From the IMG/VR virus record IMGVR_UViG_3300025121_000886, positions 29,151 through 93,150 of that record: a DNA stretch of 64,000 nucleotides; one strand, written 5' to 3'. The notes beneath the pieces were generated by a model that did not search any database, had not been told where the DNA came from, and saw only the letters and a program-made list of their open reading frames with translations. This document shows, one piece after another, positions 1 through 64,000 of this stretch (positions are counted from its first letter, which is position 1; each line of letters opens with the position of its first letter). Made by a program: the position numbers and the translations under genes. This DNA comes from a virus.

Positions 1-18
1 AGATAAGGGGTTAATTTT

Positions 19-2271
19 ATGAAAAGAAGACAAAATGATCAAGATCAAGATATAGATTATGAGCTTCATGATTTTAGCAAAGATTTTCCAGATTATGCTA
101 AAAAATCGGATACTCGAAGAAAAGATGGATCAGAGGTATTCGATCCAGAAAAGATGGTTGATGAGGTTATCAAACACGGTTTTGATTCTTCTGTATTATC
201 TGAAATTGATGATTCTTATTTTAGAAATAGACGTGCTAAAAATGTTTTGGATTGGATTACCCAAAAAGAATATCTAGGGATAGCAACAGTATACCCCGTA
301 CAGGTAATGGCTTTATTGAAATTGTTTGCTGATTACTGCCCTAAATGTTCTGACTATAATTTTCTCAATAATCTTTTTGATGAAAGTCTCGATGAAATAA
401 GAGATAGAGTGCAGGTTTTTAAGGATGGTATATGCCCAAAATGTCATAGCACAAGACTTGATTTTATGCCTGATTATAACCCTAATGCTCGAAAAGATTA
501 TTTTTTACCAAAACCCATAGAACTCGTGGGTGTAGCAGGTCAACGTTCTGGAAAAACTTTTCTTGTGGCCGCAGCAGCTACTTATGTAGAGCATCTTTTT
601 GTAACCCTGCCTTTTCCAGCAAATTATTTTGGTCTAGGAAGTAGTACTACATTTTATATGACATTTTGTGCTGTTACGGCTACACAAGCATATGATAATT
701 TATGGAATGAGTTTAAGGGGATGTATCTTGATTCTTCTTGGTTTAAAGAATATAACCGATTTTTAATAGAGCAATCTAAACGTTTGGGTGTAAACCCACT
801 GGTCCGTATTTTGGATGCAGCCATTATTTATGTTAATAAGCGTATTTCATCCTCCGTAGCAGCCGCAGATACGAGGGCTCTTCGTGGTTATACTAGATTT
901 TTTGCAGCAATAGACGAATTGGGCTGGTTTGATGCAGAAGCATCCAGCCTAAAGATAAAAGCCAATGCTAATGGTACCTATGCAGCTTTATCACATTCAC
1001 TTCTTACCGTAAGAACTTCAGCTAATTATCTTATGACCAGAGGTGTTGTAAATCCTCCTACCGGATACATGTGTAATGTGTCTTCTCCAAGTTGTGTTAA
1101 TGATAAAATAATGCAACTTCTCAGGAGAAGTGATTTCGATACTACAAAGACAGCCTTTCATAAAGCCACCTGGGAGATGAATCCTAGAATAAAAGAGAAT
1201 GACCCCGATCTACAAGCAGAAAGAGAGGAGAATGAGGCAGACTTTGACCGTGATTATAGGGCGACTCCCCCAATAACAACAAATCCATTTATACCAGTTG
1301 GAACTGCTTTAAGCAATGTTTATAAATTTATTGATGAGGATGTAAATCCAGCAATAATATTGCCTGTTCTTTATCAAGATATAGATGGAGATAAAGGTGG
1401 TGGAGCACAGTTTTTATATTCAGAACTTCCAGAAATGCTAAATCTAGATAGGTCGGTACCTCGTTGTTTGGCCGTTGATGCTGGTGAGACAAATAACAGT
1501 TATGCTCTAACATTATTATCATTTTTACCGCACACAACGGTGGCTGTACCCGATCTCTTGATGGAATTATCCCCAAAATATCATAAACCTGAGGGGATGC
1601 CTGTTAAATTGGTGGTTAAATTTTCTTATGTTTTCGACTATGTTATAGAACCCTTGGTTAGATCATTAAATATAGTACATGTATTATTTGATAGGTGGAA
1701 TTCAGCACAACAAATATCAGAATTAGAGGATATTGTAGCAGATGCTGGTAAAAAGACTATTGTGACAAGACATTCTCTTGATTGGCAAGATATGAAAGGA
1801 GTTAGAGACAAAATAATTATGGGGAATGTCCGATCTTCAAAACCCCAAATGAGTTTTGAGGAAGCAATGAGAAATCCAGAAAATGTGGCTATGAAGGATC
1901 CTTTGGCTCATTTAATTTATCAGGTATTTGCCGTTAGAAACGTTGGTCACAAAGTGTATAAACCTATGAGTGGTACTGATGATCTCTGGAGATGTTTGGC
2001 TCTTGGGGTTAGATTTATGTTTCATGTTGATAGGAGAGAGGGGGATAATTCAGAGTTATATTTAAACTCTGGCTCAGTTGAATATAATAGACGAACCCCA
2101 AAGAGAGATAATAGAATTATCACTGTCTCTAGAAGCAATTATCTTTCTAATAGAGACAAGTTTCATAATAATAAAGGTGTTAACACAACAGTTTTGAGGA
2201 CATCTTCCAGCATAAGACGAGAAAGTCCTTTTATATCGGTTATTAATAATGAATATTATAACAATAGATAG
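19..2271 (+). CDS. terL: Terminase large subunit with a CPKC...CPKC zinc-ribbon insert
   Basis: Walker A GQRSGKT, Walker B AAIDELG, RNase H-like nuclease AVDAG...GTDDL; upstream of portal. Confidence 0.9.
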   Translation: MKRRQNDQDQDIDYELHDFSKDFPDYAKKSDTRRKDGSEVFDPEKMVDEVIKHGFDSSVLSEIDDSYFRNRRAKNVLDWITQKEYLGIATVYPVQVMALLKLFADYCPKCSDYNFLNNLFDESLDEIRDRVQVFKDGICPKCHSTRLDFMPDYNPNARKDYFLPKPIELVGVAGQRSGKTFLVAAAATYVEHLFVTLPFPANYFGLGSSTTFYMTFCAVTATQAYDNLWNEFKGMYLDSSWFKEYNRFLIEQSKRLGVNPLVRILDAAIIYVNKRISSSVAAADTRALRGYTRFFAAIDELGWFDAEASSLKIKANANGTYAALSHSLLTVRTSANYLMTRGVVNPPTGYMCNVSSPSCVNDKIMQLLRRSDFDTTKTAFHKATWEMNPRIKENDPDLQAEREENEADFDRDYRATPPITTNPFIPVGTALSNVYKFIDEDVNPAIILPVLYQDIDGDKGGGAQFLYSELPEMLNLDRSVPRCLAVDAGETNNSYALTLLSFLPHTTVAVPDLLMELSPKYHKPEGMPVKLVVKFSYVFDYVIEPLVRSLNIVHVLFDRWNSAQQISELEDIVADAGKKTIVTRHSLDWQDMKGVRDKIIMGNVRSSKPQMSFEEAMRNPENVAMKDPLAHLIYQVFAVRNVGHKVYKPMSGTDDLWRCLALGVRFMFHVDRREGDNSELYLNSGSVEYNRRTPKRDNRIITVSRSNYLSNRDKFHNNKGVNTTVLRTSSSIRRESPFISVINNEYYNNR

Positions 2272-2283
2272 GAGAATATTATC

Positions 2284-2658
2284 ATGCAAAAATTAATAGA
2301 CATTGTTTATAGAGCAGTCACAGGATCAAAAGCAGAGGTTATATATCGAGAATTGAAAGGAATGGGATATCCAGATAAAATAGAGGACAAGGAAGTTTCA
2401 GATATTGTTGCCATGTCTAAAGAATTAGATAATTCAGAAACCGAGCGTTTATCTTCTTTTGATAAATTGATGAGAACTTCTAGCAAAACATCAATTCTCG
2501 GTTCAGATAAATTTAATTTTATTTTTGACAATGAAAATAAAAGCACTAAAGCATGTAAAAACTGTGGTGGTGGGCTAAGTTCGATATCTTTAGCCTCCCA
2601 GAAAGCGGCATTATATTGTGAGGTGTGCAAAATAGCTTATAACCCAGAAGCAATTTAA
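2284..2658 (+). CDS. Small hypothetical protein with C-terminal zinc ribbon
   Basis: CKNC...CEVC; RBS AGGAG upstream; between terL and portal. Confidence 0.7.
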   Translation: MQKLIDIVYRAVTGSKAEVIYRELKGMGYPDKIEDKEVSDIVAMSKELDNSETERLSSFDKLMRTSSKTSILGSDKFNFIFDNENKSTKACKNCGGGLSSISLASQKAALYCEVCKIAYNPEAI

Positions 2659-2668
2659 GGTTAAATTT

Positions 2669-4636
2669 ATGTTTTCTAAAAAACAGCATAATAGATATGG
2701 ATCGGCCTCTTATGGATCTAAAGATGTAAGGAGAGGGTCTTATAATATCAATCGTTTTAATCCACAACGGTTTTCCCTAGAAGCGGGTTCTATCGTAGAA
2801 CAGTCTCTTCCTAGAGACCCCGTGGGCTTAAATAAATTACACAAAATGATTTATTTAAGGGGGTCAATAGCTGGACCAGCCGTTGATCTGTATAAGACAC
2901 TTCCTTGGTCTGATTGGACTATCTCCGGTTTGAAAGATCCCAAAATAAAACGTATTTATGAAGATTGCTTAAATGCTTTAGATGTCAAGGGGTTGATGCC
3001 TCATATAACTGGTGAATATTTAATTTTTGGTAGAAGTATTGTTTCATTATTGTTTGATGAGACAAAGGGGTATTTTACAAGTTCAATAGTACAAGATCAA
3101 GATTTTTGTAGGATAACACCAATATTTGTCGAGGGATTTGACCCTAAAATTGATGTTATGCCTACACCGGGGATGAGACAATTTATAGCCTCAAAGGATC
3201 CCAGAGATTTAGAGGCTAAAAAACGTCTTCCTAAAGAATTGTTAAAGCAACTTCGAACAAATAGCTATATACCTTTAGAACCGGCTAATACTTTATTTTT
3301 ACCAAGAAGAGCATTTGGTACAGATCATCTAGGAACTTCTTATTATTCTAGATTGATAGATACCTGGGCTTTAAGGGTGGGTTTGATAAATGCTCAATTA
3401 ATACAGGTTAAAAGAAGAGCTGGTGCTATTCGTCATGCAGTTGTTGGCACGGATAATTGGGAGCCAAATTCAGATGAGATGGAAGATATTGCGGGTACAA
3501 TTTTGCAAGCAGATGAAGATCCTGTTGGGGCAGTTATTGTCACCAGACAGGGTGTAGAAATAGGGGAGGTTCCTGGTGCTGGCGGGGGTGCAGTATGGAA
3601 AATGGCTGATGAATGGTCATACATTATGGAGACAGAACTTAGATCTTTAGGTTTAAGTGAAACTTTTCTAACGGGTGATGCTACTTATGGTCAATTAGAG
3701 ATGGCAACATCAGCTTTTGTAGAACAATTACTTGCCCTCAGATGGTATTTAACCAAGAAAACTATTATTGATAAAATATTGACGACTGTAGCTAGAGTCA
3801 ACCAAATATATAAAACTACATCATCTGAGCTGGATTTAGGTATAAGGACAAGTGTGTCTTTACGTGCTAAAACTGAAGAAGTTGGTTTTGAGGATTTGTT
3901 GTTACCGAGGTTTGAATGGAATAAGAAATTTAAACCAATTTCTGATGAAACTTATATGGGTATTTTAGGTACTATGGAAGAGAAAGGTCTTCCTGTAACA
4001 CTTCAATCGTGGGCAACAGCTGGTGGATTTGATATAGATAGAGAAATGGATCTGTTACCAGAAGACATTAAATTAAGAAAAAAAGTCTCTGAGTATAAAA
4101 AGAAAATACCTAATTCGGGCGGTGATGATGAATTCGGTGGTGGAGATTTTGGAGGGGGTGGGGATGAGACAGAAGCTTCTCATAAATTACAGTCCAAAGA
4201 TCCTATGTGGAAAAATGGAAAATTTATAGATTTAGACATCAACACTTTTTCTAATATTTTAGCAAGAAGCTTTACAAGTAAAGAGTTACAGGAATTGTCC
4301 GCAAAAGATAATAGAAAGGAGATAATTTCTGAAAAAATAGGTCAGAGAAATGCTGAATTATCTGAAGTGATGTTAATGCGCTTAGGTGTTTTTAAACCAA
4401 GAGAAATTTCACCCGAGATAAATAATGAAGTTGTTAGGTGGATTATTGATTCAGATATATCAGGACAAGAGATGCTTAGAGAGTTATATAAATTATCTAA
4501 GATAAGTAGAAATGGTAAAACTGTTTCATCGAGAGAAATGTCCGGTTTGTTGTCATCAGCTGCATGTACCTGTGGTAAAGAAATTGGTGATCAGCCTGAT
4601 AAATCTCATTTATTGTTGTCTGGTGCAATAGATTAA
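2669..4636 (+). CDS. Portal protein with Gly/Asp linker and C-terminal extension
   Basis: 655 aa; position after terL; portal-like segments (GPAVDLYKTLPWS, GEYLIFG, GTSYYSRL, LGLSETFLTG). Confidence 0.75.
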   Translation: MFSKKQHNRYGSASYGSKDVRRGSYNINRFNPQRFSLEAGSIVEQSLPRDPVGLNKLHKMIYLRGSIAGPAVDLYKTLPWSDWTISGLKDPKIKRIYEDCLNALDVKGLMPHITGEYLIFGRSIVSLLFDETKGYFTSSIVQDQDFCRITPIFVEGFDPKIDVMPTPGMRQFIASKDPRDLEAKKRLPKELLKQLRTNSYIPLEPANTLFLPRRAFGTDHLGTSYYSRLIDTWALRVGLINAQLIQVKRRAGAIRHAVVGTDNWEPNSDEMEDIAGTILQADEDPVGAVIVTRQGVEIGEVPGAGGGAVWKMADEWSYIMETELRSLGLSETFLTGDATYGQLEMATSAFVEQLLALRWYLTKKTIIDKILTTVARVNQIYKTTSSELDLGIRTSVSLRAKTEEVGFEDLLLPRFEWNKKFKPISDETYMGILGTMEEKGLPVTLQSWATAGGFDIDREMDLLPEDIKLRKKVSEYKKKIPNSGGDDEFGGGDFGGGGDETEASHKLQSKDPMWKNGKFIDLDINTFSNILARSFTSKELQELSAKDNRKEIISEKIGQRNAELSEVMLMRLGVFKPREISPEINNEVVRWIIDSDISGQEMLRELYKLSKISRNGKTVSSREMSGLLSSAACTCGKEIGDQPDKSHLLLSGAID

Positions 4637-4761
4637 TTTCAACACAGTCTCCTTTATTCCTCTTAAATATCTTTATTAGTCACCTCAAATGTTAAGACCT
4701 TGATTAATTCTTTTCTTAATAATTACAATATTAAAGACAAACACTAAGTTTTAATAATTAT

Positions 4762-5544
4762 GTGATATGTGTTTTTAAAAAAGCGAGTGATTTCATGAGC
4801 TATATGAATTTAGATAGATCAGGTTTTCAAGTTACAGGTGAATATCAATTATCCACCCAAATGTTCGAAGGATATAAATCAGAAATACAATCCAAAAGCG
4901 ATGGAACAAGAGTGGCTGTAGCTAAAGCAGATGGTATAGAATATGTATTAGATGTAGATTGGTTAAGAGCCGCATCGAAAACTTATCAAGTTTCAGATAA
5001 TATTAAGGATTTTGTCTTTGTGGAAGTCCCTGGATTGACAATAGATATCCCTAATAGAAATATGGATGAGTTTGGTTATGATGTTGTGACAGAGTTTTCT
5101 CCCAGATCAGGACGTTTTGTATTTAGAACATTTGTGGGAAAACCAACTTGCAAAGACCATAATAATAAAGATGTCACAAAAGCCGTGGGTATAAATTTTG
5201 ATTCTTTTTTGGTGCCCTGGTCTAATGGTTATTATAAGATAAAAACCTTGTCTGGTTTTGACCGGAGTAAGGACAGTATTCTTGCAAATGAGATACTTAC
5301 CAAAAAAAGAATTGGTTATAGCATGGGAGCTCTCGTTGGTGAGAGCCGTTGTTCTATATGCAATGCAGTTTCATGTGTTCCTGCTCACAAACAGTGCATA
5401 CACTTCCGCAACTATGGGAAGGGCAAACTTTTCCAGGGGAAGTTAATATATGATAGATGCAGATATGTTGAATTTATAGAGATGAGTTCTGTTCTGGACC
5501 CCGCTGACGTAACAGCCGTGGAAAATAAGCGGGTTTGGGAATAA
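4762..5544 (+). CDS. Prohead (maturation) protease
   Basis: PNRNMDEF, TFVGKP..DH, YSMGA, CSIC, FIEMSSV.DPAD motifs typical of large-phage prohead proteases; follows portal. Confidence 0.8.
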   Translation: MICVFKKASDFMSYMNLDRSGFQVTGEYQLSTQMFEGYKSEIQSKSDGTRVAVAKADGIEYVLDVDWLRAASKTYQVSDNIKDFVFVEVPGLTIDIPNRNMDEFGYDVVTEFSPRSGRFVFRTFVGKPTCKDHNNKDVTKAVGINFDSFLVPWSNGYYKIKTLSGFDRSKDSILANEILTKKRIGYSMGALVGESRCSICNAVSCVPAHKQCIHFRNYGKGKLFQGKLIYDRCRYVEFIEMSSVLDPADVTAVENKRVWE

Positions 5545-5598
5545 AAATTTTAGAATGAATAATTTTTCCACAAAACAATTATTAAGGAGTAATTACTA

Positions 5599-6987
5599 AT
5601 GATAACAAAATCTCCCGAGAACCTCAGAGAGTCAAGATTACAAAGGTTGGCTAATTATAATAGCCAAAAAAACGGGGTGGGAGGCAAGGATCAGAGGTCT
5701 GCAACAGGTTTTCCTATGAAATCAGTTACCTGGGACCCCGAGAAACAAGCCCCATCTTCTTCTGATTACTATGGAGCACCTCCTGATGCAGGTTTTGGTT
5801 ATGGTGCTGCAAAGTGTACAGGATGTTCTAAAGTTATGGCCATTAGGTTGAAACCTCGTGATATGGGTATTGTACCAAAAGGAACACCTATTGTTAGCGA
5901 GAATTCTCAACCAGCTATTTATGAATCTTCTTTTTGCCCAGAGTGCGGGAACGAACTTGAAGTCGTTTCTGAACTTAAGGGGTTTATGCCCTCTGTTGAT
6001 AAGTCAATAACTTATGGGAAATGTTCTGTTCATGGGGAACAGGTTACAGCGAATTCTAATGGTAAAGAAAAGTGTGGTTTTTGCACAGCTTGTGGTCAAC
6101 CGGTTAATGCTATTGAAGCATCGTTTACACAATTTATTCCTTTTCTTGAAAAAGCTCCTGAGAAAATTGCAGCAAATCAAGTATCAATGCAACTTTTCAA
6201 CAAAGATAGCAAGGATCCTCACTGGGTTATTATGTTATCGGGTGATCCCTATGCTAAAGTAACTCTTTCTGAACAGTCAAGACCAGATGAGATTAGACCT
6301 ATGTTTGTCTCTGAATCTTATAGAGATACAGTTTTAGAAGCATTGACAAAGATGCCAAGTTCACAGGTATTTGCTTCTATTAAAGCTAAGGTTTATTCAA
6401 CTGTTATAGATAAAGAATCTTTGGCTGGTTCTATTAAAGATAGACTTCTCAAAGAAGGAAATAAAAAAATTCATCGCATGGTTGAAAGACATAAATCATG
6501 TTTAAATCTTGCCATTGAAGCAAGTTACAAGAATTATGATATTGATAACCCTTTAAAAGCAGCTATTTGTCAAACATTGATAGATTTTGGGATTGATAAT
6601 GCTCATCGTCATGTAGAGGCTTCTTTCAAGATTGGTTTCAAACCATTTATAGATAAAATATTCGCCCTTGCCGAAAAGTATTCTAAGATGAGCGATGAAG
6701 GTCTTGAACATTTCGCTACCCTCTTAAGAGAATCTTCTGTCAGATTACCTGAAGATGTTATTGCTGAATCTTCTAGTGATGGAATTACTGCCAATTTTCA
6801 ACCTGAGATAGTAATTTCTAATACTGAAGAACAAGATTTAAAACACAGACTTACTAATGGAAATTTTCCAATAAGGATACAGGGAAGTAGAGACAATGCT
6901 CCAGCGTCTCTTAAAGACGATATCAGAGGAAAACTCCATCTTAATAAAAAGATGTATATGATCGAAGAATTGGACGAAGAAAAGTAG
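5599..6987 (+). CDS. Putative head scaffold/core protein with zinc ribbons
   Basis: Between protease and capsid; CTGC/CPEC and CSVH/CTAC pairs; helical C-terminal half; RBS AAGGAG. Confidence 0.5.
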   Translation: MITKSPENLRESRLQRLANYNSQKNGVGGKDQRSATGFPMKSVTWDPEKQAPSSSDYYGAPPDAGFGYGAAKCTGCSKVMAIRLKPRDMGIVPKGTPIVSENSQPAIYESSFCPECGNELEVVSELKGFMPSVDKSITYGKCSVHGEQVTANSNGKEKCGFCTACGQPVNAIEASFTQFIPFLEKAPEKIAANQVSMQLFNKDSKDPHWVIMLSGDPYAKVTLSEQSRPDEIRPMFVSESYRDTVLEALTKMPSSQVFASIKAKVYSTVIDKESLAGSIKDRLLKEGNKKIHRMVERHKSCLNLAIEASYKNYDIDNPLKAAICQTLIDFGIDNAHRHVEASFKIGFKPFIDKIFALAEKYSKMSDEGLEHFATLLRESSVRLPEDVIAESSSDGITANFQPEIVISNTEEQDLKHRLTNGNFPIRIQGSRDNAPASLKDDIRGKLHLNKKMYMIEELDEEK

Positions 6988-7092
6988 AGTTGTGTTTTAA
7001 CTTAAATTAGTTGTGATGAAAAATGAAACAAGATAGTTATTTAAGCAGAAAAGATAAAAGATAAATCTTTTCTCAATATAAGGAGATTAAAA

Positions 7093-7854
7093 ATGTATGA
7101 TCTGAGAAAATCATGGTTTTCTAATAAGACTGAAAAAAGAGTGAGCCCTGGAAATAGTTTTACAGAGGAAGGGCAATGTGCTGTATTAGATACGGCTGTG
7201 ACCTATGAGTGTTATAAACAGAGTGCAGCTATGACTGATCATTTTGGTGGGTTTGCCTTGATTGATACTCAAAGTTATTCGGTTATGCCTAGAGTTGAAG
7301 ATAAAACAGTTCCATCTTCTGGAACATTGACGGTACAGATGGATAAAACAACCCCAGTACTGGCCTCTGTATCTATTCTGATAACTTATACAGATGGTAC
7401 TACCGGATGGATGGTATATGACGCCACACCAGATGATCCTGCGGACTATAATATTTCTGCATCTGGTCTCTTAACTTTTTATGATGATGTTTTAGTAAAA
7501 GGTGCAACGGTTAACATTCGTTATAAATACAGTCTTACTGTTGAGGAAGCTAATAGACTTTATTGGGAACGGTCAGTTAATAATAAAGCATCAGCAACTC
7601 TTGGGCAGTTTACATTAGGTTATGGTGAAGGTGAGATATTTACATCTGAGTATTATTCAGCTGCTGAAACTTCAACTGCTAATGCTAATTTTACAGCAGT
7701 TGGGAATTATGTAACCATCGGTGCATCTGGACTTATTGTTCCTTATGAAAATACGCTTGCTAATCGAGTGAATGCAATCGGTTATGTTATTAAACCCCCT
7801 ACAGCTTCCGACCCTCTTCTCGGGATACATTTTAGATCATATAGGGTTGTATGA
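7093..7854 (+). CDS. Putative capsid decoration/cement protein
   Basis: Beta-rich, ends IGYVIKPPTASDPLLG; lies just upstream of the capsid gene; RBS AAGGAG. Confidence 0.5.
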   Translation: MYDLRKSWFSNKTEKRVSPGNSFTEEGQCAVLDTAVTYECYKQSAAMTDHFGGFALIDTQSYSVMPRVEDKTVPSSGTLTVQMDKTTPVLASVSILITYTDGTTGWMVYDATPDDPADYNISASGLLTFYDDVLVKGATVNIRYKYSLTVEEANRLYWERSVNNKASATLGQFTLGYGEGEIFTSEYYSAAETSTANANFTAVGNYVTIGASGLIVPYENTLANRVNAIGYVIKPPTASDPLLGIHFRSYRVV

Positions 7855-7901
7855 TGATAGGATAAGATAGAATTTGCTTAATGATTTTATATAGTTTCAA
7901 C

Positions 7902-7934
7902 GGCCAATTTAATGTTGTAACCATTAAATTGGCC
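7902..7934. other. Perfect 13-bp stem-loop (possible mRNA processing/stability element or terminator)
   Basis: GGCCAATTTAATG-ttgtaac-CATTAAATTGGCC; no U-tract on the + strand. Confidence 0.6.
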
Positions 7935-7973
7935 ACAAAAAATCATTGATGTCTTAAGATTCTTTTTACAGAT

Positions 7974-8903
7974 ATGAGGTTTGAGATGAATATCAAAAAA
8001 ATTTTCAATGCATTGGGTGATATGCATATAGTTTCAGCCAGACTCAAGACTCGCGGAGAAGATGGGTTAGCTTCTCGTATAGAACGTCTTGCAGATAAGA
8101 TGCTGAATGAGGTTGTTGATGAAGATGAAGCTTCAGACGACCGAAAGAATAGAGTAGCATCTATGTTTGAAGAGGGAGTCACACCAGAATTTGTAGATGC
8201 AGAAGACAGTTATTCTGGCGATGATTATTTAGAAGAATATCCCATAGACGACGAAGAATATATTGATGAGGAGTCTCCCGTTGAAGATTTATCGTTAGAT
8301 GAGTACCCGGTAGAAGACGAAGGTTTTATCGATGAAGAACTCCCGGTTGAAGATGAATATTATGAAGATGAAGACCTTAATCTTTCTGATGAATATGCTA
8401 CAGAAGACACATTTTCTGAAGACGAATATTTAGGAGACAATTATTCAGAAGATGAATATCCTATAGAGGATGAGAATTTAGATTATAATGATAACGAGGA
8501 TTTTGATCTTGAGAGTATTGATCTTCAAGCCAGTAGAGTATTTGATGTTTCTGGTAGAAGGATAAGATCGTCAGCTGATCTTAGAACAGCTGAAGTAGAT
8601 TTTACTCAAAGTGAGTTTATTACAGCAGCAGGAAAAAAACCGAGTAGATCTGAAGTTGCCCGTTCTTTTAGAAAGATGAAACAAAAAAAGGGAAAAAAAA
8701 AGACTTATGTCTGTTGTGAGAAACCTAGATTAAAGACCACTCTTAGCGGTGGGAAAAAGATATGGTATTCAAACTGCAAGTATAAAGCAAAATCTTCAAC
8801 TGGAAAACCAATGTTAGCAAGTGTTTTTCGAGTTGTAGGGAAGGACCCTAGAAAAAAACCCAGATTTATCATGATGCATAATAAAAAAATGAAGTATTGT
8901 TAA
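7974..8903 (+). CDS. Hypothetical head-associated protein: acidic repeat core, basic C-terminus (likely start 7986)
   Basis: EYP(I/V)(D/E)DE..IDEE.PVED repeats; Lys-rich tail; carries shared helical tag. Confidence 0.65.
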   Translation: MRFEMNIKKIFNALGDMHIVSARLKTRGEDGLASRIERLADKMLNEVVDEDEASDDRKNRVASMFEEGVTPEFVDAEDSYSGDDYLEEYPIDDEEYIDEESPVEDLSLDEYPVEDEGFIDEELPVEDEYYEDEDLNLSDEYATEDTFSEDEYLGDNYSEDEYPIEDENLDYNDNEDFDLESIDLQASRVFDVSGRRIRSSADLRTAEVDFTQSEFITAAGKKPSRSEVARSFRKMKQKKGKKKTYVCCEKPRLKTTLSGGKKIWYSNCKYKAKSSTGKPMLASVFRVVGKDPRKKPRFIMMHNKKMKYC

Positions 8904-9032
8904 CGTCTCAATTTTTGTAATTTTAGGATTAGAGTTATATAGCTGTGAGGCGAGTCCACGTTTGATTTATATATTAGCTTTTATCTAAGGATTTCAGAAA
9001 ATGAGCAAAATAAATATTAGGAGATTTATATA

Positions 9033-10193
9033 ATGGCACTTATTAATCCTTTCAATCCTTATTCTCAAAATAGAACAGCATCAACTGTTCCAGAATATGT
9101 TACTGATAACGGTGAACCAGTAATGGAAACGTTGCGCGCTGGTATTAAGAAACCTAGAAGTGGAAAAACTTCTTTTTCTAATTCTACTCCTCTTATTGCA
9201 AGCAATGGTGAACTTAACGCCACCAGTAAAAGGGACCTCATGAAGAATATGCTTACCATGAGGGATATGGTTCAACAGGGGAAAATCCGCAGATCTTCAG
9301 CTGATATAACCAGACAGAGATTAGCTGCTCACAAAGAACTTTTAAGACAAGCCTTCAATGAGAGAAATAGTCAAGTATTTGAAGCGATTGGACAAGTTAT
9401 TTCTGATGAAATCTATGAATCAATGGGAAGAGAAGGTTTTGCTCGAAATGTTTTAGCTTTCTGTCCTCTTGAAGGAGATGAAACAGCTCGTATTAAGATC
9501 AGAACCAAGGATGTTATTTCTTATGTTGTGACGGCGAACCCTGAAGTGGTTGCCTGTCATGTAAGAGCCCATTGGCTGTATCCACAAGAATTTTATTTGA
9601 TATGCACTCTTTTAGCAGAAAATAAAGATATTGCTCAAACCGGTGGTACTTTAATTGATGATAAATACCAAGACGGTATGGAAAGCATTTTTGTACAGGA
9701 AGATCTGGTATGGAAGACCCTTGCTGATTTAGCTGCTCCTGCACAGAATAACCTTTATGTTTTTAATACCTTAACACCTTCTACTTTCTCAGCCCTTAGA
9801 ACTCAGGTGTGGAGATGGGGTATTACACCTACGACAGCTATTATCTCTTTTGATCTGTGGGATGATATAATCACCGATTCAGAGTTTGCTAATTGGTGGT
9901 CAGAGGTAGCGAAACATGAAATCATTCTCACCGGAAAAATTGGTGGTCTCCTCGATGTAGAACTTAGAACAGATGGGTATCGTCAAGAAAATTTACAGGT
10001 TTTAAATCCTGGTGAAATTTATATGTGTGGTGCTCCAGAAAGTTTGGGAGCAATTTGTGAACGACAACCAGTAATTTCTAAACCAATTGATCAAGCTGTG
10101 TTACAACGACCACAAAGAGGATGGTATTTGGAAGCGATCGAGGGTATGGCTATTGCCAACTCGAAAGCTATCTCAAGAGGCTATCGAGTATAG
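9033..10193 (+). CDS. Major capsid protein (HK97 fold)
   Basis: 386 aa; REGFARNVL, QED..W, G.IG.L..V, GEIY..APESLG, GW...EGMAI.N pattern; strong RBS; position in head module. Confidence 0.8.
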   Translation: MALINPFNPYSQNRTASTVPEYVTDNGEPVMETLRAGIKKPRSGKTSFSNSTPLIASNGELNATSKRDLMKNMLTMRDMVQQGKIRRSSADITRQRLAAHKELLRQAFNERNSQVFEAIGQVISDEIYESMGREGFARNVLAFCPLEGDETARIKIRTKDVISYVVTANPEVVACHVRAHWLYPQEFYLICTLLAENKDIAQTGGTLIDDKYQDGMESIFVQEDLVWKTLADLAAPAQNNLYVFNTLTPSTFSALRTQVWRWGITPTTAIISFDLWDDIITDSEFANWWSEVAKHEIILTGKIGGLLDVELRTDGYRQENLQVLNPGEIYMCGAPESLGAICERQPVISKPIDQAVLQRPQRGWYLEAIEGMAIANSKAISRGYRV

Positions 10194-10242
10194 GCTTTAG
10201 TTGTTTTCCTTTAAAAGTTAAAAGAATGTTAAGATAGAAATC

Positions 10243-10274
10243 GGGGAGATATTTTTCTCCCCCCCTCTCTTTTC
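10243..10274 (+). terminator. Probable intrinsic terminator after capsid gene
   Basis: GGGGAGA-tatttt-TCTCCCC stem followed by a pyrimidine tract. Confidence 0.45.
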
Positions 10275-10309
10275 TCAAAAAATAATATTACATGCTTGAG
10301 GAGAAATTT

Positions 10310-10903
10310 ATGAAGTTAATTGAAAAAATAAATTTGGTGATGAAAAAAGCTCAAGCGCGCGGTGAGACAAATACAGTGATTGAACTTCAAAGAATAGCAT
10401 CTGAATTAAAACCGATAGATAACAGAAATATCGATAGAAGTTCAGAATCTAAGATTTCTAATTATGATGCTGATGCTGATGTCTTTATTAGAGAAATTAA
10501 GGAAGTTGCTAATTCACTGAAGGCCAAAGGCGAATTTGCTTATGCAAAGAATTTAACGGCTGCCGCTCAAGAATTTGTAGAACCACGCGAAGCTTCAACT
10601 TCTATAAACACAAAAGAAGATAGAGAAGCCAAAGAATGGGCAGGTCTTATATCAGAAGTAGCTGATGTGGATGAAAAATTGGCTAAAAAATTAATTACAG
10701 CCCTTTATGAAGTAGAGTCAGCTAAAAAGAGTAAAGCCAAAAAAAATAAAAAAGCTGAAGACGTAGAAGCTGAAGATGAAGAAGATACTTCTGAAGAAGA
10801 CGAGGATTATTCTGAAGAGGATGAAAAAGATTATTCAGAAGATGAAGAAGATACCGAAAAAGATGGAAAGAAAAAAGCTAAGAAAAAGGGAAGAGAAAAC
10901 TAG
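10310..10903 (+). CDS. Hypothetical protein with two copies of the shared helical tag and an acidic/basic tail
   Basis: ORF track start 10292; ATG 10310 follows GAGGAG. Confidence 0.7.
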   Translation: MKLIEKINLVMKKAQARGETNTVIELQRIASELKPIDNRNIDRSSESKISNYDADADVFIREIKEVANSLKAKGEFAYAKNLTAAAQEFVEPREASTSINTKEDREAKEWAGLISEVADVDEKLAKKLITALYEVESAKKSKAKKNKKAEDVEAEDEEDTSEEDEDYSEEDEKDYSEDEEDTEKDGKKKAKKKGREN

Positions 10904-11017
10904 GTCGTCGTCCTTTTTTTAATCACAGCAGTATCTTAATCCCCCACCAATTTTAAGCAAGCCTATTTAAAAGATCATAAAATTAATTTTCAAATGAAAA
11001 TTCACGAGGTGGTAATT

Positions 11018-11401
11018 ATGCAAATAAGTTTAGAAGCAAATTATTATGAAGAGTCTGATTTTGTTTTGGGGAGAATGTGGGTTTTTGAGGGTGATTATTA
11101 TCACCCAGAATCAGTTAGAATAGGGGAATTTCAGTTTTTAACGAGTGAAAAAAAAGTTTTAACATCGGGTCAATTTGATCGTTATTATGGGAATAGCGAT
11201 GGATCATTTACTTTTATCCTAAACCATCCTAGAAGTAGAGATAATATCATTCTTAGGGTTGAACTCACTTTAGTTGATGGAACATTATTAAATAGGGAGG
11301 AGAGTGCAGGCTTTATTCCTAAAGAAGACAGGAATTTAGCAGAAAATATTGTCGATAGTGTTGAAAACATTTCACTCTCAGAGTTAGATTATTCTCTATA
11401 A
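11018..11401 (+). CDS. Hypothetical protein
   Basis: ORF; GAGGTGG RBS before ATG 11018. Confidence 0.6.
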   Translation: MQISLEANYYEESDFVLGRMWVFEGDYYHPESVRIGEFQFLTSEKKVLTSGQFDRYYGNSDGSFTFILNHPRSRDNIILRVELTLVDGTLLNREESAGFIPKEDRNLAENIVDSVENISLSELDYSL

Positions 11402-11486
11402 TCGTTTTTGTATATAAAATTTACTCGATTTTATAGGAATATCATATTAAAAAAATGCACGTTTAAAGTTGTGCTTGGAGGTTTAT

Positions 11487-12380
11487 ATGCACATAGAAAC
11501 TGAAAAATTAGCCGCTAAAAAGTTGGATTCTATTATTTATAAAATAGATAAGGTCGCATCAGATTTTGAAGAAAAAGGATACACAGATTTATCTACTATG
11601 TTAGATATGGTATCTCATGAGATATTGGCCGGTATTGAACCTTCTGAATCAAATCCTCCTATTGGATTGAAGGGTGCATCTAATGTTTTATTATGGCAAG
11701 ATATGATGAAAACTTATGGGGATGAAATAAAAAAATATCCAGACACACGAACACGTTGGGCTGCCGCTTTAGCTATTCTGGTTAATGTAGCAAAGCGTAA
11801 AGCTATCCCCATTCCTATTCCAGAACTTGTTAATATAGTAAACCCTAAGGCAGAGATTGTAACTGTTGTGCTGGAACTTGATCAAGAAGCTAAGAAGTTT
11901 TCAAGTAAAGTCATAACTTTTGTTAAATCTCAATTTCATGCAATTCCTTATAGAAATCTAAAAAAACAACCTGCTAATTGTGGTTTTGAGAAAAAAAATA
12001 AACTTTATTATTTTGGATATTATTTATGTCTTGAAATACCTCGGGGGAAAGAGGTACCTGTTCAAGATGTAGGGTCTGATTTAAGAGAAGCTTTAATGCA
12101 AAAATTTAGAATGAAATCTACTGAATTTGATGGAGCTCTCTATAAATTAACAGGTGAACGTGACGAGAATTATTCTTATATCACATTCACTGGTGAGGGG
12201 GAAGCCGCACAGGTCTGGTTAACCATGTATTTTTACTATTATTTTACAGAAGATCAAGTAAAAGCAATGTATGATTATATGTATGGGGTTGGTAAAAGCA
12301 CTCGTTTAACGAATGTTAATACTTTAACAAGAGCAATTCAACGTGTGTTAAACACCTGGATTAAACGAGGTATTGAATAA
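11487..12380 (+). CDS. Hypothetical protein with N-terminal shared helical tag
   Basis: GGAGG RBS before ATG 11487; KVASDFEEKGYTDLSTMLD. Confidence 0.7.
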   Translation: MHIETEKLAAKKLDSIIYKIDKVASDFEEKGYTDLSTMLDMVSHEILAGIEPSESNPPIGLKGASNVLLWQDMMKTYGDEIKKYPDTRTRWAAALAILVNVAKRKAIPIPIPELVNIVNPKAEIVTVVLELDQEAKKFSSKVITFVKSQFHAIPYRNLKKQPANCGFEKKNKLYYFGYYLCLEIPRGKEVPVQDVGSDLREALMQKFRMKSTEFDGALYKLTGERDENYSYITFTGEGEAAQVWLTMYFYYYFTEDQVKAMYDYMYGVGKSTRLTNVNTLTRAIQRVLNTWIKRGIE

Positions 12381-12395
12381 ATTTAAAGGTAATGT

Positions 12396-12824
12396 ATGAT
12401 GTTACAAGCAGTTTTTAACCATTATCCCTATCAGATAGCTGTTTCTGGAAGCACAACTTTTTCATTAGAGAGTAAAGTCTCTGTTGAAACTTTGCTCTCA
12501 CCTTCTCTTATTTTTTGGAACACTTCTGCTTATGATGAAGTTAGAGTGGTATTTACCAGAAAATTAGATTTTGGGTCTGGTTTAGATCCTTTAGAAGATG
12601 GAACATTTGAAGAAGAAATGTATTCTGGATATGCTTCTCAAGGGAAATCAATTAAATTACCTATAGATGAGAGCATGATCCATGTTTATACAGAATATCC
12701 AATATTGTCCCATAATGTTTCTGTTTATAATGAGACGGGGGAGATAATAATTGTAAGGTTTCTGTTAACAGGATTTTATGATTCAGTAACAACCGCTACC
12801 ATAAACTCTTACAGGAGAGATTGA
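12396..12824 (+). CDS. Hypothetical (virion module) protein
   Basis: ORF in operon. Confidence 0.6.
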   Translation: MMLQAVFNHYPYQIAVSGSTTFSLESKVSVETLLSPSLIFWNTSAYDEVRVVFTRKLDFGSGLDPLEDGTFEEEMYSGYASQGKSIKLPIDESMIHVYTEYPILSHNVSVYNETGEIIIVRFLLTGFYDSVTTATINSYRRD

Positions 12825-14095
12825 TTATGAAACAAGATAGTAAATTTTTTGAATGGTCAACAGCCATGAGAAAGGTTTTATCTTCTTTTATTAGAAGAGA
12901 TAATTTATTAGGTGATTCTCTAAAGATGTATCAAATTGGTCGTTTATATCAAGACAATTATATGATAAAATTATCAGAAACCTTGTTAGAATTAATCGAG
13001 GATGTTGATGATGTATTAGAAGGAAGAAGGTTTATGCGAAAACCTATCACAATACCTTCTAAATATATAAAAGGTTTAGATTATCCTGCTGCCGAAAAGA
13101 TGGTAGCTGATGCCATCCCGTGGATGAATAAGGATCAAGAAAAAATTATTATAAATAACCTTAAAAAAGCGGGTTATCCACGTCCTGATAAGCTTACCAA
13201 AAAGTTTCTGCAAGACTTGGTTACCTATCCGGTTTATGAGTTTTTTATACAGATTGATAAGGGTGTTTTATTTGATAAAGTGGTCTCTAAGATACCTCTT
13301 CCCAAAGCAGCTGGACTGAAAAAGCCTAAATTTGATGTAGCATTATTGGCATTCCATTCAAAAAGTGGCTACGGATTGTCTTTTTCTGCTGATATAACCA
13401 CTACTGGTGGCGAAGTTGAAGCAACTTTATTTCTTGATCACTGGTTTCTGAAGGATATTATAGATACTTGGGTTAAACCAGTTATTAGCAATATTAAAGA
13501 AGAAGGCGGTACTCCCGTTGAAACAGCCAGACATTATGCTAAAAAGATAGATGATGAAATACAGTTAAGAACAAAATCAATGACAAATTTATCTTTAGTT
13601 AATGCTGTAAAACCTGAAGTAATATCTGAGAATGAAAATATAATATTAAACATCACATATATTTTACAGTATCGATGTAAATCAGCTGATGTAGAATATA
13701 GAAAAAAGGAAATAACCGACTTTTTAAAGGCCGCTTCTGCTAGATTGGGAAGTGCTTCAGAAGTCACAAAGACTGCTATTAGAGCAGCTAAAGGATATCA
13801 GAGAGTGACAGCACAAAAATCTTTAACAGATTTGTGGGAGAAGGGTAGAGATGTCTTTTATTCAGTTAAGGTCTCTTTTTTAATTGGGGAAGAAAACAAG
13901 TTCGAAACTTTATTAAAGAAAACGATTGATGTAGCTATAGATGTATCGACCTTATTAGGTGTTTCCGGTGAAGAACGTGGATGGACAGATGATGATGAAA
14001 TTGAATGGGGTTATGAGGAAGAAGATACTGATGACTCTGATATTTCTGAAGATGAATTGGATGATTCTGGTGAGCTTATTGAAGAGGATATTTAA
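12821..14095 (+). CDS. Hypothetical protein with acidic C-terminus
   Basis: 424-aa ORF overlapping previous stop. Confidence 0.7.
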   Translation: MIMKQDSKFFEWSTAMRKVLSSFIRRDNLLGDSLKMYQIGRLYQDNYMIKLSETLLELIEDVDDVLEGRRFMRKPITIPSKYIKGLDYPAAEKMVADAIPWMNKDQEKIIINNLKKAGYPRPDKLTKKFLQDLVTYPVYEFFIQIDKGVLFDKVVSKIPLPKAAGLKKPKFDVALLAFHSKSGYGLSFSADITTTGGEVEATLFLDHWFLKDIIDTWVKPVISNIKEEGGTPVETARHYAKKIDDEIQLRTKSMTNLSLVNAVKPEVISENENIILNITYILQYRCKSADVEYRKKEITDFLKAASARLGSASEVTKTAIRAAKGYQRVTAQKSLTDLWEKGRDVFYSVKVSFLIGEENKFETLLKKTIDVAIDVSTLLGVSGEERGWTDDDEIEWGYEEEDTDDSDISEDELDDSGELIEEDI

Positions 14096-14098
14096 AAT

Positions 14099-14548
14099 AT
14101 GAAAACAAGAGTTTTGGGGATAGATCCGGGTGCTAAAAATTTTGCTTATGGTCTACTTGAGGATGGAAAATACTCCACTTCTGGAAAATTTGTACCAATA
14201 AATAAAGTTACCTATGAAGATTTATGTGCCTGGTCGTTACAAATTCATGATTTTTTAGCTTCTTTAAAATTAAATCCAGAATCTGATTGGATTGCTATAG
14301 AGCGATATGCACAGAGGGGGATGTATAAAAGTTTTTTTGAACCAATAAATTTGATGGTAGGAATTTTTATAAGAGAAGCTATGCCTATTATAATAGATTT
14401 ACAAATGGCGTCTACTTGGAAGACATGGATGAAGAAAACATATAAAATAGAACCAGTTCAGATTTATCCTGGGACAAATGATCATGAAGCTTGCGCTTTA
14501 TGTTTAGCCGAATATTCATATACAAAAGCATTGAAGGACGCCAATTAA
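14099..14548 (+). CDS. RuvC-like Holliday junction resolvase
   Basis: VLGIDPG, IAIE, HEAC (last acidic residue appears replaced by Cys). Confidence 0.7.
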   Translation: MKTRVLGIDPGAKNFAYGLLEDGKYSTSGKFVPINKVTYEDLCAWSLQIHDFLASLKLNPESDWIAIERYAQRGMYKSFFEPINLMVGIFIREAMPIIIDLQMASTWKTWMKKTYKIEPVQIYPGTNDHEACALCLAEYSYTKALKDAN

Positions 14549-15627
14549 TGGAAGTGTGTGATTATCAGATAAATAAAAGTGAATGTCTTAAAGTACACAA
14601 TTTATTTAATAATACACCTCAAAATTGTGATTTTATGGATTGTTCTTTAATTAATTTATTATCTTTTGTAGCTTCTCTAAAAGATACAGAAGTCTTAAAA
14701 AATATTTTAGATATGTTAGATATGTCCCATTTATTAGAAGTGTGCTTTTTAAGAAAAGATGAAAAATTTTTATGTCCTTGTCTGGGTTATGTGTTTATCC
14801 CATGCTCTGTTAAAAATTGTGATCAATGGATCGATCTTTCTGATTTTTTAAATTGTGGATTGTGTCTTCATGAAAAGATGTCTGGGAAACAGGGGGAACT
14901 CGGTTTGGGAATTTTAGCATATATCTTAAAAAAGGATATAAAATACACTAAAAAAACATTAGATTCAGCACTTAAAAAGATGTGGAAGACTGAGTTATAT
15001 AAGGAGATTGATCCAGAATTTGAAGTTTATCATATGGACGGTTTTTGTGTTAATTGTGAAAAGAAATTATCGTTTGATAATGCATTTAGAGTAGAAGGAT
15101 TGGTTTATTGTTCACAAGACTGTTATCTAGAAAAGCCTCCTATAGCCCTTAATCTTGAAAAGTATTTAGGGGTTTCTTTTAACACCTTAGTAGATGTGAT
15201 ATTAAAACGGTTTAAAGGGTTGGCATTAGTCTCTAAAGTTTTGGGATGTGAGGATATTTCTATTATTGGTGAAAAATGGAAATGGTATATTTTAAATAAT
15301 ATTCAACCAAGTTTGAACAATAATCAGCTTTTGTCTAGAAATTATACAAGAAGCGGTGATCTATTATTAGATCTGAAAAATAAATATGAAACACATCGAT
15401 GTTTATATGAAAAATGTGATAATACAAAAAGTGTTAGATTACAACAATTATATAAGATAGAAAATACAGCTAGAAATATTTTAGCGGTAGAGCGATGTGA
15501 TCATTGTAAAAAAAATGTAGATTGTAAACAATTAATTAATAATCATAATCGTATGTGCAATGAATTTGAGTGCAAAACGAATTTAAGGAGAATTTTAGAT
15601 GAACGATATGACCGAAAAAATGTTTGA
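14548..15627 (+). CDS. Cys-rich hypothetical protein, possible zinc-binding/HTH regulator
   Basis: Many CxxC pairs; HTH-like LGILAYILKKDIKYTKKTLDSALKKM; TAATG overlap start. Confidence 0.6.
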   Translation: MEVCDYQINKSECLKVHNLFNNTPQNCDFMDCSLINLLSFVASLKDTEVLKNILDMLDMSHLLEVCFLRKDEKFLCPCLGYVFIPCSVKNCDQWIDLSDFLNCGLCLHEKMSGKQGELGLGILAYILKKDIKYTKKTLDSALKKMWKTELYKEIDPEFEVYHMDGFCVNCEKKLSFDNAFRVEGLVYCSQDCYLEKPPIALNLEKYLGVSFNTLVDVILKRFKGLALVSKVLGCEDISIIGEKWKWYILNNIQPSLNNNQLLSRNYTRSGDLLLDLKNKYETHRCLYEKCDNTKSVRLQQLYKIENTARNILAVERCDHCKKNVDCKQLINNHNRMCNEFECKTNLRRILDERYDRKNV

Positions 15628-16360
15628 GCGTTTAACACACAAACTTGCTGAAACCAGAGGAAAAAGGTTGGATTTAGAAATCTGTGATGCTTCTGTTTTA
15701 TCTGAGCTTGGTGCTAAAGTATTAATGAGATACAGTTCGGCGGTTGGTATTCCTTCATTTGACTCAGTAAGAGAATTCTTTGCAAGTCAATATCAAGGAG
15801 AGTTAATACCCTCCCCTGAATATTTTAGATGTTTTCCAGAAAAAGAAGCCTTAGAAGTTGTGGTGAGCCGCCTTCAGGTAAAAAGGGAGTATAATGATCG
15901 AAATATCATGACTCCAATCGTTTCTGAAGTTAAATATATAGACGATGATAAAAATGTGTGGAGTGTTAAAGAAACTGAGGGAAAGAAGATTCTGATCAGA
16001 AATGAAAAACAGGATATTGAACAACTTTTAAAGATCAATGATTCCCCCGTACAGAATAAAACTGCCACACTTCATTATAAAGATGCTTCATCGGTTGGAA
16101 ATAGGGTGAATGTCGGGGATGAGATAAAAATATTTATGAATGGTATTGTTATTAGAGCAGTTGTTTCAACACAGCCAGCGCTTGGTATGCTTGAGGTTAT
16201 TGATAATAAAGGGAACAGATTTGCTATATCAGTTAATTCTGTATTAGAAGTTGTAACCCCCGGGGCAGAGACCAAGAAACAACTTAAAGATGAGGTGTAT
16301 GAGTATTTTGTTAAGGTCTATGGGCCTGATTATGCAGCTCAGATGGTAGAAAATGTATAA
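15599..16360 (+). CDS. Hypothetical protein (SH3-like C-terminal segment)
   Basis: ORF with AAGGAG RBS; VNVGDEIKIF beta motif. Confidence 0.65.
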   Translation: MNDMTEKMFERLTHKLAETRGKRLDLEICDASVLSELGAKVLMRYSSAVGIPSFDSVREFFASQYQGELIPSPEYFRCFPEKEALEVVVSRLQVKREYNDRNIMTPIVSEVKYIDDDKNVWSVKETEGKKILIRNEKQDIEQLLKINDSPVQNKTATLHYKDASSVGNRVNVGDEIKIFMNGIVIRAVVSTQPALGMLEVIDNKGNRFAISVNSVLEVVTPGAETKKQLKDEVYEYFVKVYGPDYAAQMVENV

Positions 16361-16371
16361 GGCAATAAGTT

Positions 16372-17007
16372 ATGACGAAAAGTGAAATAAATATGGCCAC
16401 AGAAGTTCGTATAAAGGTATTATCTTTATATGAGGGTGGGAAAGAACTTGATGAAATTGCCAAAGAGCTAAAGTTAGGTCTTGGCGATATAGAGTCTATT
16501 ATATCAGATACTTCTAATATTGTAGCTGCGGATATTATTAATAGAGAAATAATTGATCTAAAAATATTGTTGAAGGTTGCAAAAACAAAGTATAAGAGCA
16601 GTATGGATTGGAAAGATGCTCAGGCTGTTACAGGAATATCAGCTGAATTGGAGAATTTATTAAGACATCAACGAGAACTTTATGACCCTAATATTGATTT
16701 TGAGGAGCATGATCGTAGGGTTGTGAGGAAAGTGGTTATGGAAATTATAAAAGCAACTTCTTCGGCAATTTCTAATGTAAAACAGGCCGCTTCTTTAACC
16801 TTGGATAATAAGCAACAAGAAACTTTAGAACGATTACTAAGTGAATGTATTAGGACGATAGGAAGAGAGTCCAAAAAAATATATTTTGATGGATTGACAG
16901 CTTTAGCAGAATATTTAGGTGCTTCTTTACCAAAACATATTCAAGACAAGACAGAAGAGAATATTGTGGCGATAGATTCAATTAGAGGGAGAAAGAGCAA
17001 GTCGTAA
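16372..17007 (+). CDS. HTH-containing helical protein, candidate terminase small subunit
   Basis: N-terminal HTH (LYEGGKELDEIAKELKLGLGDIESII) followed by helical region. Confidence 0.4.
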   Translation: MTKSEINMATEVRIKVLSLYEGGKELDEIAKELKLGLGDIESIISDTSNIVAADIINREIIDLKILLKVAKTKYKSSMDWKDAQAVTGISAELENLLRHQRELYDPNIDFEEHDRRVVRKVVMEIIKATSSAISNVKQAASLTLDNKQQETLERLLSECIRTIGRESKKIYFDGLTALAEYLGASLPKHIQDKTEENIVAIDSIRGRKSKS

Positions 17008-17117
17008 TTTGCCAAGTTTTATACCTACCTTTTTAATTTTCATCAAGACATATTATTTATTAAAAGAATAGCCATTCATCTAATAATCATTAAATTTTTA
17101 ACACGAGGAAAAAATTT

Positions 17118-18311
17118 ATGGCATCTTTAAGCAAGGCTACAAGAGGATCAACACATTCTTTTGAAGCTGTTTTCACAGGAAAAACACCTTATAATATAAA
17201 TAGATCACCAGTATTGACATTAACAGACCCCAATGGAATACAGACGGTTAATGTTGATCCCTCATCAGGAATAGAAATTTTAGGGAGTGACACCTATCGT
17301 TATAGATGGCCAGTTCCTTTAGACGCTGTTTTGACCACAGATTCAACAAAATGGCAAGCAGATTGGCAGATTATAACATCAGATGGTCAAGTTGATACTT
17401 GGACAGAGACTTTTGATGTGATAGATGCTGCTATAACTGAATCGTCTGAGAGAAAAAGGACTTATTTTACAATAGGTGGCAAAGGTATTCGGGTCATGAT
17501 CAGAACACAGACTTTATTGAATGACATTAAATTAAATGTTATTCATTCTACGAGCGATGATTATCCCGTTGTTACAGACGCTATTTTAGGGTCAAATACT
17601 TATAACATAAGGTTGACCATTGATGGTGATACTCATGTTTATTATTTTGATATACCTTCTACAAAACCAGCTACATCACCAGCTTCTGATTACATTGTCA
17701 ATGATTTGGCTATTGGTGAATATCAAGTTTTTTGGGATATTCAGGAGACAGTTACTTCCGAATATAATATGCTTTTTCAACTTTTGAGGGTAGCAAACAG
17801 GATATGGCTCAATTTTATACCTTCGATTAGAATGTTGATCGATAAACTTCAGAAAAGAGCTGGGACAGTCCAAGCATATGAAGACGCTGATGTTTATGAA
17901 TATCTACAACAAGGTTTGACCATTATAAATTCTATACATCCCACAACTTCATGGACAATCACACAGCTCCCTACAAATTTTTATAATTTTTTGGTGGCCA
18001 CGACTTCTGTACATGCTTTGAGCGCTCAGCATATCTTAGAGAGTGAGTTACAATTCTCATTCTCAGGTCAAACTATTTCTCTTGATTATGATCGTACTGG
18101 AAATCTTGAGAGCGCTTTGAGTAGATATTTAGATTGGATAAATACACATCTTACAAATTCTAAAATGGCTACATATCGCAGATCGTTCCCCACCGCTATA
18201 GTAGCTGGTCGTCCGGCTAGTTTGAGCATGAGGGAAAACAGGGTTGTGCGTATGGATTATCAATCTTCAGAAGATTTAAACAGATTGCTTTTAACCATGG
18301 GATTATTGTAA
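17118..18311 (+). CDS. Putative neck/head-tail adaptor with N-terminal Ig-like domains
   Basis: Beta-rich N-half; C-half IRMLID...YEDADVYEYLQQGL...SFSGQTISLDYD resembles head-completion proteins. Confidence 0.55.
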   Translation: MASLSKATRGSTHSFEAVFTGKTPYNINRSPVLTLTDPNGIQTVNVDPSSGIEILGSDTYRYRWPVPLDAVLTTDSTKWQADWQIITSDGQVDTWTETFDVIDAAITESSERKRTYFTIGGKGIRVMIRTQTLLNDIKLNVIHSTSDDYPVVTDAILGSNTYNIRLTIDGDTHVYYFDIPSTKPATSPASDYIVNDLAIGEYQVFWDIQETVTSEYNMLFQLLRVANRIWLNFIPSIRMLIDKLQKRAGTVQAYEDADVYEYLQQGLTIINSIHPTTSWTITQLPTNFYNFLVATTSVHALSAQHILESELQFSFSGQTISLDYDRTGNLESALSRYLDWINTHLTNSKMATYRRSFPTAIVAGRPASLSMRENRVVRMDYQSSEDLNRLLLTMGLL

Positions 18312-18439
18312 TTTATGTTCAATGTTGTAGTGTTTATTTTTATTGAGATGGTCTTAATATATCTATTGGGGTTGTTTAGAAAAGGCTGAAAATATCATCG
18401 AAGTTTATCACAAGATTCATTAATAGAGGATATAATTTT

Positions 18440-18886
18440 ATGGATAACAAAAATATTTATAATTTATTAAAAGACATCAAAAAAGATGGCTTTTCTGAAG
18501 AGGCATCTCTTATAAATAAAGCATTAAAAAAATGGGGTGATAATCATAAGGTTATAGCCTCATTTGAGAATACATCTGAGCAAGAAACATTAAACTTAAG
18601 AACTTTGCGACAATGGATTTTAAATGATTACCGAAAAGTAGCATTTGAAATTCATAATGATGGAGTTTTGATTGACCCTGTTGATCAAGAATCTTTTATG
18701 CAAGGACCAGCTATGTTAATCACAGGTCATGGTTTTCGTCCTGTTGAGATAGCAGTTAATGTTTTTGGGGAGGTTGGTATTAATTATCAAGATGGTGCTT
18801 GGTCTAGGAGAAAGGTTCACTCTGAAAATATCATGTCTTTTTATGAGAAACTTAAAAGAATTTTGAATGGACGTAAGGGGGATTAA
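18440..18886 (+). CDS. Hypothetical protein with N-terminal shared helical tag
   Basis: LLKDIKKDGFSEEASLINKAL then VIA-S; GAGG RBS. Confidence 0.7.
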   Translation: MDNKNIYNLLKDIKKDGFSEEASLINKALKKWGDNHKVIASFENTSEQETLNLRTLRQWILNDYRKVAFEIHNDGVLIDPVDQESFMQGPAMLITGHGFRPVEIAVNVFGEVGINYQDGAWSRRKVHSENIMSFYEKLKRILNGRKGD

Positions 18887-18958
18887 GGGGTATTAGTCTT
18901 TGTTCTGTAAATATATGTTTTGGTTGTGAATATATTAATCCAAAACAAGGAGATACCG

Positions 18959-19894
18959 ATGATTGCTAAAAGATTATCACCTGAGATGTTAGATTCTCTC
19001 TTAGAAAAGAAAAAAACGATTTATGTAAGAAATAAAACAAATCCCCGGGGTATAGTTTCAGTAATGTTTATTATTCCCAATGTTCAAAAAACAATTACAA
19101 AAATGGTATATGTATCTGCTTATCCACAGGCAATTACTGATGAAGTTCCTCATAGTACTGTGGGTGAATCTTATGATTTTAGAAGATATTTGATGAAGGG
19201 TATTCTTGAACTCGTTGACCCCGATGAAGCAAAAAAAGAATTGACTGCTGATGCTTTAAAAGAGTTACAGGGTTTAAGAATGAGAGATCAGAATTTTAAG
19301 AGACGGACAGTTGTAGCACCAAGAGTTATAACTGGTATAGGAGATCGTGTTGAAGAATTAACAGAATTTGAACCTCCTAAAGGATGGCATACATCAGAAC
19401 CACCTAGAGGGGGAGGCTATGACGGAAAAGCGGCGATAGATATGTTGGTCTCAAACAATCTTCCAAAAACGGAAGCTACCAATTTGATCAGAAAGGGCTA
19501 TGTAGCCCCTAAGGTAGAGATGGGCTTTGAATTTGATAATATATCTTCAGTAGATATAAATCCACGGGTGATGGATATCGTGATGCAGTCTGAAAGTGGC
19601 GGAATGAAGGTAAAAGAAGCTATTGGATTATTGAGGGGATTAGAGGATCTTTTTACCGAGGCAGATATAGGTTACCTTATTTCTAAGGGTGTTCCTGAAT
19701 TGAAAGCTTACGCTGAAGGTTTATTAGCACAGATGGATAAAAATACCGCTCCAATAAAAGAGGAAGCAAAAGAAGATATTATAAATGTAGAAGAGGTAAA
19801 AGAAGACCCTGTTGAAACTTTTCAGGAAGAGAATGATATTATAACCGGGATAACAGAAGAACAGACGACTAATAAGAGACATAAACGAAGATAG
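18959..19894 (+). CDS. Hypothetical protein
   Basis: AAGGAG RBS before ATG 18959. Confidence 0.7.
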   Translation: MIAKRLSPEMLDSLLEKKKTIYVRNKTNPRGIVSVMFIIPNVQKTITKMVYVSAYPQAITDEVPHSTVGESYDFRRYLMKGILELVDPDEAKKELTADALKELQGLRMRDQNFKRRTVVAPRVITGIGDRVEELTEFEPPKGWHTSEPPRGGGYDGKAAIDMLVSNNLPKTEATNLIRKGYVAPKVEMGFEFDNISSVDINPRVMDIVMQSESGGMKVKEAIGLLRGLEDLFTEADIGYLISKGVPELKAYAEGLLAQMDKNTAPIKEEAKEDIINVEEVKEDPVETFQEENDIITGITEEQTTNKRHKRR

Positions 19895-19913
19895 TTTGTT
19901 TTTTGGAAAAAAT

Positions 19914-20642
19914 ATGGCTGAAATAACTGAGATAAATCAGAAACTTATAGATGCAATAAACGAAGGAAAAAAGGTTGTTGAACAAACTGATCGTGCTTAT
20001 TTGGGGGAGAGAGAACCTTTTGTTATCACCTCTGAACTTTGGCTCAGGCAGAGCACAAAACAATATATTTTCCTCTTTAATAATCCAGGAAGTTTAGAAA
20101 TTCAGTTAAGTCAAAGGATGGCCGAGCAGAAAACACATTCCGGGACAATCTTACATGTTTGGCCGTCTAATGACAGAGAAAGTTCTTATGATGAACCTGT
20201 TTTAACGATGGAATTTCAAACAGGGAGTACTTGGTTGATAATTGTCCCAGATCCTAGAGACCCTAAGAGTCAAAAGAGAATAATGAGCGCTGGTTTAAAA
20301 AATTATTATGACTTTTTAGGGTTTTTATCTCAGCCAAAAATACTTGATGATGGTGAAGAGAACGTACATATCATAATTATGAACACCATTAATTTTCCAC
20401 AGTTAACGGTATGGGGACAATTTCAGAAAGATGGTCCTACATATAGAGAAACAGTTGATTCAGCGGGTAAAATAGATGGTTGGTCTGTCCCATTTACTGT
20501 TTATCATTCATATCCTCCTCTACATAGGGCGGATTTGATGAAAAAGACATATGAGGATCAATTTGGTTCTGTAGCACCCATAAAATATAGAAGTGTGGGT
20601 AATACCGGTTCTAGAATTAGAAAGTCAGGTATTCAGAGATAA
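19914..20642 (+). CDS. Putative tail tube-like/baseplate protein
   Basis: FNNPGSLEIQLSQRMAEQKTHSG resembles N-termini of contractile-tail tube/initiator proteins. Confidence 0.4.
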   Translation: MAEITEINQKLIDAINEGKKVVEQTDRAYLGEREPFVITSELWLRQSTKQYIFLFNNPGSLEIQLSQRMAEQKTHSGTILHVWPSNDRESSYDEPVLTMEFQTGSTWLIIVPDPRDPKSQKRIMSAGLKNYYDFLGFLSQPKILDDGEENVHIIIMNTINFPQLTVWGQFQKDGPTYRETVDSAGKIDGWSVPFTVYHSYPPLHRADLMKKTYEDQFGSVAPIKYRSVGNTGSRIRKSGIQR

Positions 20643-20647
20643 AATAT

Positions 20648-20720
20648 TGCGGGGTGGACCAGCTGGTAGGTCAGAAGACTCATAATCTTCGTGTCGAGGG
20701 TTCGACTCCCTCCCCCGCAA
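20648..20720 (+). tRNA. tRNA-Met (anticodon CAT), CCA not encoded
   Basis: Full cloverleaf: acceptor TGCGGGG/CCCCGCA, D stem GACC/GGTC, anticodon stem GAAGA/TCTTC with loop CTCATAA, T arm GAGGG-TTCGACT-CCCTC. Confidence 0.95.
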
Positions 20721-20820
20721 CTAACAATAATTCTTCCTATTAATCTCATTTTTTTTATATCTGTAAAATATCTACATCAAATCTTTAATTTTCATCAACA
20801 AACAATTCAAAATAATAGGT

Positions 20821-21183
20821 GTGGTTGCTATGTCTTTAAAAGATTATATTGGAAAATACGATGTGAATATCACAGAAAATAAGGATGGTTCAATAAATTT
20901 TAAGGTTAAAAGACTTCTTGAGTTCTCAGGTGAATGGTTAGAAGCACCAAATTATACTATTCCAGCATGGACGATGGAGGAAGCTTTCGCTTATGAGAAA
21001 AAACTTATTATGTTTACTCTATCTGATCTAAGAGGAAAAGCTGATAGACTTCAGGTTGAGTATGAGAAAGAAAAGAAAAAAAGGGATGAAGAAGAAAGAA
21101 AACGGCTCAAAAAATCTGGAAAGGTGTCGGGGATACTCTCTATTTCTGAAACGATTGGGGGTGAACTCACCCTCGAAGAATAA
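20821..21183 (+). CDS. Hypothetical protein
   Basis: 120-aa ORF, coiled-coil C-terminus. Confidence 0.6.
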   Translation: MVAMSLKDYIGKYDVNITENKDGSINFKVKRLLEFSGEWLEAPNYTIPAWTMEEAFAYEKKLIMFTLSDLRGKADRLQVEYEKEKKKRDEEERKRLKKSGKVSGILSISETIGGELTLEE

Positions 21184-21281
21184 TAAACATTTTTAAGATT
21201 TATCATTTAAAAAGTTATAAAATTCCTCAAAACCCCGACCGCTTGCGGTGGGGATATACATAAAAATAATTAAAATAATGT

Positions 21282-21329
21282 TTGACTTTCAGTAAATATC
21301 TTAATATACTTAATATTTAATATTAAGTA
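21282..21329 (+). promoter_or_regulatory. Sigma70-type tnpB promoter overlapped by a 23-bp palindrome
   Basis: TTGACT (21282) -17 bp- TATACT (21305); TACTTAATATT-T-AATATTAAGTA at 21307-21329. Confidence 0.7.
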
Positions 21330-21348
21330 ATTTTTAGGAAATAGTATT

Positions 21349-22593
21349 TTGTATAAAACGCAATCAAATCAGATTAAGAATATGAATAAAGACACCTATA
21401 ATCTTTTAAGAAGGTTGTGTTGGCATTCAGCGCGTTTGTACAATTACGGTCTATATACTGTAAGACAGAATTATTTTGAGACGAAGACATATTTACCTTA
21501 TGTGCAAAATTATCATTATTGTAAGACCAATGAGAATTTTAAGGTTTTACCAGCAGCTGTAGCACAGCAGACGTTAAAGGTTGTAGATAGGAGCTTTAAG
21601 TCTCTTTTTGGGCTTTTGAATGCTAAGAAGCACAGTAAATATCAGAGTCGTGTGTCTATCCCACATTATTTACCAAAAGATGGATATTTTCAGGTCATGA
21701 TACCTAACAATGGGTTTCAGATTAAGGGTAATGAGATAAACATAGGTATATCGAGGTTTTTGAAGGAAGATACTGGGATTAAAAATATAGTATTAGATTT
21801 TCCGACACAGATTAATGCTAAAGATGTAATAGAAGTAAGGATAATACCGCAACAGAAGGCACATTACTTTAAAATGGAGGTGGTATATGAGGTAAAAGAA
21901 CAAGAATTAAAGCTAGAGCATAAAAATGTTTTATCGATTGATATAGGTCTAAATAATTTAGCGACATGTTTTGATACAAAGAACAATAGGGCTTTCATCT
22001 TAGATGGAAGGCGTTTAAAATCAATAAATTACTATTGGAATAAACAAAACAGTAAGCTACAAAGTATCAAAGATAAACAAAACATCAGGAATTATACGAA
22101 ACAACAATTTTTACTGAAGAGGAAGAGAGAAAATAGGATTAAAGACATAATAAGAAAGAGCTCTAAGTATATTTCTGATTATTGTATTAAGAATGACATA
22201 GGGACGATAATTATAGGACACAATAAAGGTTGGAAGCAAGACATTAATCTTGGAAGGGTGAATAATCAGAAGTTTGTACAGGTACCTTTTGGATATTTGA
22301 TGTCAAGCCTTGAGTCTAAATGTGAAGAGTTTGGTATGAAGTATTCAGAGATACAAGAGTCCCATACTTCTCTATGTTCGGCTTTAGATAATGAGGAAGT
22401 TAAACATCATGATGTTTATATGGGGAAGCGTATATACAGAGGGCTTTTTAGAAGTAGAGAAGGAAAGCTCGTTAATGCTGATGTTAATGGTGCTCTAAAT
22501 ATTGCTAGGAAGTCAAAAGTAACTGCAATGGAGGTAACTTCTGAGCAGGTAATGGGTATTGTGGCATACCCTGTAAGAATAAGGGTATTTTAG
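21349..22593 (+). CDS. tnpB: RNA-guided endonuclease TnpB (rearranged RuvC-II type)
   Basis: RuvC-I SIDIGLNN, IIIGHNKGWKQ lacking canonical Glu, alternative Glu QESHTS, RuvC-III NADVNGALNI. Confidence 0.92.
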   Translation: MYKTQSNQIKNMNKDTYNLLRRLCWHSARLYNYGLYTVRQNYFETKTYLPYVQNYHYCKTNENFKVLPAAVAQQTLKVVDRSFKSLFGLLNAKKHSKYQSRVSIPHYLPKDGYFQVMIPNNGFQIKGNEINIGISRFLKEDTGIKNIVLDFPTQINAKDVIEVRIIPQQKAHYFKMEVVYEVKEQELKLEHKNVLSIDIGLNNLATCFDTKNNRAFILDGRRLKSINYYWNKQNSKLQSIKDKQNIRNYTKQQFLLKRKRENRIKDIIRKSSKYISDYCIKNDIGTIIIGHNKGWKQDINLGRVNNQKFVQVPFGYLMSSLESKCEEFGMKYSEIQESHTSLCSALDNEEVKHHDVYMGKRIYRGLFRSREGKLVNADVNGALNIARKSKVTAMEVTSEQVMGIVAYPVRIRVF

Positions 22594-22749
22594 ACAAACT
22601 TCTTACGAAGCCTTGGGGCTTGCCCCAAGGTATGTCACTAGGGATTGATCTTCTTAGAATTGTCTAATACAACTTTAGTTGTGTCCCGTAAAATAAGGTC
22701 TTAAGATTAAAAATTTTAGCAAGGACAAACAATTTTACAGGAATTTTTT

Positions 22750-24147
22750 ATGAAAAAGAAAAAAATGAAGATAAATAAAGATATCCTAGAAAGAACCTCA
22801 AATATTCTTACTGAAGATATCGATACAGAAAATATTGGGACATTTATTGAAGATACTCTAAAAGAGTCTCTAACGTCAAAAGATCGTCTATTAAACTCTT
22901 CTAATATGAACCCGGAAATGAGAAAAAATAAAATGAGGAGCATTGGTATAAAAAGAGACTTAATGTTAGATCAAAAAATGTTTACAAAGCCCAATACTCT
23001 AGATGAATATAAAGATTATTTTCTGAATAATCTTGGAAATAAAGCGACTGCATTAGAATTTTTCAAAAAATTATATGAAGATTCCATGTTAAAAATAAAA
23101 GAACTCATACCCGATTATGCTGAATATTGGCCAACATCTCAACATTATTCTTCCTGGATAGAGGGCTCACCATCTGGAATCGTAGATCATTTTACTGCCA
23201 GCTCTACTGCATCAAGTGTACTTCGTTGGTTTTCTTCCTATGATCAATGGTTGATTGGTTCAAAAAAACGAGCATCAGGCGCGTGTACTTCTTTTCTTGT
23301 TGATATAACTGGCGAGATATTCTGTCTTCTAAAGTTTTGGGAAGGAGAAGCAGACTGGCACGAACCTCTCGTCAACAGGAAATTTATAGGAATTGAACAC
23401 GTTTCCTGTGGTGAATTAAAAGAAAAAGATGGAGAATTTTATTGGTGGCCTAAGAATTGGGGCTCAAAATACCCTTTTCAAGAAACTTTATCTCCATTAA
23501 AATTGACTTCTCCCTGGAGGGGGGCAACCTATTTTCAACCCTATACCACAGAACAAATACTTTCAAACATTTCTATAAAAAGGGCATTAATAGCCTATTA
23601 TGGAAGTCAATTAAATGTAAGAAATTTTATAGATCATGCTGTATTAAGAACAGATAAAATGGATATGAGCCCAGTTTGGCCATTACAACAAATAAATAGT
23701 ATCGTTCTCAATAAATCTATGAATAAAAAGAGCATAACTCTTCTCTTTGAAAGCACTCTACAAAAAGATATTTCAATAGATCATCCAATAAAATTTGAAT
23801 ATCCTATACCTTCTTCTAAAAATGTTCAAGTTATTCGAGAAGATGAGTCTATTCTTGAGACGGTGACTACAAGATTAGAGCATTATTCAAGTTATTTAGA
23901 ACCTATAAGATGGATACAAAGAATGTTGTTCGATATGAAATATCTGGGATCAGAATTGGCTATAAATGGGGTCATTGGAAGTATTGAAACAGTAAATGCC
24001 ATAAAAAGAGTTCAAAAAGAAAGTTTATATCCAATAACCGGAATTATGGATGAAAACATTAAAGAACGCATAAGATTATTGTATCAAGACTTTTGCTCAA
24101 AAAAAGAGTTACAGAGAAAAAAAGACCAAGCACCTTTACAGAAATGA
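22750..24147 (+). CDS. N-acetylmuramoyl-L-alanine amidase (Amidase_2 type) with long N-terminal extension
   Basis: VDHFTA, WHEP, IGIEH, IDH, KMD zinc/catalytic motifs; PG-binding-like C-terminus (IRWIQRML...INGVIG). Confidence 0.75.
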   Translation: MKKKKMKINKDILERTSNILTEDIDTENIGTFIEDTLKESLTSKDRLLNSSNMNPEMRKNKMRSIGIKRDLMLDQKMFTKPNTLDEYKDYFLNNLGNKATALEFFKKLYEDSMLKIKELIPDYAEYWPTSQHYSSWIEGSPSGIVDHFTASSTASSVLRWFSSYDQWLIGSKKRASGACTSFLVDITGEIFCLLKFWEGEADWHEPLVNRKFIGIEHVSCGELKEKDGEFYWWPKNWGSKYPFQETLSPLKLTSPWRGATYFQPYTTEQILSNISIKRALIAYYGSQLNVRNFIDHAVLRTDKMDMSPVWPLQQINSIVLNKSMNKKSITLLFESTLQKDISIDHPIKFEYPIPSSKNVQVIREDESILETVTTRLEHYSSYLEPIRWIQRMLFDMKYLGSELAINGVIGSIETVNAIKRVQKESLYPITGIMDENIKERIRLLYQDFCSKKELQRKKDQAPLQK

Positions 24148-24158
24148 GGTATATATAA

Positions 24159-24611
24159 ATGGCCTATGAAATGTTAGCCCTATTAACCAATGTGGCCAAG
24201 ACATATTATATGGAACAATCATTGAATGGAAAATCTTTTAAAGTGGATCATTTTGTTGTAGGACGATATGGTCATGACCTTACCGACCCAAAACAAGCTT
24301 TAACTCCTAGACCCGAGATGACCTTAGATATCTATAATGAAGAACTTGGTAAAGTCTATGGCCCCACCGACCTTACTGGACAATATGACGTAGATGATGC
24401 CCCATTTTGTAAAGAATATGTTTGCACACTCCCCCGGTCCACTCTTGTATCTGAAATAAGTTCTATTGGATTAGTTGCTACTGTTGTTTATGTTCCTCCA
24501 AGTGGAACAGGTGCTCTAGGAGATCAATTCTTGTATGCATACACAAATTTTCCATTAAAGGTTAAGACTGATCTGGATCTCATGGTTTTTAACCTCCAAG
24601 TTCAATATTAG
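24159..24611 (+). CDS. Tail fibre/baseplate attachment protein (tail-collar fibre-like)
   Basis: LLTN, FVVG..G, SSIGL, LYAY..FP..K pattern; paralog of 28036. Confidence 0.55.
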   Translation: MAYEMLALLTNVAKTYYMEQSLNGKSFKVDHFVVGRYGHDLTDPKQALTPRPEMTLDIYNEELGKVYGPTDLTGQYDVDDAPFCKEYVCTLPRSTLVSEISSIGLVATVVYVPPSGTGALGDQFLYAYTNFPLKVKTDLDLMVFNLQVQY

Positions 24612-24623
24612 ACGGAGAAAAAA

Positions 24624-27600
24624 ATGAGTATTAAAGCTTTTATAGAGTTCGGGTCAAAGGACAGTCCTGAATATTGGAATAAACAACACAAGGACATAAT
24701 ACAGAAGGGTATTTATACAAGTTATACTCTAACAACTGCATCCAGTCCACCTACAATAACAGTCCCAGCATTTTCGGCCATGACTTCACAAGGTATGACT
24801 GTCATTAATGACGCTGATGTTATATTAACCTTAGCAGATGACGGAGTTAACTGCGTATACCTAAGAGCCATTTACAATGCATTGGCAGCAGCAACCATAA
24901 CTTTAACCTCAGACCTTGAAGTAGTATATAACGCTATCCCCCTTGAACAAACAATACTTTTTGCAAAGGTTACAACATCGGGGGGAAGTATAGGAAGTGT
25001 AAGTTTAGCCGAGGCAGAAGTTATAGATGCCGTTGGAAGAAAATTCTGGAGAGACCCTGTGGACACAACCCTCCCGGCTGTTGGTGTTAGCCGAACGGGT
25101 GATCTTGTACTAAAAAAAGATGATAAGGGTATTTATTATTTTAATGGTACAAGCTGGGAAAATATTTTAAATATAAGTGCTCAATGGAAACCTTCTGTAG
25201 CTAATTATGCAAGTCTACCCTCTGTAGGATCATCAACAGATGGCGATGCTGTCGTTGTTAGAGATGAAAATCTGATATACACCCTCGATCCAGCAGATAG
25301 TAAATGGAGACCTATATCAAGTTGGTTACCCCCCGTTGCTAATGAAGGTGATTTACCTATTTTAGGAAGTGCTATTCCACCTAAAACAAATGATTTACGT
25401 CTGGTGGTTGATGAAAGAGAAGTTCATACTCATGGTGGTGATGGTGATTGGCATCCCTTAAATCAATGGAGAACCCCCAAAACAAAAGCTCAAATAGACA
25501 TTTTAACTGGCTCAAATGGTGATGCTAGAGTAGCTACAGACGAGGGAGAAATATATGTTAGATATAGCTCTTCCTGGAAAAAAATAGGAGCTAATGGAAC
25601 TTATCTAACTGTCGGGAATACGACAGGTGATTATATTGGATCAACACAAGCACCTGTCCAAGATGCTATAGGTGCATTACCTTCTACTGGTGGTAGAATT
25701 GTTATTAAACGAGGTACATATACCTTTGACCTACCAGTTTCTATATCAAAACCAAATGTTACAATAGAAGCTGAAACACCTGGATCAGTAAATATTATAG
25801 CAAGTTCACCAATAACCACTCTATTTTCGGTATCTGCTGTCAATTTTAGGATGTATGGGATAAAATTAGATTTAACAGATTCAACATATACTTCTACAAC
25901 AGGAGCGATTTTATTTGGTGGTGCAAGTAGTTCTGAGACAGAAGGTGGAGAAATAATTGACTGTGTATTCGATAAACCATATATAGCTATCAATCTAAAT
26001 CACACTTCTTGTAACAATTCTCTTCCTATAATAATTCAGAGGTGTCAATTTAAAGACGTTCAATCTACATCCGGTGCTGTAGTAATAAAAGCTTCTTTCA
26101 CTCGTGGTGTAATCATATCAGAATGTGATTTTTATTCAAATATTTCTGGAATAAAATTTATAAGCTGTTATCAATCCAAAATAATCAATAATATAGCTCA
26201 TGGAACAACATCAAATAACGGTACATATTTTATTCATGGTGATAATTGCTATAATATTGAAGTAGACGGAAATGATATATACAATACTGATTCTACAGTA
26301 AAATCAAGTGGTTCTATCTATTTTACCAAGGGGACTATATCCCCCATTTGTTATGGAATATCGATAACAAACAATAAAATAAAAGTCAACACTGGTGGAT
26401 GTGCTCAAATAGAAATTTATGGCAACGGATTAGACGATGAGGGGTTTAACATATCTGAAAATGAACTGTATGGTGTTTCCACAAGAGGTATTAAAATAAA
26501 TGCATGTAAAAGGGCAATAATATCTAATAATTATATTGCTTGTGGAAAAACAAATTCTATAGATATCACAAATAGTAACAATATATTGATCAATGATAAT
26601 ATATTAAAGCCCGAAAACAATTCTGGTACAAAAGGAATTTCTATTGATTCTTATTCATATAATGTTATTGCATCCAATAACAGTATCAATTTATCAATAG
26701 GTAAAGGTATAGAATGCTATGCAGATCACAGTATTATCTCAAATAATACTATTATTGATAATACCGAATCAGCTATTTATATGGGATCTGATGGATATTA
26801 TATTGTATCTAACAACAAAATAAGAACAACTGCCTCCACAGAATCATTGGTAGTATTAGAATCATCTGGGGGTGATATTTATGCTGTGACTGTCTCTGGA
26901 AATAATATAACTTCTGATATCACAGTAGGGACAGGTATATATGGTATATATGCACCGGGTGATCTATATAATTCTCTCATAAATAATAATATCTTCAATC
27001 TGTCTTCTACTTCCGGTAACTTTGAGGCGGCAATATCTTGTAATAATATAATAACAACGTGCATTAATAAGAATACAACCAAGGGAAGTGATCTAAATTA
27101 CGGGATAAGAATTCTAAATAGCACGGGTGGCTTAATTTATCGATCCTCGATTAGTGAGAACATAATCAATTTCACAACCTTAGAAGGTATAATATTTTCA
27201 GATATTTATGCTTCTTCTATAAATTTTAATGATATATGCGGATATTCATCGGATCAGTATGGAATAGCCATGTTAGAAGATGGAACACATTCCATACTCT
27301 ATGGTAAAGAAGCTACCTTAATAGGAAACAAGATAAATAATTATGCACATGGAGGAATGTATTTACTTATAGAAACTGATGCAATAATAAGTCAAAATAC
27401 CATTTATACTTTTTCCAGAGATACAACACCGAGTGGACGCGGTATCTATATTATGTCCCATTTAACGGGAAGAGCTGGTGGAAATACTGCATATAATATC
27501 AGAATAGTAAATAACATAATCCATGATGGATATACAGGTATATATGCTTCCATCTCTGATTCAATAATAAGTGGAAATTCTATTTATGACATTGTTAACT

Positions 27601-28022
27601 TTGGTGTTGAATTACCCCACTCTTTAGACGATGGTGAGCACAGTGCTATTAAAAGAAATGTGATAATAACCGGAAATAGCTTCTCAGATATTGATAATAA
27701 AGCTATCTGTGATTGGTCACATATAAGTTTTATAACAATCTCCAATAACACTTTTTATTTATTGTACTCTGGGACGAAAGCTATTTTCTTCACCAATGAT
27801 GGACATGGAATTACCATAAATGGGAATACCTTTTATGTAGATGATAAGGCCATTGACTTTAATAGTACTGATAATTTTATTGGTTTTACTGCAATAGGTA
27901 ATGTGTTTAGTAAAACACTGGTTTTACATACTCATAATTTACCCGATCCAGTTACTACAAAGTCAATAACTTTAGCCAGAATGGAAGATTGTAATGTATT
28001 TGAAGTATCTTTAATATCTTAA
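24624..28022 (+). CDS. Tail spike/fibre with right-handed parallel beta-helix
   Basis: N-terminal W..PV....LP..G...GD repeats; VQDAIGALPSTGGRIVIKRGTY followed by many (I/V)xxN.I repeats. Confidence 0.8.
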   Translation: MSIKAFIEFGSKDSPEYWNKQHKDIIQKGIYTSYTLTTASSPPTITVPAFSAMTSQGMTVINDADVILTLADDGVNCVYLRAIYNALAAATITLTSDLEVVYNAIPLEQTILFAKVTTSGGSIGSVSLAEAEVIDAVGRKFWRDPVDTTLPAVGVSRTGDLVLKKDDKGIYYFNGTSWENILNISAQWKPSVANYASLPSVGSSTDGDAVVVRDENLIYTLDPADSKWRPISSWLPPVANEGDLPILGSAIPPKTNDLRLVVDEREVHTHGGDGDWHPLNQWRTPKTKAQIDILTGSNGDARVATDEGEIYVRYSSSWKKIGANGTYLTVGNTTGDYIGSTQAPVQDAIGALPSTGGRIVIKRGTYTFDLPVSISKPNVTIEAETPGSVNIIASSPITTLFSVSAVNFRMYGIKLDLTDSTYTSTTGAILFGGASSSETEGGEIIDCVFDKPYIAINLNHTSCNNSLPIIIQRCQFKDVQSTSGAVVIKASFTRGVIISECDFYSNISGIKFISCYQSKIINNIAHGTTSNNGTYFIHGDNCYNIEVDGNDIYNTDSTVKSSGSIYFTKGTISPICYGISITNNKIKVNTGGCAQIEIYGNGLDDEGFNISENELYGVSTRGIKINACKRAIISNNYIACGKTNSIDITNSNNILINDNILKPENNSGTKGISIDSYSYNVIASNNSINLSIGKGIECYADHSIISNNTIIDNTESAIYMGSDGYYIVSNNKIRTTASTESLVVLESSGGDIYAVTVSGNNITSDITVGTGIYGIYAPGDLYNSLINNNIFNLSSTSGNFEAAISCNNIITTCINKNTTKGSDLNYGIRILNSTGGLIYRSSISENIINFTTLEGIIFSDIYASSINFNDICGYSSDQYGIAMLEDGTHSILYGKEATLIGNKINNYAHGGMYLLIETDAIISQNTIYTFSRDTTPSGRGIYIMSHLTGRAGGNTAYNIRIVNNIIHDGYTGIYASISDSIISGNSIYDIVNFGVELPHSLDDGEHSAIKRNVIITGNSFSDIDNKAICDWSHISFITISNNTFYLLYSGTKAIFFTNDGHGITINGNTFYVDDKAIDFNSTDNFIGFTAIGNVFSKTLVLHTHNLPDPVTTKSITLARMEDCNVFEVSLIS

Positions 28023-28035
28023 AAGGTTAAAAAAT

Positions 28036-28476
28036 ATGGCAGAATACGCGGTATTAACAACAAATGGGAGAACATATTTCAGCAAAACCTCTGAAGGTTG
28101 GGCAGTTTATGTCTATAGATTTTCTATAGGGACAGGGGGACATAATCCAACGACCTATGAGCCCTTAGAAATAACCGATATAGATATTGATGATTTAACC
28201 ACTCCCATTGAAATATCTCCAAGTATCACAAAAAAATTGATAACGGCTGTAACTCGACCAAATGATAATAGTATTGCAGCTTTATGTAAGATAGAAGAAG
28301 ATGAAGCTCTAGAAAATAAACTATCTGAGATAGGTATCTGGGCAAACATTTATGATGATTCACAAATTCTCCAAGATGAATATCTCATTGCTGTCGTTCA
28401 TTTCCCTCCCATATACAGAAAAGGTGCTCCCCATACACAAGTCACTTGTTCTTGGAATGTAATCATAAGTTTCTAA
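28036..28476 (+). CDS. Tail fibre/baseplate attachment protein (paralog of 24159)
   Basis: VLTTNGR, FSIGTGGH.P, SEIGIWA, LIAVVHFP. Confidence 0.55.
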   Translation: MAEYAVLTTNGRTYFSKTSEGWAVYVYRFSIGTGGHNPTTYEPLEITDIDIDDLTTPIEISPSITKKLITAVTRPNDNSIAALCKIEEDEALENKLSEIGIWANIYDDSQILQDEYLIAVVHFPPIYRKGAPHTQVTCSWNVIISF

Positions 28477-28487
28477 CGAGGTTTTCT

Positions 28488-28865
28488 ATGTCATTTAAAC
28501 TCCCCAAAAAAGAAGTTCTTTTTGAGCTATCTAAAATAGCTCAAGATTTAGAACACCTAAATAAACCAAATTTAGCTGAAAAACTTGATATGGCCTGTAA
28601 TATATTAGATGTTTCTCCTAAAGATGAGGACATAAAAAAACTGTTTCTCAAATATTTTTCAGAGGCTTCAAGTCATTTTAATTCTATTAGTGATTTTTAT
28701 AACCCTGATTTTCATACAAAGCAGATTAATAATATAAGAAAATTATTAGATAAGATAGAAAATGAACTCAAAAATCCATTAACTTCTTATAATCATGAAA
28801 ATAAAATAGTTAGTTATACCATATTAAACCTATTCAGCTTAATTTTAAAAGAAGCATCTGATTAA
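28488..28865 (+). CDS. Hypothetical protein with N-terminal shared helical tag
   Basis: ELSKIAQDLEHLNKPNLAEKLD; GAGG RBS before ATG 28488. Confidence 0.65.
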   Translation: MSFKLPKKEVLFELSKIAQDLEHLNKPNLAEKLDMACNILDVSPKDEDIKKLFLKYFSEASSHFNSISDFYNPDFHTKQINNIRKLLDKIENELKNPLTSYNHENKIVSYTILNLFSLILKEASD

Positions 28866-28915
28866 CTTCTTTTTAAATTGACTTGACAAGTAAACAAATA
28901 CATTAGGAGAACATT

Positions 28916-29557
28916 ATGAGTTTACAACAATTAACAATAGACAACCTCGGAACAAAAACAGTTGAATTGGGCGGGAAGACAATAACAGGAGGGGGAAGCA
29001 GCACGATTGACAGACAATGGCTTTCTCTTACTGATTGTAAAGGAAATTATCCTGATCTGGCTACTCAAATATCTGGTCTTATCACATCGGGAGAAATTAG
29101 AGTGACTTTAGAAGGTTTAACTTTAACCGCTGCAAACCTCCTTGTGTTAAAAGATATGGAGTCTACCATTATCAATTTCACCTCAGATTATGTAGAACAT
29201 GCGGCTCTTGCAGCCGATGTATCCTTAAATTCTATTTCTTTTCCATATGCCATGTATCTGATAGGATTTAAAGCCTTGTCTATAAATGGTGTTGATACCG
29301 CTGTAGCAGATTATAAACAATTCGATATTATGCAAACAACCGGAGGGGCTACAGCGACGATATTTACAGCCACCACAGAAGCGACAACCACAACTTATGG
29401 TATGGGAACATTAACTGCAAATACAGTTATAACCAAAACTATATCAACACAAGTTATTACTGTGGCTGGATCAGTATTAAGATTTTTAGTTGGTGATGTA
29501 GGTGTTACTGGTAAACAATTCAATGGAATTTTAATTGCCCAATTTATAAGAGCTTAA
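28916..29557 (+). CDS. Putative virion structural protein (paralog family A)
   Basis: Thr-rich beta protein; shares R.W.SL.D..GNYPDL with 29578. Confidence 0.6.
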   Translation: MSLQQLTIDNLGTKTVELGGKTITGGGSSTIDRQWLSLTDCKGNYPDLATQISGLITSGEIRVTLEGLTLTAANLLVLKDMESTIINFTSDYVEHAALAADVSLNSISFPYAMYLIGFKALSINGVDTAVADYKQFDIMQTTGGATATIFTATTEATTTTYGMGTLTANTVITKTISTQVITVAGSVLRFLVGDVGVTGKQFNGILIAQFIRA

Positions 29558-29577
29558 CCCCAGAGAGGTAAAAATAA

Positions 29578-30261
29578 ATGTCTACAGTAATAACACAGCC
29601 TATAAACGGAAGTTACCTCAAGGTAACAAATAAATCAAACCAAGAACTGACTCTTATGAACCAAAAGTTAGCTCCTTATGGGGGTTATATCTACATACAA
29701 AGAAATTGGATATCTCTGTGTGATTTGGTTGGAAATTATCCTGATCTTGTAAATAAATTGACTGATCTTGTAACCTCAGATAAAGTAGAAGTTCTTTTCG
29801 ATGGATTTTATTTAACCACCGAAAATATTCTGGCTTTAAAAGATATGGTAACAAAAATTGATTACCATTTCACGAAATCTGTATCACATTCTGCTGTGGC
29901 TGCTGCCATAAAACTTTTTATATTTTGGTTACCTTATGATTGGAATTTTATTGGATTAAAAATAATTCCAAAAGCATCCTTAACAGTAGATGTCACTAAT
30001 GTAGCCTATAAATCATTGGCTATAACTCAATATGACACCTCCACACCGGGAGCAACGGTTTTAGATACAATAACCACAAGAACAGCAACAACAGCTATAA
30101 ATAGAACTGGTGATTTTACTATTAATGTTCCTTGGTCTTACACTTTTGCTACACAACAAGCTATAGCCAAAGAAGATTTTGTTTATATTACAGCTACAAA
30201 TGTTGATGCTGGAAGAGCTTTAAGTGCTGAGATAGAACTTATTTATATAAGACAAGGGTAA
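29578..30261 (+). CDS. Putative virion structural protein (paralog family A)
   Basis: Clear full-length similarity to 28916. Confidence 0.6.
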   Translation: MSTVITQPINGSYLKVTNKSNQELTLMNQKLAPYGGYIYIQRNWISLCDLVGNYPDLVNKLTDLVTSDKVEVLFDGFYLTTENILALKDMVTKIDYHFTKSVSHSAVAAAIKLFIFWLPYDWNFIGLKIIPKASLTVDVTNVAYKSLAITQYDTSTPGATVLDTITTRTATTAINRTGDFTINVPWSYTFATQQAIAKEDFVYITATNVDAGRALSAEIELIYIRQG

Positions 30262-30331
30262 TATTTATATTCTCGATATTCTTAACTTCATAAGTTTTTG
30301 AGAACTTTGCCAATATAGAGGGGGAAAAATA

Positions 30332-31042
30332 ATGTCTGAAGAATATAAAATTATAAATTTTACTGACACAACAGTTCATGTTGCTGGGAAGGATATATCT
30401 GTAGGTGGTTATAAATTATACGATTCTAAGGTAATAGAAGATCCTAAAATACAGGCAAAGATCGAAGCTTTAAGAGTCTCTGGACACATTGTTGTAGAAT
30501 ATCAGGGAGTACAGATTACTGAGGATATTTTCTCAAAAAGTTACAGGCGTCCGGGTGCTCAAATACATGGAACATCTTTTCCAACCACACCACATACAGG
30601 CCAAGTATTTTTAAGAACTGATCTCAATATCTATTATTATTGGGATGGAACAACTTGGTCTGCCTTTTCCTCTCTAGGTTCAGGATTACCTAAAATAGTA
30701 ACAGTATGTCATGCTGGCCTAGTAGAAAAAACTGTAACAACCTATTTATTAGGGTCTGCAACATCGGGTATACCCCTACAAGCATGTAAATTAGACTTTG
30801 TTAATATAACAGCTTATGTTGCACCTGGAGCTGGACAGAGCATAACTGTAAGTGTTATAAACATAACAACGGCTTCTACAAAAACTTATTTATTGGAAAA
30901 TGATGAAAAATATCATGAATACATAATAGTTGCGGCAAATCTAACATTTTCAGCAGATGATGAATTGGTGATATCAACGACATCTACAGATGGAAGTATC
31001 GGTCAAGATATAAATATTGCACTTCGTTTTAATGAACCATAA
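30332..31042 (+). CDS. Putative virion fibre/structural protein
   Basis: FPTTPHTGQVFLRTDLNIYYYWDGTTW fibre motif; N-terminus similar to family A. Confidence 0.6.
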   Translation: MSEEYKIINFTDTTVHVAGKDISVGGYKLYDSKVIEDPKIQAKIEALRVSGHIVVEYQGVQITEDIFSKSYRRPGAQIHGTSFPTTPHTGQVFLRTDLNIYYYWDGTTWSAFSSLGSGLPKIVTVCHAGLVEKTVTTYLLGSATSGIPLQACKLDFVNITAYVAPGAGQSITVSVINITTASTKTYLLENDEKYHEYIIVAANLTFSADDELVISTTSTDGSIGQDINIALRFNEP

Positions 31043-31061
31043 ATAATTTAAGGAAAATAAT

Positions 31062-31556
31062 ATGAATATAAATAGTTCATTCTCAACGGTAATAAATGGA
31101 CTTAAAGTTAAAGGAAAACATTCTTTAGCAAAAAAAGTTCAGGAAAAAATGAAAAAGTTAATGGCAGATGTTATAAAAACTGCTGGCTTTAAATTCACAA
31201 GGATATGGATAGATAGTCATCATGGACCCTCTTTAGCTATTAATTTCAAAGATGAATTACATTATGTAGGTGGTGCGAACTCAAGAGATATGGAAGTTGT
31301 TGTTCAAGGAAATGATTTGTATATTGATACACATGTTCCAAATCAAGACATAAGGTCTTGTGAACTTCATGAACTTGGTAAAGGTGATATCCTCAGAGCT
31401 GAAATATTTGAAAGAGGAAGTGATCAATATGGAGAAAAAGTAGAAATATACTCTTGTACCAGAGAAATGACCTTCCAGGGCGAAGATTATACAGAAGAGA
31501 TTGCTAATATGGATACAAAAGAATTTATAGATTATGCAGAAAACTATATGTTTTAA
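31062..31556 (+). CDS. Hypothetical protein with N-terminal shared helical tag
   Basis: VINGLKVKGKHSLAKKVQ then KTA-G. Confidence 0.7.
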   Translation: MNINSSFSTVINGLKVKGKHSLAKKVQEKMKKLMADVIKTAGFKFTRIWIDSHHGPSLAINFKDELHYVGGANSRDMEVVVQGNDLYIDTHVPNQDIRSCELHELGKGDILRAEIFERGSDQYGEKVEIYSCTREMTFQGEDYTEEIANMDTKEFIDYAENYMF

Positions 31557-31597
31557 CATAATTCTAAAATTTTTATGTCAAATATTGGAGAAATTAT

Positions 31598-32041
31598 ATG
31601 AATCAATTAAATACCCTAAAAGATATATTTAGAACAGCCCAGATGCTTGAAAAAGATGGTCATGGTATAGAATCTATAAAACTATACTCTAACATTTTGA
31701 ATATGCTTGGAGAGAAAGATCCCTGCAATAAAATCATAAAAGATATTGAGGAAAAATATGAATCATATCAAGACCATTTTCAGAAAACAGGGTCTGAAAA
31801 AGTTAGTCCTAATCAAAAAAAGAGACAGTCTTTACAAAAAAGCATAGACAAAATTGTAGAGATCATAAGTGCTATGAGAGCAGCTAGAAAACCTTTATTA
31901 GCTAAATTACATGGCAGTATTTTACCAAAACTTGCTTTAGGACTTCGTTTAAAATTAAAGATATTAGCTGATAAAATAAAAAAGTTAGAAGAAAAAGTAG
32001 AAAAGTTACGAGAACAAAAGAAAAAAATTGCTGACAAATAA
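31598..32041 (+). CDS. Coiled-coil hypothetical protein with N-terminal shared helical tag
   Basis: RTAQMLEKDGHGIESIKL; GGAG RBS. Confidence 0.65.
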   Translation: MNQLNTLKDIFRTAQMLEKDGHGIESIKLYSNILNMLGEKDPCNKIIKDIEEKYESYQDHFQKTGSEKVSPNQKKRQSLQKSIDKIVEIISAMRAARKPLLAKLHGSILPKLALGLRLKLKILADKIKKLEEKVEKLREQKKKIADK

Positions 32042-32046
32042 TTGAA

Positions 32047-32805
32047 ATGTTCTCAATCTTAATCCCAACCTGTATTCAAAGACTTTCTATAACAAAAGAT
32101 TTAATACTTCAGATCATAAAGACAAATCCACAAACCATAAAAGATAATCTATTAAAAATATACATGACATTACACATCCCCCGTCTTGATAAGCATAATG
32201 CCAAGATTATAGAAGAATTATCTTATATAAAAGAGATAAAAATAATCTACCCCAAAAATACTCACATCTCAAAAAACTTAAATATTATGTTAACAACAGC
32301 CTTACATGAAAATATATCAGATGAATTATATCTCATTAAAATAGATGACGACACATATCCACTAGAAAATGATTGGTTAAATGTATATAGAGAAGTATAT
32401 AATAGAATACCGGGTGTCGGAGTATTATATTCTTGTAAAACTTTAACTGAAATATATGAAAGGCTTCTTAATAATATTGGAATAACAAGTCAAGAAAAAA
32501 GCGGTATGCTTATGTTTTTCAATAGAAAAATAATTAATAAATTGGGTGGTTTTCAGGAATTGCTTGATCCTTATGGTAATGAAGACCTCGATTTCTTACT
32601 TCGTTCTGAACTTTCCGGTCTTAATAATTATGGAGTTCTTAGAACGGGAGATCACGGTATCTCAGTAAAACATGGAAAAGAAGTATATCCCAAATTAAAC
32701 AGTTGCTTTGATAAAAACGCTAGAGAATTAGCACAAGAAAAATTTCAGAGTATAAAAAAAGAATATCTGACAAAAAACAGATCAACAAAAATATATTTGG
32801 AGTGA
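32047..32805 (+). CDS. Glycosyltransferase family 2
   Basis: FSILIPT, KIDDD (DxD), LGGF...YGNEDLDF. Confidence 0.8.
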   Translation: MFSILIPTCIQRLSITKDLILQIIKTNPQTIKDNLLKIYMTLHIPRLDKHNAKIIEELSYIKEIKIIYPKNTHISKNLNIMLTTALHENISDELYLIKIDDDTYPLENDWLNVYREVYNRIPGVGVLYSCKTLTEIYERLLNNIGITSQEKSGMLMFFNRKIINKLGGFQELLDPYGNEDLDFLLRSELSGLNNYGVLRTGDHGISVKHGKEVYPKLNSCFDKNARELAQEKFQSIKKEYLTKNRSTKIYLE

Positions 32806-33329
32806 TTATGGGAAATAATATAAAAACAATAGAATTTGAAAATTTTTTGGTGTCTAAAAAAGACATGCTAGAAGGTCTAAAATCAATAAAAACGGGAAGA
32901 TCTAGCAATGAGCCATTATCGTTACCCTCTAAAGTGATAGAAATTCCGGACAGAAAAGTATTTTTATACATAGGCTGTATAAAAAAATTGGTGTCCATGA
33001 TGCTCTATGGAAAATTGTCTACAAAGTGTGAAATGCTTGATATGAACGAGTCCCAATATTATGAGGTACCTTCTAAGGGAGAAGCATTCATTTTCGATCC
33101 TGATGAAAGATATGGTGGTCTAGAAAAGATTATGAAGATGTCTGATCTCGATGCATTATCAGCACAGATAAAATTAAATAAACCCCTTAAGAAAATAAAA
33201 CCCCGTCAAGCAAATTATGATAAAAAACCAACTCTTAGCGACATAGTCTATGAACTTGAAATACGTGGGAAGACTGTTTTAGCCGATAAACTCCAAGAAA
33301 AAATTCAGGATATTAAAGAGGAGATATAA
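32802..33329 (+). CDS. Hypothetical protein with C-terminal shared helical tag
   Basis: DIVYELEIRGKTVLADKLQEKI. Confidence 0.6.
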   Translation: MIMGNNIKTIEFENFLVSKKDMLEGLKSIKTGRSSNEPLSLPSKVIEIPDRKVFLYIGCIKKLVSMMLYGKLSTKCEMLDMNESQYYEVPSKGEAFIFDPDERYGGLEKIMKMSDLDALSAQIKLNKPLKKIKPRQANYDKKPTLSDIVYELEIRGKTVLADKLQEKIQDIKEEI

Positions 33330-33330
33330 T

Positions 33331-35499
33331 ATGGGATTACATCCAGTAACTGGTAGAGATATGGGAAGTTCATGCCTATTAATCGTAGGCACAGATACTC
33401 AAACAGCTCAATATAAGACAATGAATGCAGCTTTAACAGAAGCAGCGAGAATAAAGGCAGAAGACCCCACAAAATATGTTACCTTAATGCTTCTCCCCGG
33501 GAGTTATAATGCTCCAACTTTGACCGTTCCAGACAAAACTTGTATAACTGGCATTCCTGGAGGTGATGGAGAATCTATAAAAATATTATCTGGTAATTCT
33601 CCGTGGGTCATAAATGGAAATTATATAACACTCCAAAATTTGACAATAGATGCTACAAATACGTCAGGTATGGTCTTATTAGCTATACACACATCTGCAA
33701 CAAATGTTTTTGTTAAATCATTAAAATTTGTATGCACCAAGGCAAATACCACCTTAATGTCTGTAACAGAATCAACGCGGATTCAATTACAAGATATTAA
33801 CTTTGATATATCAAATACTGGTGGAGATGTTCTTTTGGTAAATGGATCATCTGCTGATGTAATATTAAAAAATATAGCTGGTAGATCATCCGCTTTAATG
33901 GATAATGGCTTTAACATACAGGAAGCTAGTATTATTGATATCGATGGTTGTAATTTAGACATAGACTGTGCTGGAGCAGTAGCTAGGTTAGCTAATATAG
34001 CTAATTTATATCTACAAAACTCCAAATTCTCTGGGGGGAGTAGAGGTATTAAGATAGAAAACTGCCCTGCTTTTGTCGGAAATGGGATCAATGTAAAAAA
34101 TAATACAGTTTTTAACATAGCTGTTGATGAATCATCCACAGCAAACTCCTCTACTGGGATGATATCCGTCCTGGGTGACATAAATCCCAATAAAATATAC
34201 AATAACAGTAATGGTGCATCTATCGCTGCTATGACAAAAAGAGAAGACTCAATTGATCGTATTCAATACTTAATTGGGTCTCAAGTTGTTGGAAATCAAA
34301 AAACACCATCAGAGCTATTTGTAGGTGAAGGATGTCCAGATCCCAGTAATTTAACGATTTACCAACGAGACCCCACCAGTATATTTCATAGAATTGACTC
34401 CGGTGGATATGGCGATGCCATAACTTTTGACTCCGAGACTGCTGGAAATTGTCTTTATATTGGTTCAACATTTGTTAGAGGTGCTGAGGCAAAGAGAAAA
34501 CATTATGGCTTTCAATATGAGCTGTCTCAAACAATGTTGGGTGGTACTATTGTATTTGAATACTATGATGGAGCAACCTGGCAAGAATTTGATACAATGA
34601 CAACGAGCAGTTCATTTGTCAATCCAAGTGAATTATCTTCTAGAATAGGAAGTTTTGGAAACAATCCTTTTCTGAGACAAGACAAATTAGAAGAATTATA
34701 CTATTCATTACAACCGTTATCATCAGAATGGGAAGATAACTCTGAACCGGGAGTCACCTTCAAGTTTATGAGGATTAGAATAACATCTCTATTGACAAGA
34801 AAACCCATATTCAAATACATTAGATTACATTGCAACTCTTCTTGTATTAGAGGGAATGGTACAATACAATATTATGGTAATAGCCGAGTATGGCAACCTC
34901 TTTGGAGTAGCAGAGACTTTATAGAGCGTAGAAGAGACACCTTTGGTTCTGATCTAGCTGATGTTCAAATAGGTGGTGTTTTAACAGGGTGGGATCATCA
35001 ACATGGTGCTAAGCTAAGAAATGCATCAGCTGATGAAATATATGGAACATTTACGGTAACAGAGGGTTTAGATACAAGCACTCCTCTTAAATTAGCTGTG
35101 TGGTATCAAATATCTGGGGTTTTGGGGGGGAGTAATCCTATTCAATTAAAATTTGATTACATTAGACGCGGTATAAAAGAAGCTAAATTTCCAGATGGTA
35201 CATCAGTCCGTGTGGACTCTGAATCCATAGATACTGCTGGTATTGCTCAAAATATTGGAACAATATCAATTCCAAAACCAGCGGACACGAATAAAATATT
35301 TAGATATGTCTTATTCTCAGACAATAATAATAGCGGTTTAAAATTAAAAGATTATTATCCAGGAGACCTCGTTTTCTTCAGATTGACCAGAGTATTATCT
35401 GGTGGATATACAGGAATTTTAAACATACATGCTGTGGAAGTATATGGATCATTTTATTTGATTGGTGCTAATAATCTGGCTGTAAATCTTATAAATTAA
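33331..35499 (+). CDS. Pectin-lyase-like beta-helix spike/depolymerase-like protein
   Basis: YKTMNAAL...LLPGSY start of beta-helix, ITLQNLTID repeats, beta-sandwich C-terminus. Confidence 0.7.
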   Translation: MGLHPVTGRDMGSSCLLIVGTDTQTAQYKTMNAALTEAARIKAEDPTKYVTLMLLPGSYNAPTLTVPDKTCITGIPGGDGESIKILSGNSPWVINGNYITLQNLTIDATNTSGMVLLAIHTSATNVFVKSLKFVCTKANTTLMSVTESTRIQLQDINFDISNTGGDVLLVNGSSADVILKNIAGRSSALMDNGFNIQEASIIDIDGCNLDIDCAGAVARLANIANLYLQNSKFSGGSRGIKIENCPAFVGNGINVKNNTVFNIAVDESSTANSSTGMISVLGDINPNKIYNNSNGASIAAMTKREDSIDRIQYLIGSQVVGNQKTPSELFVGEGCPDPSNLTIYQRDPTSIFHRIDSGGYGDAITFDSETAGNCLYIGSTFVRGAEAKRKHYGFQYELSQTMLGGTIVFEYYDGATWQEFDTMTTSSSFVNPSELSSRIGSFGNNPFLRQDKLEELYYSLQPLSSEWEDNSEPGVTFKFMRIRITSLLTRKPIFKYIRLHCNSSCIRGNGTIQYYGNSRVWQPLWSSRDFIERRRDTFGSDLADVQIGGVLTGWDHQHGAKLRNASADEIYGTFTVTEGLDTSTPLKLAVWYQISGVLGGSNPIQLKFDYIRRGIKEAKFPDGTSVRVDSESIDTAGIAQNIGTISIPKPADTNKIFRYVLFSDNNNSGLKLKDYYPGDLVFFRLTRVLSGGYTGILNIHAVEVYGSFYLIGANNLAVNLIN

Positions 35500-35545
35500 T
35501 AGAAACAACTAACTCTGTAAAACAAACAATGGATGGAGAAAAGAT

Positions 35546-35788
35546 ATGAAAAATCTTATGGAAAAAATAGGTAATATCTTAGAAAAAAAGGGTGATCCTC
35601 TGGCAAGATACACAAAAAGATATGCAGCAGAAGATGGGGGAAAGAGAGATGAGTATATGAAACTCTTCAAAGATACTCTGGAGAAATTCAAGGTAAACAG
35701 CCCATCAGAATTAGATGAAGGAGAAAAAATAAAGTTTTTTAAGGAAATCGATAAAAACTGGACATCTAAAGAAGAAAAAAAGGATTGA
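35546..35788 (+). CDS. Small protein with N-terminal shared helical tag
   Basis: EKIGNILEKKGDPLA..RYA-A then EYMKLFKDTLEKFKVNSPSEL module; GGAG RBS. Confidence 0.7.
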   Translation: MKNLMEKIGNILEKKGDPLARYTKRYAAEDGGKRDEYMKLFKDTLEKFKVNSPSELDEGEKIKFFKEIDKNWTSKEEKKD

Positions 35789-35802
35789 GAAAAAAATAGT
35801 TT

Positions 35803-36141
35803 ATGTATATCAATGATGATAAAAAAGCAATTCTTTCAGATAATGAGCTTAAAACAGGGGATGTGTTTTGTCCACTCTGCTTAAACTTTTTGATCGAAAA
35901 TACGACCCATTTTAAATGTTTTAAGTGCAATAATTCAATATTATTTGAGAATATTATTAATTTTCCGATAAAATGGAAGTTAACGATAGACGCTTCTAAG
36001 ATATCTAAGACGATTCCTTTTAAAAACGACAAATATCTAAACATAAAAAACATTATTCATAATGTGCTAGAATCTCTTGAAAAAGAGACCACAAATGATT
36101 ATATTAATATTAAAAATAAATTAAAAAATATAATAGAATAG
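35803..36141 (+). CDS. Hypothetical zinc-ribbon protein
   Basis: CPLC...CFKC. Confidence 0.55.
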   Translation: MYINDDKKAILSDNELKTGDVFCPLCLNFLIENTTHFKCFKCNNSILFENIINFPIKWKLTIDASKISKTIPFKNDKYLNIKNIIHNVLESLEKETTNDYINIKNKLKNIIE

Positions 36142-36150
36142 GAGAACAAA

Positions 36151-36570
36151 ATGCCTATAGAATGCACTTGTAAAAAATTTGGTAGAGATAGATGCCGAGT
36201 ACACCCCACAATAAAAAGTATAGTAAGAGGAGAACAACGTTCTCTAGAAAACATAGAAATGATTAGAAAAAGTTCTGTGGCAATGAAACAGAGAGAGGCT
36301 GAGGAAAACAAAGCAAAATATGAAAATAAAAAGATAGAAATAGAAGAGAATCAGAAAATATTAGTTGCACATGGTGTAAAAAAAGCACCTGAAAAGAACT
36401 TAGAAGTTGTTGAAAAAATAACTCCAAAAAAACCTGAAAATAAAAAGGTGATAGAAGTCCCAAAAAATGAAAAACCTAAGAATAAAACTGATAAAATAAA
36501 AGAAAAAGAAGTAGAAGTAAAAATCCCCGATAAAAAAGAAGATGATATACCCATCAGTTTTGAGGAATAA
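36151..36570 (+). CDS. Hypothetical Lys/Glu-rich protein
   Basis: AGGAG RBS; N-terminal CTC..C..H. Confidence 0.6.
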   Translation: MPIECTCKKFGRDRCRVHPTIKSIVRGEQRSLENIEMIRKSSVAMKQREAEENKAKYENKKIEIEENQKILVAHGVKKAPEKNLEVVEKITPKKPENKKVIEVPKNEKPKNKTDKIKEKEVEVKIPDKKEDDIPISFEE

Positions 36571-36576
36571 AAAAAC

Positions 36577-36966
36577 ATGATCGATTTTATGATTAGCATA
36601 TTAGCTGTATGTGGCTTTTCTTATCTAATGGTAGACAGCGATATATTCACAAAATACAGAGACATACTCTCTGAAAAAAGTAGTTTTTTTGAGGGATTGT
36701 TTCAATGTTATTATTGCTCTGGTTTATATTCTGGGATAATCGTATATTTATTGGGTTGGCTAGAAGGATCACATAATTTTTCAGCATTCTCTTTGATAAA
36801 ATTCTCGGTAGCCTCAATAATTATCTCTGGAGTATTTGAAGAATTTAGAGATAATAGCTCTAGTATACGACTTGGTATATTTGAGACATTAAAACGATTT
36901 CCTATAAAAAGACGCCCAATTGCTAAAAAAATAGAGAATATGGATCAAAAAGTTGTCAATAATTAA
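36577..36966 (+). CDS. DUF1360-like membrane protein
   Basis: Hydrophobic helices with GLFQCYYCSGLY motif. Confidence 0.6.
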   Translation: MIDFMISILAVCGFSYLMVDSDIFTKYRDILSEKSSFFEGLFQCYYCSGLYSGIIVYLLGWLEGSHNFSAFSLIKFSVASIIISGVFEEFRDNSSSIRLGIFETLKRFPIKRRPIAKKIENMDQKVVNN

Positions 36967-37798
36967 TTCAATACGTGAAGTCATAATCAAAACTATTATA
37001 AACAAAGATGCTAATTGTTTTTCTTTCGCATCTGCTTTTAATAGCGATAATCCCCCCACGACAAAAAATAAATTAAGCATCCATAGATTATTGGAAGATA
37101 ACTCTATTGAATTTAAAAAATATTTGTTGTGTGTAGGAAGAGATTTAGCTGTAGAAGATAATGACACTGTTTTTATCGCTTTTTTAGCTAAAGGAGTAGA
37201 AAACTGTTGGAAGATCATATACATATCTAAAAGAAAAATAATTAACACAGAAGTATTATATGTAAACAACTCTGAACAAGTATTTTTATTAGATCCTTCT
37301 AAACATAATTTGATAAATACCTGGGTATCAGAAGAATTATTAAAAGGGATTCTTATCGATGATTTTAATTTTTCTGAAAATGTATTTCTGACGATAAATA
37401 CTTTAATAGAACCAGAAAAAGAACCTTCAGGAAATCTCCCCAATATATACAGACATAAAAATATAATATTTACCTATGACTGTCGTGGATCATGTATAGC
37501 AACACCATGTGATGAAGATGGTCTATTTGATCTACCTCAACAAATATTAAATGATGCAATTCCATTATTGTTCACAGAAGGAGACTCCAGTGAAATAGCT
37601 GTTTTATTAACAGACTCCATGTATGTAGATTATGGAGCATATTTATTATTTTTTTCTACAAAAAAGAAAAAGCCGGACATATATTTTTGTGAAAATTATG
37701 AAGATCATGATTGGAAGAAATTGAATCAGAGAGAAGTTTCCCGCCTACCCAATAATATCAAAACTCTAAAAAACGTATTCAAGCAAAGTGTCAATTAA
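36953..37798 (+). CDS. Hypothetical protein
   Basis: 281-aa ORF. Confidence 0.6.
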   Translation: MSIINSIREVIIKTIINKDANCFSFASAFNSDNPPTTKNKLSIHRLLEDNSIEFKKYLLCVGRDLAVEDNDTVFIAFLAKGVENCWKIIYISKRKIINTEVLYVNNSEQVFLLDPSKHNLINTWVSEELLKGILIDDFNFSENVFLTINTLIEPEKEPSGNLPNIYRHKNIIFTYDCRGSCIATPCDEDGLFDLPQQILNDAIPLLFTEGDSSEIAVLLTDSMYVDYGAYLLFFSTKKKKPDIYFCENYEDHDWKKLNQREVSRLPNNIKTLKNVFKQSVN

Positions 37799-37974
37799 AT
37801 CAATTAAACAATCCAAAGAACAAGAATAGACTAATAATAAAAAGGTTGAGGTTATTTCTTAAAAAGAGACCACAAATAACCTTATTTTAAGGTCTATAAA
37901 AATGGTTATATTTTTCACTTCTTTTATAAAAAATTTATGATATTATAGGATCATAAGAAATTAAGGAGTTTTCC

Positions 37975-38361
37975 ATGAGATATTCCAAGGACATTCTGGA
38001 AGATATGGCTGTGATGATCAGGGAATCTGGTCTAATAGCTGAATCTCATAAGATATTAGACATTATCGAAAATTTTGGTTTAGGGGCGGGGACAAAAAGG
38101 TTAATAATTGCGGAGGATACTGAAAATATTAAAGTGAAAAACCCCGGAATTCTGGAAATACCACAAGGTAAATCATTTTTAAGTACCCCCACCACACATT
38201 TTATAAAGCTGGTGAATAAAAAGGGGAAAAAAGCGGTACAACTCGCTTTATTGAACCTTGAACGATGGAATTCAGCTTCTAATAAAAAAGGTGATCCGGA
38301 TATCAGGAAGAAAGCGAAAGAAGTTATAGATATGATAAAAAAGATGAAAATACCTAAATAA
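37975..38361 (+). CDS. Hypothetical protein with N-terminal shared helical tag
   Basis: EDMAVMIRESGLIAESHKILD then IIA-E; AAGGAG RBS. Confidence 0.7.
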   Translation: MRYSKDILEDMAVMIRESGLIAESHKILDIIENFGLGAGTKRLIIAEDTENIKVKNPGILEIPQGKSFLSTPTTHFIKLVNKKGKKAVQLALLNLERWNSASNKKGDPDIRKKAKEVIDMIKKMKIPK

Positions 38362-38385
38362 TAATTTACCAAAAGGAGAATTAAT

Positions 38386-38697
38386 ATGAGACATGCTAGA
38401 TACATGAGACCCAGAACAGAACGAAGAGCAGAAGACGAATCAGATGAAATTTTGACAAAGAAAGAGAATGAACTTAAAAAGTTGAAAACCGCCGTTGACA
38501 AGATATTTGATGAAGATCTTCGAGATACCTTCCATGAGGCTTTGAAGAAAAAGCTTCTTGAGATAAAAAAGAAGGTTGATCCAGAATTATTCGAGATGAT
38601 AACGGACGAAGTCGGTGATGACGCTCTTTTAGGCTATATAAAGGGAAATCTCTCTGTCTTATCTGAAGTTCCTAAAGCTGTTTGTGAAGACCTTTAA
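38386..38697 (+). CDS. Hypothetical protein
   Basis: AAGGAG RBS; RHA/RRA/KTA sites. Confidence 0.65.
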   Translation: MRHARYMRPRTERRAEDESDEILTKKENELKKLKTAVDKIFDEDLRDTFHEALKKKLLEIKKKVDPELFEMITDEVGDDALLGYIKGNLSVLSEVPKAVCEDL

Positions 38698-38779
38698 TCT
38701 ACCGAAATACCCCCTTCCTGTAAAATAATATTTTAAAAGACAATCCCTTGACTTAAAATCATCAAAAATCGAGCAGAAG

Positions 38780-39124
38780 ATGTATCAAAGATTAGAAATC
38801 AATCAAAAGGTGTTTCTCCAAAAAATACCAGAGACCATAAAGGAATTCAAGAAAGAAGCACCCTTAGAAAATGGCGTAATAACAGAGGTGAATAATATTT
38901 ATTTTAAGGTCAACGATCGGTATAGATTTTTCACAGAAACACATAAACAGGTGAAAAAAGCATATCATAAACCTTACAAAGTGTATTTCTCAGAAGTTGA
39001 ATACAGAGAAGATGCTAAAAGAAAATCTCTGCTAAATGAATTTCTAGAAAAAATCGACCGTCTTCTAGAAAATGATTCTCTGACAATTGAGCAGATAAAA
39101 AATTTGATTAGAGCGATAGCCTAA
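38780..39124 (+). CDS. Hypothetical protein
   Basis: 114-aa ORF. Confidence 0.6.
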   Translation: MYQRLEINQKVFLQKIPETIKEFKKEAPLENGVITEVNNIYFKVNDRYRFFTETHKQVKKAYHKPYKVYFSEVEYREDAKRKSLLNEFLEKIDRLLENDSLTIEQIKNLIRAIA

Positions 39125-39213
39125 AAAGACTAAGACTCTTTACCTCCCATATTATTTTAATAAGAAACATTGTGTTTTTTAAGTTAAATAACTCAACAAT
39201 TATATGGAGGTAA

Positions 39214-39396
39214 ATGTCTATGGCTACAAAAACAGCATATAAACGGCAAACAAAAAGAAAACATAAGCCAACAAGTAAAGGTAAACAAAAATATAAACAA
39301 TTAAAAAAGACTTTAAAAGGGCCAAAAAAGCTTCACGTTCTTAAAGTTAGAAAAATTTGGATGAAAAAAAATAAAAATAAGCTAAAGAAAAAATAG
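39214..39396 (+). CDS. Very basic Lys-rich 60-aa peptide
   Basis: Strong RBS GGAGGT; no acidic residues. Confidence 0.65.
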   Translation: MSMATKTAYKRQTKRKHKPTSKGKQKYKQLKKTLKGPKKLHVLKVRKIWMKKNKNKLKKK

Positions 39397-39530
39397 CCCA
39401 AAGTTTATAACTCATCTCATTTATCTAATAGCACACCATACCATATAAAACATCCAAAAAATTTCTGTAAAAACCTCATAGATATTATCTCACATTAAAT
39501 AATACACCTCTATGATAAAGGATTTTTCTT

Positions 39531-41231
39531 ATGTTAGGAGAATTTGATCCTATCCTACAAGAAGCTCTAGGAAAAGAATATTGGAGGGTTTATCACCCCT
39601 TTTATAAAGATAAAAAAAATAAACCACCCGAGTATGATGAAGGTCTTGTACTTCCAATCGATTACTTCACAAAAATATTAGGTGAACACCATATAGAACA
39701 CAAAGGATTACGCGTTTTAGAACTTGGTTGTGCTACTGGTATATCAGTCAATATTATGAGAAAAACTGGGATAAATGCTTTCGGTATCGAAATTTCTAAT
39801 TATATTCTCAATCAAGATCAATTAATCCCACCTGAAGTGAAACCATATATCTATCATATGGATATCAGAAATCTTGATATTTTTCCGGATAAAGCTTTCG
39901 ATTTATGCTGGAGCAATTCTATTGTACACATCCCACCTGAAAACATTCAAAAACATTTAACAGACATATCAAGAATATCTGAATATTTCTTTGTACATAC
40001 AATTTGTGAGGAAGATCCTTTCGGACGCTATCTATTATCCTGTGAAAATGAAAAGAGAGAGAGAATGATCTGGCATGGATTAAAATCTTGGCCTTGGTGG
40101 AAATATCAATTTGCTAAGGCTGGTTGGTGCCATCTAGGAGTAACATTTCCCCCTTATTGGAGTGGTTGGAATTTATTCTGTAACACAGCCTTTGAGAAGA
40201 GGTATATAAAGGGAGCAAATGAACTTCTTCTAAACGAAACAATAAAAGAAAACTCAGAGAGTAAGTATCCAAGACAAGGAGATATACTCTCTTTATTCAT
40301 CGGTGAAGAATCCCTGAGAATAAAAGGAGCTAATTCTATTGATTTTTCCTCATCTTTTGCCAATGGTCTAAAACCACTCTATGATCGATATGTTTATAGA
40401 CCTAAAAAATATATCTGGGGTGACAAAACTGTTATGATCCTAGATAATGAAATGGGGGATAATTATATAGATGAATTGGCAGAACTGACAAAAATTCATG
40501 GTAATATATTAGGTGTAACCCCAAATATAGCAAAAAAACTTCAAAAGATAGATAATTTTTATAGATATACCTTAAGAGAACCCTTATTTTCTGTAAAGAA
40601 TATCTTAGCCTTGAGAAGTCAAAGATATTATGAAATCAGAGCAGGAAAGAAACTATATGAAAATAGATTGATGTATAAAAATATCTTTTCTGAAGACCTC
40701 GATATCCCTAAAATTCTAGAATTTATCTACAAAAGCTGGGAGATCATTTTGGAGAAAGATGTTTCTTATAACGTACGTATTAACATAGCTGATTATACTC
40801 CCTGGTATAAATATCTCTATAATAGCCTAAAATTTGTGGATAAAAATGATTTATTAAACACAATACCCACATTTAAGATATTAGAAAAATATGTAGACAA
40901 CCCCGAATGTATTATTTTAGACCCCTCTATGATACATGGGGAAGTTATTTATGATAAAGACAACATTGTTGCTCTATGGTTAACATACAGGGCAACCCCC
41001 AAAGTTTCTATGCAAGCAATCAGATTTTCTGATCTTACCTATAAATTTTTATCCGATTACATAATCTATAGATCTGCATTAAATCAACCAGATGAAGTCG
41101 AGTTCATAAATGATATGGGGGTCACAAAAGAAGAAAAATTATTTGATTTTAAAAATCGATATGCTGAGATGTATACAAAAAATATAATACTTCAATACAG
41201 ACATCGAAGAAAAGGAGAAAATAAAGAATGA
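39531..41231 (+). CDS. Class I SAM methyltransferase fused to DUF2156 (aa-tRNA-dependent transferase-like) domain, copy 1
   Basis: VLELGCATG...GIEIS...FPDKAFDL; C-term EPLFSVKNILALRSQRYYEIR...VEFINDMG...LFDFKNRY. Confidence 0.75.
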   Translation: MLGEFDPILQEALGKEYWRVYHPFYKDKKNKPPEYDEGLVLPIDYFTKILGEHHIEHKGLRVLELGCATGISVNIMRKTGINAFGIEISNYILNQDQLIPPEVKPYIYHMDIRNLDIFPDKAFDLCWSNSIVHIPPENIQKHLTDISRISEYFFVHTICEEDPFGRYLLSCENEKRERMIWHGLKSWPWWKYQFAKAGWCHLGVTFPPYWSGWNLFCNTAFEKRYIKGANELLLNETIKENSESKYPRQGDILSLFIGEESLRIKGANSIDFSSSFANGLKPLYDRYVYRPKKYIWGDKTVMILDNEMGDNYIDELAELTKIHGNILGVTPNIAKKLQKIDNFYRYTLREPLFSVKNILALRSQRYYEIRAGKKLYENRLMYKNIFSEDLDIPKILEFIYKSWEIILEKDVSYNVRINIADYTPWYKYLYNSLKFVDKNDLLNTIPTFKILEKYVDNPECIILDPSMIHGEVIYDKDNIVALWLTYRATPKVSMQAIRFSDLTYKFLSDYIIYRSALNQPDEVEFINDMGVTKEEKLFDFKNRYAEMYTKNIILQYRHRRKGENKE

Positions 41232-42850
41232 TAGGTGAATTTGACGAAAAAACACAATCCGCTTTTAATTCATACTATTTTGACAATTATTCTAAAGAAG
41301 GATATGGGGGAGAACGATCGGTTTTAAATATAGAAAACTTTTTATTAGTCCTTAAACAAGCAAAAATAATAATACCCGATAGAAAAAAGTTTAGAATATT
41401 AGAATTGGGTTGTGCTGATGGCAGAACAGTAAAAGAGTTAAGAGATTTAGGCTTTGATGCTTACGGTATTGAAATAAGTCAACATATGCTAAAAAAGGTT
41501 GAGCCTGAAATAAAAAAGTATATTTACTTTATGGATATCAGAAATCTAGAAATATTTAAAGATGATTCTTTCGATCTGGTGTATAGCAACAGTCTAATGT
41601 ATCTTAATCCAGAGGAACTTGATAATCATCTGGATGAACTTCATAGAATAAGCAAATACATTTTTGCACATATTCTATGCAAGGAAGATGCTTTTGTAAA
41701 ATATTTAGAGAAAGAAGATTCAGAAAAACTGTATTCTTATATCTCAAACTATAAAGAATTTCCAGAGATGGAATTCCTTTTTGCTACACATGGGTGGGAG
41801 TATGAAACACATATAATGCCAGAAGGATGGTCCGGATGGAATCTTTTTTGTAAAAATAGTTATGGAAAAGGGATGAGTAGATTAAAAACATATCTAGCTT
41901 CATCTGGAATATCTGAATTTACCGTGTTTGCCAGAGATTCTTTACAAAAAAGAAAAAAATCTGGGATAGAAACTTCCAGAAATATAACAGCTGGTCTCTG
42001 CATGAATAGAGCATTACAGTTTTGTAGATATCAATATCAATTTTTCATCCTAGATCAAGGATTTCATCCTCTTGTAACTGATCCTAATCAAATTACAGAA
42101 GGGGCTAAAGAATATTTAAAAAATTTAGATATAACTTCAATTTATGGAATTCCTGAAAAATTTGTAGATATTTTCACAGAATGTGGTTATAGAATAATTA
42201 ATGAAATGAAAGACCCTCTGTTTTCAATATCCAAGATATTAGAGGCATCTGGAAATAAATATCAAGAGATAAGAACCGCAAGAAAATTATATGAAGATGT
42301 CAACCCCCCTACACATAGCACAAAGCACATAAATCAGCTAAACTTCAGAAGTTTTTTTAGAGATAATGAAAAAGGCTATCTTGAATTACAAGATTTTGTA
42401 AAAAGACAAATAATAGAAATATCTAAGAAGCCAGATTTTACTATATTTTCTCTAAGAATATTGTCTAATGTATATTTAACTTATAAAAAGATATTGGAAG
42501 ATTTATATCACGAAATAAATTGTCCAGATACCTATAATTTACACGAATCTTGTATATTTGATACAAGCTGTGTAAATGGAGAGATTACCACAGATTCTGA
42601 TAAAATAATAGGATTTTGGTTAACCGCTCAAATGAATTCTGATACAGCCCTTCAAATATTTAGATTAGCAGATAGGTATTATACTTATTTAGCTGATTAT
42701 CTGGTTTATAGATCAGCCTGGGGACAGTTAAGGGATGTAGAATATATGAATGACATTGGTTTATTAGAAGAAGAACAACAAAACTTAAATATTTTTAAAG
42801 AAAGATATAAAGAGAAAGAAGTCATTTGCTTCAAAGCGGTAAAAATCTGA
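41228..42850 (+). CDS. Class I SAM methyltransferase fused to DUF2156-like domain, copy 2
   Basis: ILELGCADG...GIEIS...FKDDSFDL; C-term DPLFSISKILEASGNKYQEIR...MNSDTALQIFRLAD...VEYMNDIG; ATGA coupling to copy 1. Confidence 0.75.
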   Translation: MIGEFDEKTQSAFNSYYFDNYSKEGYGGERSVLNIENFLLVLKQAKIIIPDRKKFRILELGCADGRTVKELRDLGFDAYGIEISQHMLKKVEPEIKKYIYFMDIRNLEIFKDDSFDLVYSNSLMYLNPEELDNHLDELHRISKYIFAHILCKEDAFVKYLEKEDSEKLYSYISNYKEFPEMEFLFATHGWEYETHIMPEGWSGWNLFCKNSYGKGMSRLKTYLASSGISEFTVFARDSLQKRKKSGIETSRNITAGLCMNRALQFCRYQYQFFILDQGFHPLVTDPNQITEGAKEYLKNLDITSIYGIPEKFVDIFTECGYRIINEMKDPLFSISKILEASGNKYQEIRTARKLYEDVNPPTHSTKHINQLNFRSFFRDNEKGYLELQDFVKRQIIEISKKPDFTIFSLRILSNVYLTYKKILEDLYHEINCPDTYNLHESCIFDTSCVNGEITTDSDKIIGFWLTAQMNSDTALQIFRLADRYYTYLADYLVYRSAWGQLRDVEYMNDIGLLEEEQQNLNIFKERYKEKEVICFKAVKI

Positions 42851-42853
42851 TAT

Positions 42854-43393
42854 TTAGATGAAACCCAACCAAGAAACACTCGTTTTATTTTGATCATATA
42901 ATATTTCTAAAATATGAGTATCTTCTTCCCCACATTGTTCACACAAAAACTCGATATTAATACAATCATCTCCAGCACACTCTTTTGGTTCAAACCTTGA
43001 GGTTAGCACACCCCCACGATTAAAAATAGAGACCGTTCCTGGACCAGCCTCTTTATCCCTGAAGAATGATTTAACTGATTTCTGAGTTAAATTTATGCCT
43101 CCACATCGAGGACATAATAAAGCATCACCTTTCAACTGTATTGATTTTGATACGGGTATTAGCATCTTTTTTTCAAACCAACCATTTTTCAAAATAACCC
43201 ATTTCCCACCTTTATAATCAACACGCTTGTCTATTACTGCTCTTTCTTGATCTTCATTCATGACTTTTTCAGGACATTCTGTGGGCAAAGAACTTTCTGC
43301 TCCCCCACAAACGGTACAGTGTTTTAACCCACCATCACAAATAAAACAAGAATCAAGTTGACAACCAATGTGTTCTTCAAAAATATGTTCCAT
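42854..43393 (-). CDS. Hypothetical multi-zinc-finger protein
   Basis: CFICDGGLKHCTVCGGAE, CPRC, CEQC. Confidence 0.65.
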   Translation of the reverse strand: MEHIFEEHIGCQLDSCFICDGGLKHCTVCGGAESSLPTECPEKVMNEDQERAVIDKRVDYKGGKWVILKNGWFEKKMLIPVSKSIQLKGDALLCPRCGGINLTQKSVKSFFRDKEAGPGTVSIFNRGGVLTSRFEPKECAGDDCINIEFLCEQCGEEDTHILEILYDQNKTSVSWLGFI

Positions 43394-43422
43394 CTTTTAT
43401 CCTTTATTAAAAATTTAAAGTT

Positions 43423-43755
43423 TTAAAACCATTGCCCCCACCTGAACCAGCCGTCCTTCATATCCCCCCACCATCGCTCTATATTATCTTCATCCATACG
43501 ATGGGATCTATCTTTTATTGCCTCTAAACATAACTCCCAAACCACCTTGTTCATCAATCCACATGCTCCTTTACCATAAAACTTTTTTCTTAAATATCCT
43601 TTACTCTCCAAAACTTTTAGGTAATCAACAACACCTGTAATAGATATTTTAAAATGTTCTTTTATTTCTCGATAAATTGGGGCTATATTCTTTTCCTCTA
43701 TTGTTTTTATTATAAAGTCAAGAACAGCCCGCTGATGATCCGTTAAAGGTTTCAC
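43423..43755 (-). CDS. LexA-type winged-HTH DNA-binding domain protein lacking the peptidase domain
   Basis: LTDHQRAVLDFI...P.YREI..HF.IS...V..YLKVLESKGYL matches the LexA N-domain; 110 aa only. Confidence 0.8.
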   Translation of the reverse strand: MKPLTDHQRAVLDFIIKTIEEKNIAPIYREIKEHFKISITGVVDYLKVLESKGYLRKKFYGKGACGLMNKVVWELCLEAIKDRSHRMDEDNIERWWGDMKDGWFRWGQWF

Positions 43756-43817
43756 AAATTTTCTCCTTATGAAAATATTGAATTTATAGAAAACAACAAA
43801 AATTTTTCAGAATCTAT

Positions 43818-44024
43818 CTATATACAACCGTCGATATCACAATATCCAACCCTAACAAGTTCTTTAAATTCAGCTTCCGTCAACTCTTTACAAGTGACAT
43901 TTGATTTATCTTCTTCTGAAATACCGCTATCTTCCACAAATTTATTCATGGCACTTTTCTTATTCGTTGCTTCATATACACCCATAGGTGTATTGTTCAA
44001 TTCGATCTGAAATCTCTTTTTCAT
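43818..44024 (-). CDS. Hypothetical protein
   Basis: ORF with AAGGA RBS. Confidence 0.55.
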   Translation of the reverse strand: MKKRFQIELNNTPMGVYEATNKKSAMNKFVEDSGISEEDKSNVTCKELTEAEFKELVRVGYCDIDGCI

Positions 44025-44228
44025 AATATTTTTCCTTTAAATAATTTTATAAATAACTTTTTGGTTACAATTGCCCTTTTATCTTATTTTACAGGAAAAC
44101 CCTTTAAAAAGAAGTGCTAAATTAACAGACTAACAAAAATAAATTGTGATAACCCAAAAAACTGTAAAGAGTCAATATACAAAGGGAGATACCAAACATA
44201 AATAATTAAAAATATAAAGGGAGATGAT

Positions 44229-47200
44229 GTGAAATTTAACCCAAATTTAGAAGCTTACATAAAATCTATATCTATAAAATTTTCTCGAAAAGAAACAAGT
44301 GAAATGGGCTACCGCTCTGATTTTGAAGTTTTAATTAAAAATATTTTAGAACCGATCATAAATAACCTCAAAATAGATCATGATGCCAAGGCTCAAGAAG
44401 GAAACAAGCCAGACTTTATCCTTTCAGAGGGTGATTTACCAATTTTATACATAGAAACAAAAAATATAGGGGTATCTTTAGATAAATCAGAAAAATCTAA
44501 GCAATTAAATCGATATTATAATTATACAAACCTGATTCTAACCGATTATATCGAATTCAGATTTTATAGAAATGGATATCAATATAACAAACCAATAAAA
44601 ATTGCTCACTATGATATAAAAAACCGAACCTTGCTACCAATAGCAGAAAACTTTAAAGATGTCATAGATACAATAATAAACATGGCAAAATCCTATAAAG
44701 AACCTATTAGATCAAGCAAACGTCTTGCCGAAATAATGGGAGGAAAAGCAAAAAGAATCCGGGATGAAATAAAAAGCTATGTTTTTGAAGAAACAAAAAA
44801 AAATGAAAACATCTTAAAATTATACAAAATAATAAAAGATCAACTTGTTTCAAATTTAACCATAGATTCATTTGCTGATATGTATGCACAGACCATTGTC
44901 TATGGCTTATTTATAGCGAAGTTTAATAATGATATAAAAAATAGTTTTAATAGACAGATAGCCAGAGACCTAATTCCAGAATCAAACTCTTTATTAAGAC
45001 ACTTTTTTGATCATATTACAGGTGCTGATTTTGATAAAAGATTAGAGTATATTGTTAATGAATTATGTGATTTGTTTTCATGTACCGACATAAAAAAAAT
45101 AATGATGGAAGATTACTCTAAAGATGACTTTGACTGTGATCCTATAATACACTTTTATGAAAACTTTCTGCAAGAATATGATATTAATATCAAAAAAAAG
45201 TTTGGAGCATTTTATACACCTTCCCCAATAGTCAATTTTATTGTTAAATCTGTTGATTATCTTTTACAGAATGAGTTTGATATTAAATTAGGTATAGCGA
45301 GTACATTAAAACTCGAAAATGGAGACCACCGAGTTCAAATATTAGATCCTTCTGTAGGTACAGGAACTTTTCTTGACAAAGTTATTTCAATTATTCATGA
45401 AAAGCTATGTAAATCAAGTCAAGGAGGAAGATGGACAAAATATGTTAATGATAATGTTCTCCCACGTATACACGGCTTTGAAATTATGATGACTCCTTAT
45501 ATAATTGCACATTTAAAATTAAGAATGACTTTATACCAAACAAAATGTGAAACCATAGACAATAAAATTAATATTTATTTGACAAACTCTTTAGATGAAA
45601 AAGTTTTACAAAAAGAATTATTTTCCGATTTCGGTTTTTTGGGAAGTATTGCAATGGAATCAAAAGAAGCCGCAGTAATAAAGAATGAGAAACCAATCAT
45701 GGTTGTTATTGGAAACCCACCGTATAGTGTAAGTTCTTCAAATAAAGGTAAATGGATACAGAATTTAATCAAGGACTATAAGAAAGACCTTGGTGAACGA
45801 AAGATAAACCTTGATGATGACTATATCAAATTCATTCGCTTCGCCGAACATTTCATAGAAAAAAACAACGGTGGTATCGTGGCGATGATAACTAATAATT
45901 CATTTATAGACGGTATTACCCATCGCCAAATGAGGAAACATCTCCTTGACACATTTGATGATATTTACATCTTTGATCTTCACGGCAGTTCAAAGAAAAA
46001 AGAAAAAGCGCCTGATGGGGGGAAGGATGAGAATGTATTTGATATTCAACAAGGAGTGTCGATTTCTATATTTATACGCAGAGTAGGAGAAAAGAAAGGT
46101 CTCGCCATTGTTCATCATACTGAGTTATACGGCAAGAGGGCGGATAAATTTCATATGCTCAACGAAAGCGATATACAGACAGTTAAGTGGAAGAATCTTG
46201 ATTACTCCGAACCATATTATTTCTTTGTGCCGAAAGATTTTGGGTTGGAAGAGGAATACGGAAAGGGATTTAAGATTGATGAGTTGTTTAGAGTCTCGAA
46301 TTCCGGTGTAAAGACAGACCGGGACACGTTGTTTATTGATATGGATAAGAGTGTATTGGAAAAGCGGATTCAAAAACTTCTTTCAGAAGATTATGATGAG
46401 AATTTCAAACAAGAATTTCGTGTCTTCAATTCGGGAAGTTATAAATTAACGGAAAAAGTGAAGGGGAAATCGTTTGATGAGAATTATGTACAGCCTGTCC
46501 AATATAGACCATTCGATTATCAGTGGATTTATTATGATCCTTCTTTGGTCAGTCGTCCTGCAAATAAAGTAATGTCGCATATTGTCGGAAAAGAAAATAT
46601 GGCCATTGTTACTGCTCGTCAATTTGGTGGTGGCTCACATTTTATCTGTCTTATCACAAAAACTGTATCTGAGATTAGTTCTCAACCTTATGCCCCATAT
46701 ACCCTTTTTCCTATTTATCTCTACTCCAAAGACGGCTCGTGTGTACCAAATATCAAAAAAGAAATTGTCGATGAGATTGAAAATATTGTCGGTAAAGTAT
46801 CTCCTGAAAATATCTTCGATTATATTTACGCCGTTCTCCACTCCCCCAGTTATCGAGAAAAATATAAGGAATTTCTGAAAATTGATTTTCCACGGGTATC
46901 ATATCCGAAAGACGCTGAAAGTTTTAAAGAGCTTATCGCCTTTGGTGCTGAATTACGTTCACTCCACCTCCTTGAATCCCCAAAGGTAAACCAATTCATC
47001 ACTACGTATCCCATTGAAGGCTCAGATACCATTGAAAAATTAGCTTACAAAGACGGCAATGTATTTATTAACAAAGATCAGTACTTTGGCAACGTTCCAG
47101 AGATTGCATGGAATTTTTACATTGGAGGCTATCAACCAGCACAAAAATGGTTAAAAGACCGAAAAGAACGAGTCCTCAATAATGAAGATATTGAACATTA

Positions 47201-47276
47201 TCAGAAAATCATTGTAGCACTAACAGAAACGGATAGAATCATGAAGAAAATAGATCAAGCATTTATCTGTCCATAA
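44229..47276 (+). CDS. Single-chain type IIG/ISP-like restriction-modification enzyme (nuclease + N6-adenine MTase + TRD)
   Basis: PD-(D/E)xK KPDF...IETK; GAFYTP; LDPSVGTGTF; GNPPY; C-terminal IGGYQ..QKWLKDRK. Confidence 0.88.
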   Translation: MKFNPNLEAYIKSISIKFSRKETSEMGYRSDFEVLIKNILEPIINNLKIDHDAKAQEGNKPDFILSEGDLPILYIETKNIGVSLDKSEKSKQLNRYYNYTNLILTDYIEFRFYRNGYQYNKPIKIAHYDIKNRTLLPIAENFKDVIDTIINMAKSYKEPIRSSKRLAEIMGGKAKRIRDEIKSYVFEETKKNENILKLYKIIKDQLVSNLTIDSFADMYAQTIVYGLFIAKFNNDIKNSFNRQIARDLIPESNSLLRHFFDHITGADFDKRLEYIVNELCDLFSCTDIKKIMMEDYSKDDFDCDPIIHFYENFLQEYDINIKKKFGAFYTPSPIVNFIVKSVDYLLQNEFDIKLGIASTLKLENGDHRVQILDPSVGTGTFLDKVISIIHEKLCKSSQGGRWTKYVNDNVLPRIHGFEIMMTPYIIAHLKLRMTLYQTKCETIDNKINIYLTNSLDEKVLQKELFSDFGFLGSIAMESKEAAVIKNEKPIMVVIGNPPYSVSSSNKGKWIQNLIKDYKKDLGERKINLDDDYIKFIRFAEHFIEKNNGGIVAMITNNSFIDGITHRQMRKHLLDTFDDIYIFDLHGSSKKKEKAPDGGKDENVFDIQQGVSISIFIRRVGEKKGLAIVHHTELYGKRADKFHMLNESDIQTVKWKNLDYSEPYYFFVPKDFGLEEEYGKGFKIDELFRVSNSGVKTDRDTLFIDMDKSVLEKRIQKLLSEDYDENFKQEFRVFNSGSYKLTEKVKGKSFDENYVQPVQYRPFDYQWIYYDPSLVSRPANKVMSHIVGKENMAIVTARQFGGGSHFICLITKTVSEISSQPYAPYTLFPIYLYSKDGSCVPNIKKEIVDEIENIVGKVSPENIFDYIYAVLHSPSYREKYKEFLKIDFPRVSYPKDAESFKELIAFGAELRSLHLLESPKVNQFITTYPIEGSDTIEKLAYKDGNVFINKDQYFGNVPEIAWNFYIGGYQPAQKWLKDRKERVLNNEDIEHYQKIIVALTETDRIMKKIDQAFICP

Positions 47277-47292
47277 AAAACGTGAGAGCATA

Positions 47293-47508
47293 ATGAAAAA
47301 TATCGAGTTAGAAACCAACCCCCACATAAACAAACTTCTTAAAATAAAACAAATAATAAAAGAAGGTTGCCTATGTATTTATTGTATCAAAAGAAACAGT
47401 AGGGGTAAAAATCGATATGATCGAGGGGAAAATGTCGGAAGAAGCAGAAAAACCAACAGAAATTGGAAAAAATACAGAAAACAACAATGGAAAACAAAAA
47501 ATCATTGA
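47293..47508 (+). CDS. Small basic hypothetical protein
   Basis: CIYC; RNWKKYRKQQWK. Confidence 0.5.
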   Translation: MKNIELETNPHINKLLKIKQIIKEGCLCIYCIKRNSRGKNRYDRGENVGRSRKTNRNWKKYRKQQWKTKNH

Positions 47509-48701
47509 ATTCTTTTCATACTTAAAACAGCTTCAACCGGAACTCTATATTCTCTCTCTGGTGCATGATATGTAATACCCTTTGTGGTCATATCGATGTC
47601 ACATTCTAAAATTCCAGCGTCTTTGACATTTTTATTTTTATATTGTCTCAAAGCATCCCCTCTAATTCCCGATGAAATAACTGGATTTCTCCTCAATTTG
47701 GACACCCAAAAATAATGAGTATAATACTCAAATACTTCTTCTGAATTCTCAGGGGGATAATTGTGTATTGTTCCCTCATCATATGCAGTTTTAGGATCAA
47801 GACCCTCAGAAATATACCATTTTCTAATATCATCCCATTTGAGATCACCATTAGCGATCATTATCACCTCTTTTAACACCCTCAAAATATCCCGAGCTAT
47901 ATAAAGATCTGTGGTGAATGATATTTTATCTGAATCACCTAACCCTAAACCTCTTCTATCATCAGGAACTTCCTTCTTAAACCAATTTTTTATAATATCA
48001 TCTGCATGAATTGTAGCATGGTATAATTTCTCAACCTTGTCTGGATCGGGTTTGTATTCCAAATCCATCTTCTGTAACCTGTACTCTTCATTTATTTTAG
48101 ATTGTAATTCAGGTATAAATTTGGCTATATCCTGAAATAAACTTGTCATCTTCTTAATAAGATCAAGATACTCTTTTTTATTTTTATCAGTATTATATTC
48201 TCCAAAATTCTCTTCTAGAGCATCTTTATATTTAAAAAGATAATCATCAATAAATTTTAGATCAAATCTAGATTTTAATAATTTTACGGATCCTTCAAGT
48301 TCTGAATATTTATTAGAAGCATTAGATTCATATGCCTTAAATAAATAGCGTAATACCCCTCTAATTTCATCACAGACCTTCGATAATATTAAAATAGGGG
48401 TTCTGTTAAGGTCGCCTCCATTTTTTATCGTATCATCAATGAAAAGCTCAAAATTACTATTCTCCTCATATTTAGCTACAACATCCACAGACAACTCTGC
48501 TAATAAAGAAGCATATTTTTCTAGCTTTTTAGCATTATTCTTAAGATAAACAAACCATTTTCTCGGGGGGTTAACCACCTTGGCAAACTTAATAAGTTTG
48601 TCATATCCCATATCTTCCAATATATTCAACATTTTTGTGAATTTATTCATAGGCTCAAAAACCTTTTTTAGCAAATTGATTATTAAATTTAAAAAGTTCA
48701 T
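47502..48701 (-). CDS. Putative ADP-ribosyltransferase-fold protein with shared helical tag
   Basis: LYHAT...ISFTTD...PEREYRV triad in the C-terminal domain; N-terminal MLNILEDMGYDKL. Confidence 0.55.
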   Translation of the reverse strand: MNFLNLIINLLKKVFEPMNKFTKMLNILEDMGYDKLIKFAKVVNPPRKWFVYLKNNAKKLEKYASLLAELSVDVVAKYEENSNFELFIDDTIKNGGDLNRTPILILSKVCDEIRGVLRYLFKAYESNASNKYSELEGSVKLLKSRFDLKFIDDYLFKYKDALEENFGEYNTDKNKKEYLDLIKKMTSLFQDIAKFIPELQSKINEEYRLQKMDLEYKPDPDKVEKLYHATIHADDIIKNWFKKEVPDDRRGLGLGDSDKISFTTDLYIARDILRVLKEVIMIANGDLKWDDIRKWYISEGLDPKTAYDEGTIHNYPPENSEEVFEYYTHYFWVSKLRRNPVISSGIRGDALRQYKNKNVKDAGILECDIDMTTKGITYHAPEREYRVPVEAVLSMKRIQ

Positions 48702-48788
48702 GTTTTTTAAATAAATTCTATGAGAAATATTTGTTAGTCTTATACTAAAAAATTAAATAAATTTAAAGAGAAATTTGACTTGTTTTAA

Positions 48789-49991
48789 TCAATCAAACAG
48801 TTTTTTCATCGAGGTAATAACAACATTCAATAAATTATTTTTCTTATCCCTAAGCTTTTCTCGGGCTATTCTATTTTCTGCCAACTTTATATAATTTGGA
48901 TTTAACTCTATCCCAATATAATCCTTTCCTTGATCTTTAGCTACAATACCGACCGTCCCACTCCCAAAGAAAGGATCTAAGACAACCCCCGGTCTAAAAC
49001 CGACATCACAGTTACAACAAGCCTCTTCTCTAAAAGGAACATCACATTTTAGGCATACTTTTTCCGGACACCCTGCATCTAAGGGAGATATTATCAATTT
49101 TTTTGGAAAAGTGGCAAAATGCGACCCTCCCTGAAAACTCTCTGTATTTATATCCCACACCGATCTTTTATTTTTACCTTTGGGGTTTGGACGCATATTT
49201 CTATCATGATAAATTTTTTGACCTGTACCTTCATCCCACAAGCTAACACCTTTGGCATTCAAATTATCCCCACCCCATCTATCTAAGGGTTTTGTATATG
49301 GATCAAATTGTTGTTTAAAAAAATAATTTTTATTCTTAGAGAAAAAGAATAGATATTCAAAGTCAACAGTGTACCTATTAGAAACCGGACTGGGTATACA
49401 ATTAGGCTTTCTCCAAATAATAGTATTTCTGAGCAAAAAACCTTTTTTAATCATACCCAATGCAAAAAGAAATGGTATTCCTACTAAAGATTGTGTTCTA
49501 ACAGGAGTCTCATTAACACCACCCCTATAACCTTGTAATTTACCCCAACTCCCCCCATAGGTATCCCCAATGTTTACCCAACAAGTCCCATCATCTCGTA
49601 AAACACGACATACTCCATCAAAAATATCACATAAATTATCAATAAATAAATCAGGGTTTGGCTCATTTCCTAAAGAACCCAGCCAAGCTTTACAGTATAC
49701 ACAAAATCTTCCATGATCGATAAATACCTCATTAATACTCTTTTTTTGATTACCTACAGTCGCACTTGACCCTGAGCTGTTCCCACGCTGTCTCGACATC
49801 ATCTCCCCTCCCCAAACATGCTTACAAGAAACATCCCCACCCCATATTAAAGGTTCTGTCTTGTAATTTCTCAAGCCCCAATAAGGAGGAGACGTGATAC
49901 ACGTATTAATACTATTATCTGGAATGTTTTCTAATACCTCCAGAGAATTTCCTTGATGTATTTTATTTAAAAACTCTTTAATATCTCTCAT
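48789..49991 (-). CDS. Orphan DNA methyltransferase (N4-C/N6-A, beta class)
   Basis: TSPPYWGLR before HFATFP and VLDPFFGSGT. Confidence 0.9.
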   Translation of the reverse strand: MRDIKEFLNKIHQGNSLEVLENIPDNSINTCITSPPYWGLRNYKTEPLIWGGDVSCKHVWGGEMMSRQRGNSSGSSATVGNQKKSINEVFIDHGRFCVYCKAWLGSLGNEPNPDLFIDNLCDIFDGVCRVLRDDGTCWVNIGDTYGGSWGKLQGYRGGVNETPVRTQSLVGIPFLFALGMIKKGFLLRNTIIWRKPNCIPSPVSNRYTVDFEYLFFFSKNKNYFFKQQFDPYTKPLDRWGGDNLNAKGVSLWDEGTGQKIYHDRNMRPNPKGKNKRSVWDINTESFQGGSHFATFPKKLIISPLDAGCPEKVCLKCDVPFREEACCNCDVGFRPGVVLDPFFGSGTVGIVAKDQGKDYIGIELNPNYIKLAENRIAREKLRDKKNNLLNVVITSMKKLFD

Positions 49992-50476
49992 TAAACAACT
50001 TCCACTTTTTCAGACTTTTTCTTTTCGAGCAAGACCAGCGTATGTTTCTCATCTTTGAACTCTTCATCAATCATCTTCTTAATAAATTTCCAATCTCCAC
50101 CAGCTAAACCAGCACCAATCTTAGGATATGCTATACGCTTTCCATGAAAAGTTTCTTTAACTTTCCGTAAACAACTCCTTAACGCTTCATAAGAAACTCT
50201 TCTACCATTGCCACCCTTATAATGAAATTGTGTATAACAATTTACAACCATAAATTTATGGCCATTGCGCTCAACAAGAGCATAAGATATTTTTCCCAAC
50301 TTTTTGGGATCACCCTTTGGGGTCTTTAAATCTGCCAAAAAAGCTTCTTTAAAAGTGTTTTTAATCTCTAACGCTATACCTGCACCCATTGTACAATAGC
50401 AATTACAACCATGTAATATAATATCAAAATCACCATTGGAAGCCATTTCTAACAAGTTTCCTGTGACAACCTCCAT
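49991..50476 (-). CDS. Macro domain protein (ADP-ribose binding/hydrolase)
   Basis: GNLL...HGCNC..TMGAGIA...YTQF...PKIGAGLAGGDW. Confidence 0.9.
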   Translation of the reverse strand: MEVVTGNLLEMASNGDFDIILHGCNCYCTMGAGIALEIKNTFKEAFLADLKTPKGDPKKLGKISYALVERNGHKFMVVNCYTQFHYKGGNGRRVSYEALRSCLRKVKETFHGKRIAYPKIGAGLAGGDWKFIKKMIDEEFKDEKHTLVLLEKKKSEKVEVV

Positions 50477-50477
50477 A

Positions 50478-50672
50478 CTATTTCTCCTTAGATTGATTAA
50501 AAGAACTAATAAAATTATTCTTTGAAAAATTATGATAAAGATATTCTTTAGAAATACCCAATCCTAGACAAATATTAGAGAACTGTGTATCACACATAAG
50601 TTGAACTCTTCGCAAAGCAGTTATAGCATCTAATTCATATTCTGATATATTTATCGTTTTAACTTCTTCCAT
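50478..50672 (-). CDS. Hypothetical protein
   Basis: ORF with AAGGA RBS. Confidence 0.5.
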   Translation of the reverse strand: MEEVKTINISEYELDAITALRRVQLMCDTQFSNICLGLGISKEYLYHNFSKNNFISSFNQSKEK

Positions 50673-50705
50673 TAAATATCCTTTCTCTAATATTGATCTC
50701 AGACT

Positions 50706-50743
50706 TTATATTTACAGAATATAAGCCATTCCTGTAAATATAA
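50706..50743. promoter_or_regulatory. Inverted repeat carrying back-to-back CTGTAAAT motifs between divergent operons
   Basis: TTATATTTACAG-14 nt-CTGTAAATATAA. Confidence 0.55.
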
Positions 50744-50784
50744 AATAAATAATATAAAATATATCACATCTAAAGGAAAAACAC

Positions 50785-51252
50785 ATGCCCCAATTTAATC
50801 AAAAAACAGCTACAAGACAAACACCCCAATATTTTCAATGTTTAAATGGTTACAGTTCAGGAAATATCTTAACAGATGCCATAATAGGTCGTTATTACAC
50901 TTGGATCGGTGAATGGATACAAAGCCCAGAGGATGTAAAAGACCGAGATAAAAATCCCGTGATGAGATTACATCCCCTCTGTGATGATGAATATCAACAT
51001 TCTATAATTGGCGATATTTCCGATTTTAAGCCATTAACCACAAAAGAAGAAATTGAGGATATGTGGGTTATCACCTCTAGAAATGTTGTTGAATCAAATG
51101 TCGAAATAAAATTCACCTTTTTAGAAAAAATAAACATCTTATTGTTTGGAAAAATGTATATCCATGAAAAAATATGTTTAGATTGTCCAAGCTATGATCT
51201 CAAAAAGATAATAACTAACATAACCATCCCCAATGTCTTTAACAAAAAATAA
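50785..51252 (+). CDS. Hypothetical protein
   Basis: ORF with AAGGA RBS. Confidence 0.6.
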   Translation: MPQFNQKTATRQTPQYFQCLNGYSSGNILTDAIIGRYYTWIGEWIQSPEDVKDRDKNPVMRLHPLCDDEYQHSIIGDISDFKPLTTKEEIEDMWVITSRNVVESNVEIKFTFLEKINILLFGKMYIHEKICLDCPSYDLKKIITNITIPNVFNKK

Positions 51253-51278
51253 GCTCATAACATAAAAGGAGATAATTC

Positions 51279-51710
51279 ATGAACCTTGAAAATGTCAATT
51301 TAAACGAGATAAAGCAGAAGATAACCAAATCTGATTTTTTTGATGAATTAATAGAACGAGCTCCTTATATTCTTAAATCACTCCTGGCTGGGGAATATCT
51401 TGAAATAAAAGAAGATGGTATAACTACAATATATGTAATCGATAACCATGGCACATTATGTCTAATTGGGGATAAAGATGGAGAACCCTACTTATTAGGA
51501 TTACATGCAGATTTCAAAGACCTTCTTGATCTTTGTCTGAAAGCCTCTAACGAAGAGGTTCACAGACATCTCATGAATTTAAACTTACAGGGAAATATAG
51601 AAAAAGGAAAATTAAATGAGATAAAGAGAACATTATCATCTGAAAGGATGAAAATGGAATGGGTGAGAGAACAAGAATATAAAAAATTAGAAAACTTATA
51701 TACTCTTTAA
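51279..51710 (+). CDS. Hypothetical protein
   Basis: ORF with AAGGAG RBS. Confidence 0.65.
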   Translation: MNLENVNLNEIKQKITKSDFFDELIERAPYILKSLLAGEYLEIKEDGITTIYVIDNHGTLCLIGDKDGEPYLLGLHADFKDLLDLCLKASNEEVHRHLMNLNLQGNIEKGKLNEIKRTLSSERMKMEWVREQEYKKLENLYTL

Positions 51711-51729
51711 ATCTTCTTATAAAAATTAT

Positions 51730-52635
51730 CTAACATCTTTCCATATAAATCCCAGATTTCATCAATTGATTTCCATCTTTATCCATATAAACAACCGATT
51801 TACAAACAGATATCATCATATCTGCTAGTGCCCTAACCCCTATTATATCCACGAGAGATTCTATAGCCTTTAGATTTTTAAGACTGTCTAAATATTGATC
51901 ATATTTTTCTGATAGCAGAATATTTTTAGAAAAGGTATTAATGCCGAAAATAAAATCGCTGAACTTAGCACCTTCCAGTTCATTCTCAAATTTTATAGAT
52001 TCACCGGAGGGGAAGATCATAATGTAATACCCAATTGGATATGGTATATAGTCAATGGCCCTATCTAAAGAATCTCTGATATATTTTCCATCTCGATGAA
52101 ATGTTACTCTAATACGTTTTTCCTCTACAGATTCAATTCTATTTGAGACAATATCACCATCCAATAAATTTATGATTATATTTTTATATAACTCACTTGA
52201 ACGGGCTTCAGAATTAATGCTATTCCCCACAATACCATGAAACAATAGATAAATTTTATATAACTTAACAATATATTTATCATCGGTATCATCTAATGAA
52301 AATCTATAAAAATATTCTTTACATAAATCACACAACATATTGCATAAAGTTTGGGCTATAGGATAGCTATAGGCATAAATTTCACCAGAAGCATGTGCAA
52401 AGGCCACGTTTTGTCTAAGAACATGTTCTAATTTTTGGATAGAACATATAAACTTTTTATTTTCTTCTAAATCTTTTTCTAACCCTTCACCAGTTACTTT
52501 TCTTGAATATGTTCCGTCCTTAACATTCGTCAACTTTTCTTTAAAAATGTCCTCTAATCCAGAGACCAATCGAGTCATATAAATATAGTCCTTGGATGTC
52601 AAGAATATCATATTTTTTTCTTTGTCAAAATTCAT
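51730..52635 (-). CDS. Hypothetical protein
   Basis: 301-aa ORF. Confidence 0.65.
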   Translation of the reverse strand: MNFDKEKNMIFLTSKDYIYMTRLVSGLEDIFKEKLTNVKDGTYSRKVTGEGLEKDLEENKKFICSIQKLEHVLRQNVAFAHASGEIYAYSYPIAQTLCNMLCDLCKEYFYRFSLDDTDDKYIVKLYKIYLLFHGIVGNSINSEARSSELYKNIIINLLDGDIVSNRIESVEEKRIRVTFHRDGKYIRDSLDRAIDYIPYPIGYYIMIFPSGESIKFENELEGAKFSDFIFGINTFSKNILLSEKYDQYLDSLKNLKAIESLVDIIGVRALADMMISVCKSVVYMDKDGNQLMKSGIYMERC

Positions 52636-52696
52636 TGCTTATCCTTTCTATTATCTTAAATTTTTTTAAAATTAAAACATAAAATCATCATCCTCT

Positions 52697-53041
52697 TTAG
52701 GGTAGAGGTGATTTATTGGATTCCTCACAGAGTTCTTCCTTTCTCTTCTTGATATTTGAGACCAGAATATCAAAAGTGCGATCAATATAATCAACAATTG
52801 CTAAAGCTACAGCTGATGATTTAACTGCCCTTTCTCTTATTTTAGCAATATTCATCTCATCGATGTTTTTATCAAAAAGAATAGACAAAATCTCTCTATC
52901 TAACTGCCCAACCTGTTCCCCTAAAATTACAGACCAAGTTGCAAGATCATGATCGGTCACACCCCATTTTAAGTCTTGTCTTTCTCGCTCATCAATGACG
53001 GAAAGTGTGCCCTTAGTAATTTTTTCATACAAAGTATGCAT
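52697..53041 (-). CDS. MazG-like nucleotide pyrophosphohydrolase homolog, acidic motif degenerate
   Basis: ERERQDLKWG...W..ILGEQVGQ (EExxE expected)...AVALA. Confidence 0.6.
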   Translation of the reverse strand: MHTLYEKITKGTLSVIDERERQDLKWGVTDHDLATWSVILGEQVGQLDREILSILFDKNIDEMNIAKIRERAVKSSAVALAIVDYIDRTFDILVSNIKKRKEELCEESNKSPLP

Positions 53042-53136
53042 AATATCACCTCAATGTTTAAAATATTTTTGTGTTCTATAAATTTTCGGGTATGCTCTTA
53101 AATTGATACTTTACAGAAATTTTTTTTGGAGGGCAA

Positions 53137-54210
53137 TTAAAGAAAATTTTTGTAGGCTCTGTGAAAGTTATCAAAGTGTGCATAATCACCTGTCAAAAAG
53201 GACAAACATTTTTTTAGGATCAATGCTGCTGTCATCTCAGTTATATTTTGATCTTTTATTGGACAAATTTCAACAATGTCCATTCCAATAATATTTATAC
53301 ATCTATCTCGACCTGTACCTAAATAAAAAAGTCGTTTTAAAATATACATTAATTGACTCCACAATAAACCACCATTTGGAGAAGGTAATCCCACATTTGG
53401 GGCAATACTGGTATGAAGTGCGCTCATATCTATTGAAATATAAACGTCACCTTTTAATTTATTTAAGATATCATCATAACATCGATTTTCAGGCCGTTCT
53501 TGACTTAATAAGCCCAATTTATCATAGGGGATATCTATGATGTCTTCTTCTGAAGATCGTATTATTTTTAGCTCTTCTTCAGATAAATTTCTTTGACCTA
53601 TAAACATCAATTTATAACCAAGCTCATGAACTCTCCTCATAACACAACCGTGTGTGAATGCACTGTTCTTCCCATCATGAAATAAGATATTCTCAGAATC
53701 CTTCAGATTATACCTAGAATCAATGCTCACTACTGTCGTATCTTTTATATTCTTGATTATATTTGACTTCTTAAGTATATTCAAAAAGGTGTATGTGACA
53801 GTATGTTCCCCACCTATTCCTATAAAAAATGGTGTAAAAAATCTTTCTTCTGAATTTCTTGAAATAACCCTATTCTTTGAGGGATTCTTCCACTTCCCAA
53901 ACTTTTCACTCATATCCTTTATTAAATTATTCAAAATAGTTTCAGGATAGTCTGATGAACGGTGCATAAAGCTTCTATCTTCTGAAAAAACTGATTGGTG
54001 CAAAGCCAAGTTCTCAAAGGGGTTTTGACGCGTGATCTCGTCTAAAAGATCAATTTTAAAAGAAGCATTATAAACAGCTAAAGGACCACCTAAAACACCT
54101 CTAGAATCTGAAGTATACTTCTCATAAGGTACTGAAAAAACAATCACATCAGATTCATTTATTGGATTATTTTTCTGCCCAAAAATTGTAAAACCGTGTT
54201 CATAAAACAT
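53137..54210 (-). CDS. Agmatinase/arginase-family (ureohydrolase) homolog with degenerate metal site
   Basis: VPYE, GP, GGEH, HGCVMRR, IG.R, P.VG.P..GGL.W, DIVE..P; DAHxD is DSRYN, DxD is DMS. Confidence 0.8.
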   Translation of the reverse strand: MFYEHGFTIFGQKNNPINESDVIVFSVPYEKYTSDSRGVLGGPLAVYNASFKIDLLDEITRQNPFENLALHQSVFSEDRSFMHRSSDYPETILNNLIKDMSEKFGKWKNPSKNRVISRNSEERFFTPFFIGIGGEHTVTYTFLNILKKSNIIKNIKDTTVVSIDSRYNLKDSENILFHDGKNSAFTHGCVMRRVHELGYKLMFIGQRNLSEEELKIIRSSEEDIIDIPYDKLGLLSQERPENRCYDDILNKLKGDVYISIDMSALHTSIAPNVGLPSPNGGLLWSQLMYILKRLFYLGTGRDRCINIIGMDIVEICPIKDQNITEMTAALILKKCLSFLTGDYAHFDNFHRAYKNFL

Positions 54211-54247
54211 TCTATTCCTCCCAAATTTCTATAGTATAAAAATAATA

Positions 54248-54670
54248 TCAATCATCCTCAAGCCGAGAATTTTCTTTTATATATTTCATTGCTCCTTCAG
54301 GATGAATGTTAGGTATTTCAATAAAAGAAACATCTAAGGGGGTACAAGAATTACTCAGTTGAATGTTACATTTACTTAATATTTGATAAAAACCCCCCAA
54401 CCAACTAAAAACACCATTTCCCTTAGAATCTTTATAAATCAATATATCGCCGAGATCATCTCTACCTTGTTTTAGATTACATATCAGGGCATATGCCTCT
54501 TTGCTCATCCCTAAAAACTTCTCTGTGTCTATAACAACACAACCTAGATTACCATTACCGCACGGAATAAAATTGCCATCTTTTTCAAATTCTTGAGTTT
54601 CTATTATCAAAGAACTTTCATAAGCCGTTACCTTCACCTTCAACTTTGGTTCTTCCATAACATTCTCCAA
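54248..54670 (-). CDS. Hypothetical protein
   Basis: 140-aa ORF. Confidence 0.6.
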   Translation of the reverse strand: MENVMEEPKLKVKVTAYESSLIIETQEFEKDGNFIPCGNGNLGCVVIDTEKFLGMSKEAYALICNLKQGRDDLGDILIYKDSKGNGVFSWLGGFYQILSKCNIQLSNSCTPLDVSFIEIPNIHPEGAMKYIKENSRLEDD

Positions 54671-54858
54671 TTAATTTTAAACCAATCATAAATTTTTATA
54701 AAATATTCATTGTATTTTACAGGTTTGACCCCAAACTGCTTTTCTACAACCTCAATATCAATCTCATACCCACATAAAAAATTGCTGCATTTAAAAACAG
54801 TCAATAAAGAAAACAACTTCCGATGACAAATAGGACACAATAAATCATGTTTATACAT
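54640..54858 (-). CDS. Small zinc-ribbon protein
   Basis: CPIC...CSNFLC; GAGG RBS. Confidence 0.55.
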   Translation of the reverse strand: MYKHDLLCPICHRKLFSLLTVFKCSNFLCGYEIDIEVVEKQFGVKPVKYNEYFIKIYDWFKINWRMLWKNQS

Positions 54859-54901
54859 AAAAACCTCTGAAACTGTATCAATTCAACAACCAAAATATAT
54901 A

Positions 54902-55207
54902 CTATTGTTCATTATTCAATATCTTCCCAGAAACAGCTGAAAGATCAAGGCTTTTTTCAGAAACAGAAGACCCTAATAATAAATGAAGTTTGTTCTCAGC
55001 AATCTTACATTCAGCATAAGGATAGTATTTCTGAACTTCTTCCATGATCCTCTACAAACTCCCACATGCTCTTATAAACTTATTTTTAAGACCTTTATCT
55101 GCTAAACTTAATAGATCTTCTGGGGTCAACCCTTTTTCCATAAACCTAACAATATCACCATTATCAGCCGGAAAACGAACCAACCACTCAGCATTTTTCT
55201 TATCCAC
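54902..55207 (-). pseudogene. Gene interrupted by an in-frame TAG (55054-55052); similar to 60603-60824
   Basis: AAGGGAG RBS + GTG; reads MDKKNAEW...KFIRACGSL*RIMEEVQKYYPYAECKIAENKLHLLLG...; absent from ORF track. Confidence 0.6.
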
Positions 55208-55218
55208 AAAATTCTCCC

Positions 55219-55836
55219 TTATAATAATTTTCTTGATTGAAAATATTTAAACTGTTCTTTTAATAAATCTTCATCTGTATATTCTAAGCTTAGAGCAATG
55301 CCCACCTCCGATATACTTTTAAAGAATCTTTCTGAAGGAAGTTTCTTTAAGCATTTTCTTGATACATTTTCCCATTCAGCAACGGCAGGTTTTACAAATG
55401 GATTTTCAACGGCATCACAACGACCAATACCACGGGAAATGACTTTATTTCTATTATAATCTGTATAACATGATGAATAACAAGATTCGATGGAATAAAT
55501 CCATAAAAACTCACCTGTAGATCGAGTTTTTTTATTAACATAATTTACCCACGATCCACATTCCGGCTTTAACTCTCTCCCTTCCATCACATTGGGGAGT
55601 CCCATATAACACGAATAAATTAAATTTTTTATATCAGTAATATCTGAATGAAAATCGATATTGATAATCTTATCCCAAACATTTTTGTTAATAAAAGGTA
55701 ATAAATATTCATGTGAATCAACGATTTTAATAGGAATATTTAAAGAGATTAACTTATCAAAAAATGAGGTATAAGAAAATGTTTTGACATTCCAAAAGTC
55801 ACAATCAACAGATAAATAAACCTTTTCAGAATTCAC
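55219..55836 (-). CDS. UPF0489-like (arginase/deacetylase-fold) protein
   Basis: LSVDCDFW, VDSH, NIDFHSD, CGSWV. Confidence 0.55.
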   Translation of the reverse strand: MNSEKVYLSVDCDFWNVKTFSYTSFFDKLISLNIPIKIVDSHEYLLPFINKNVWDKIINIDFHSDITDIKNLIYSCYMGLPNVMEGRELKPECGSWVNYVNKKTRSTGEFLWIYSIESCYSSCYTDYNRNKVISRGIGRCDAVENPFVKPAVAEWENVSRKCLKKLPSERFFKSISEVGIALSLEYTDEDLLKEQFKYFQSRKLL

Positions 55837-55965
55837 ACTAATATTCCTCTATAGGTATATTATTTTATTGATATAAAACAGCACTTCTTTTTTAAGAAAA
55901 ATGTGCTAAACTTTAAAATATAAGCACCTATTATTATTTTACAGATATCATCTAAAAAAAGGAAA

Positions 55966-56421
55966 ATGATCATGCCCAATATTGAAACAATAATTGACAC
56001 TTTAGAAGAAGATGGTTTTCACAAAGAAGCATATATGGCGAATAAAGCAATAAACAAATTAAGAGAATCAGCCACGAAACCTTCAATAATGTCCTATGAC
56101 AAAAGAGACGAATATGTTAAAATGTTTAGGGAAAACATTAAAGCACCAGTTATTGCACCAAGAATCATGTCTCTTGGCGGTGAAGATCGTTTTAGCATAT
56201 CACTTAAATTATCATTAGAACCAAGAGAATCTTGGATAAATGGGATTTATGAAAATTCTAAATATCTCAGTTTCTTTTTAGAAAATGATGGAGAATTGGA
56301 ATTACATTCATGGGGTTTTTCCAAAAAAACCACAAAAGTTTTCAGAAAGACACATGTCAAGTCTGTAGAAGATGCCATCAAGAAAATCAATATTTATATT
56401 TCACAAATTTCTCAAAATTAA
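55966..56421 (+). CDS. Hypothetical protein with N-terminal shared helical tag (solo + strand gene)
   Basis: ETIIDTLEEDGFHKEAYMANKAI then RESA-T. Confidence 0.7.
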   Translation: MIMPNIETIIDTLEEDGFHKEAYMANKAINKLRESATKPSIMSYDKRDEYVKMFRENIKAPVIAPRIMSLGGEDRFSISLKLSLEPRESWINGIYENSKYLSFFLENDGELELHSWGFSKKTTKVFRKTHVKSVEDAIKKINIYISQISQN

Positions 56422-56613
56422 TAGAGGTCAATATATAAAAGTATATCACCCCCCTAAAAAACAAAGGGCAAGTATTAACCTGCCCCTTATCTATCTAAAA
56501 ACATGATAATTTTTTTATACGAAAACTACTCACCTAAAATTAGATCAAAATTATTTTAAAATACAACCATTATGTTTATCATGTTTCTATCTTCTCAAAA
56601 TATTTTCAAAACT

Positions 56614-57207
56614 TCAAACCGTTCCAGTTTTTCGATAACTTTTTACTGATCGGCTCATATCTCTATACATTGAGCTAACACCCAAACTTGTAGCCTCGAA
56701 ACCACTTGATGTAGGTATATTTAAAGAGTTTCCAACATCAAAAGCGTCTTGATTTGCCCCCAAATATATAAATTGCCATCTATAGGTCTCTGTCTGCAAC
56801 TTTATCATTTCTCCAACTTTAGCCTGTGTATAATCAGTACTTGCATTCTCATGACCATCCGTATTAATGAGAACAATAACTCTCTCAGGACGTTCTGTTT
56901 CAGGGGTCTCTGCTAATATCTTTCCATAATCATCAATTGTTTTGCCAATGGCATCATAAAGCGGGGTATCCCCCATCGTGATATAATCATCTAAAGTCAA
57001 TGGCTTTACCTCTTTGATATCAACCCGATCTACGACCTTGACATAACCCTTTCCAGAAAAAAGAATAAGCGAAAATTTAGCTTCACCCGGTTCTTTTTTC
57101 TGTTCCTCAATAAAAGTATTGAGACCACCCACAGCATCACCCCTAATGCTTTCCATCGAACCAGATCGATCACCAATTATAATAACTTCTGTTAAACCTA
57201 TCTTCAT
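56614..57207 (-). CDS. von Willebrand factor A domain protein
   Basis: MIDAS DRSGSM, TPLYDAIG, TDGHENAS, YLGANQD. Confidence 0.9.
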   Translation of the reverse strand: MKIGLTEVIIIGDRSGSMESIRGDAVGGLNTFIEEQKKEPGEAKFSLILFSGKGYVKVVDRVDIKEVKPLTLDDYITMGDTPLYDAIGKTIDDYGKILAETPETERPERVIVLINTDGHENASTDYTQAKVGEMIKLQTETYRWQFIYLGANQDAFDVGNSLNIPTSSGFEATSLGVSSMYRDMSRSVKSYRKTGTV

Positions 57208-57254
57208 AAAAAACTCCTTAATTATATTAATTATTAAACGAAAACTTTAGATTT

Positions 57255-58145
57255 TTAATATCCAATACCGCATAATGTCTCAACGAATTTGTCTGTATTG
57301 ATATTTACAGATATAAAAGTATTCGTCCCATCTTTTAAGCGCGATCCCCAAAATCGCTTATTTTCCACAAATAATTCTACCTCTTTAAACTCACAAACAT
57401 CCCTGTCTATCAAACAACATGCTGCCAGAGGATCATGAAACTTTTTACCTGTAGGACATTTATCAAGATAGAAATCCATACCATCATAAACCATACGAAT
57501 ACCAGGATTTGCATTTTTATGAGATTCAACCTGAGCATGTAATTTTTTATCATAAAATACAGCATGTGTCACATTTTTAGACACAAGATATCGTTTTTTA
57601 ATAAGATCGGTTTTGAGCATAAAAAGTGCCTGGGGTATCCCACCATTAAAATTATAAGTTTGAACCGTTTCCATACCTTTAAAACGGGGGCAATAAACGG
57701 GTGCAATATTATCACCTGCAAAACCACCTTGACCAAACCACATACTTAGTGGAACAGAAGACAATTCTAAAAGAGCGTCATAAGGATTGTGTAAAGCTGC
57801 ACCTGTGATTATAATTAGATTAGGATAGACAATTCTCTCACAATTTATAACATCGGCCGCTCGACCATCAGGTACATATGGTTTCCATTCTCCCAATAAA
57901 TTATGATGAAAAGCCGATACACAAGATTTACCTTTATAATTTGGAATTCTGCTTCCTATAGAGATCAATTTTGATCTATCGGGCAAAAGTATGTTTAGAA
58001 TATGTCTAATAAGCCCGCACTGCTCATCAGAACCAGGATTGGCAGTAACCGCCCGAACATTTACATTTGGATGCCCTGCTAAGAAGCATAGCATAAAATA
58101 ATCATCTGGATCCTGTGTTTCCATATCTATGATTACATCTAACAT
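57255..58145 (-). CDS. Inosine/uridine-preferring nucleoside hydrolase family protein
   Basis: DMETQDPDD, TYNFNG, KNVTH, FHDPLA; AAGGAG RBS before 58145. Confidence 0.8.
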   Translation of the reverse strand: MLDVIIDMETQDPDDYFMLCFLAGHPNVNVRAVTANPGSDEQCGLIRHILNILLPDRSKLISIGSRIPNYKGKSCVSAFHHNLLGEWKPYVPDGRAADVINCERIVYPNLIIITGAALHNPYDALLELSSVPLSMWFGQGGFAGDNIAPVYCPRFKGMETVQTYNFNGGIPQALFMLKTDLIKKRYLVSKNVTHAVFYDKKLHAQVESHKNANPGIRMVYDGMDFYLDKCPTGKKFHDPLAACCLIDRDVCEFKEVELFVENKRFWGSRLKDGTNTFISVNINTDKFVETLCGIGY

Positions 58146-58155
58146 AAAATTCTCC

Positions 58156-58341
58156 TTAAATGATACTTCCACCCAATAAATAGGCTTGAGTCAATTTTTC
58201 ATCGTGGACGGTCGCATTAAAAAAATGAGCTTTTTCTTTCTCATACTCTTTTTCACATTTTTCTGAACACACAAAATCCCCATCCCGACTTATTAATATA
58301 CCTTTTGTGTGGAAATTTCTTTGACATTGAAAACATTTCAT
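58156..58341 (-). CDS. Small zinc-binding protein
   Basis: CFQC...DGDFVCSEKC; AAGGAG RBS. Confidence 0.6.
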   Translation of the reverse strand: MKCFQCQRNFHTKGILISRDGDFVCSEKCEKEYEKEKAHFFNATVHDEKLTQAYLLGGSII

Positions 58342-58381
58342 TAAAATTCTCCTTAGATATATAAAGTTTAGAAAATATATC

Positions 58382-58600
58382 TCATAATTTACAGGAATAA
58401 GATTTTAGAAAATTACCACTCACGTCTTTTGCTAAGTCCACCTTATGAAAATTACAAAAACCCCTAGAGGAATCTAACTCATTACATAAAAAGCATCTAG
58501 CATCCCCGCGAATTAAAACCCCATAGAGATATGCGCCGGGCTTCACATATTTATCAACATCAATCTTTTTAAGATCTTTAGAAGAGACGAATCCATCCAT
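58382..58600 (-). CDS. Hypothetical protein
   Basis: ORF in operon. Confidence 0.55.
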   Translation of the reverse strand: MDGFVSSKDLKKIDVDKYVKPGAYLYGVLIRGDARCFLCNELDSSRGFCNFHKVDLAKDVSGNFLKSYSCKL

Positions 58601-58601
58601 C

Positions 58602-58928
58602 TTATTTCTCCTTCACTTGATTAAACTCATTATTTTTCTTATCTAAATTATCCGAGAAATGTTTGCCACATTTAGCACATAAAATAGGATTTCCTTTATC
58701 TGAAAATGCCAAGGCTACAAAACCCTCCTGATCTCCCACAAATTTAATTTTACAGCATTGACAAAACATTCGTTTTTTATAAGCAACCCCATCTTTTTTA
58801 AACATCTGCTCTGAGGATTTGACCCATTCCTTAATACTACAAAAATCAAGTTTAACCCTTTCGATTTTGTAGATTGTTATCCGAGTTTCCGTGAAAAAAG
58901 TATCACCAATTTCATTTTTCATCTTCAA
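58602..58928 (-). CDS. Hypothetical zinc-binding protein
   Basis: CQCC...CAKC. Confidence 0.55.
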   Translation of the reverse strand: MKMKNEIGDTFFTETRITIYKIERVKLDFCSIKEWVKSSEQMFKKDGVAYKKRMFCQCCKIKFVGDQEGFVALAFSDKGNPILCAKCGKHFSDNLDKKNNEFNQVKEK

Positions 58929-59698
58929 CGCCTTTCTTTAGATTATCCTCTAAAATCTTTTCTTTGTATCTTTCTATGAAACTTTCAAAACCGACCACAT
59001 AATCTTTTAGGGCTTGCATTAAACTCTTAAAACGTTTTTTATACTCTAGCTTGTTCAACTTCACTTTTTTTTCGTTTAATTGCTCCAGATAGTAATAAAT
59101 ACTCACAACTAATTTATTTTTCAAGCAGATTTCACCAGTTAAGGTTGTGACACTCCACGGGGCAAGCCCCGTGGCTTCTTCTTAATTATTTAAGAATTCT
59201 TTTTCTTGTTTCATTGACCGCAACCTATATTCAATAGGTTTTACACAATCTCCACAAGCGTATATTCCCGTATGCCCTACGGTATCTTTTATCTTATTTA
59301 TTCCTATCTCTTTTATATTCTTAGATGCATTCAAATCTCTATCTATGTTCAAACCACAAACAGGACAATTGTAAACTCTCTCTTCTAAAGGCATCTCTTT
59401 TAAATTTTTACAATTGTTACACATCTTCGATGTTGGCTCAAATCTTCCTATCTTCATAAAATACTTAGAATTCCATAATGCCTTATACTCTAACTGTCTC
59501 GAAAACTCTGACCATGAAACATCTGATAATTCTCAATAAATATTTTGGACAACGACCTTTCTCCTCCAAATAAGCGATAATCTCCTTCTGAGAATTCAAT
59601 TTGAGCAACATATACTGTATTGGATCATATATAAATTTTGGCAACGATTTATATCGTTCTAGCACTTTAACTTTTTCATACCATCTATTTTTTAACAC
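58912..59698 (-). pseudogene. Phage gene split by a truncated tnpB/right-end insertion (fragments 59526-59698 and 58912-59146)
   Basis: Removing 59147-59525 joins ...KYLLRII-TLTGEIC-LKNKLVV... in frame. Confidence 0.75.
59147..59525 (-). mobile_element. tnpB: 5'-truncated IS200/IS605 remnant: tnpB C-terminus (zinc finger + RuvC-III), presumptive omegaRNA region and right end
   Basis: SDVSWSEFSRQLEYKA...TSKMCNNC...CPVCGLNIDRDLNASKNI; right end GAAGCCACGGGGCTTGCCCCGTGGAGTGTCAC; preceded by TTAT. Confidence 0.85.
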
Positions 59699-59731
59699 AG
59701 TAAACTCCCTATCTCTTTTTAGATAACCGTC

Positions 59732-60142
59732 TTAGCACATATCAGTTGAAGAATAAAATTCTCTGATCATATCTTCACTCTGCCGACGCTCCCTAGATAA
59801 CTTCGCTCCCTCCTCTTTCTTTCGATCAAGTTTGCTTAGACTCTCTTTAAACAACTTTCTCTCTTTTTCTTTCTCGATACCTTCCTTCACCCTTCTAATA
59901 GAATTATCCTCAATCAGTTTATAGATTCTAGCAGCTAACCACTTCGAGGAATTAAATATGTTATTATTTAGAGATGGGATGGTATCAATATTCTCACAAG
60001 CCCTTTCCTCTAAATCTTTTATTATACACTCCATCGACCCACATGGAACATAATCCCTTATAATAAAATATAATAGGTTAACAAGAGGATCATTGGAATT
60101 TTTCTCATCAGATTCTTTTTCTTTTAATTGTTCATTATCCAT
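59732..60142 (-). CDS. Hypothetical protein
   Basis: 136-aa ORF; DPLVNLLYFIIRDYVPCG. Confidence 0.6.
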   Translation of the reverse strand: MDNEQLKEKESDEKNSNDPLVNLLYFIIRDYVPCGSMECIIKDLEERACENIDTIPSLNNNIFNSSKWLAARIYKLIEDNSIRRVKEGIEKEKERKLFKESLSKLDRKKEEGAKLSRERRQSEDMIREFYSSTDMC

Positions 60143-60575
60143 AATTTTTTGGCCTTTTTAATATTAAAAATTTTTTATCATCTTCGTGCTCTTTTTGAAT
60201 CGACAAACCGATCTTCTTATAAATATACCGAGCAATATTATTACTCTTCCTAACATACACAAAATCTATTCTATCAACAGAATCTAATAAGACAAAGGAC
60301 AATCCCTTTCTTCTATGTTTAGGATCTATCCATAAAACGATTAACTCTCTATCAGATATATCATAAGAAATTATACCAGCTAACTCGTTCTCAACACCTT
60401 TCTTGACTATTTTCTTGGTTATAATACCCTCAAGAAAACCAGAGATTAAGATTTTATGTCTTTCTTGTTCTTTTCTCCGCTGAAGAAATTTGCATGAGGG
60501 AAACCGATCTAAATCCTCTCTTATAAAAAAACTGATCTGATAATCTTCCAACATTAAACTATTATTATTCAACAC
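60135..60575 (-). CDS. GNAT-family N-acetyltransferase
   Basis: LWIDPKHRRKGLS (motif A), V..SN..A..IYKKIG (motif B). Confidence 0.75.
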   Translation of the reverse strand: MLNNNSLMLEDYQISFFIREDLDRFPSCKFLQRRKEQERHKILISGFLEGIITKKIVKKGVENELAGIISYDISDRELIVLWIDPKHRRKGLSFVLLDSVDRIDFVYVRKSNNIARYIYKKIGLSIQKEHEDDKKFLILKRPKNYG

Positions 60576-60602
60576 GTATCCTTCTAAATTTTAGCGCGAA
60601 AC

Positions 60603-60824
60603 TCAAAATGTAATATGAGAAACACCTGCCACTAGAGTGGGATTGCATTCATATTCACTCTTAAAATCTTGCTCTGTCTGTTTTCCTAAAGTTACGTATA
60701 CTTTAGGCCCTTGAAGAAAATAAGAAGCTTCCGGGAAAAATTCTCTAATTTTAATAAGATGATCAACCAGAGCAGAGGTAATGTCTTTAAATGCACCTTT
60801 TAATTCTGGAGACGCCTTATCCAA
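60603..60824 (-). CDS. Hypothetical protein (possibly 5'-disrupted), paralog of 54902-55207
   Basis: TTG start preceded in frame by ATG TTT AAG TAG. Confidence 0.45.
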   Translation of the reverse strand: MDKASPELKGAFKDITSALVDHLIKIREFFPEASYFLQGPKVYVTLGKQTEQDFKSEYECNPTLVAGVSHITF

Positions 60825-61003
60825 CTACTTAAACATGCTTTCATAGTTTTATAGCATTTCACTTCTGAAATATTATCTTTATCCCCTTCTTTAATCCACA
60901 CCTCCATCTCCCTTAAGTCAAAGGGTAAATTATATTCTAAGGTATATCGAGCTATTTTAACATCCCCATTTTTTGTGATAACTTTTCCTATACATTCGAT
61001 CAT
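60800..61003 (-). CDS. Hypothetical protein
   Basis: GAGGTGG RBS. Confidence 0.55.
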   Translation of the reverse strand: MIECIGKVITKNGDVKIARYTLEYNLPFDLREMEVWIKEGDKDNISEVKCYKTMKACLSSWIRRLQN

Positions 61004-61011
61004 TTACCACC

Positions 61012-61425
61012 TCATTTTATTTTCAGTAGAAGACTTCCACTCAAACTCTTTAGGGTCTCAAAAAGATTAATTTCCATCGCTTTTACAGCAGCATCCTCGT
61101 ATAAAATATTCCCTTTAGAAGCTTCATATAAGAGAGTATTTATAATCTGAAGTTCTCTCTTATTTAATTCAACTTCTATAATCTCTTTTACAGACCAATC
61201 CTTACTCATTGCCTCTCTTATTTCTAGAGAAGAGATTATCCTAGAAAAATTTGTATCAACACCTTTTAGAATTTTTTGTTTATCCTCAGCTAAACAAAAT
61301 TTACAGGAATTACATATATTCACCTCTTTATAATAAGTTAAAACTCTCTTTATAAAAGCTGAAAACCAAGTAATTTCTGATTTTGTCATTAAAAAAGTTA
61401 TCTTATAATCGTCTTTGATCTTCAT
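61012..61425 (-). CDS. Hypothetical protein
   Basis: GGAGG RBS. Confidence 0.6.
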   Translation of the reverse strand: MKIKDDYKITFLMTKSEITWFSAFIKRVLTYYKEVNICNSCKFCLAEDKQKILKGVDTNFSRIISSLEIREAMSKDWSVKEIIEVELNKRELQIINTLLYEASKGNILYEDAAVKAMEINLFETLKSLSGSLLLKIK

Positions 61426-61486
61426 CTATCCTCCCTATTTAATCAAATACCTAACTATATTTTTCACGCGTAACACTTCTCATCTT

Positions 61487-62530
61487 TTAATATTCATCAT
61501 GCATTGATGGTGTGCTATCAAAAAACTCTAAAGGTTCTTTTAAAGCTGCTAATAAACCTTCAAATTGAAAATTCAAATCATTTTCTTCAATAGGCTCATC
61601 AAAATACTTTTTGAAAACCTGTGAAAAAAAATAGGTTGGAACTTGTTTAAATTCAACCTCATTTTTACCCCGATGTTCAATGACAAAAAACGGGTGTGGT
61701 TTCATCTGTCTAATTCTTACATTCTCTACTTTTACAGAATTATACTTATTAGGAAGATCAAAGGAACATACTCTTGGAAAAACAAGAGCATCTGAGCCAA
61801 GCCTACCCAATAAATATTTAGCAGTTTCGGGGGCATTTACTCGAATGCTATCATATAACTCTTCTAGAAAAAACCGCTGTAATCTTTGAATTCTCTTTGG
61901 GTTCAAATTCCCAAAAATGACCTGCCTCAGATATTTAGAGTCTTTAAGATATTGACTTCCCCCAGCCACTTTATTCACCAATTCAGAATATGTAGACACT
62001 CCCCCAATTGCTTCAGGAATATAAGTTTTTAATACATTAAAATTGGCATTAGAGATATCTAAGATTGTGAATTCATTAAAACCTTTGACTTCATATTCCT
62101 CATCTTTGCCCGTGACCTTATATATATCTACTTCCTTTAACATATATGGTGAAGTTTCTCTCAAGGATTTCATTGGATACACATCATTCATATCGATCAA
62201 ACAAAATTTCTTATAAGCAGCTTGTTCTTTAATAAAATCCACAACCTTAAAAACAAGTTGTTGACCATAGGCAAATATATCTTGGCTTACACTTCTCTGA
62301 TCTTCGACAGTTTTTAGAGCATTTTCAAACTTATCTATAATATTTACACCCCTTCTTAAATATTCGAAGAGAGACAATTCAAAATAAGGTGATACAAACA
62401 ATTGAATTGGTATATCAAAATCATGACAAATACGCTTTCTTTCCCTCAATGTAAGAGAATTTATTGAAGAACACATCTCAACCATATCTAAAAGTTCGAA
62501 AGTAGTCAATTTTTGTCTGTTGAATCTCAT
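61487..62530 (-). CDS. Hypothetical protein, possible divergent polymerase-palm/nucleotidyltransferase-like domain
   Basis: ILDISNANF...SKYLRQVIFG...GSDALVF. Confidence 0.5.
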   Translation of the reverse strand: MRFNRQKLTTFELLDMVEMCSSINSLTLRERKRICHDFDIPIQLFVSPYFELSLFEYLRRGVNIIDKFENALKTVEDQRSVSQDIFAYGQQLVFKVVDFIKEQAAYKKFCLIDMNDVYPMKSLRETSPYMLKEVDIYKVTGKDEEYEVKGFNEFTILDISNANFNVLKTYIPEAIGGVSTYSELVNKVAGGSQYLKDSKYLRQVIFGNLNPKRIQRLQRFFLEELYDSIRVNAPETAKYLLGRLGSDALVFPRVCSFDLPNKYNSVKVENVRIRQMKPHPFFVIEHRGKNEVEFKQVPTYFFSQVFKKYFDEPIEENDLNFQFEGLLAALKEPLEFFDSTPSMHDEY

Positions 62531-62533
62531 GTA

Positions 62534-62734
62534 TCACTCTCCATTAAAACCGATTTTTTTGGATATTTCTCTTGTCATCCCACCCAACTTTTTAAATTTG
62601 TCTTCTATGAGATTTAATATTTCAAGCTCAAAACTATTTTTAGGTGACTTCAAAAATCTATGCCAACGACAAATCATTTCGTGATCGGCTTCTAAGACAC
62701 GCTCTTTATCTGGATATTTCATAAAATACCTCAT
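62534..62734 (-). CDS. Hypothetical protein
   Basis: ICRWHRFLKSP...GGMT..ISKKIGF. Confidence 0.6.
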   Translation of the reverse strand: MRYFMKYPDKERVLEADHEMICRWHRFLKSPKNSFELEILNLIEDKFKKLGGMTREISKKIGFNGE

Positions 62735-62949
62735 ATCTTGTAATAAAAATTTCTAATTATTTTTAGATAATCTTCATTAAATTTTTTTGTATCTATTGAA
62801 TTTAATGAAAAACTTTTTTTATATTGAGCAACAAACTGTTTCATTTCCGATTTAAACCGAGAATCCACCAAGTCCATGATACCGGTTCCATCCCCAAATA
62901 TTAACCGTTCAACTCGTTTTATCTTTTTGTCAATTTCTTTTTTATTCAA
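62731..62949 (-). CDS. Hypothetical protein
   Basis: ORF coupled to neighbours. Confidence 0.55.
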   Translation of the reverse strand: MNKKEIDKKIKRVERLIFGDGTGIMDLVDSRFKSEMKQFVAQYKKSFSLNSIDTKKFNEDYLKIIRNFYYKI

Positions 62950-63275
62950 AAAGTGTCCTCCTTATATTTTTTGTGGTATAACCCTAGACATTTCCCACCT
63001 TTACAGTCGCAGGAGACCTCAATACATCTAGGAAGATTATAATCATATTGCTTTTTAGCAGATAAGTTCGGACATCTTAAAAGTTCTTTAATATTCTCAA
63101 ATAAACCTATTTCAAAATAAGGATCAGATCGACTTCTTATTACGGATGTATATGTTCCAGCACTTTTTAGGTGTCTTCCTGCATGGGTCAAATAAATATA
63201 AGCATCATCTGGAATCAGAATAAAAAACTCTTTTCTGAGACGATCAAAAAATCTTTCTGATAATTTCTTTTTCAT
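62946..63275 (-). CDS. Hypothetical protein
   Basis: ORF coupled to neighbours. Confidence 0.55.
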   Translation of the reverse strand: MKKKLSERFFDRLRKEFFILIPDDAYIYLTHAGRHLKSAGTYTSVIRSRSDPYFEIGLFENIKELLRCPNLSAKKQYDYNLPRCIEVSCDCKGGKCLGLYHKKYKEDTF

Positions 63276-63640
63276 CTTTTAATATCTTGATCCTGTTTTG
63301 AAATAGACGCTACCAGATAGCCTAATAGCTTAACAAGACGATCAAACCACACTTCAGACATTTCTACGCCAAGAGGAAGATAATCTTCAAATTCATCGGG
63401 CGATATCACAATAAAAGAATGTACCCCCTCTTTTTCTGTATAGATATCCAAAATTATTTTTGCAGTAGATGAGCCATTCTCTATAGGTTCTAGAGAAAAA
63501 TTGATCTTCTTAGCCTCTAATAATAACTTTTCTAGAGTATCAGCCTTATCTTTTAAAAAATGTTCTCTGATACCGAATTCCTCTAAAGTGTCCATTATTT
63601 GACCTACCAAAAAACTGTCCACAAAAATATCTCCTTTCAA
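63272..63640 (-). CDS. Hypothetical protein
   Basis: ORF; alternative GTG start at 63622 after AAGGAG. Confidence 0.55.
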   Translation of the reverse strand: MKGDIFVDSFLVGQIMDTLEEFGIREHFLKDKADTLEKLLLEAKKINFSLEPIENGSSTAKIILDIYTEKEGVHSFIVISPDEFEDYLPLGVEMSEVWFDRLVKLLGYLVASISKQDQDIKR

Positions 63641-63643
63641 ATT

Positions 63644-63991
63644 TTAATGCCGTGACATACCTCGGGGCAAGCCCCAAGGCTTATAACGATTTAATTCTTC
63701 AATTATAATATCATACATTTCATTAAATGATTTCAGTTCATACACCGTATGAGTAGCTTTATTATATAATTCCAAGGTTTTTTCAATATTTCTATACAAC
63801 AAAGAATTTATATAAATTTCCTTTTTATCCGCTGCCTCAAAAAATTTTTTGAGCTTGGCATATTTTTCTACAAAATTCATAGGTATTCTCCCCAAAAATA
63901 AAGTGTGTGCTCTTTTCTCATTAACTGTCGAAAAACCAAAAGACAATAACATATCTTCATCGTGTATTCTACGAGAAATATAAAAGGCCAT
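63644..63991 (-). CDS. Hypothetical protein whose C-terminus (KPWGLPRGMSRH) is supplied by an IS right-end insertion
   Basis: Last codons read through the 31-bp hairpin. Confidence 0.6.
   Translation of the reverse strand: MAFYISRRIHDEDMLLSFGFSTVNEKRAHTLFLGRIPMNFVEKYAKLKKFFEAADKKEIYINSLLYRNIEKTLELYNKATHTVYELKSFNEMYDIIIEELNRYKPWGLPRGMSRH
63652..63682 (-). mobile_element. Solo 31-bp IS200/IS605 right end
   Basis: AAGCCTTGGGGCTTGCCCCGAGGTATGTCAC, 30/31 identical to 22608-22638; preceded by TTAT. Confidence 0.85.
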
Positions 63992-64000
63992 AAAGATATC

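Follow-up and report, generated by a model that had tools for sequence, protein, structure and literature searches.

A helix-glycine-helix hairpin over-represented at the termini of small proteins in a large-phage contig, and its possible role in protein association

The window, a 64,000-nucleotide stretch (positions 29,151 to 93,150) of the 93-kb viral contig IMGVR_UViG_3300025121_000886, contains a head module with prohead protease and capsid genes, and about ten small, mostly unrelated proteins of this uncultured phage carry a helix-glycine-helix segment, mostly at the N-terminus. The contig is estimated to be about 30% complete, and a longer contig of 184 kb carries the same proteins. All 13 strings from which the initial annotation had derived a portable tag for loading cargo into the capsid are present in the ORFs, and at the positions, where it had placed them. 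The relevant features are given below; ORFs are named by their first coordinate, and scores are in bits from leave-one-out HMMs, with the number of matches expected per proteome where available.

4762..5544, + strand: prohead (head maturation) protease (phrog_18299, E 3e-48)
8019..8093, + strand: hairpin-like N-terminus of ORF 7974-8903, chance-level (-1.3 bits)
9033..10193, + strand: major capsid protein (phrog_2522, E 1e-50)
10325..10567, + strand: two copies of the hairpin in the small acidic protein encoded downstream of capsid (ORF 10292-10903); first copy chance-level, second borderline
11541..11615, + strand: near-N-terminal hairpin of ORF 11469-12380 (7.7 bits)
18452..18526, + strand: N-terminal hairpin of ORF 18440-18886, borderline (2.5 bits, about 0.85 expected)
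28524..28598, + strand: near-N-terminal hairpin of ORF 28446-28865, Asn replacing Gly (4.3 bits, 0.15 expected)
31077..31151, + strand: N-terminal hairpin of ORF 31062-31556, an ORFan (9.7 bits)
31622..31696, + strand: N-terminal hairpin of ORF 31598-32041, borderline (2.6 bits, about 1.1 expected)
33231..33305, + strand: C-terminal hairpin of ORF 32802-33329 (4.8 bits, 0.1 expected)
35555..35629, + strand: N-terminal hairpin of ORF 35546-35788 (4.4 bits)
37993..38067, + strand: listed instance in ORF 37975-38361, statistically unsupported (no leave-one-out match)
48570..48644, - strand: listed instance in ORF 47502-48701, statistically unsupported (-0.1 bits, about 7 expected)
55978..56052, + strand: strongest hairpin, residues 5-29 of ORF 55966-56421 (13.8 bits, none expected)

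The true starts of 11469 and 28446 probably lie slightly downstream of the longest-frame start; for 11469, a 297-residue form is present in the protein database.

The leave-one-out HMMs were built with HMMER and compared with reversed proteomes and 20 shuffled proteomes; they replaced a simple log-odds matrix, which was dropped because background pseudocounts made it too crude. The hairpins of ORFs 11469, 28446, 31062, 32802, 35546 and 55966 outscore every reversed proteome and all 20 shuffled ones, with at most 0.15 matches expected per proteome. The second copy in 10292 and the sites in 18440 and 31598 are borderline (about one match expected), while 7974, the first copy in 10292, 37975 and 47502 are indistinguishable from chance by sequence alone. 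The proposed recurrence of the segment therefore holds for a core of sites and fails for the full list, with six of the 13 above all controls, three borderline and four at chance level. Pairwise identity among the hairpins is 8-40%. The full model adds three significant sites upstream of the window on the same contig, with 7-8 bits where shuffled proteomes reach at most 6.3. An iterated profile on own and related proteins converged at 26 members and failed to generalise; it underlies no claim made here.

The same enrichment is readily apparent against real proteomes, for which whole relative and control genome records were scanned directly with the 25-column profile and matches of at least 4 bits were counted. 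The contig yields 9 matches per 29 k residues, compared with 1 per 53 k in a T4-like phage of equal GC content, 0 per 68 k in cyanophage S-CAM7 and 5 per 122 k in two whole relatives. The density in the contig exceeds that in about 0.65 Mb of protein from other phages about 6-fold by the pattern and more than 10-fold by the profile; a composition-neutral pattern gives 41 matches per 100 k residues in the contig and 6 per 100 k outside it (Poisson p 4e-7). In the whole relatives, profile matches are few, the composition-neutral pattern is not above the level of the T4-like phage, and matches are no denser around the capsid gene than across the genome. The N-terminal preference noted initially is confirmed: 7 of 12 unbiased pattern matches begin in the first 30 residues of their protein, where 12% would be expected to do so (p 2e-4), and the glycine falls inside the first 40 residues at 12 of 16 sites. 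Three sites are placed differently, the C-terminal one in 32802 and two internal ones, the second copy in 10292 and a site in an upstream gene (contig 26676-27086). A short helical module is thus over-represented at protein termini.

The conserved columns of the module are the heptad hydrophobics, the glycine cap and a small residue at +5, and the sole conserved polar column is divided between Glu and Lys. Because that column is split and the others are structural, no specific binding surface is visible. For 55966, AlphaFold2 predicts a helix at residues 6-15, a turn at the glycine and a second helix at 19-37; in single-sequence mode the hairpin reaches a pLDDT of about 90 and residues 38-43 are unstructured. 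The body (residues 44-149) is modelled with high confidence. Among solved structures (PDB), the profile finds its best matches in helical repeat proteins designed de novo, so that the pattern is typical of any ideal hairpin. In Pfam and PHROGs the hairpin has no match, apart from phrog_17638 on the upstream paralog of 11469 only, and this family is also matched in 8 of 14 control genomes. A search of the ESM Atlas with the hairpin returned sub-threshold matches only, and no PDB entry matched the 55966 model in Foldseek at an E-value of 0.001 or lower. The SAP, HeH, Rho-N, UBA, helix-hairpin-helix and Nif11 motifs were set aside as candidates: they differ in loop length or in the spacing from the glycine to the second helix, and none is backed by a library match. 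A repeat or regulatory element in the underlying DNA was likewise rejected: the same-codon fraction is 0.44 versus 0.43 expected, so the tags lack DNA-level conservation and selection acts on the protein.

Among the individual bearers, 55966 is the clearest case of a separable hairpin. In this ORF a linker joins the hairpin to a widespread domain of unknown function. Relatives of that body, about 630 in number, align from residue 25-55 onward and do not contain the hairpin, and gp097 of S-CAM7 is likewise untagged; the hairpin is an addition outside a domain found elsewhere without it. The hairpin is also the only part that 55966 shares with 18440 (BLAST E 0.017). The portability that had been proposed for the tag is evident here and fails in two other cases. 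One is ORF 11469, which is paralogous (E 5e-7, about 108 residues aligned) to a gene further upstream, at contig 10216-10662; this pair is likewise the exception to the claim of unrelated bodies, which all-against-all BLAST otherwise upholds. In 35546, residues 8-79, comprising hairpin and body, align to part of a 475-residue protein of phage vB_PpuM-SKa-4; in jumbo phages of Pseudomonas putida the gene for this protein is located between the portal gene and that of the prohead protease. Judged from this alignment, hairpin and body form one conserved module and not a portable fusion. As for the remaining bearers, 11469 and 31062 match only themselves in a set of 5.8 billion proteins, and tblastn against isolated phages gives no match for 7974, 11469, 18440, 28446 or 32802. 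Since most bearers are ORFans, modularity cannot be shown for them.

The capsid gene served as the anchor for retrieving 80 related loci. Its product has relatives at 32-49% identity, with about 32% to the capsid proteins of Lu11 and PaBG, and no close relatives turned up when viral contigs were scanned with this single protein. The positional equivalents of 10292, in 24 relatives and, by architecture, as gp079 in PaBG, have a conserved hairpin at the N-terminus, in many cases with another at the C-terminus. ORF 10292-10903 agrees with this clade family in position, acidic region and N-terminal hairpin, although the family HMM fails to reach it; the hairpin profiles of the window and of the post-capsid acidic-protein family align in register in a profile-profile comparison (probability 68%, P 5e-5). 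The sole relative of 7974, in one related locus (L030 9289-9810), lies just upstream of a capsid gene and starts with a helix-Gly-helix pattern, but BLAST aligns only the Cys-bearing C-terminal domain of the two proteins. The scaffold candidate (5599-6987), protease, portal and capsid protein give no hairpin match with the full model. The links of 10292, 7974 and the relatives of 35546 to the head module are circumstantial.

Taken together, these data lead us to favour, tentatively and with less than even confidence, a general helical association module that the phage lineage has placed on about ten small proteins. The module would be an alpha-helical hairpin of about 25-30 residues, in which an amphipathic helix is closed by a glycine cap and followed immediately by a second amphipathic helix, and which the lineage would have put on the ends, mostly the N-terminus, of these proteins. 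A two-helix hairpin is unable to bury its own hydrophobic face, so pairing with other helices is most likely, the partner being perhaps another copy of the hairpin or some other helical element. Its role would then be docking or oligomerisation, outside the catalytic or structural body of each protein. The most plausible common partner is the head-assembly machinery, because the acidic post-capsid protein keeps related hairpins across the clade and relatives of two other bearers lie in head modules. Two other sub-lineages (L016 and L019) bear an N-terminal helical motif of their own, shared by 2-3 small genes next to that of the capsid protein, which also counts in favour of an association module.

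It is also a real possibility, to be taken seriously, that the segments have no common function and are ordinary N-terminal hairpins, each part of the fold of its own protein. Helix capping and tight packing in a proteome rich in Lys, Glu, Ile and Leu would allow few solutions, hence the likeness, to which a few old duplications would add. The matches to designed, idealised hairpins, the restriction of conservation to structural columns, the chance-level scores of 4 of the 13 listed sites, the simple paralogy of 11469 with the gene at contig 10216-10662, the single conserved unit in 35546 and the predominance of ORFans are all consistent with such an origin, as is a sub-threshold Pfam match of 31062 (residues 6-32) to PPR at 15.6 bits versus a cut-off of 25. 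TPR, PPR and designed repeats share with the module the hydrophobic spacing, a turn made at Gly or another small residue, and Ala where the helices cross; they differ in forming tandem arrays, whereas here each protein carries a single hairpin or two far apart, and no Pfam repeat family reaches threshold. The frequency and placement of the hairpins argue against ordinary folding elements: the T4-like phage of equal GC content gives one match against nine here, in half as much protein, reversed sequences that keep composition and helical periodicity yield few, the N-terminal bias is strong, and in 55966 the hairpin is added to a domain family otherwise devoid of it. 

The more specific proposal, that the hairpin loads proteins into the capsid, appears rather doubtful. 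In the form modelled on T4 internal proteins, which we regard as unlikely, the hairpin would be a targeting propeptide by which cargo docks on the prohead scaffold or core, the protease would remove it and the cargo would be injected with the DNA. The phage does encode a prohead protease, on which removal of a propeptide-type tag would depend; neither a Pfam family nor a protein of solved structure matches it. In the 30 residues that follow the hairpin, Glu-type motifs (Leu/Ile-x-Glu as in T4, Ala/Ser/Gly-x-Glu as in phiKZ/SPN3US) are no more frequent than in random windows (P 0.10 and 0.18), which argues against removal of this kind. At 11 of 15 sites an Ala-Ser/Gly/Thr dipeptide lies 10-40 residues past the glycine, whereas 23-27% of control windows contain one (p 2e-4 to 4e-5); the enrichment favours this model but was defined post hoc and is confounded by helix ends. 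A hydrophobic-x-Ala-small motif is kept near residue 55 of the clade capsid proteins, and in the relative PaBG several virion proteins are processed, the capsid protein losing about 20% of its mass (PMC7412058). Furthermore, N-terminal propeptides serve head incorporation in T4 and giant phages (PMC3012670; PMC5694885). The T4 capsid targeting sequence (CTS; IPI-III, Alt) and the phiKZ/SPN3US propeptides resemble the present case in that a short N-terminal segment is common to scattered, small, otherwise unrelated genes in phages that encode a prohead protease (PMC3012670; PMC5694885). The T4 CTS comprises 10-20 residues ending at a Leu/Ile-x-Glu cut by gp21, and the propeptides of the phiKZ/SPN3US type are longer; the present hairpin of 25-30 residues lacks Glu-type enrichment, is far more degenerate, and occurs at one strong site C-terminally and at two internally. 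The lack of a hairpin on the scaffold candidate, protease and capsid protein also weighs against targeting, while the head-module links of 10292, 7974 and 35546 speak for it.

Two further shell systems offer partial precedents. In phage P22, a C-terminal helix-turn-helix of the scaffolding protein binds coat and also loads foreign cargo into P22 shells. The likeness lies in a small two-helix hairpin, predicted here for 55966, which in P22 docks on an HK97-fold capsid protein; the P22 hairpin is C-terminal on the scaffold, whereas here the scaffold candidate has no match and the hairpins are mostly N-terminal on many proteins. Encapsulin cargo-loading peptides are short, extended and usually C-terminal, with a Gly-Ser-Leu type core, and direct varied cargo inside an HK97-fold shell by a short terminal tag, but they bear no likeness to the hairpin in sequence or predicted structure. 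A capsid-address module of a large-phage lineage distantly related to Lu11/PaBG, to which we give little credence, would dock varied small proteins, including those of solo genes in the accessory region, on the prohead core, possibly via the hairpins of the acidic protein, and would then be cut at the Ala-small site. Improbable, finally, is a recognition element for a partner outside the capsid, either a host factor or a phage modifying enzyme such as the glycosyltransferase at 32047-32805 or the two methyltransferase fusions at 39531-42850. ORFs 31062, 31598 and 32802 flank the glycosyltransferase gene, but most bearers are distant from these enzyme genes, and the hairpin has no conserved modifiable residue.

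If the association module is a true address or docking element, proteins brought together, possibly inside the head, would be predictable from their primary structure, and the hairpin might offer a handle for loading foreign proteins; if the capsid-address reading is true, the packaged and injected proteins of the lineage could be read in the same way. Should the hairpin prove merely generic, it would serve as a warning that degenerate amphipathic helix-Gly-helix patterns can mimic tag systems, for which real unrelated proteomes and designed-protein matches are the right controls. Two concrete objects emerge in either case: the small acidic protein with two hairpins beside the capsid gene across the clade, and the tagged and untagged forms of the widespread domain of unknown fold that makes up the body of 55966.

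All 13 helix-Gly-helix segments (hairpins) cited in the initial annotation are found inside their named open reading frames (ORFs), designated here by their start positions in the window. The sites were aligned on the glycine, and leave-one-out HMMs were run on the whole-contig proteome (119 ORFs, 29,269 residues), with the reversed proteome, which preserves composition and helical periodicity, and 20 shuffles as controls. Six sites (11469, 28446, 31062, 32802, 35546 and 55966) score above every control, three (the second copy in 10292, 18440 and 31598) are borderline, at a level where about one such match is expected per proteome, and four (7974, the first copy in 10292, 37975 and 47502) are no better than chance. 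The full HMM recovers three extra sites upstream of the window, at 7-8 bits versus a shuffled maximum of 6.3:

Contig 10216-10662, plus strand, extra hairpin site
Contig 27115-27519, minus strand, extra hairpin site
Contig 26676-27086, minus strand, extra hairpin site

Because real helix caps are not modelled by shuffles, real proteomes were added as controls. The contig itself yields nine profile matches of at least 4 bits in 29 k residues, versus one per 53 k residues in a T4-like phage of equal GC content and none in 68 k residues of cyanophage S-CAM7; two whole relatives give five profile matches in 122 k residues, and a further ten come from the 406 k residues of 80 capsid-centred loci. 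With a composition-neutral pattern, the contig shows 41 matches per 100 k residues versus 6 elsewhere (p 4e-7), and 7 of 12 pattern matches begin no more than 30 residues from the N-terminus, versus 12% expected (p 2e-4). Collectively, these profile and pattern controls indicate that both the recurrence and the N-terminal bias are real for about 9-12 sites. The observation of a recurrent, usually N-terminal motif is therefore partly confirmed, holding for these sites and not for the full list.

Column statistics, numbered from the glycine (position 0), show that -11, -8, -7, -4, +8, +11/+12 and +15 are hydrophobic positions, with Glu or Lys at -3, Leu/Glu at +4 and Ala/Ser at +5; no conserved polar surface is visible in them. 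The motif is thus a predicted pair of amphipathic heptad helices, with a Gly C-cap between them and a small residue where they cross. For 55966, single-sequence AlphaFold2 gives a helix at residues 6-15, a turn at 16-18 and a helix at 19-37 (pLDDT about 90), and then an unstructured stretch; when 48 aligned relatives are supplied, the body (44-149) exceeds pLDDT 95 and the hairpin lacks alignment support. When all PDB sequences are searched with a profile built from the 13 hairpins, the best matches are de novo designed helical repeat proteins, and the sole Pfam match is a sub-threshold PPR on 31062. Taken together, the column statistics, models and database matches identify the pattern as an idealised alpha-hairpin. 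Codon-level similarity among the hairpins (0.44) does not rise above that imposed by their amino acids (0.43); they are neither recent DNA copies nor a nucleotide element.

On the proposal that the hairpin is a portable tag on unrelated bodies, the bearers give mixed evidence. In its favour, 55966 has as its body a domain that is widespread (630 representatives with E of 0.001 or better) and found alone or within large proteins, in alignments beginning at query residue 25-55; the homologue in S-CAM7, 118 residues long, lacks the hairpin, and the hairpin is the sole part common to 18440 and 55966. Against portability, 11469 and the upstream gene at contig 10216-10662 are paralogs over about 108 residues, and residues 8-79 of 35546, hairpin included, align as a single unit with the interior of a 475-residue protein, whose gene lies between those for the portal and the prohead protease in the Pseudomonas putida jumbo phage vB_PpuM-SKa-4. 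For the other bearers, no relatives were detected. As to the domains themselves, residues ~40-149 of 55966-56421 form a domain of unknown function (phrog_3308), also embedded in proteins of up to ~2,000 residues, and a Foldseek search of the 55966 model (mean pLDDT 90.8) against the PDB gives no match at E 0.001 or better. The 80-residue product of 35546-35788 is homologous to an internal segment of this 475-residue protein of P. putida jumbo phages (PP496438.1 5261-6688), and its match in Tenacibaculum phage pT24 falls in a region that carries the annotation DNA ligase 1. The hairpin of contig 10216-10662 has a match (E 2e-4) to phrog_17638, whose 50 positions have no known function; since 8 of 14 control genomes contain matches to this family too, it is not specific.

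The contig (93,150 bases, of which the window is 29151-93150; completeness estimated at about 30% by one source) carries a head module assigned through PHROGs, and ORFans make up the majority of the other genes:

Window 19-2271, large terminase
Window 2669-4636, portal
Window 4762-5544, head maturation protease
Window 7093-7854, virion structural protein
Window 9033-10193, major capsid protein, HK97-type

Jumbo phages Lu11 and PaBG have capsid proteins about 32% identical to this one, which also has many metagenomic relatives at 32-49% identity. In 24 relatives and PaBG, the gene that follows the capsid gene encodes a small acidic protein, with a conserved hairpin of the same type at its N-terminus and, in the closest subfamily, a C-terminal repeat:

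Related locus L003, 11482-11808
Related locus L014, 3355-3795
Related locus L052, 11186-11896
About 20 further loci
PaBG gp079, 10202-10675 of its fetched locus (L082)

No function is annotated for this clade-wide protein, which may be scaffold-like or a core component. Window ORF 10292-10903 shares its position and acidity and carries two hairpins; it lies beyond the reach of the family HMM, and the hairpin profiles of the two sides align in register (probability 68%, P 5e-5). For 7974 there is a single relative, which is encoded just upstream of a capsid gene and shows an N-terminal helix-Gly-helix pattern, with the BLAST alignment confined to the C-terminal Cys-bearing domain. This basic domain occupies the last 100 residues of 7974-8903 and recurs in related locus L030 (9289-9810; E 2e-13); the two proteins are otherwise dissimilar, and both genes lie just upstream of the capsid gene. 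In loci L016 and L019, two or three small capsid-adjacent genes share another helical motif at their N-termini, about 25 residues long and different from the hairpin:

L016, 9267-9840, different shared N-terminal motif
L019, 5735-6040, same motif
L019, 9324-9893, same motif

One bearer lies about 4 kb upstream of the capsid gene, and the sequences after the motif are dissimilar; shared protein starts thus have a second, lineage-specific example here.

Regarding cleavage, propeptides are cut after Glu in T4 and phiKZ/SPN3US phages (PMC5694885); the 30 residues past the hairpin show no enrichment of Glu-type motifs. Ala followed by Ser, Gly or Thr occurs 10-40 residues past the glycine at 11 of 15 sites, versus 23-27% of control windows (p 2e-4 to 4e-5). 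As a cleavage signal this enrichment is suggestive but post hoc, and it is confounded by the tendency of Ala-rich helices to terminate in Gly, Ser or Thr. The clade's capsid proteins keep a hydrophobic-x-Ala-small motif near residue 55, and in PaBG maturation removes about 20% of the mass of the capsid protein (PMC7412058). Capsid residues ~50-62 (clade alignment A1) form a conserved Pro-Leu-(Ile/Val)-Ala-small-Asn-Gly-Glu stretch behind a variable N-terminal segment of about 55 residues, and this stretch is a candidate region for maturation cleavage. No characterised relative of the head maturation protease was found.

The leading, tentative reading is a lineage-enriched terminal association module that would probably dock or oligomerise small proteins, with the head-assembly machinery as its most plausible partner. 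The capsid-adjacent bearers are consistent with such a partner; against a head-specific role, matches in relatives are as sparse beside the capsid gene as across the genome, the composition-neutral pattern is no more frequent in relatives than in the T4-like phage, and the full HMM finds no hairpin in the scaffold candidate (5599-6987), protease, portal or capsid protein. Nearly as likely is convergence on a hairpin that is purely structural and has no function in common among its bearers, as the resemblance to designed repeats would suggest; the enrichment on this contig and the N-terminal bias would sit better with an association module. Capsid loading followed by cleavage and injection, as originally proposed, is possible but improbable: the Ala-small sites point towards it and the Glu-type result away from it. 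A minor alternative, less probable still, is that the hairpin is recognised by some other partner or by an enzyme.

Elsewhere in the window, 24624-28022 encodes a 1,132-residue protein, part of which matches a right-handed beta-helix (Pfam Beta_helix, E 3e-17); a tail fibre or depolymerase is its probable identity, rather than a tape measure. The 11-base word TYCTGTAAAWW occurs 10 times in the window versus 1.2 expected, chiefly in intergenic positions upstream of genes and with a back-to-back pair at 50709-50740, and is probably a phage promoter element:

Window 12241, 18903, 22732, 38716, 39463, 44086, 50709, 50730, 58386 and 61298, TYCTGTAAAWW (word count)

Follow-up and report, generated by a model that had tools for sequence, protein, structure and literature searches.

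The window (the whole stretch of DNA analysed, 64,000 nucleotides, positions 29,151 to 93,150 of IMG/VR record IMGVR_UViG_3300025121_000886) comes from a large, uncultured, jumbo-type groundwater phage with genes for the terminase, portal and major head proteins. No close phage relatives were identified by terminase among genomes or in IMG/VR, and a megablast of 20 kb against phages gave zero matches. The locus of interest encompasses two adjacent genes and a small ORF located upstream:

39214..39396, plus strand: small ORF of 60 aa including 23 Lys, located 134 nt upstream of ORF1 and having GGAGG as its Shine-Dalgarno site
39531..41231, plus strand: ORF1, 566 aa, class I SAM-dependent methyltransferase (MTase) joined to an orphan C-terminal domain of ~350 aa
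41228..42850, plus strand: ORF2, 540 aa, class I SAM-dependent MTase joined to an orphan C-terminal domain of ~330 aa
41228..41231, plus strand: ATGA overlap of 4 nt, with the ORF2 start within the ORF1 stop (translational coupling)
40158..40181, plus strand: octapeptide WSGWNLFC of ORF1, at the boundary between the MTase and the C-terminal domain, identical in ORF2
41828..41851, plus strand: octapeptide WSGWNLFC of ORF2, from the translation

An earlier, sequence-only reading of this DNA described the two genes as translationally coupled paralogs with a common WSGWNLFC linker, and this description holds: both ORFs are present and overlap by the 4-nt ATGA, AAGGAG is located 9 nt upstream of the ORF2 start, the two proteins are full-length paralogs (32% identity, E 1e-75, BLASTP), and the octapeptide is the same in both. 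The M(L/I)GEFD N-terminus does not recur as a tag on proteins of the window other than the pair. Shine-Dalgarno-like sites precede most genes in the window, and GGAGG alone seldom marks a start (2 of the 24 plus-strand sites). Among the sequencing runs listed as containing this phage, no RNA datasets were found; the low-share runs consist of identical low-coverage fragments with zero sequence variation, and thus offer no variation for selection analysis.

The N-terminal part of each protein is readily classified. The MTase family tested was Methyltransf_11/25 (clan CL0063), with the curated Pfam cut-offs:

39699..40133, plus strand: MTase core of ORF1, residues 57-201, with VLELGCATG (motif I), GIEIS, MDIRNL and DLCWSNS
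41378..41662, plus strand: MTase core of ORF2, residues 51-145, with ILELGCADG, GIEIS, MDIRNL and DLVYSNS

Both paralogs score above these cut-offs, ORF1 with Methyltransf_11 (PF08241, E 1.4e-8, 35.7 bits versus 21.2) and Methyltransf_25 (PF13649, E 5e-8, 34.0 versus 27), and ORF2 with Methyltransf_25 (E 2.9e-12, 47.5 bits versus 27) and Methyltransf_11 (E 2.3e-11, 44.6 versus 21.2). As read from the sequence, SAM motif I (LELGCATG/LELGCADG), the acidic residue after strand 2 (GIEIS) and the motif III Asp (MDIRNL) occur in both ORFs, in agreement with the class I MTase proposed earlier for each paralog. By regular-expression search, neither ORF contains motif IV of the DNA amino-MTases (N6A/N4C), (D/N/S)PP(Y/F/W); the FPPY that occurs in ORF1 is not conserved. 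Neither has a Pfam match to N6_Mtase or N6_N4_Mtase. In a PDB sequence search, the solved relatives nearest to the ORF2 MTase are PH0226 (PDB 1VE3, E 9e-7) and phosphomethylethanolamine N-methyltransferase 2 (PDB 5WP5, E 4.6e-5), which share the Methyltransf_11/25 core of the pair; because this similarity is low and limited to the SAM-binding half, substrate specificity is not transferable from them. By these motifs and matches, each N-terminus is an intact class I SAM-dependent MTase of the small-molecule/headgroup-amine type.

The C-terminal domains, in contrast to the MTase portions, have no detectable relatives outside the pair:

40182..41228, plus strand: C-terminal domain of ORF1, residues 218-566, without sequence relatives other than the C-terminal domain of ORF2, to which it is homologous
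41852..42847, plus strand: C-terminal domain of ORF2, residues 209-540, with a predicted tandem-GNAT/DUF2156-like fold

When 1.84 billion representative proteins were searched exhaustively with hmmsearch, only the pair itself was retrieved, and a word-indexed search with full-length ORF2 and the C-domain profile (E<=10) gave nothing beyond it. Likewise, no C-domain relatives were found by tblastn against GenBank phages or plasmids (the latter at E<=10), in the IMG/VR and GTDB genome scans, or in the PDB sequence search (E<=10), so that a common bacterial gene, an explanation left open by the sequence-only reading, did not emerge from any of these collections. Set against about 15 billion predicted proteins, both are orphans by sequence, and for this reason comparative genomics is of no help.

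Several motifs of the C-terminal domain that had been quoted in that reading are found in both paralogs, namely (E/D)PLFS..IL....Y.EIR...KLYE, GE...D.D.I..WLT, YRSA..Q..VE(F/Y).ND.G and FK.RY. Two of them, by comparison with published aminoacyl-tRNA (aa-tRNA) transferases, are candidate functional elements:

40578..40661, plus strand: basic block of ORF1, residues 350-377, EPLFSVKNILALRSQRYYEIRAGKKLYE, candidate tRNA-binding helix
42212..42295, plus strand: basic block of ORF2, residues 329-356, DPLFSISKILEASGNKYQEIRTARKLYE, conserved
41148..41162, plus strand: FKNRY of ORF1, F-K at 540-541, close to the C-terminus, candidate catalytic Phe-Lys dyad
42794..42808, plus strand: FKERY of ORF2, F-K at 523-524, candidate catalytic Phe-Lys dyad

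The possible role of the ORF1 basic block as a tRNA-binding helix follows from published work (PMC6103681; PMC12945691), and the proposed analogues of the dyad are F328/K329 of DhpH-C and K305 of FemX (PMC12945691). MAFFT places the FK of the pair on the FK of the PF09924 family, in a short motif within an alignment that is overall at chance level.

By eye, the C-terminal pattern had been assigned to DUF2156/LPG_synthase_C (PF09924), and this assignment has no statistical support at the sequence level. PF09924 (cut-off 27.5 bits) gave no match at E<=10, whether in hmmscan or when the record was searched in six frames. With a family sample confined to the MprF branch and a query profile of two sequences, hhalign against 40 members of the family returned a probability of 0.1%, HMM-HMM scores (hhalign, global and local) were no better than those of shuffles, the real C-domain sequences, scored with the family HMM, took ranks of 25 to 62 among 400 shuffles, and the MAFFT alignment matched 9 family-invariant columns, compared to 7.8+-2.7 for column-shuffled pairs.

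The evidence for a DUF2156-like fold comes instead from the predicted structure of ORF2, which supports the earlier fold proposal for this paralog, whereas the ORF1 prediction and all the sequence-level membership tests do not. In the ESM Atlas, ORF2 reaches a feature score of 0.94 to PF09924 clusters (183 of 256 features in common) and TM scores of 0.70-0.77 (274-291 residues aligned), and PF09924 accounts for 6 of the 7 structural matches and 19 of the 30 feature matches listed; the ORF2 model itself is moderate (pLDDT 0.64, pTM 0.48). For ORF1, the PF09924 result was not replicated (best TM 0.38). The score of 0.81 that links ORF1 to Atlas clusters combining an APH kinase with an MTase is at noise level, and no HxDxxxxN kinase motif was seen by eye in the ORF2 C-terminus; the kinase reading was rejected. 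AlphaFold2 (AF2) yielded a pLDDT of 32 from the two-paralog alignment; with a family-augmented alignment, which makes the modelling partly circular, the ~200 C-terminal residues, corresponding to the second GNAT half, adopted a GNAT fold, and the initial ~115 residues of the domain stayed unmodelled. The ORF2 basic block overlaps the best-modelled AF2 stretch (10-residue blocks with pLDDT 83-90). The top PDB match of this partly circular model is 2HQY, with MprF, Fem and Sba18 also ranking high, all barely above generic GNATs, and BFVD gave weak generic GNAT matches only. Hence the C-terminal domain is predicted to be a tandem GNAT of the DUF2156/Fem type, the assignment to PF09924 deriving from the modelled structure of one paralog.

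These results bear directly on the possibility that the C-terminal domain has a different, perhaps new, fold, such that the Atlas match of ORF2 is a language-model artefact and the proteins are MTases with an uncharacterised C-terminal module. We consider this rather improbable: the shuffle-level sequence tests, the blank Atlas result for ORF1, the low AF2 confidence, the unmodelled N-terminal portion and the moderate ORF2 model all point in this direction, but the TM scores extend over 85-90% of the 326-residue domain for many independent PF09924 clusters, which would be very unlikely if the fold were wrong, and the feature score falls in the range calibrated as mostly true family members.

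We are similarly doubtful of a tRNA-free alternative in which the C-terminal domain, whether one GNAT or two in tandem, works as an N-acyltransferase that depends on acyl-CoA. Each protein would in that case join methyltransferase and acetyltransferase activities, directed at a protein, a small amine or an antibiotic-like molecule. No Pfam Acetyltransf family matches ORF1 or ORF2 even at E<=10, it is PF09924 rather than acetyltransferases that dominates the Atlas matches, and 2HQY and the aa-tRNA transferases lead both structural rankings, although the alignment used favours them. Fused pseudo-enzyme domains commonly serve as targeting modules, and this counts in favour of a catalytically dead tandem GNAT involved in substrate recognition or paralog dimerisation, with methylation as the sole chemistry, as do the poor conservation of the N-terminal GNAT half between the paralogs and the candidate status of the C-domain catalytic residues. 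We regard such a domain as quite unlikely, given that the strongest conservation between the paralogs (32% identity) coincides with the positions where aa-tRNA transferases retain the tRNA helix and the catalytic Lys (PMC12945691), which argues for a retained active site.

Comparison with known systems shows how the pair differs from each of them. The Bacteroides thetaiotaomicron protein 2HQY is a stand-alone DUF2156 protein lacking a fused MTase; its identity to the pair is about 13-14%, with no relationship detectable at the sequence level, and only the second GNAT half can be superposed. Unlike MprF/aaPGS, whose synthase domain belongs to PF09924 (PDB 4V36, 4V34, 6LV0, 5VRV, 7F47) and to which the HMM and profile-profile tests are negative, the pair lacks a flippase or transmembrane domain. 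Averaged over 19 residues, Kyte-Doolittle hydropathy peaks at 0.89 in ORF1 and 1.24 in ORF2, and the N-terminus is the MTase, in line with the absence of a flippase domain pointed out earlier; neither protein has a membrane segment, and thus neither is anchored in the manner of MprF. Both are soluble. The MTase fusion is found in none of the 120 listed PF09924 proteins, nor is it mentioned in a review of FemX/FemA and the natural-product aa-tRNA transferases, where the word 'methyltransferase' occurs 0 times. FemX/FemA, VlmA, DhpH-C, PacB, Orf11 and Sba18/Sbb17 (PDB 9WQY/9WQW) show no sequence similarity to the pair.

Two systems offer functional parallels. Mom of phage Mu, a phage-encoded enzyme of the GNAT superfamily, carries out Gly-tRNA-dependent modification of DNA adenine (PMC13219725), by which the use of a charged tRNA as donor for non-ribosomal phage chemistry was proven as recently as 2026; such chemistry thus exists in phages, although Mom, unlike the pair, is a small dimer of the single-GNAT type that carries no MTase. 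The type B betaine-lipid synthase BTA1 consists of an N-terminal BtaB N-methyltransferase and a C-terminal BtaA amino-acid-moiety transferase (PMC8752610). By analogy only, its domain order and logic resemble those of the pair, the C-terminal part installing an amino-acid-derived group that the MTase then methylates; BtaA, however, is a SAM-dependent 3-amino-3-carboxypropyl transferase and not a GNAT, in contrast to the predicted C-terminal domain of the pair.

As a tentative best explanation, which we hold to be plausible but short of probable, ORF1 and ORF2 are soluble bifunctional enzymes that combine aa-tRNA-dependent transfer with N-methylation. Under this scheme, the two would be co-translated as paralogous enzymes, in each of which the C-terminal domain would take the aminoacyl group from a charged tRNA. 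The basic block, (E/D)PLFS..IL....Y.EIR...KLYE, would hold the acceptor stem of this tRNA, and the ester would be polarised by the invariant Phe-Lys close to the C-terminus. The aminoacyl group would be moved to a soluble acceptor that is not lipid-anchored, after which methylation by the fused MTase would follow, either on the newly added amino group or on that acceptor. The presence of two paralogs might provide two specificities, each for its own amino acid or its own position; alternatively, the two proteins might assemble as a heterodimer. As to the acceptor, a nucleic acid or DNA would rank first, given the Mom precedent, followed by a small amine or lipid headgroup and then by the lysine-rich 60-aa protein. 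DNA as the target of the pair is a speculation by analogy, and the 60-aa protein is a possible acceptor or partner.

The pair is a directly testable construct: two genes with soluble, expressible products. The fusion of an MTase with a probable tRNA-dependent transferase in a phage would hint at two-step marks, in which aminoacylation is followed by methylation. In its most specific form, a long shot in our judgement, tRNA-charged amino acids are put on phage or host DNA, or on the lysine-rich 60-aa protein, and N-methylated by the same polypeptide; if true, this would be a methylated aminoacyl mark undescribed for any nucleic acid or protein, and the pair a new phage modification machine.

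The gene pair is a real, intact pair of co-translated paralogs, each with an N-terminal class I SAM methyltransferase (MTase) and a C-terminal domain:

39531..41231, + strand, ORF1, 566 aa
41228..42850, + strand, ORF2, 540 aa

The ATG of ORF2 overlaps the TGA of ORF1 (ATGA), with AAGGAG 9 nt upstream, and the two proteins align end to end (32% identity, E 1e-75). Both start with M(L/I)GEFD and share the identical octapeptide WSGWNLFC (residues 210-217 of ORF1 and 201-208 of ORF2) as well as the C-terminal blocks quoted in the sequence-only reading. Because all these features were found, the physical description of the pair in that reading, coordinates included, is correct.

The N-terminal half is certainly a methyltransferase, as proposed: both proteins score above the Methyltransf_11 and Methyltransf_25 cut-offs of Pfam, match phage methyltransferase PHROGs and keep the SAM motifs LELGCAxG, GIEIS and MDIRNL. 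NCBIfam yields sub-threshold generic matches only (e.g., PmtA, BioC, MetW and the DVU_1556-family MTase), and the closest matches of known structure are PH0226 and a phosphomethylethanolamine N-methyltransferase. The DNA amino-methyltransferase motif (D/N/S)PP(Y/F/W) is absent from both sequences. This domain is a small-molecule or amine-type MTase and no recognizable DNA methylase.

The C-terminal domain is a true sequence orphan. The last 330-350 residues have no match in Pfam, PHROG, NCBIfam or PADLOC, nor among PDB sequences at E<=10; a two-sequence profile searched against all 1.84 billion representative proteins retrieved ORF1 and ORF2 as the sole matches, and no relatives were found in word-indexed searches, GenBank phages, plasmids, IMG/VR or 185,579 species genomes. 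Therefore, the alternative raised by the first analysis itself, that the MTase fusion is a common bacterial gene, does not hold.

The assignment of this domain, by its residue pattern, to the aa-tRNA transferase-like DUF2156/LPG_synthase_C family (PF09924) fails at the sequence level. With a bona fide PF09924 domain from a Ralstonia megaplasmid (330 bits) as the query, 120 family members were gathered and a 40-sequence alignment was made. Within the scope of these tests, i.e., the MprF branch of the family and a query profile of two rows, hhalign of the family alignment against the phage pair gave a probability of 0.1%, the family HMM ranked the real ORF1 and ORF2 sequences 25th-62nd among 400 shuffles, and the HMM-HMM scores, both global and local, fell within the shuffle distribution. 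In the MAFFT alignment, the number of family-invariant columns matched is 9 for the pair and 7.8+-2.7 for column-shuffled pairs; 20 of the 45 shuffles did no worse than the real pair. MAFFT and HMMER put DLMR/IFRL, N-x-x-GL and FKxKF/FK.RY at the sites originally picked out by eye, a placement statistically indistinguishable from chance. Judged by sequence, membership of the domain in PF09924 is not supported.

The predicted structure is the strongest evidence for the DUF2156 idea, and is independent of alignments. In the ESM Atlas, ORF2 residues 215-540 reach feature scores of 0.94 (181-183 features shared), and PF09924 is carried by 19 of the 30 nearest clusters, several of them viral. The Atlas ESMFold model of ORF2 (whole-protein pLDDT 0.64) matches six different PF09924 cluster sets and one multi-GNAT acetyltransferase, with TM 0.70-0.77 over 274-291 residues. 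The proposed fold finds support in ORF2 but was not replicated for ORF1, which has a poor model (pLDDT 0.42) and matches at noise level. The last ~200 residues likely adopt a GNAT fold, and a full DUF2156-type tandem GNAT, for which the Atlas is the one independent source, is probable; by predicted fold, the C-terminal half is probably tRNA-transferase-like.

According to reviews, aa-tRNA transferases are marked by two GNAT domains, by a positively charged domain-2 helix that holds the acceptor stem, and by a catalytic Lys/Arg, e.g., K305 of FemX and F328/K329 of DhpH-C (PMC6103681, PMC12945691). The best-conserved blocks between ORF1 and ORF2 are the basic block (E/D)PLFS..IL....Y.EIR...KLYE and an invariant Phe-Lys located 17-26 residues before the C-terminus. 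The basic block overlaps the best-modelled stretch (10-residue blocks, pLDDT 83-90) of an AF2 model of the ORF2 domain that was built from a family-augmented, partly circular alignment. Together, the block and the Phe-Lys are consistent with, rather than proof of, a live, putative transferase site.

Both proteins lack any membrane segment, in agreement with the earlier remark that a flippase domain is missing, and therefore an MprF-like anchored lipid synthase is ruled out; the acceptor may be a peripheral lipid or a small amine. BTA1 offers a functional analogy: its N-terminal N-methyltransferase methylates the amine that is installed by the C-terminal amino-acid-moiety transferase to which it is fused (PMC8752610). 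A further precedent comes from ornithine lipids, which undergo N-methylation (PMC12971839). The GNAT protein Mom of phage Mu is able to modify DNA using Gly-tRNA (PMC13219725). The acceptor may be DNA, a small amine or lipid headgroup, or a Lys-rich protein encoded upstream, and the locus favours no one of them. The pair ends a + strand block located after the structural genes. Upstream of the pair lie:

38780-39124, + strand, Phage_ProQ_C_like protein, 114 aa (PF24203, E 4.5e-8)
39214-39396, + strand, Lys-rich ORF, 60 aa, 23 lysines (38%)

The Phage_ProQ_C_like gene lies two genes upstream of the pair. The Lys-rich ORF, 134 nt upstream of ORF1, has no Pfam match and has two in-frame ATGs, preceded at 3 and 9 nt by a GGAGG ribosome site. 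If genuine, its ultra-basic product would be a candidate for the acceptor or for DNA condensation; alternatively, the ORF may be an artefact of an A-rich strand (56% A).

Downstream of the pair are three convergent small genes, including the first two listed here:

42854-43393, - strand, CxxC-rich protein, 179 aa, several zinc-ribbon-like motifs
43423-43755, - strand, LexA DNA-binding domain protein, 110 aa (E 7.6e-12)
44229-47276, + strand, Type IIG restriction enzyme-methyltransferase, 1015 aa (PADLOC PDLC03610, 900 bits)
48789-49991, - strand, N6_N4 DNA methylase (4.3e-37)
49991-50476, - strand, macro domain protein (1.4e-7)
53137-54210, - strand, arginase-family protein (7.3e-31)

The CxxC-rich gene, whose product has no Pfam match, terminates 3 nt away from the stop of ORF2 and adjoins the LexA-like gene. 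The phage-encoded Type IIG protein matches Pfam Type_ISP_C (5e-85), N6_Mtase and Eco57I and has an HSDR_N-like N-terminus. The DNA methylases near the pair sit in other transcription units; a second N6_N4 methylase is encoded outside the window, on the - strand at L007:12552-13958.

The window, which takes up the final 64 kb of a 93-kb IMG/VR record (CheckV completeness 30%), encodes a terminase, a portal and a major head protein; further features of the phage are:

19-2271, + strand, terminase
20648-20721, + strand, tRNA-Met(CAU)
L007:3185-4033 (outside the window), + strand, Thg1-like tRNA-His guanylyltransferase-family protein (PF04446, 1.5e-27)
L007:6637-10200, + strand, very large ORF, 1188 aa
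L008:2349-7985, + strand, very large ORF, 1879 aa

The terminase shares 30-33% identity with its counterparts in jumbo phages of 220-280 kb such as Lu11, PaBG, NCTB and Dickeya JA29, and metagenomes from eight groundwater and soil studies contain the phage DNA. The record bears the label 'provirus' yet is rated 30% complete, and the same proteins are found on contigs as long as 184 kb; it probably represents part of a ~300-kb phage, not an integrated prophage. Neither very large ORF has a Pfam match at E<=0.001.

The Thg1-like protein and tRNA-Met(CAU) suggest tRNA repair or supply functions and show engagement with host tRNA biology, with no specific tie to ORF1 and ORF2. Architecturally, the pair itself is a new variation on known kinds of enzyme, so far from one phage lineage only.
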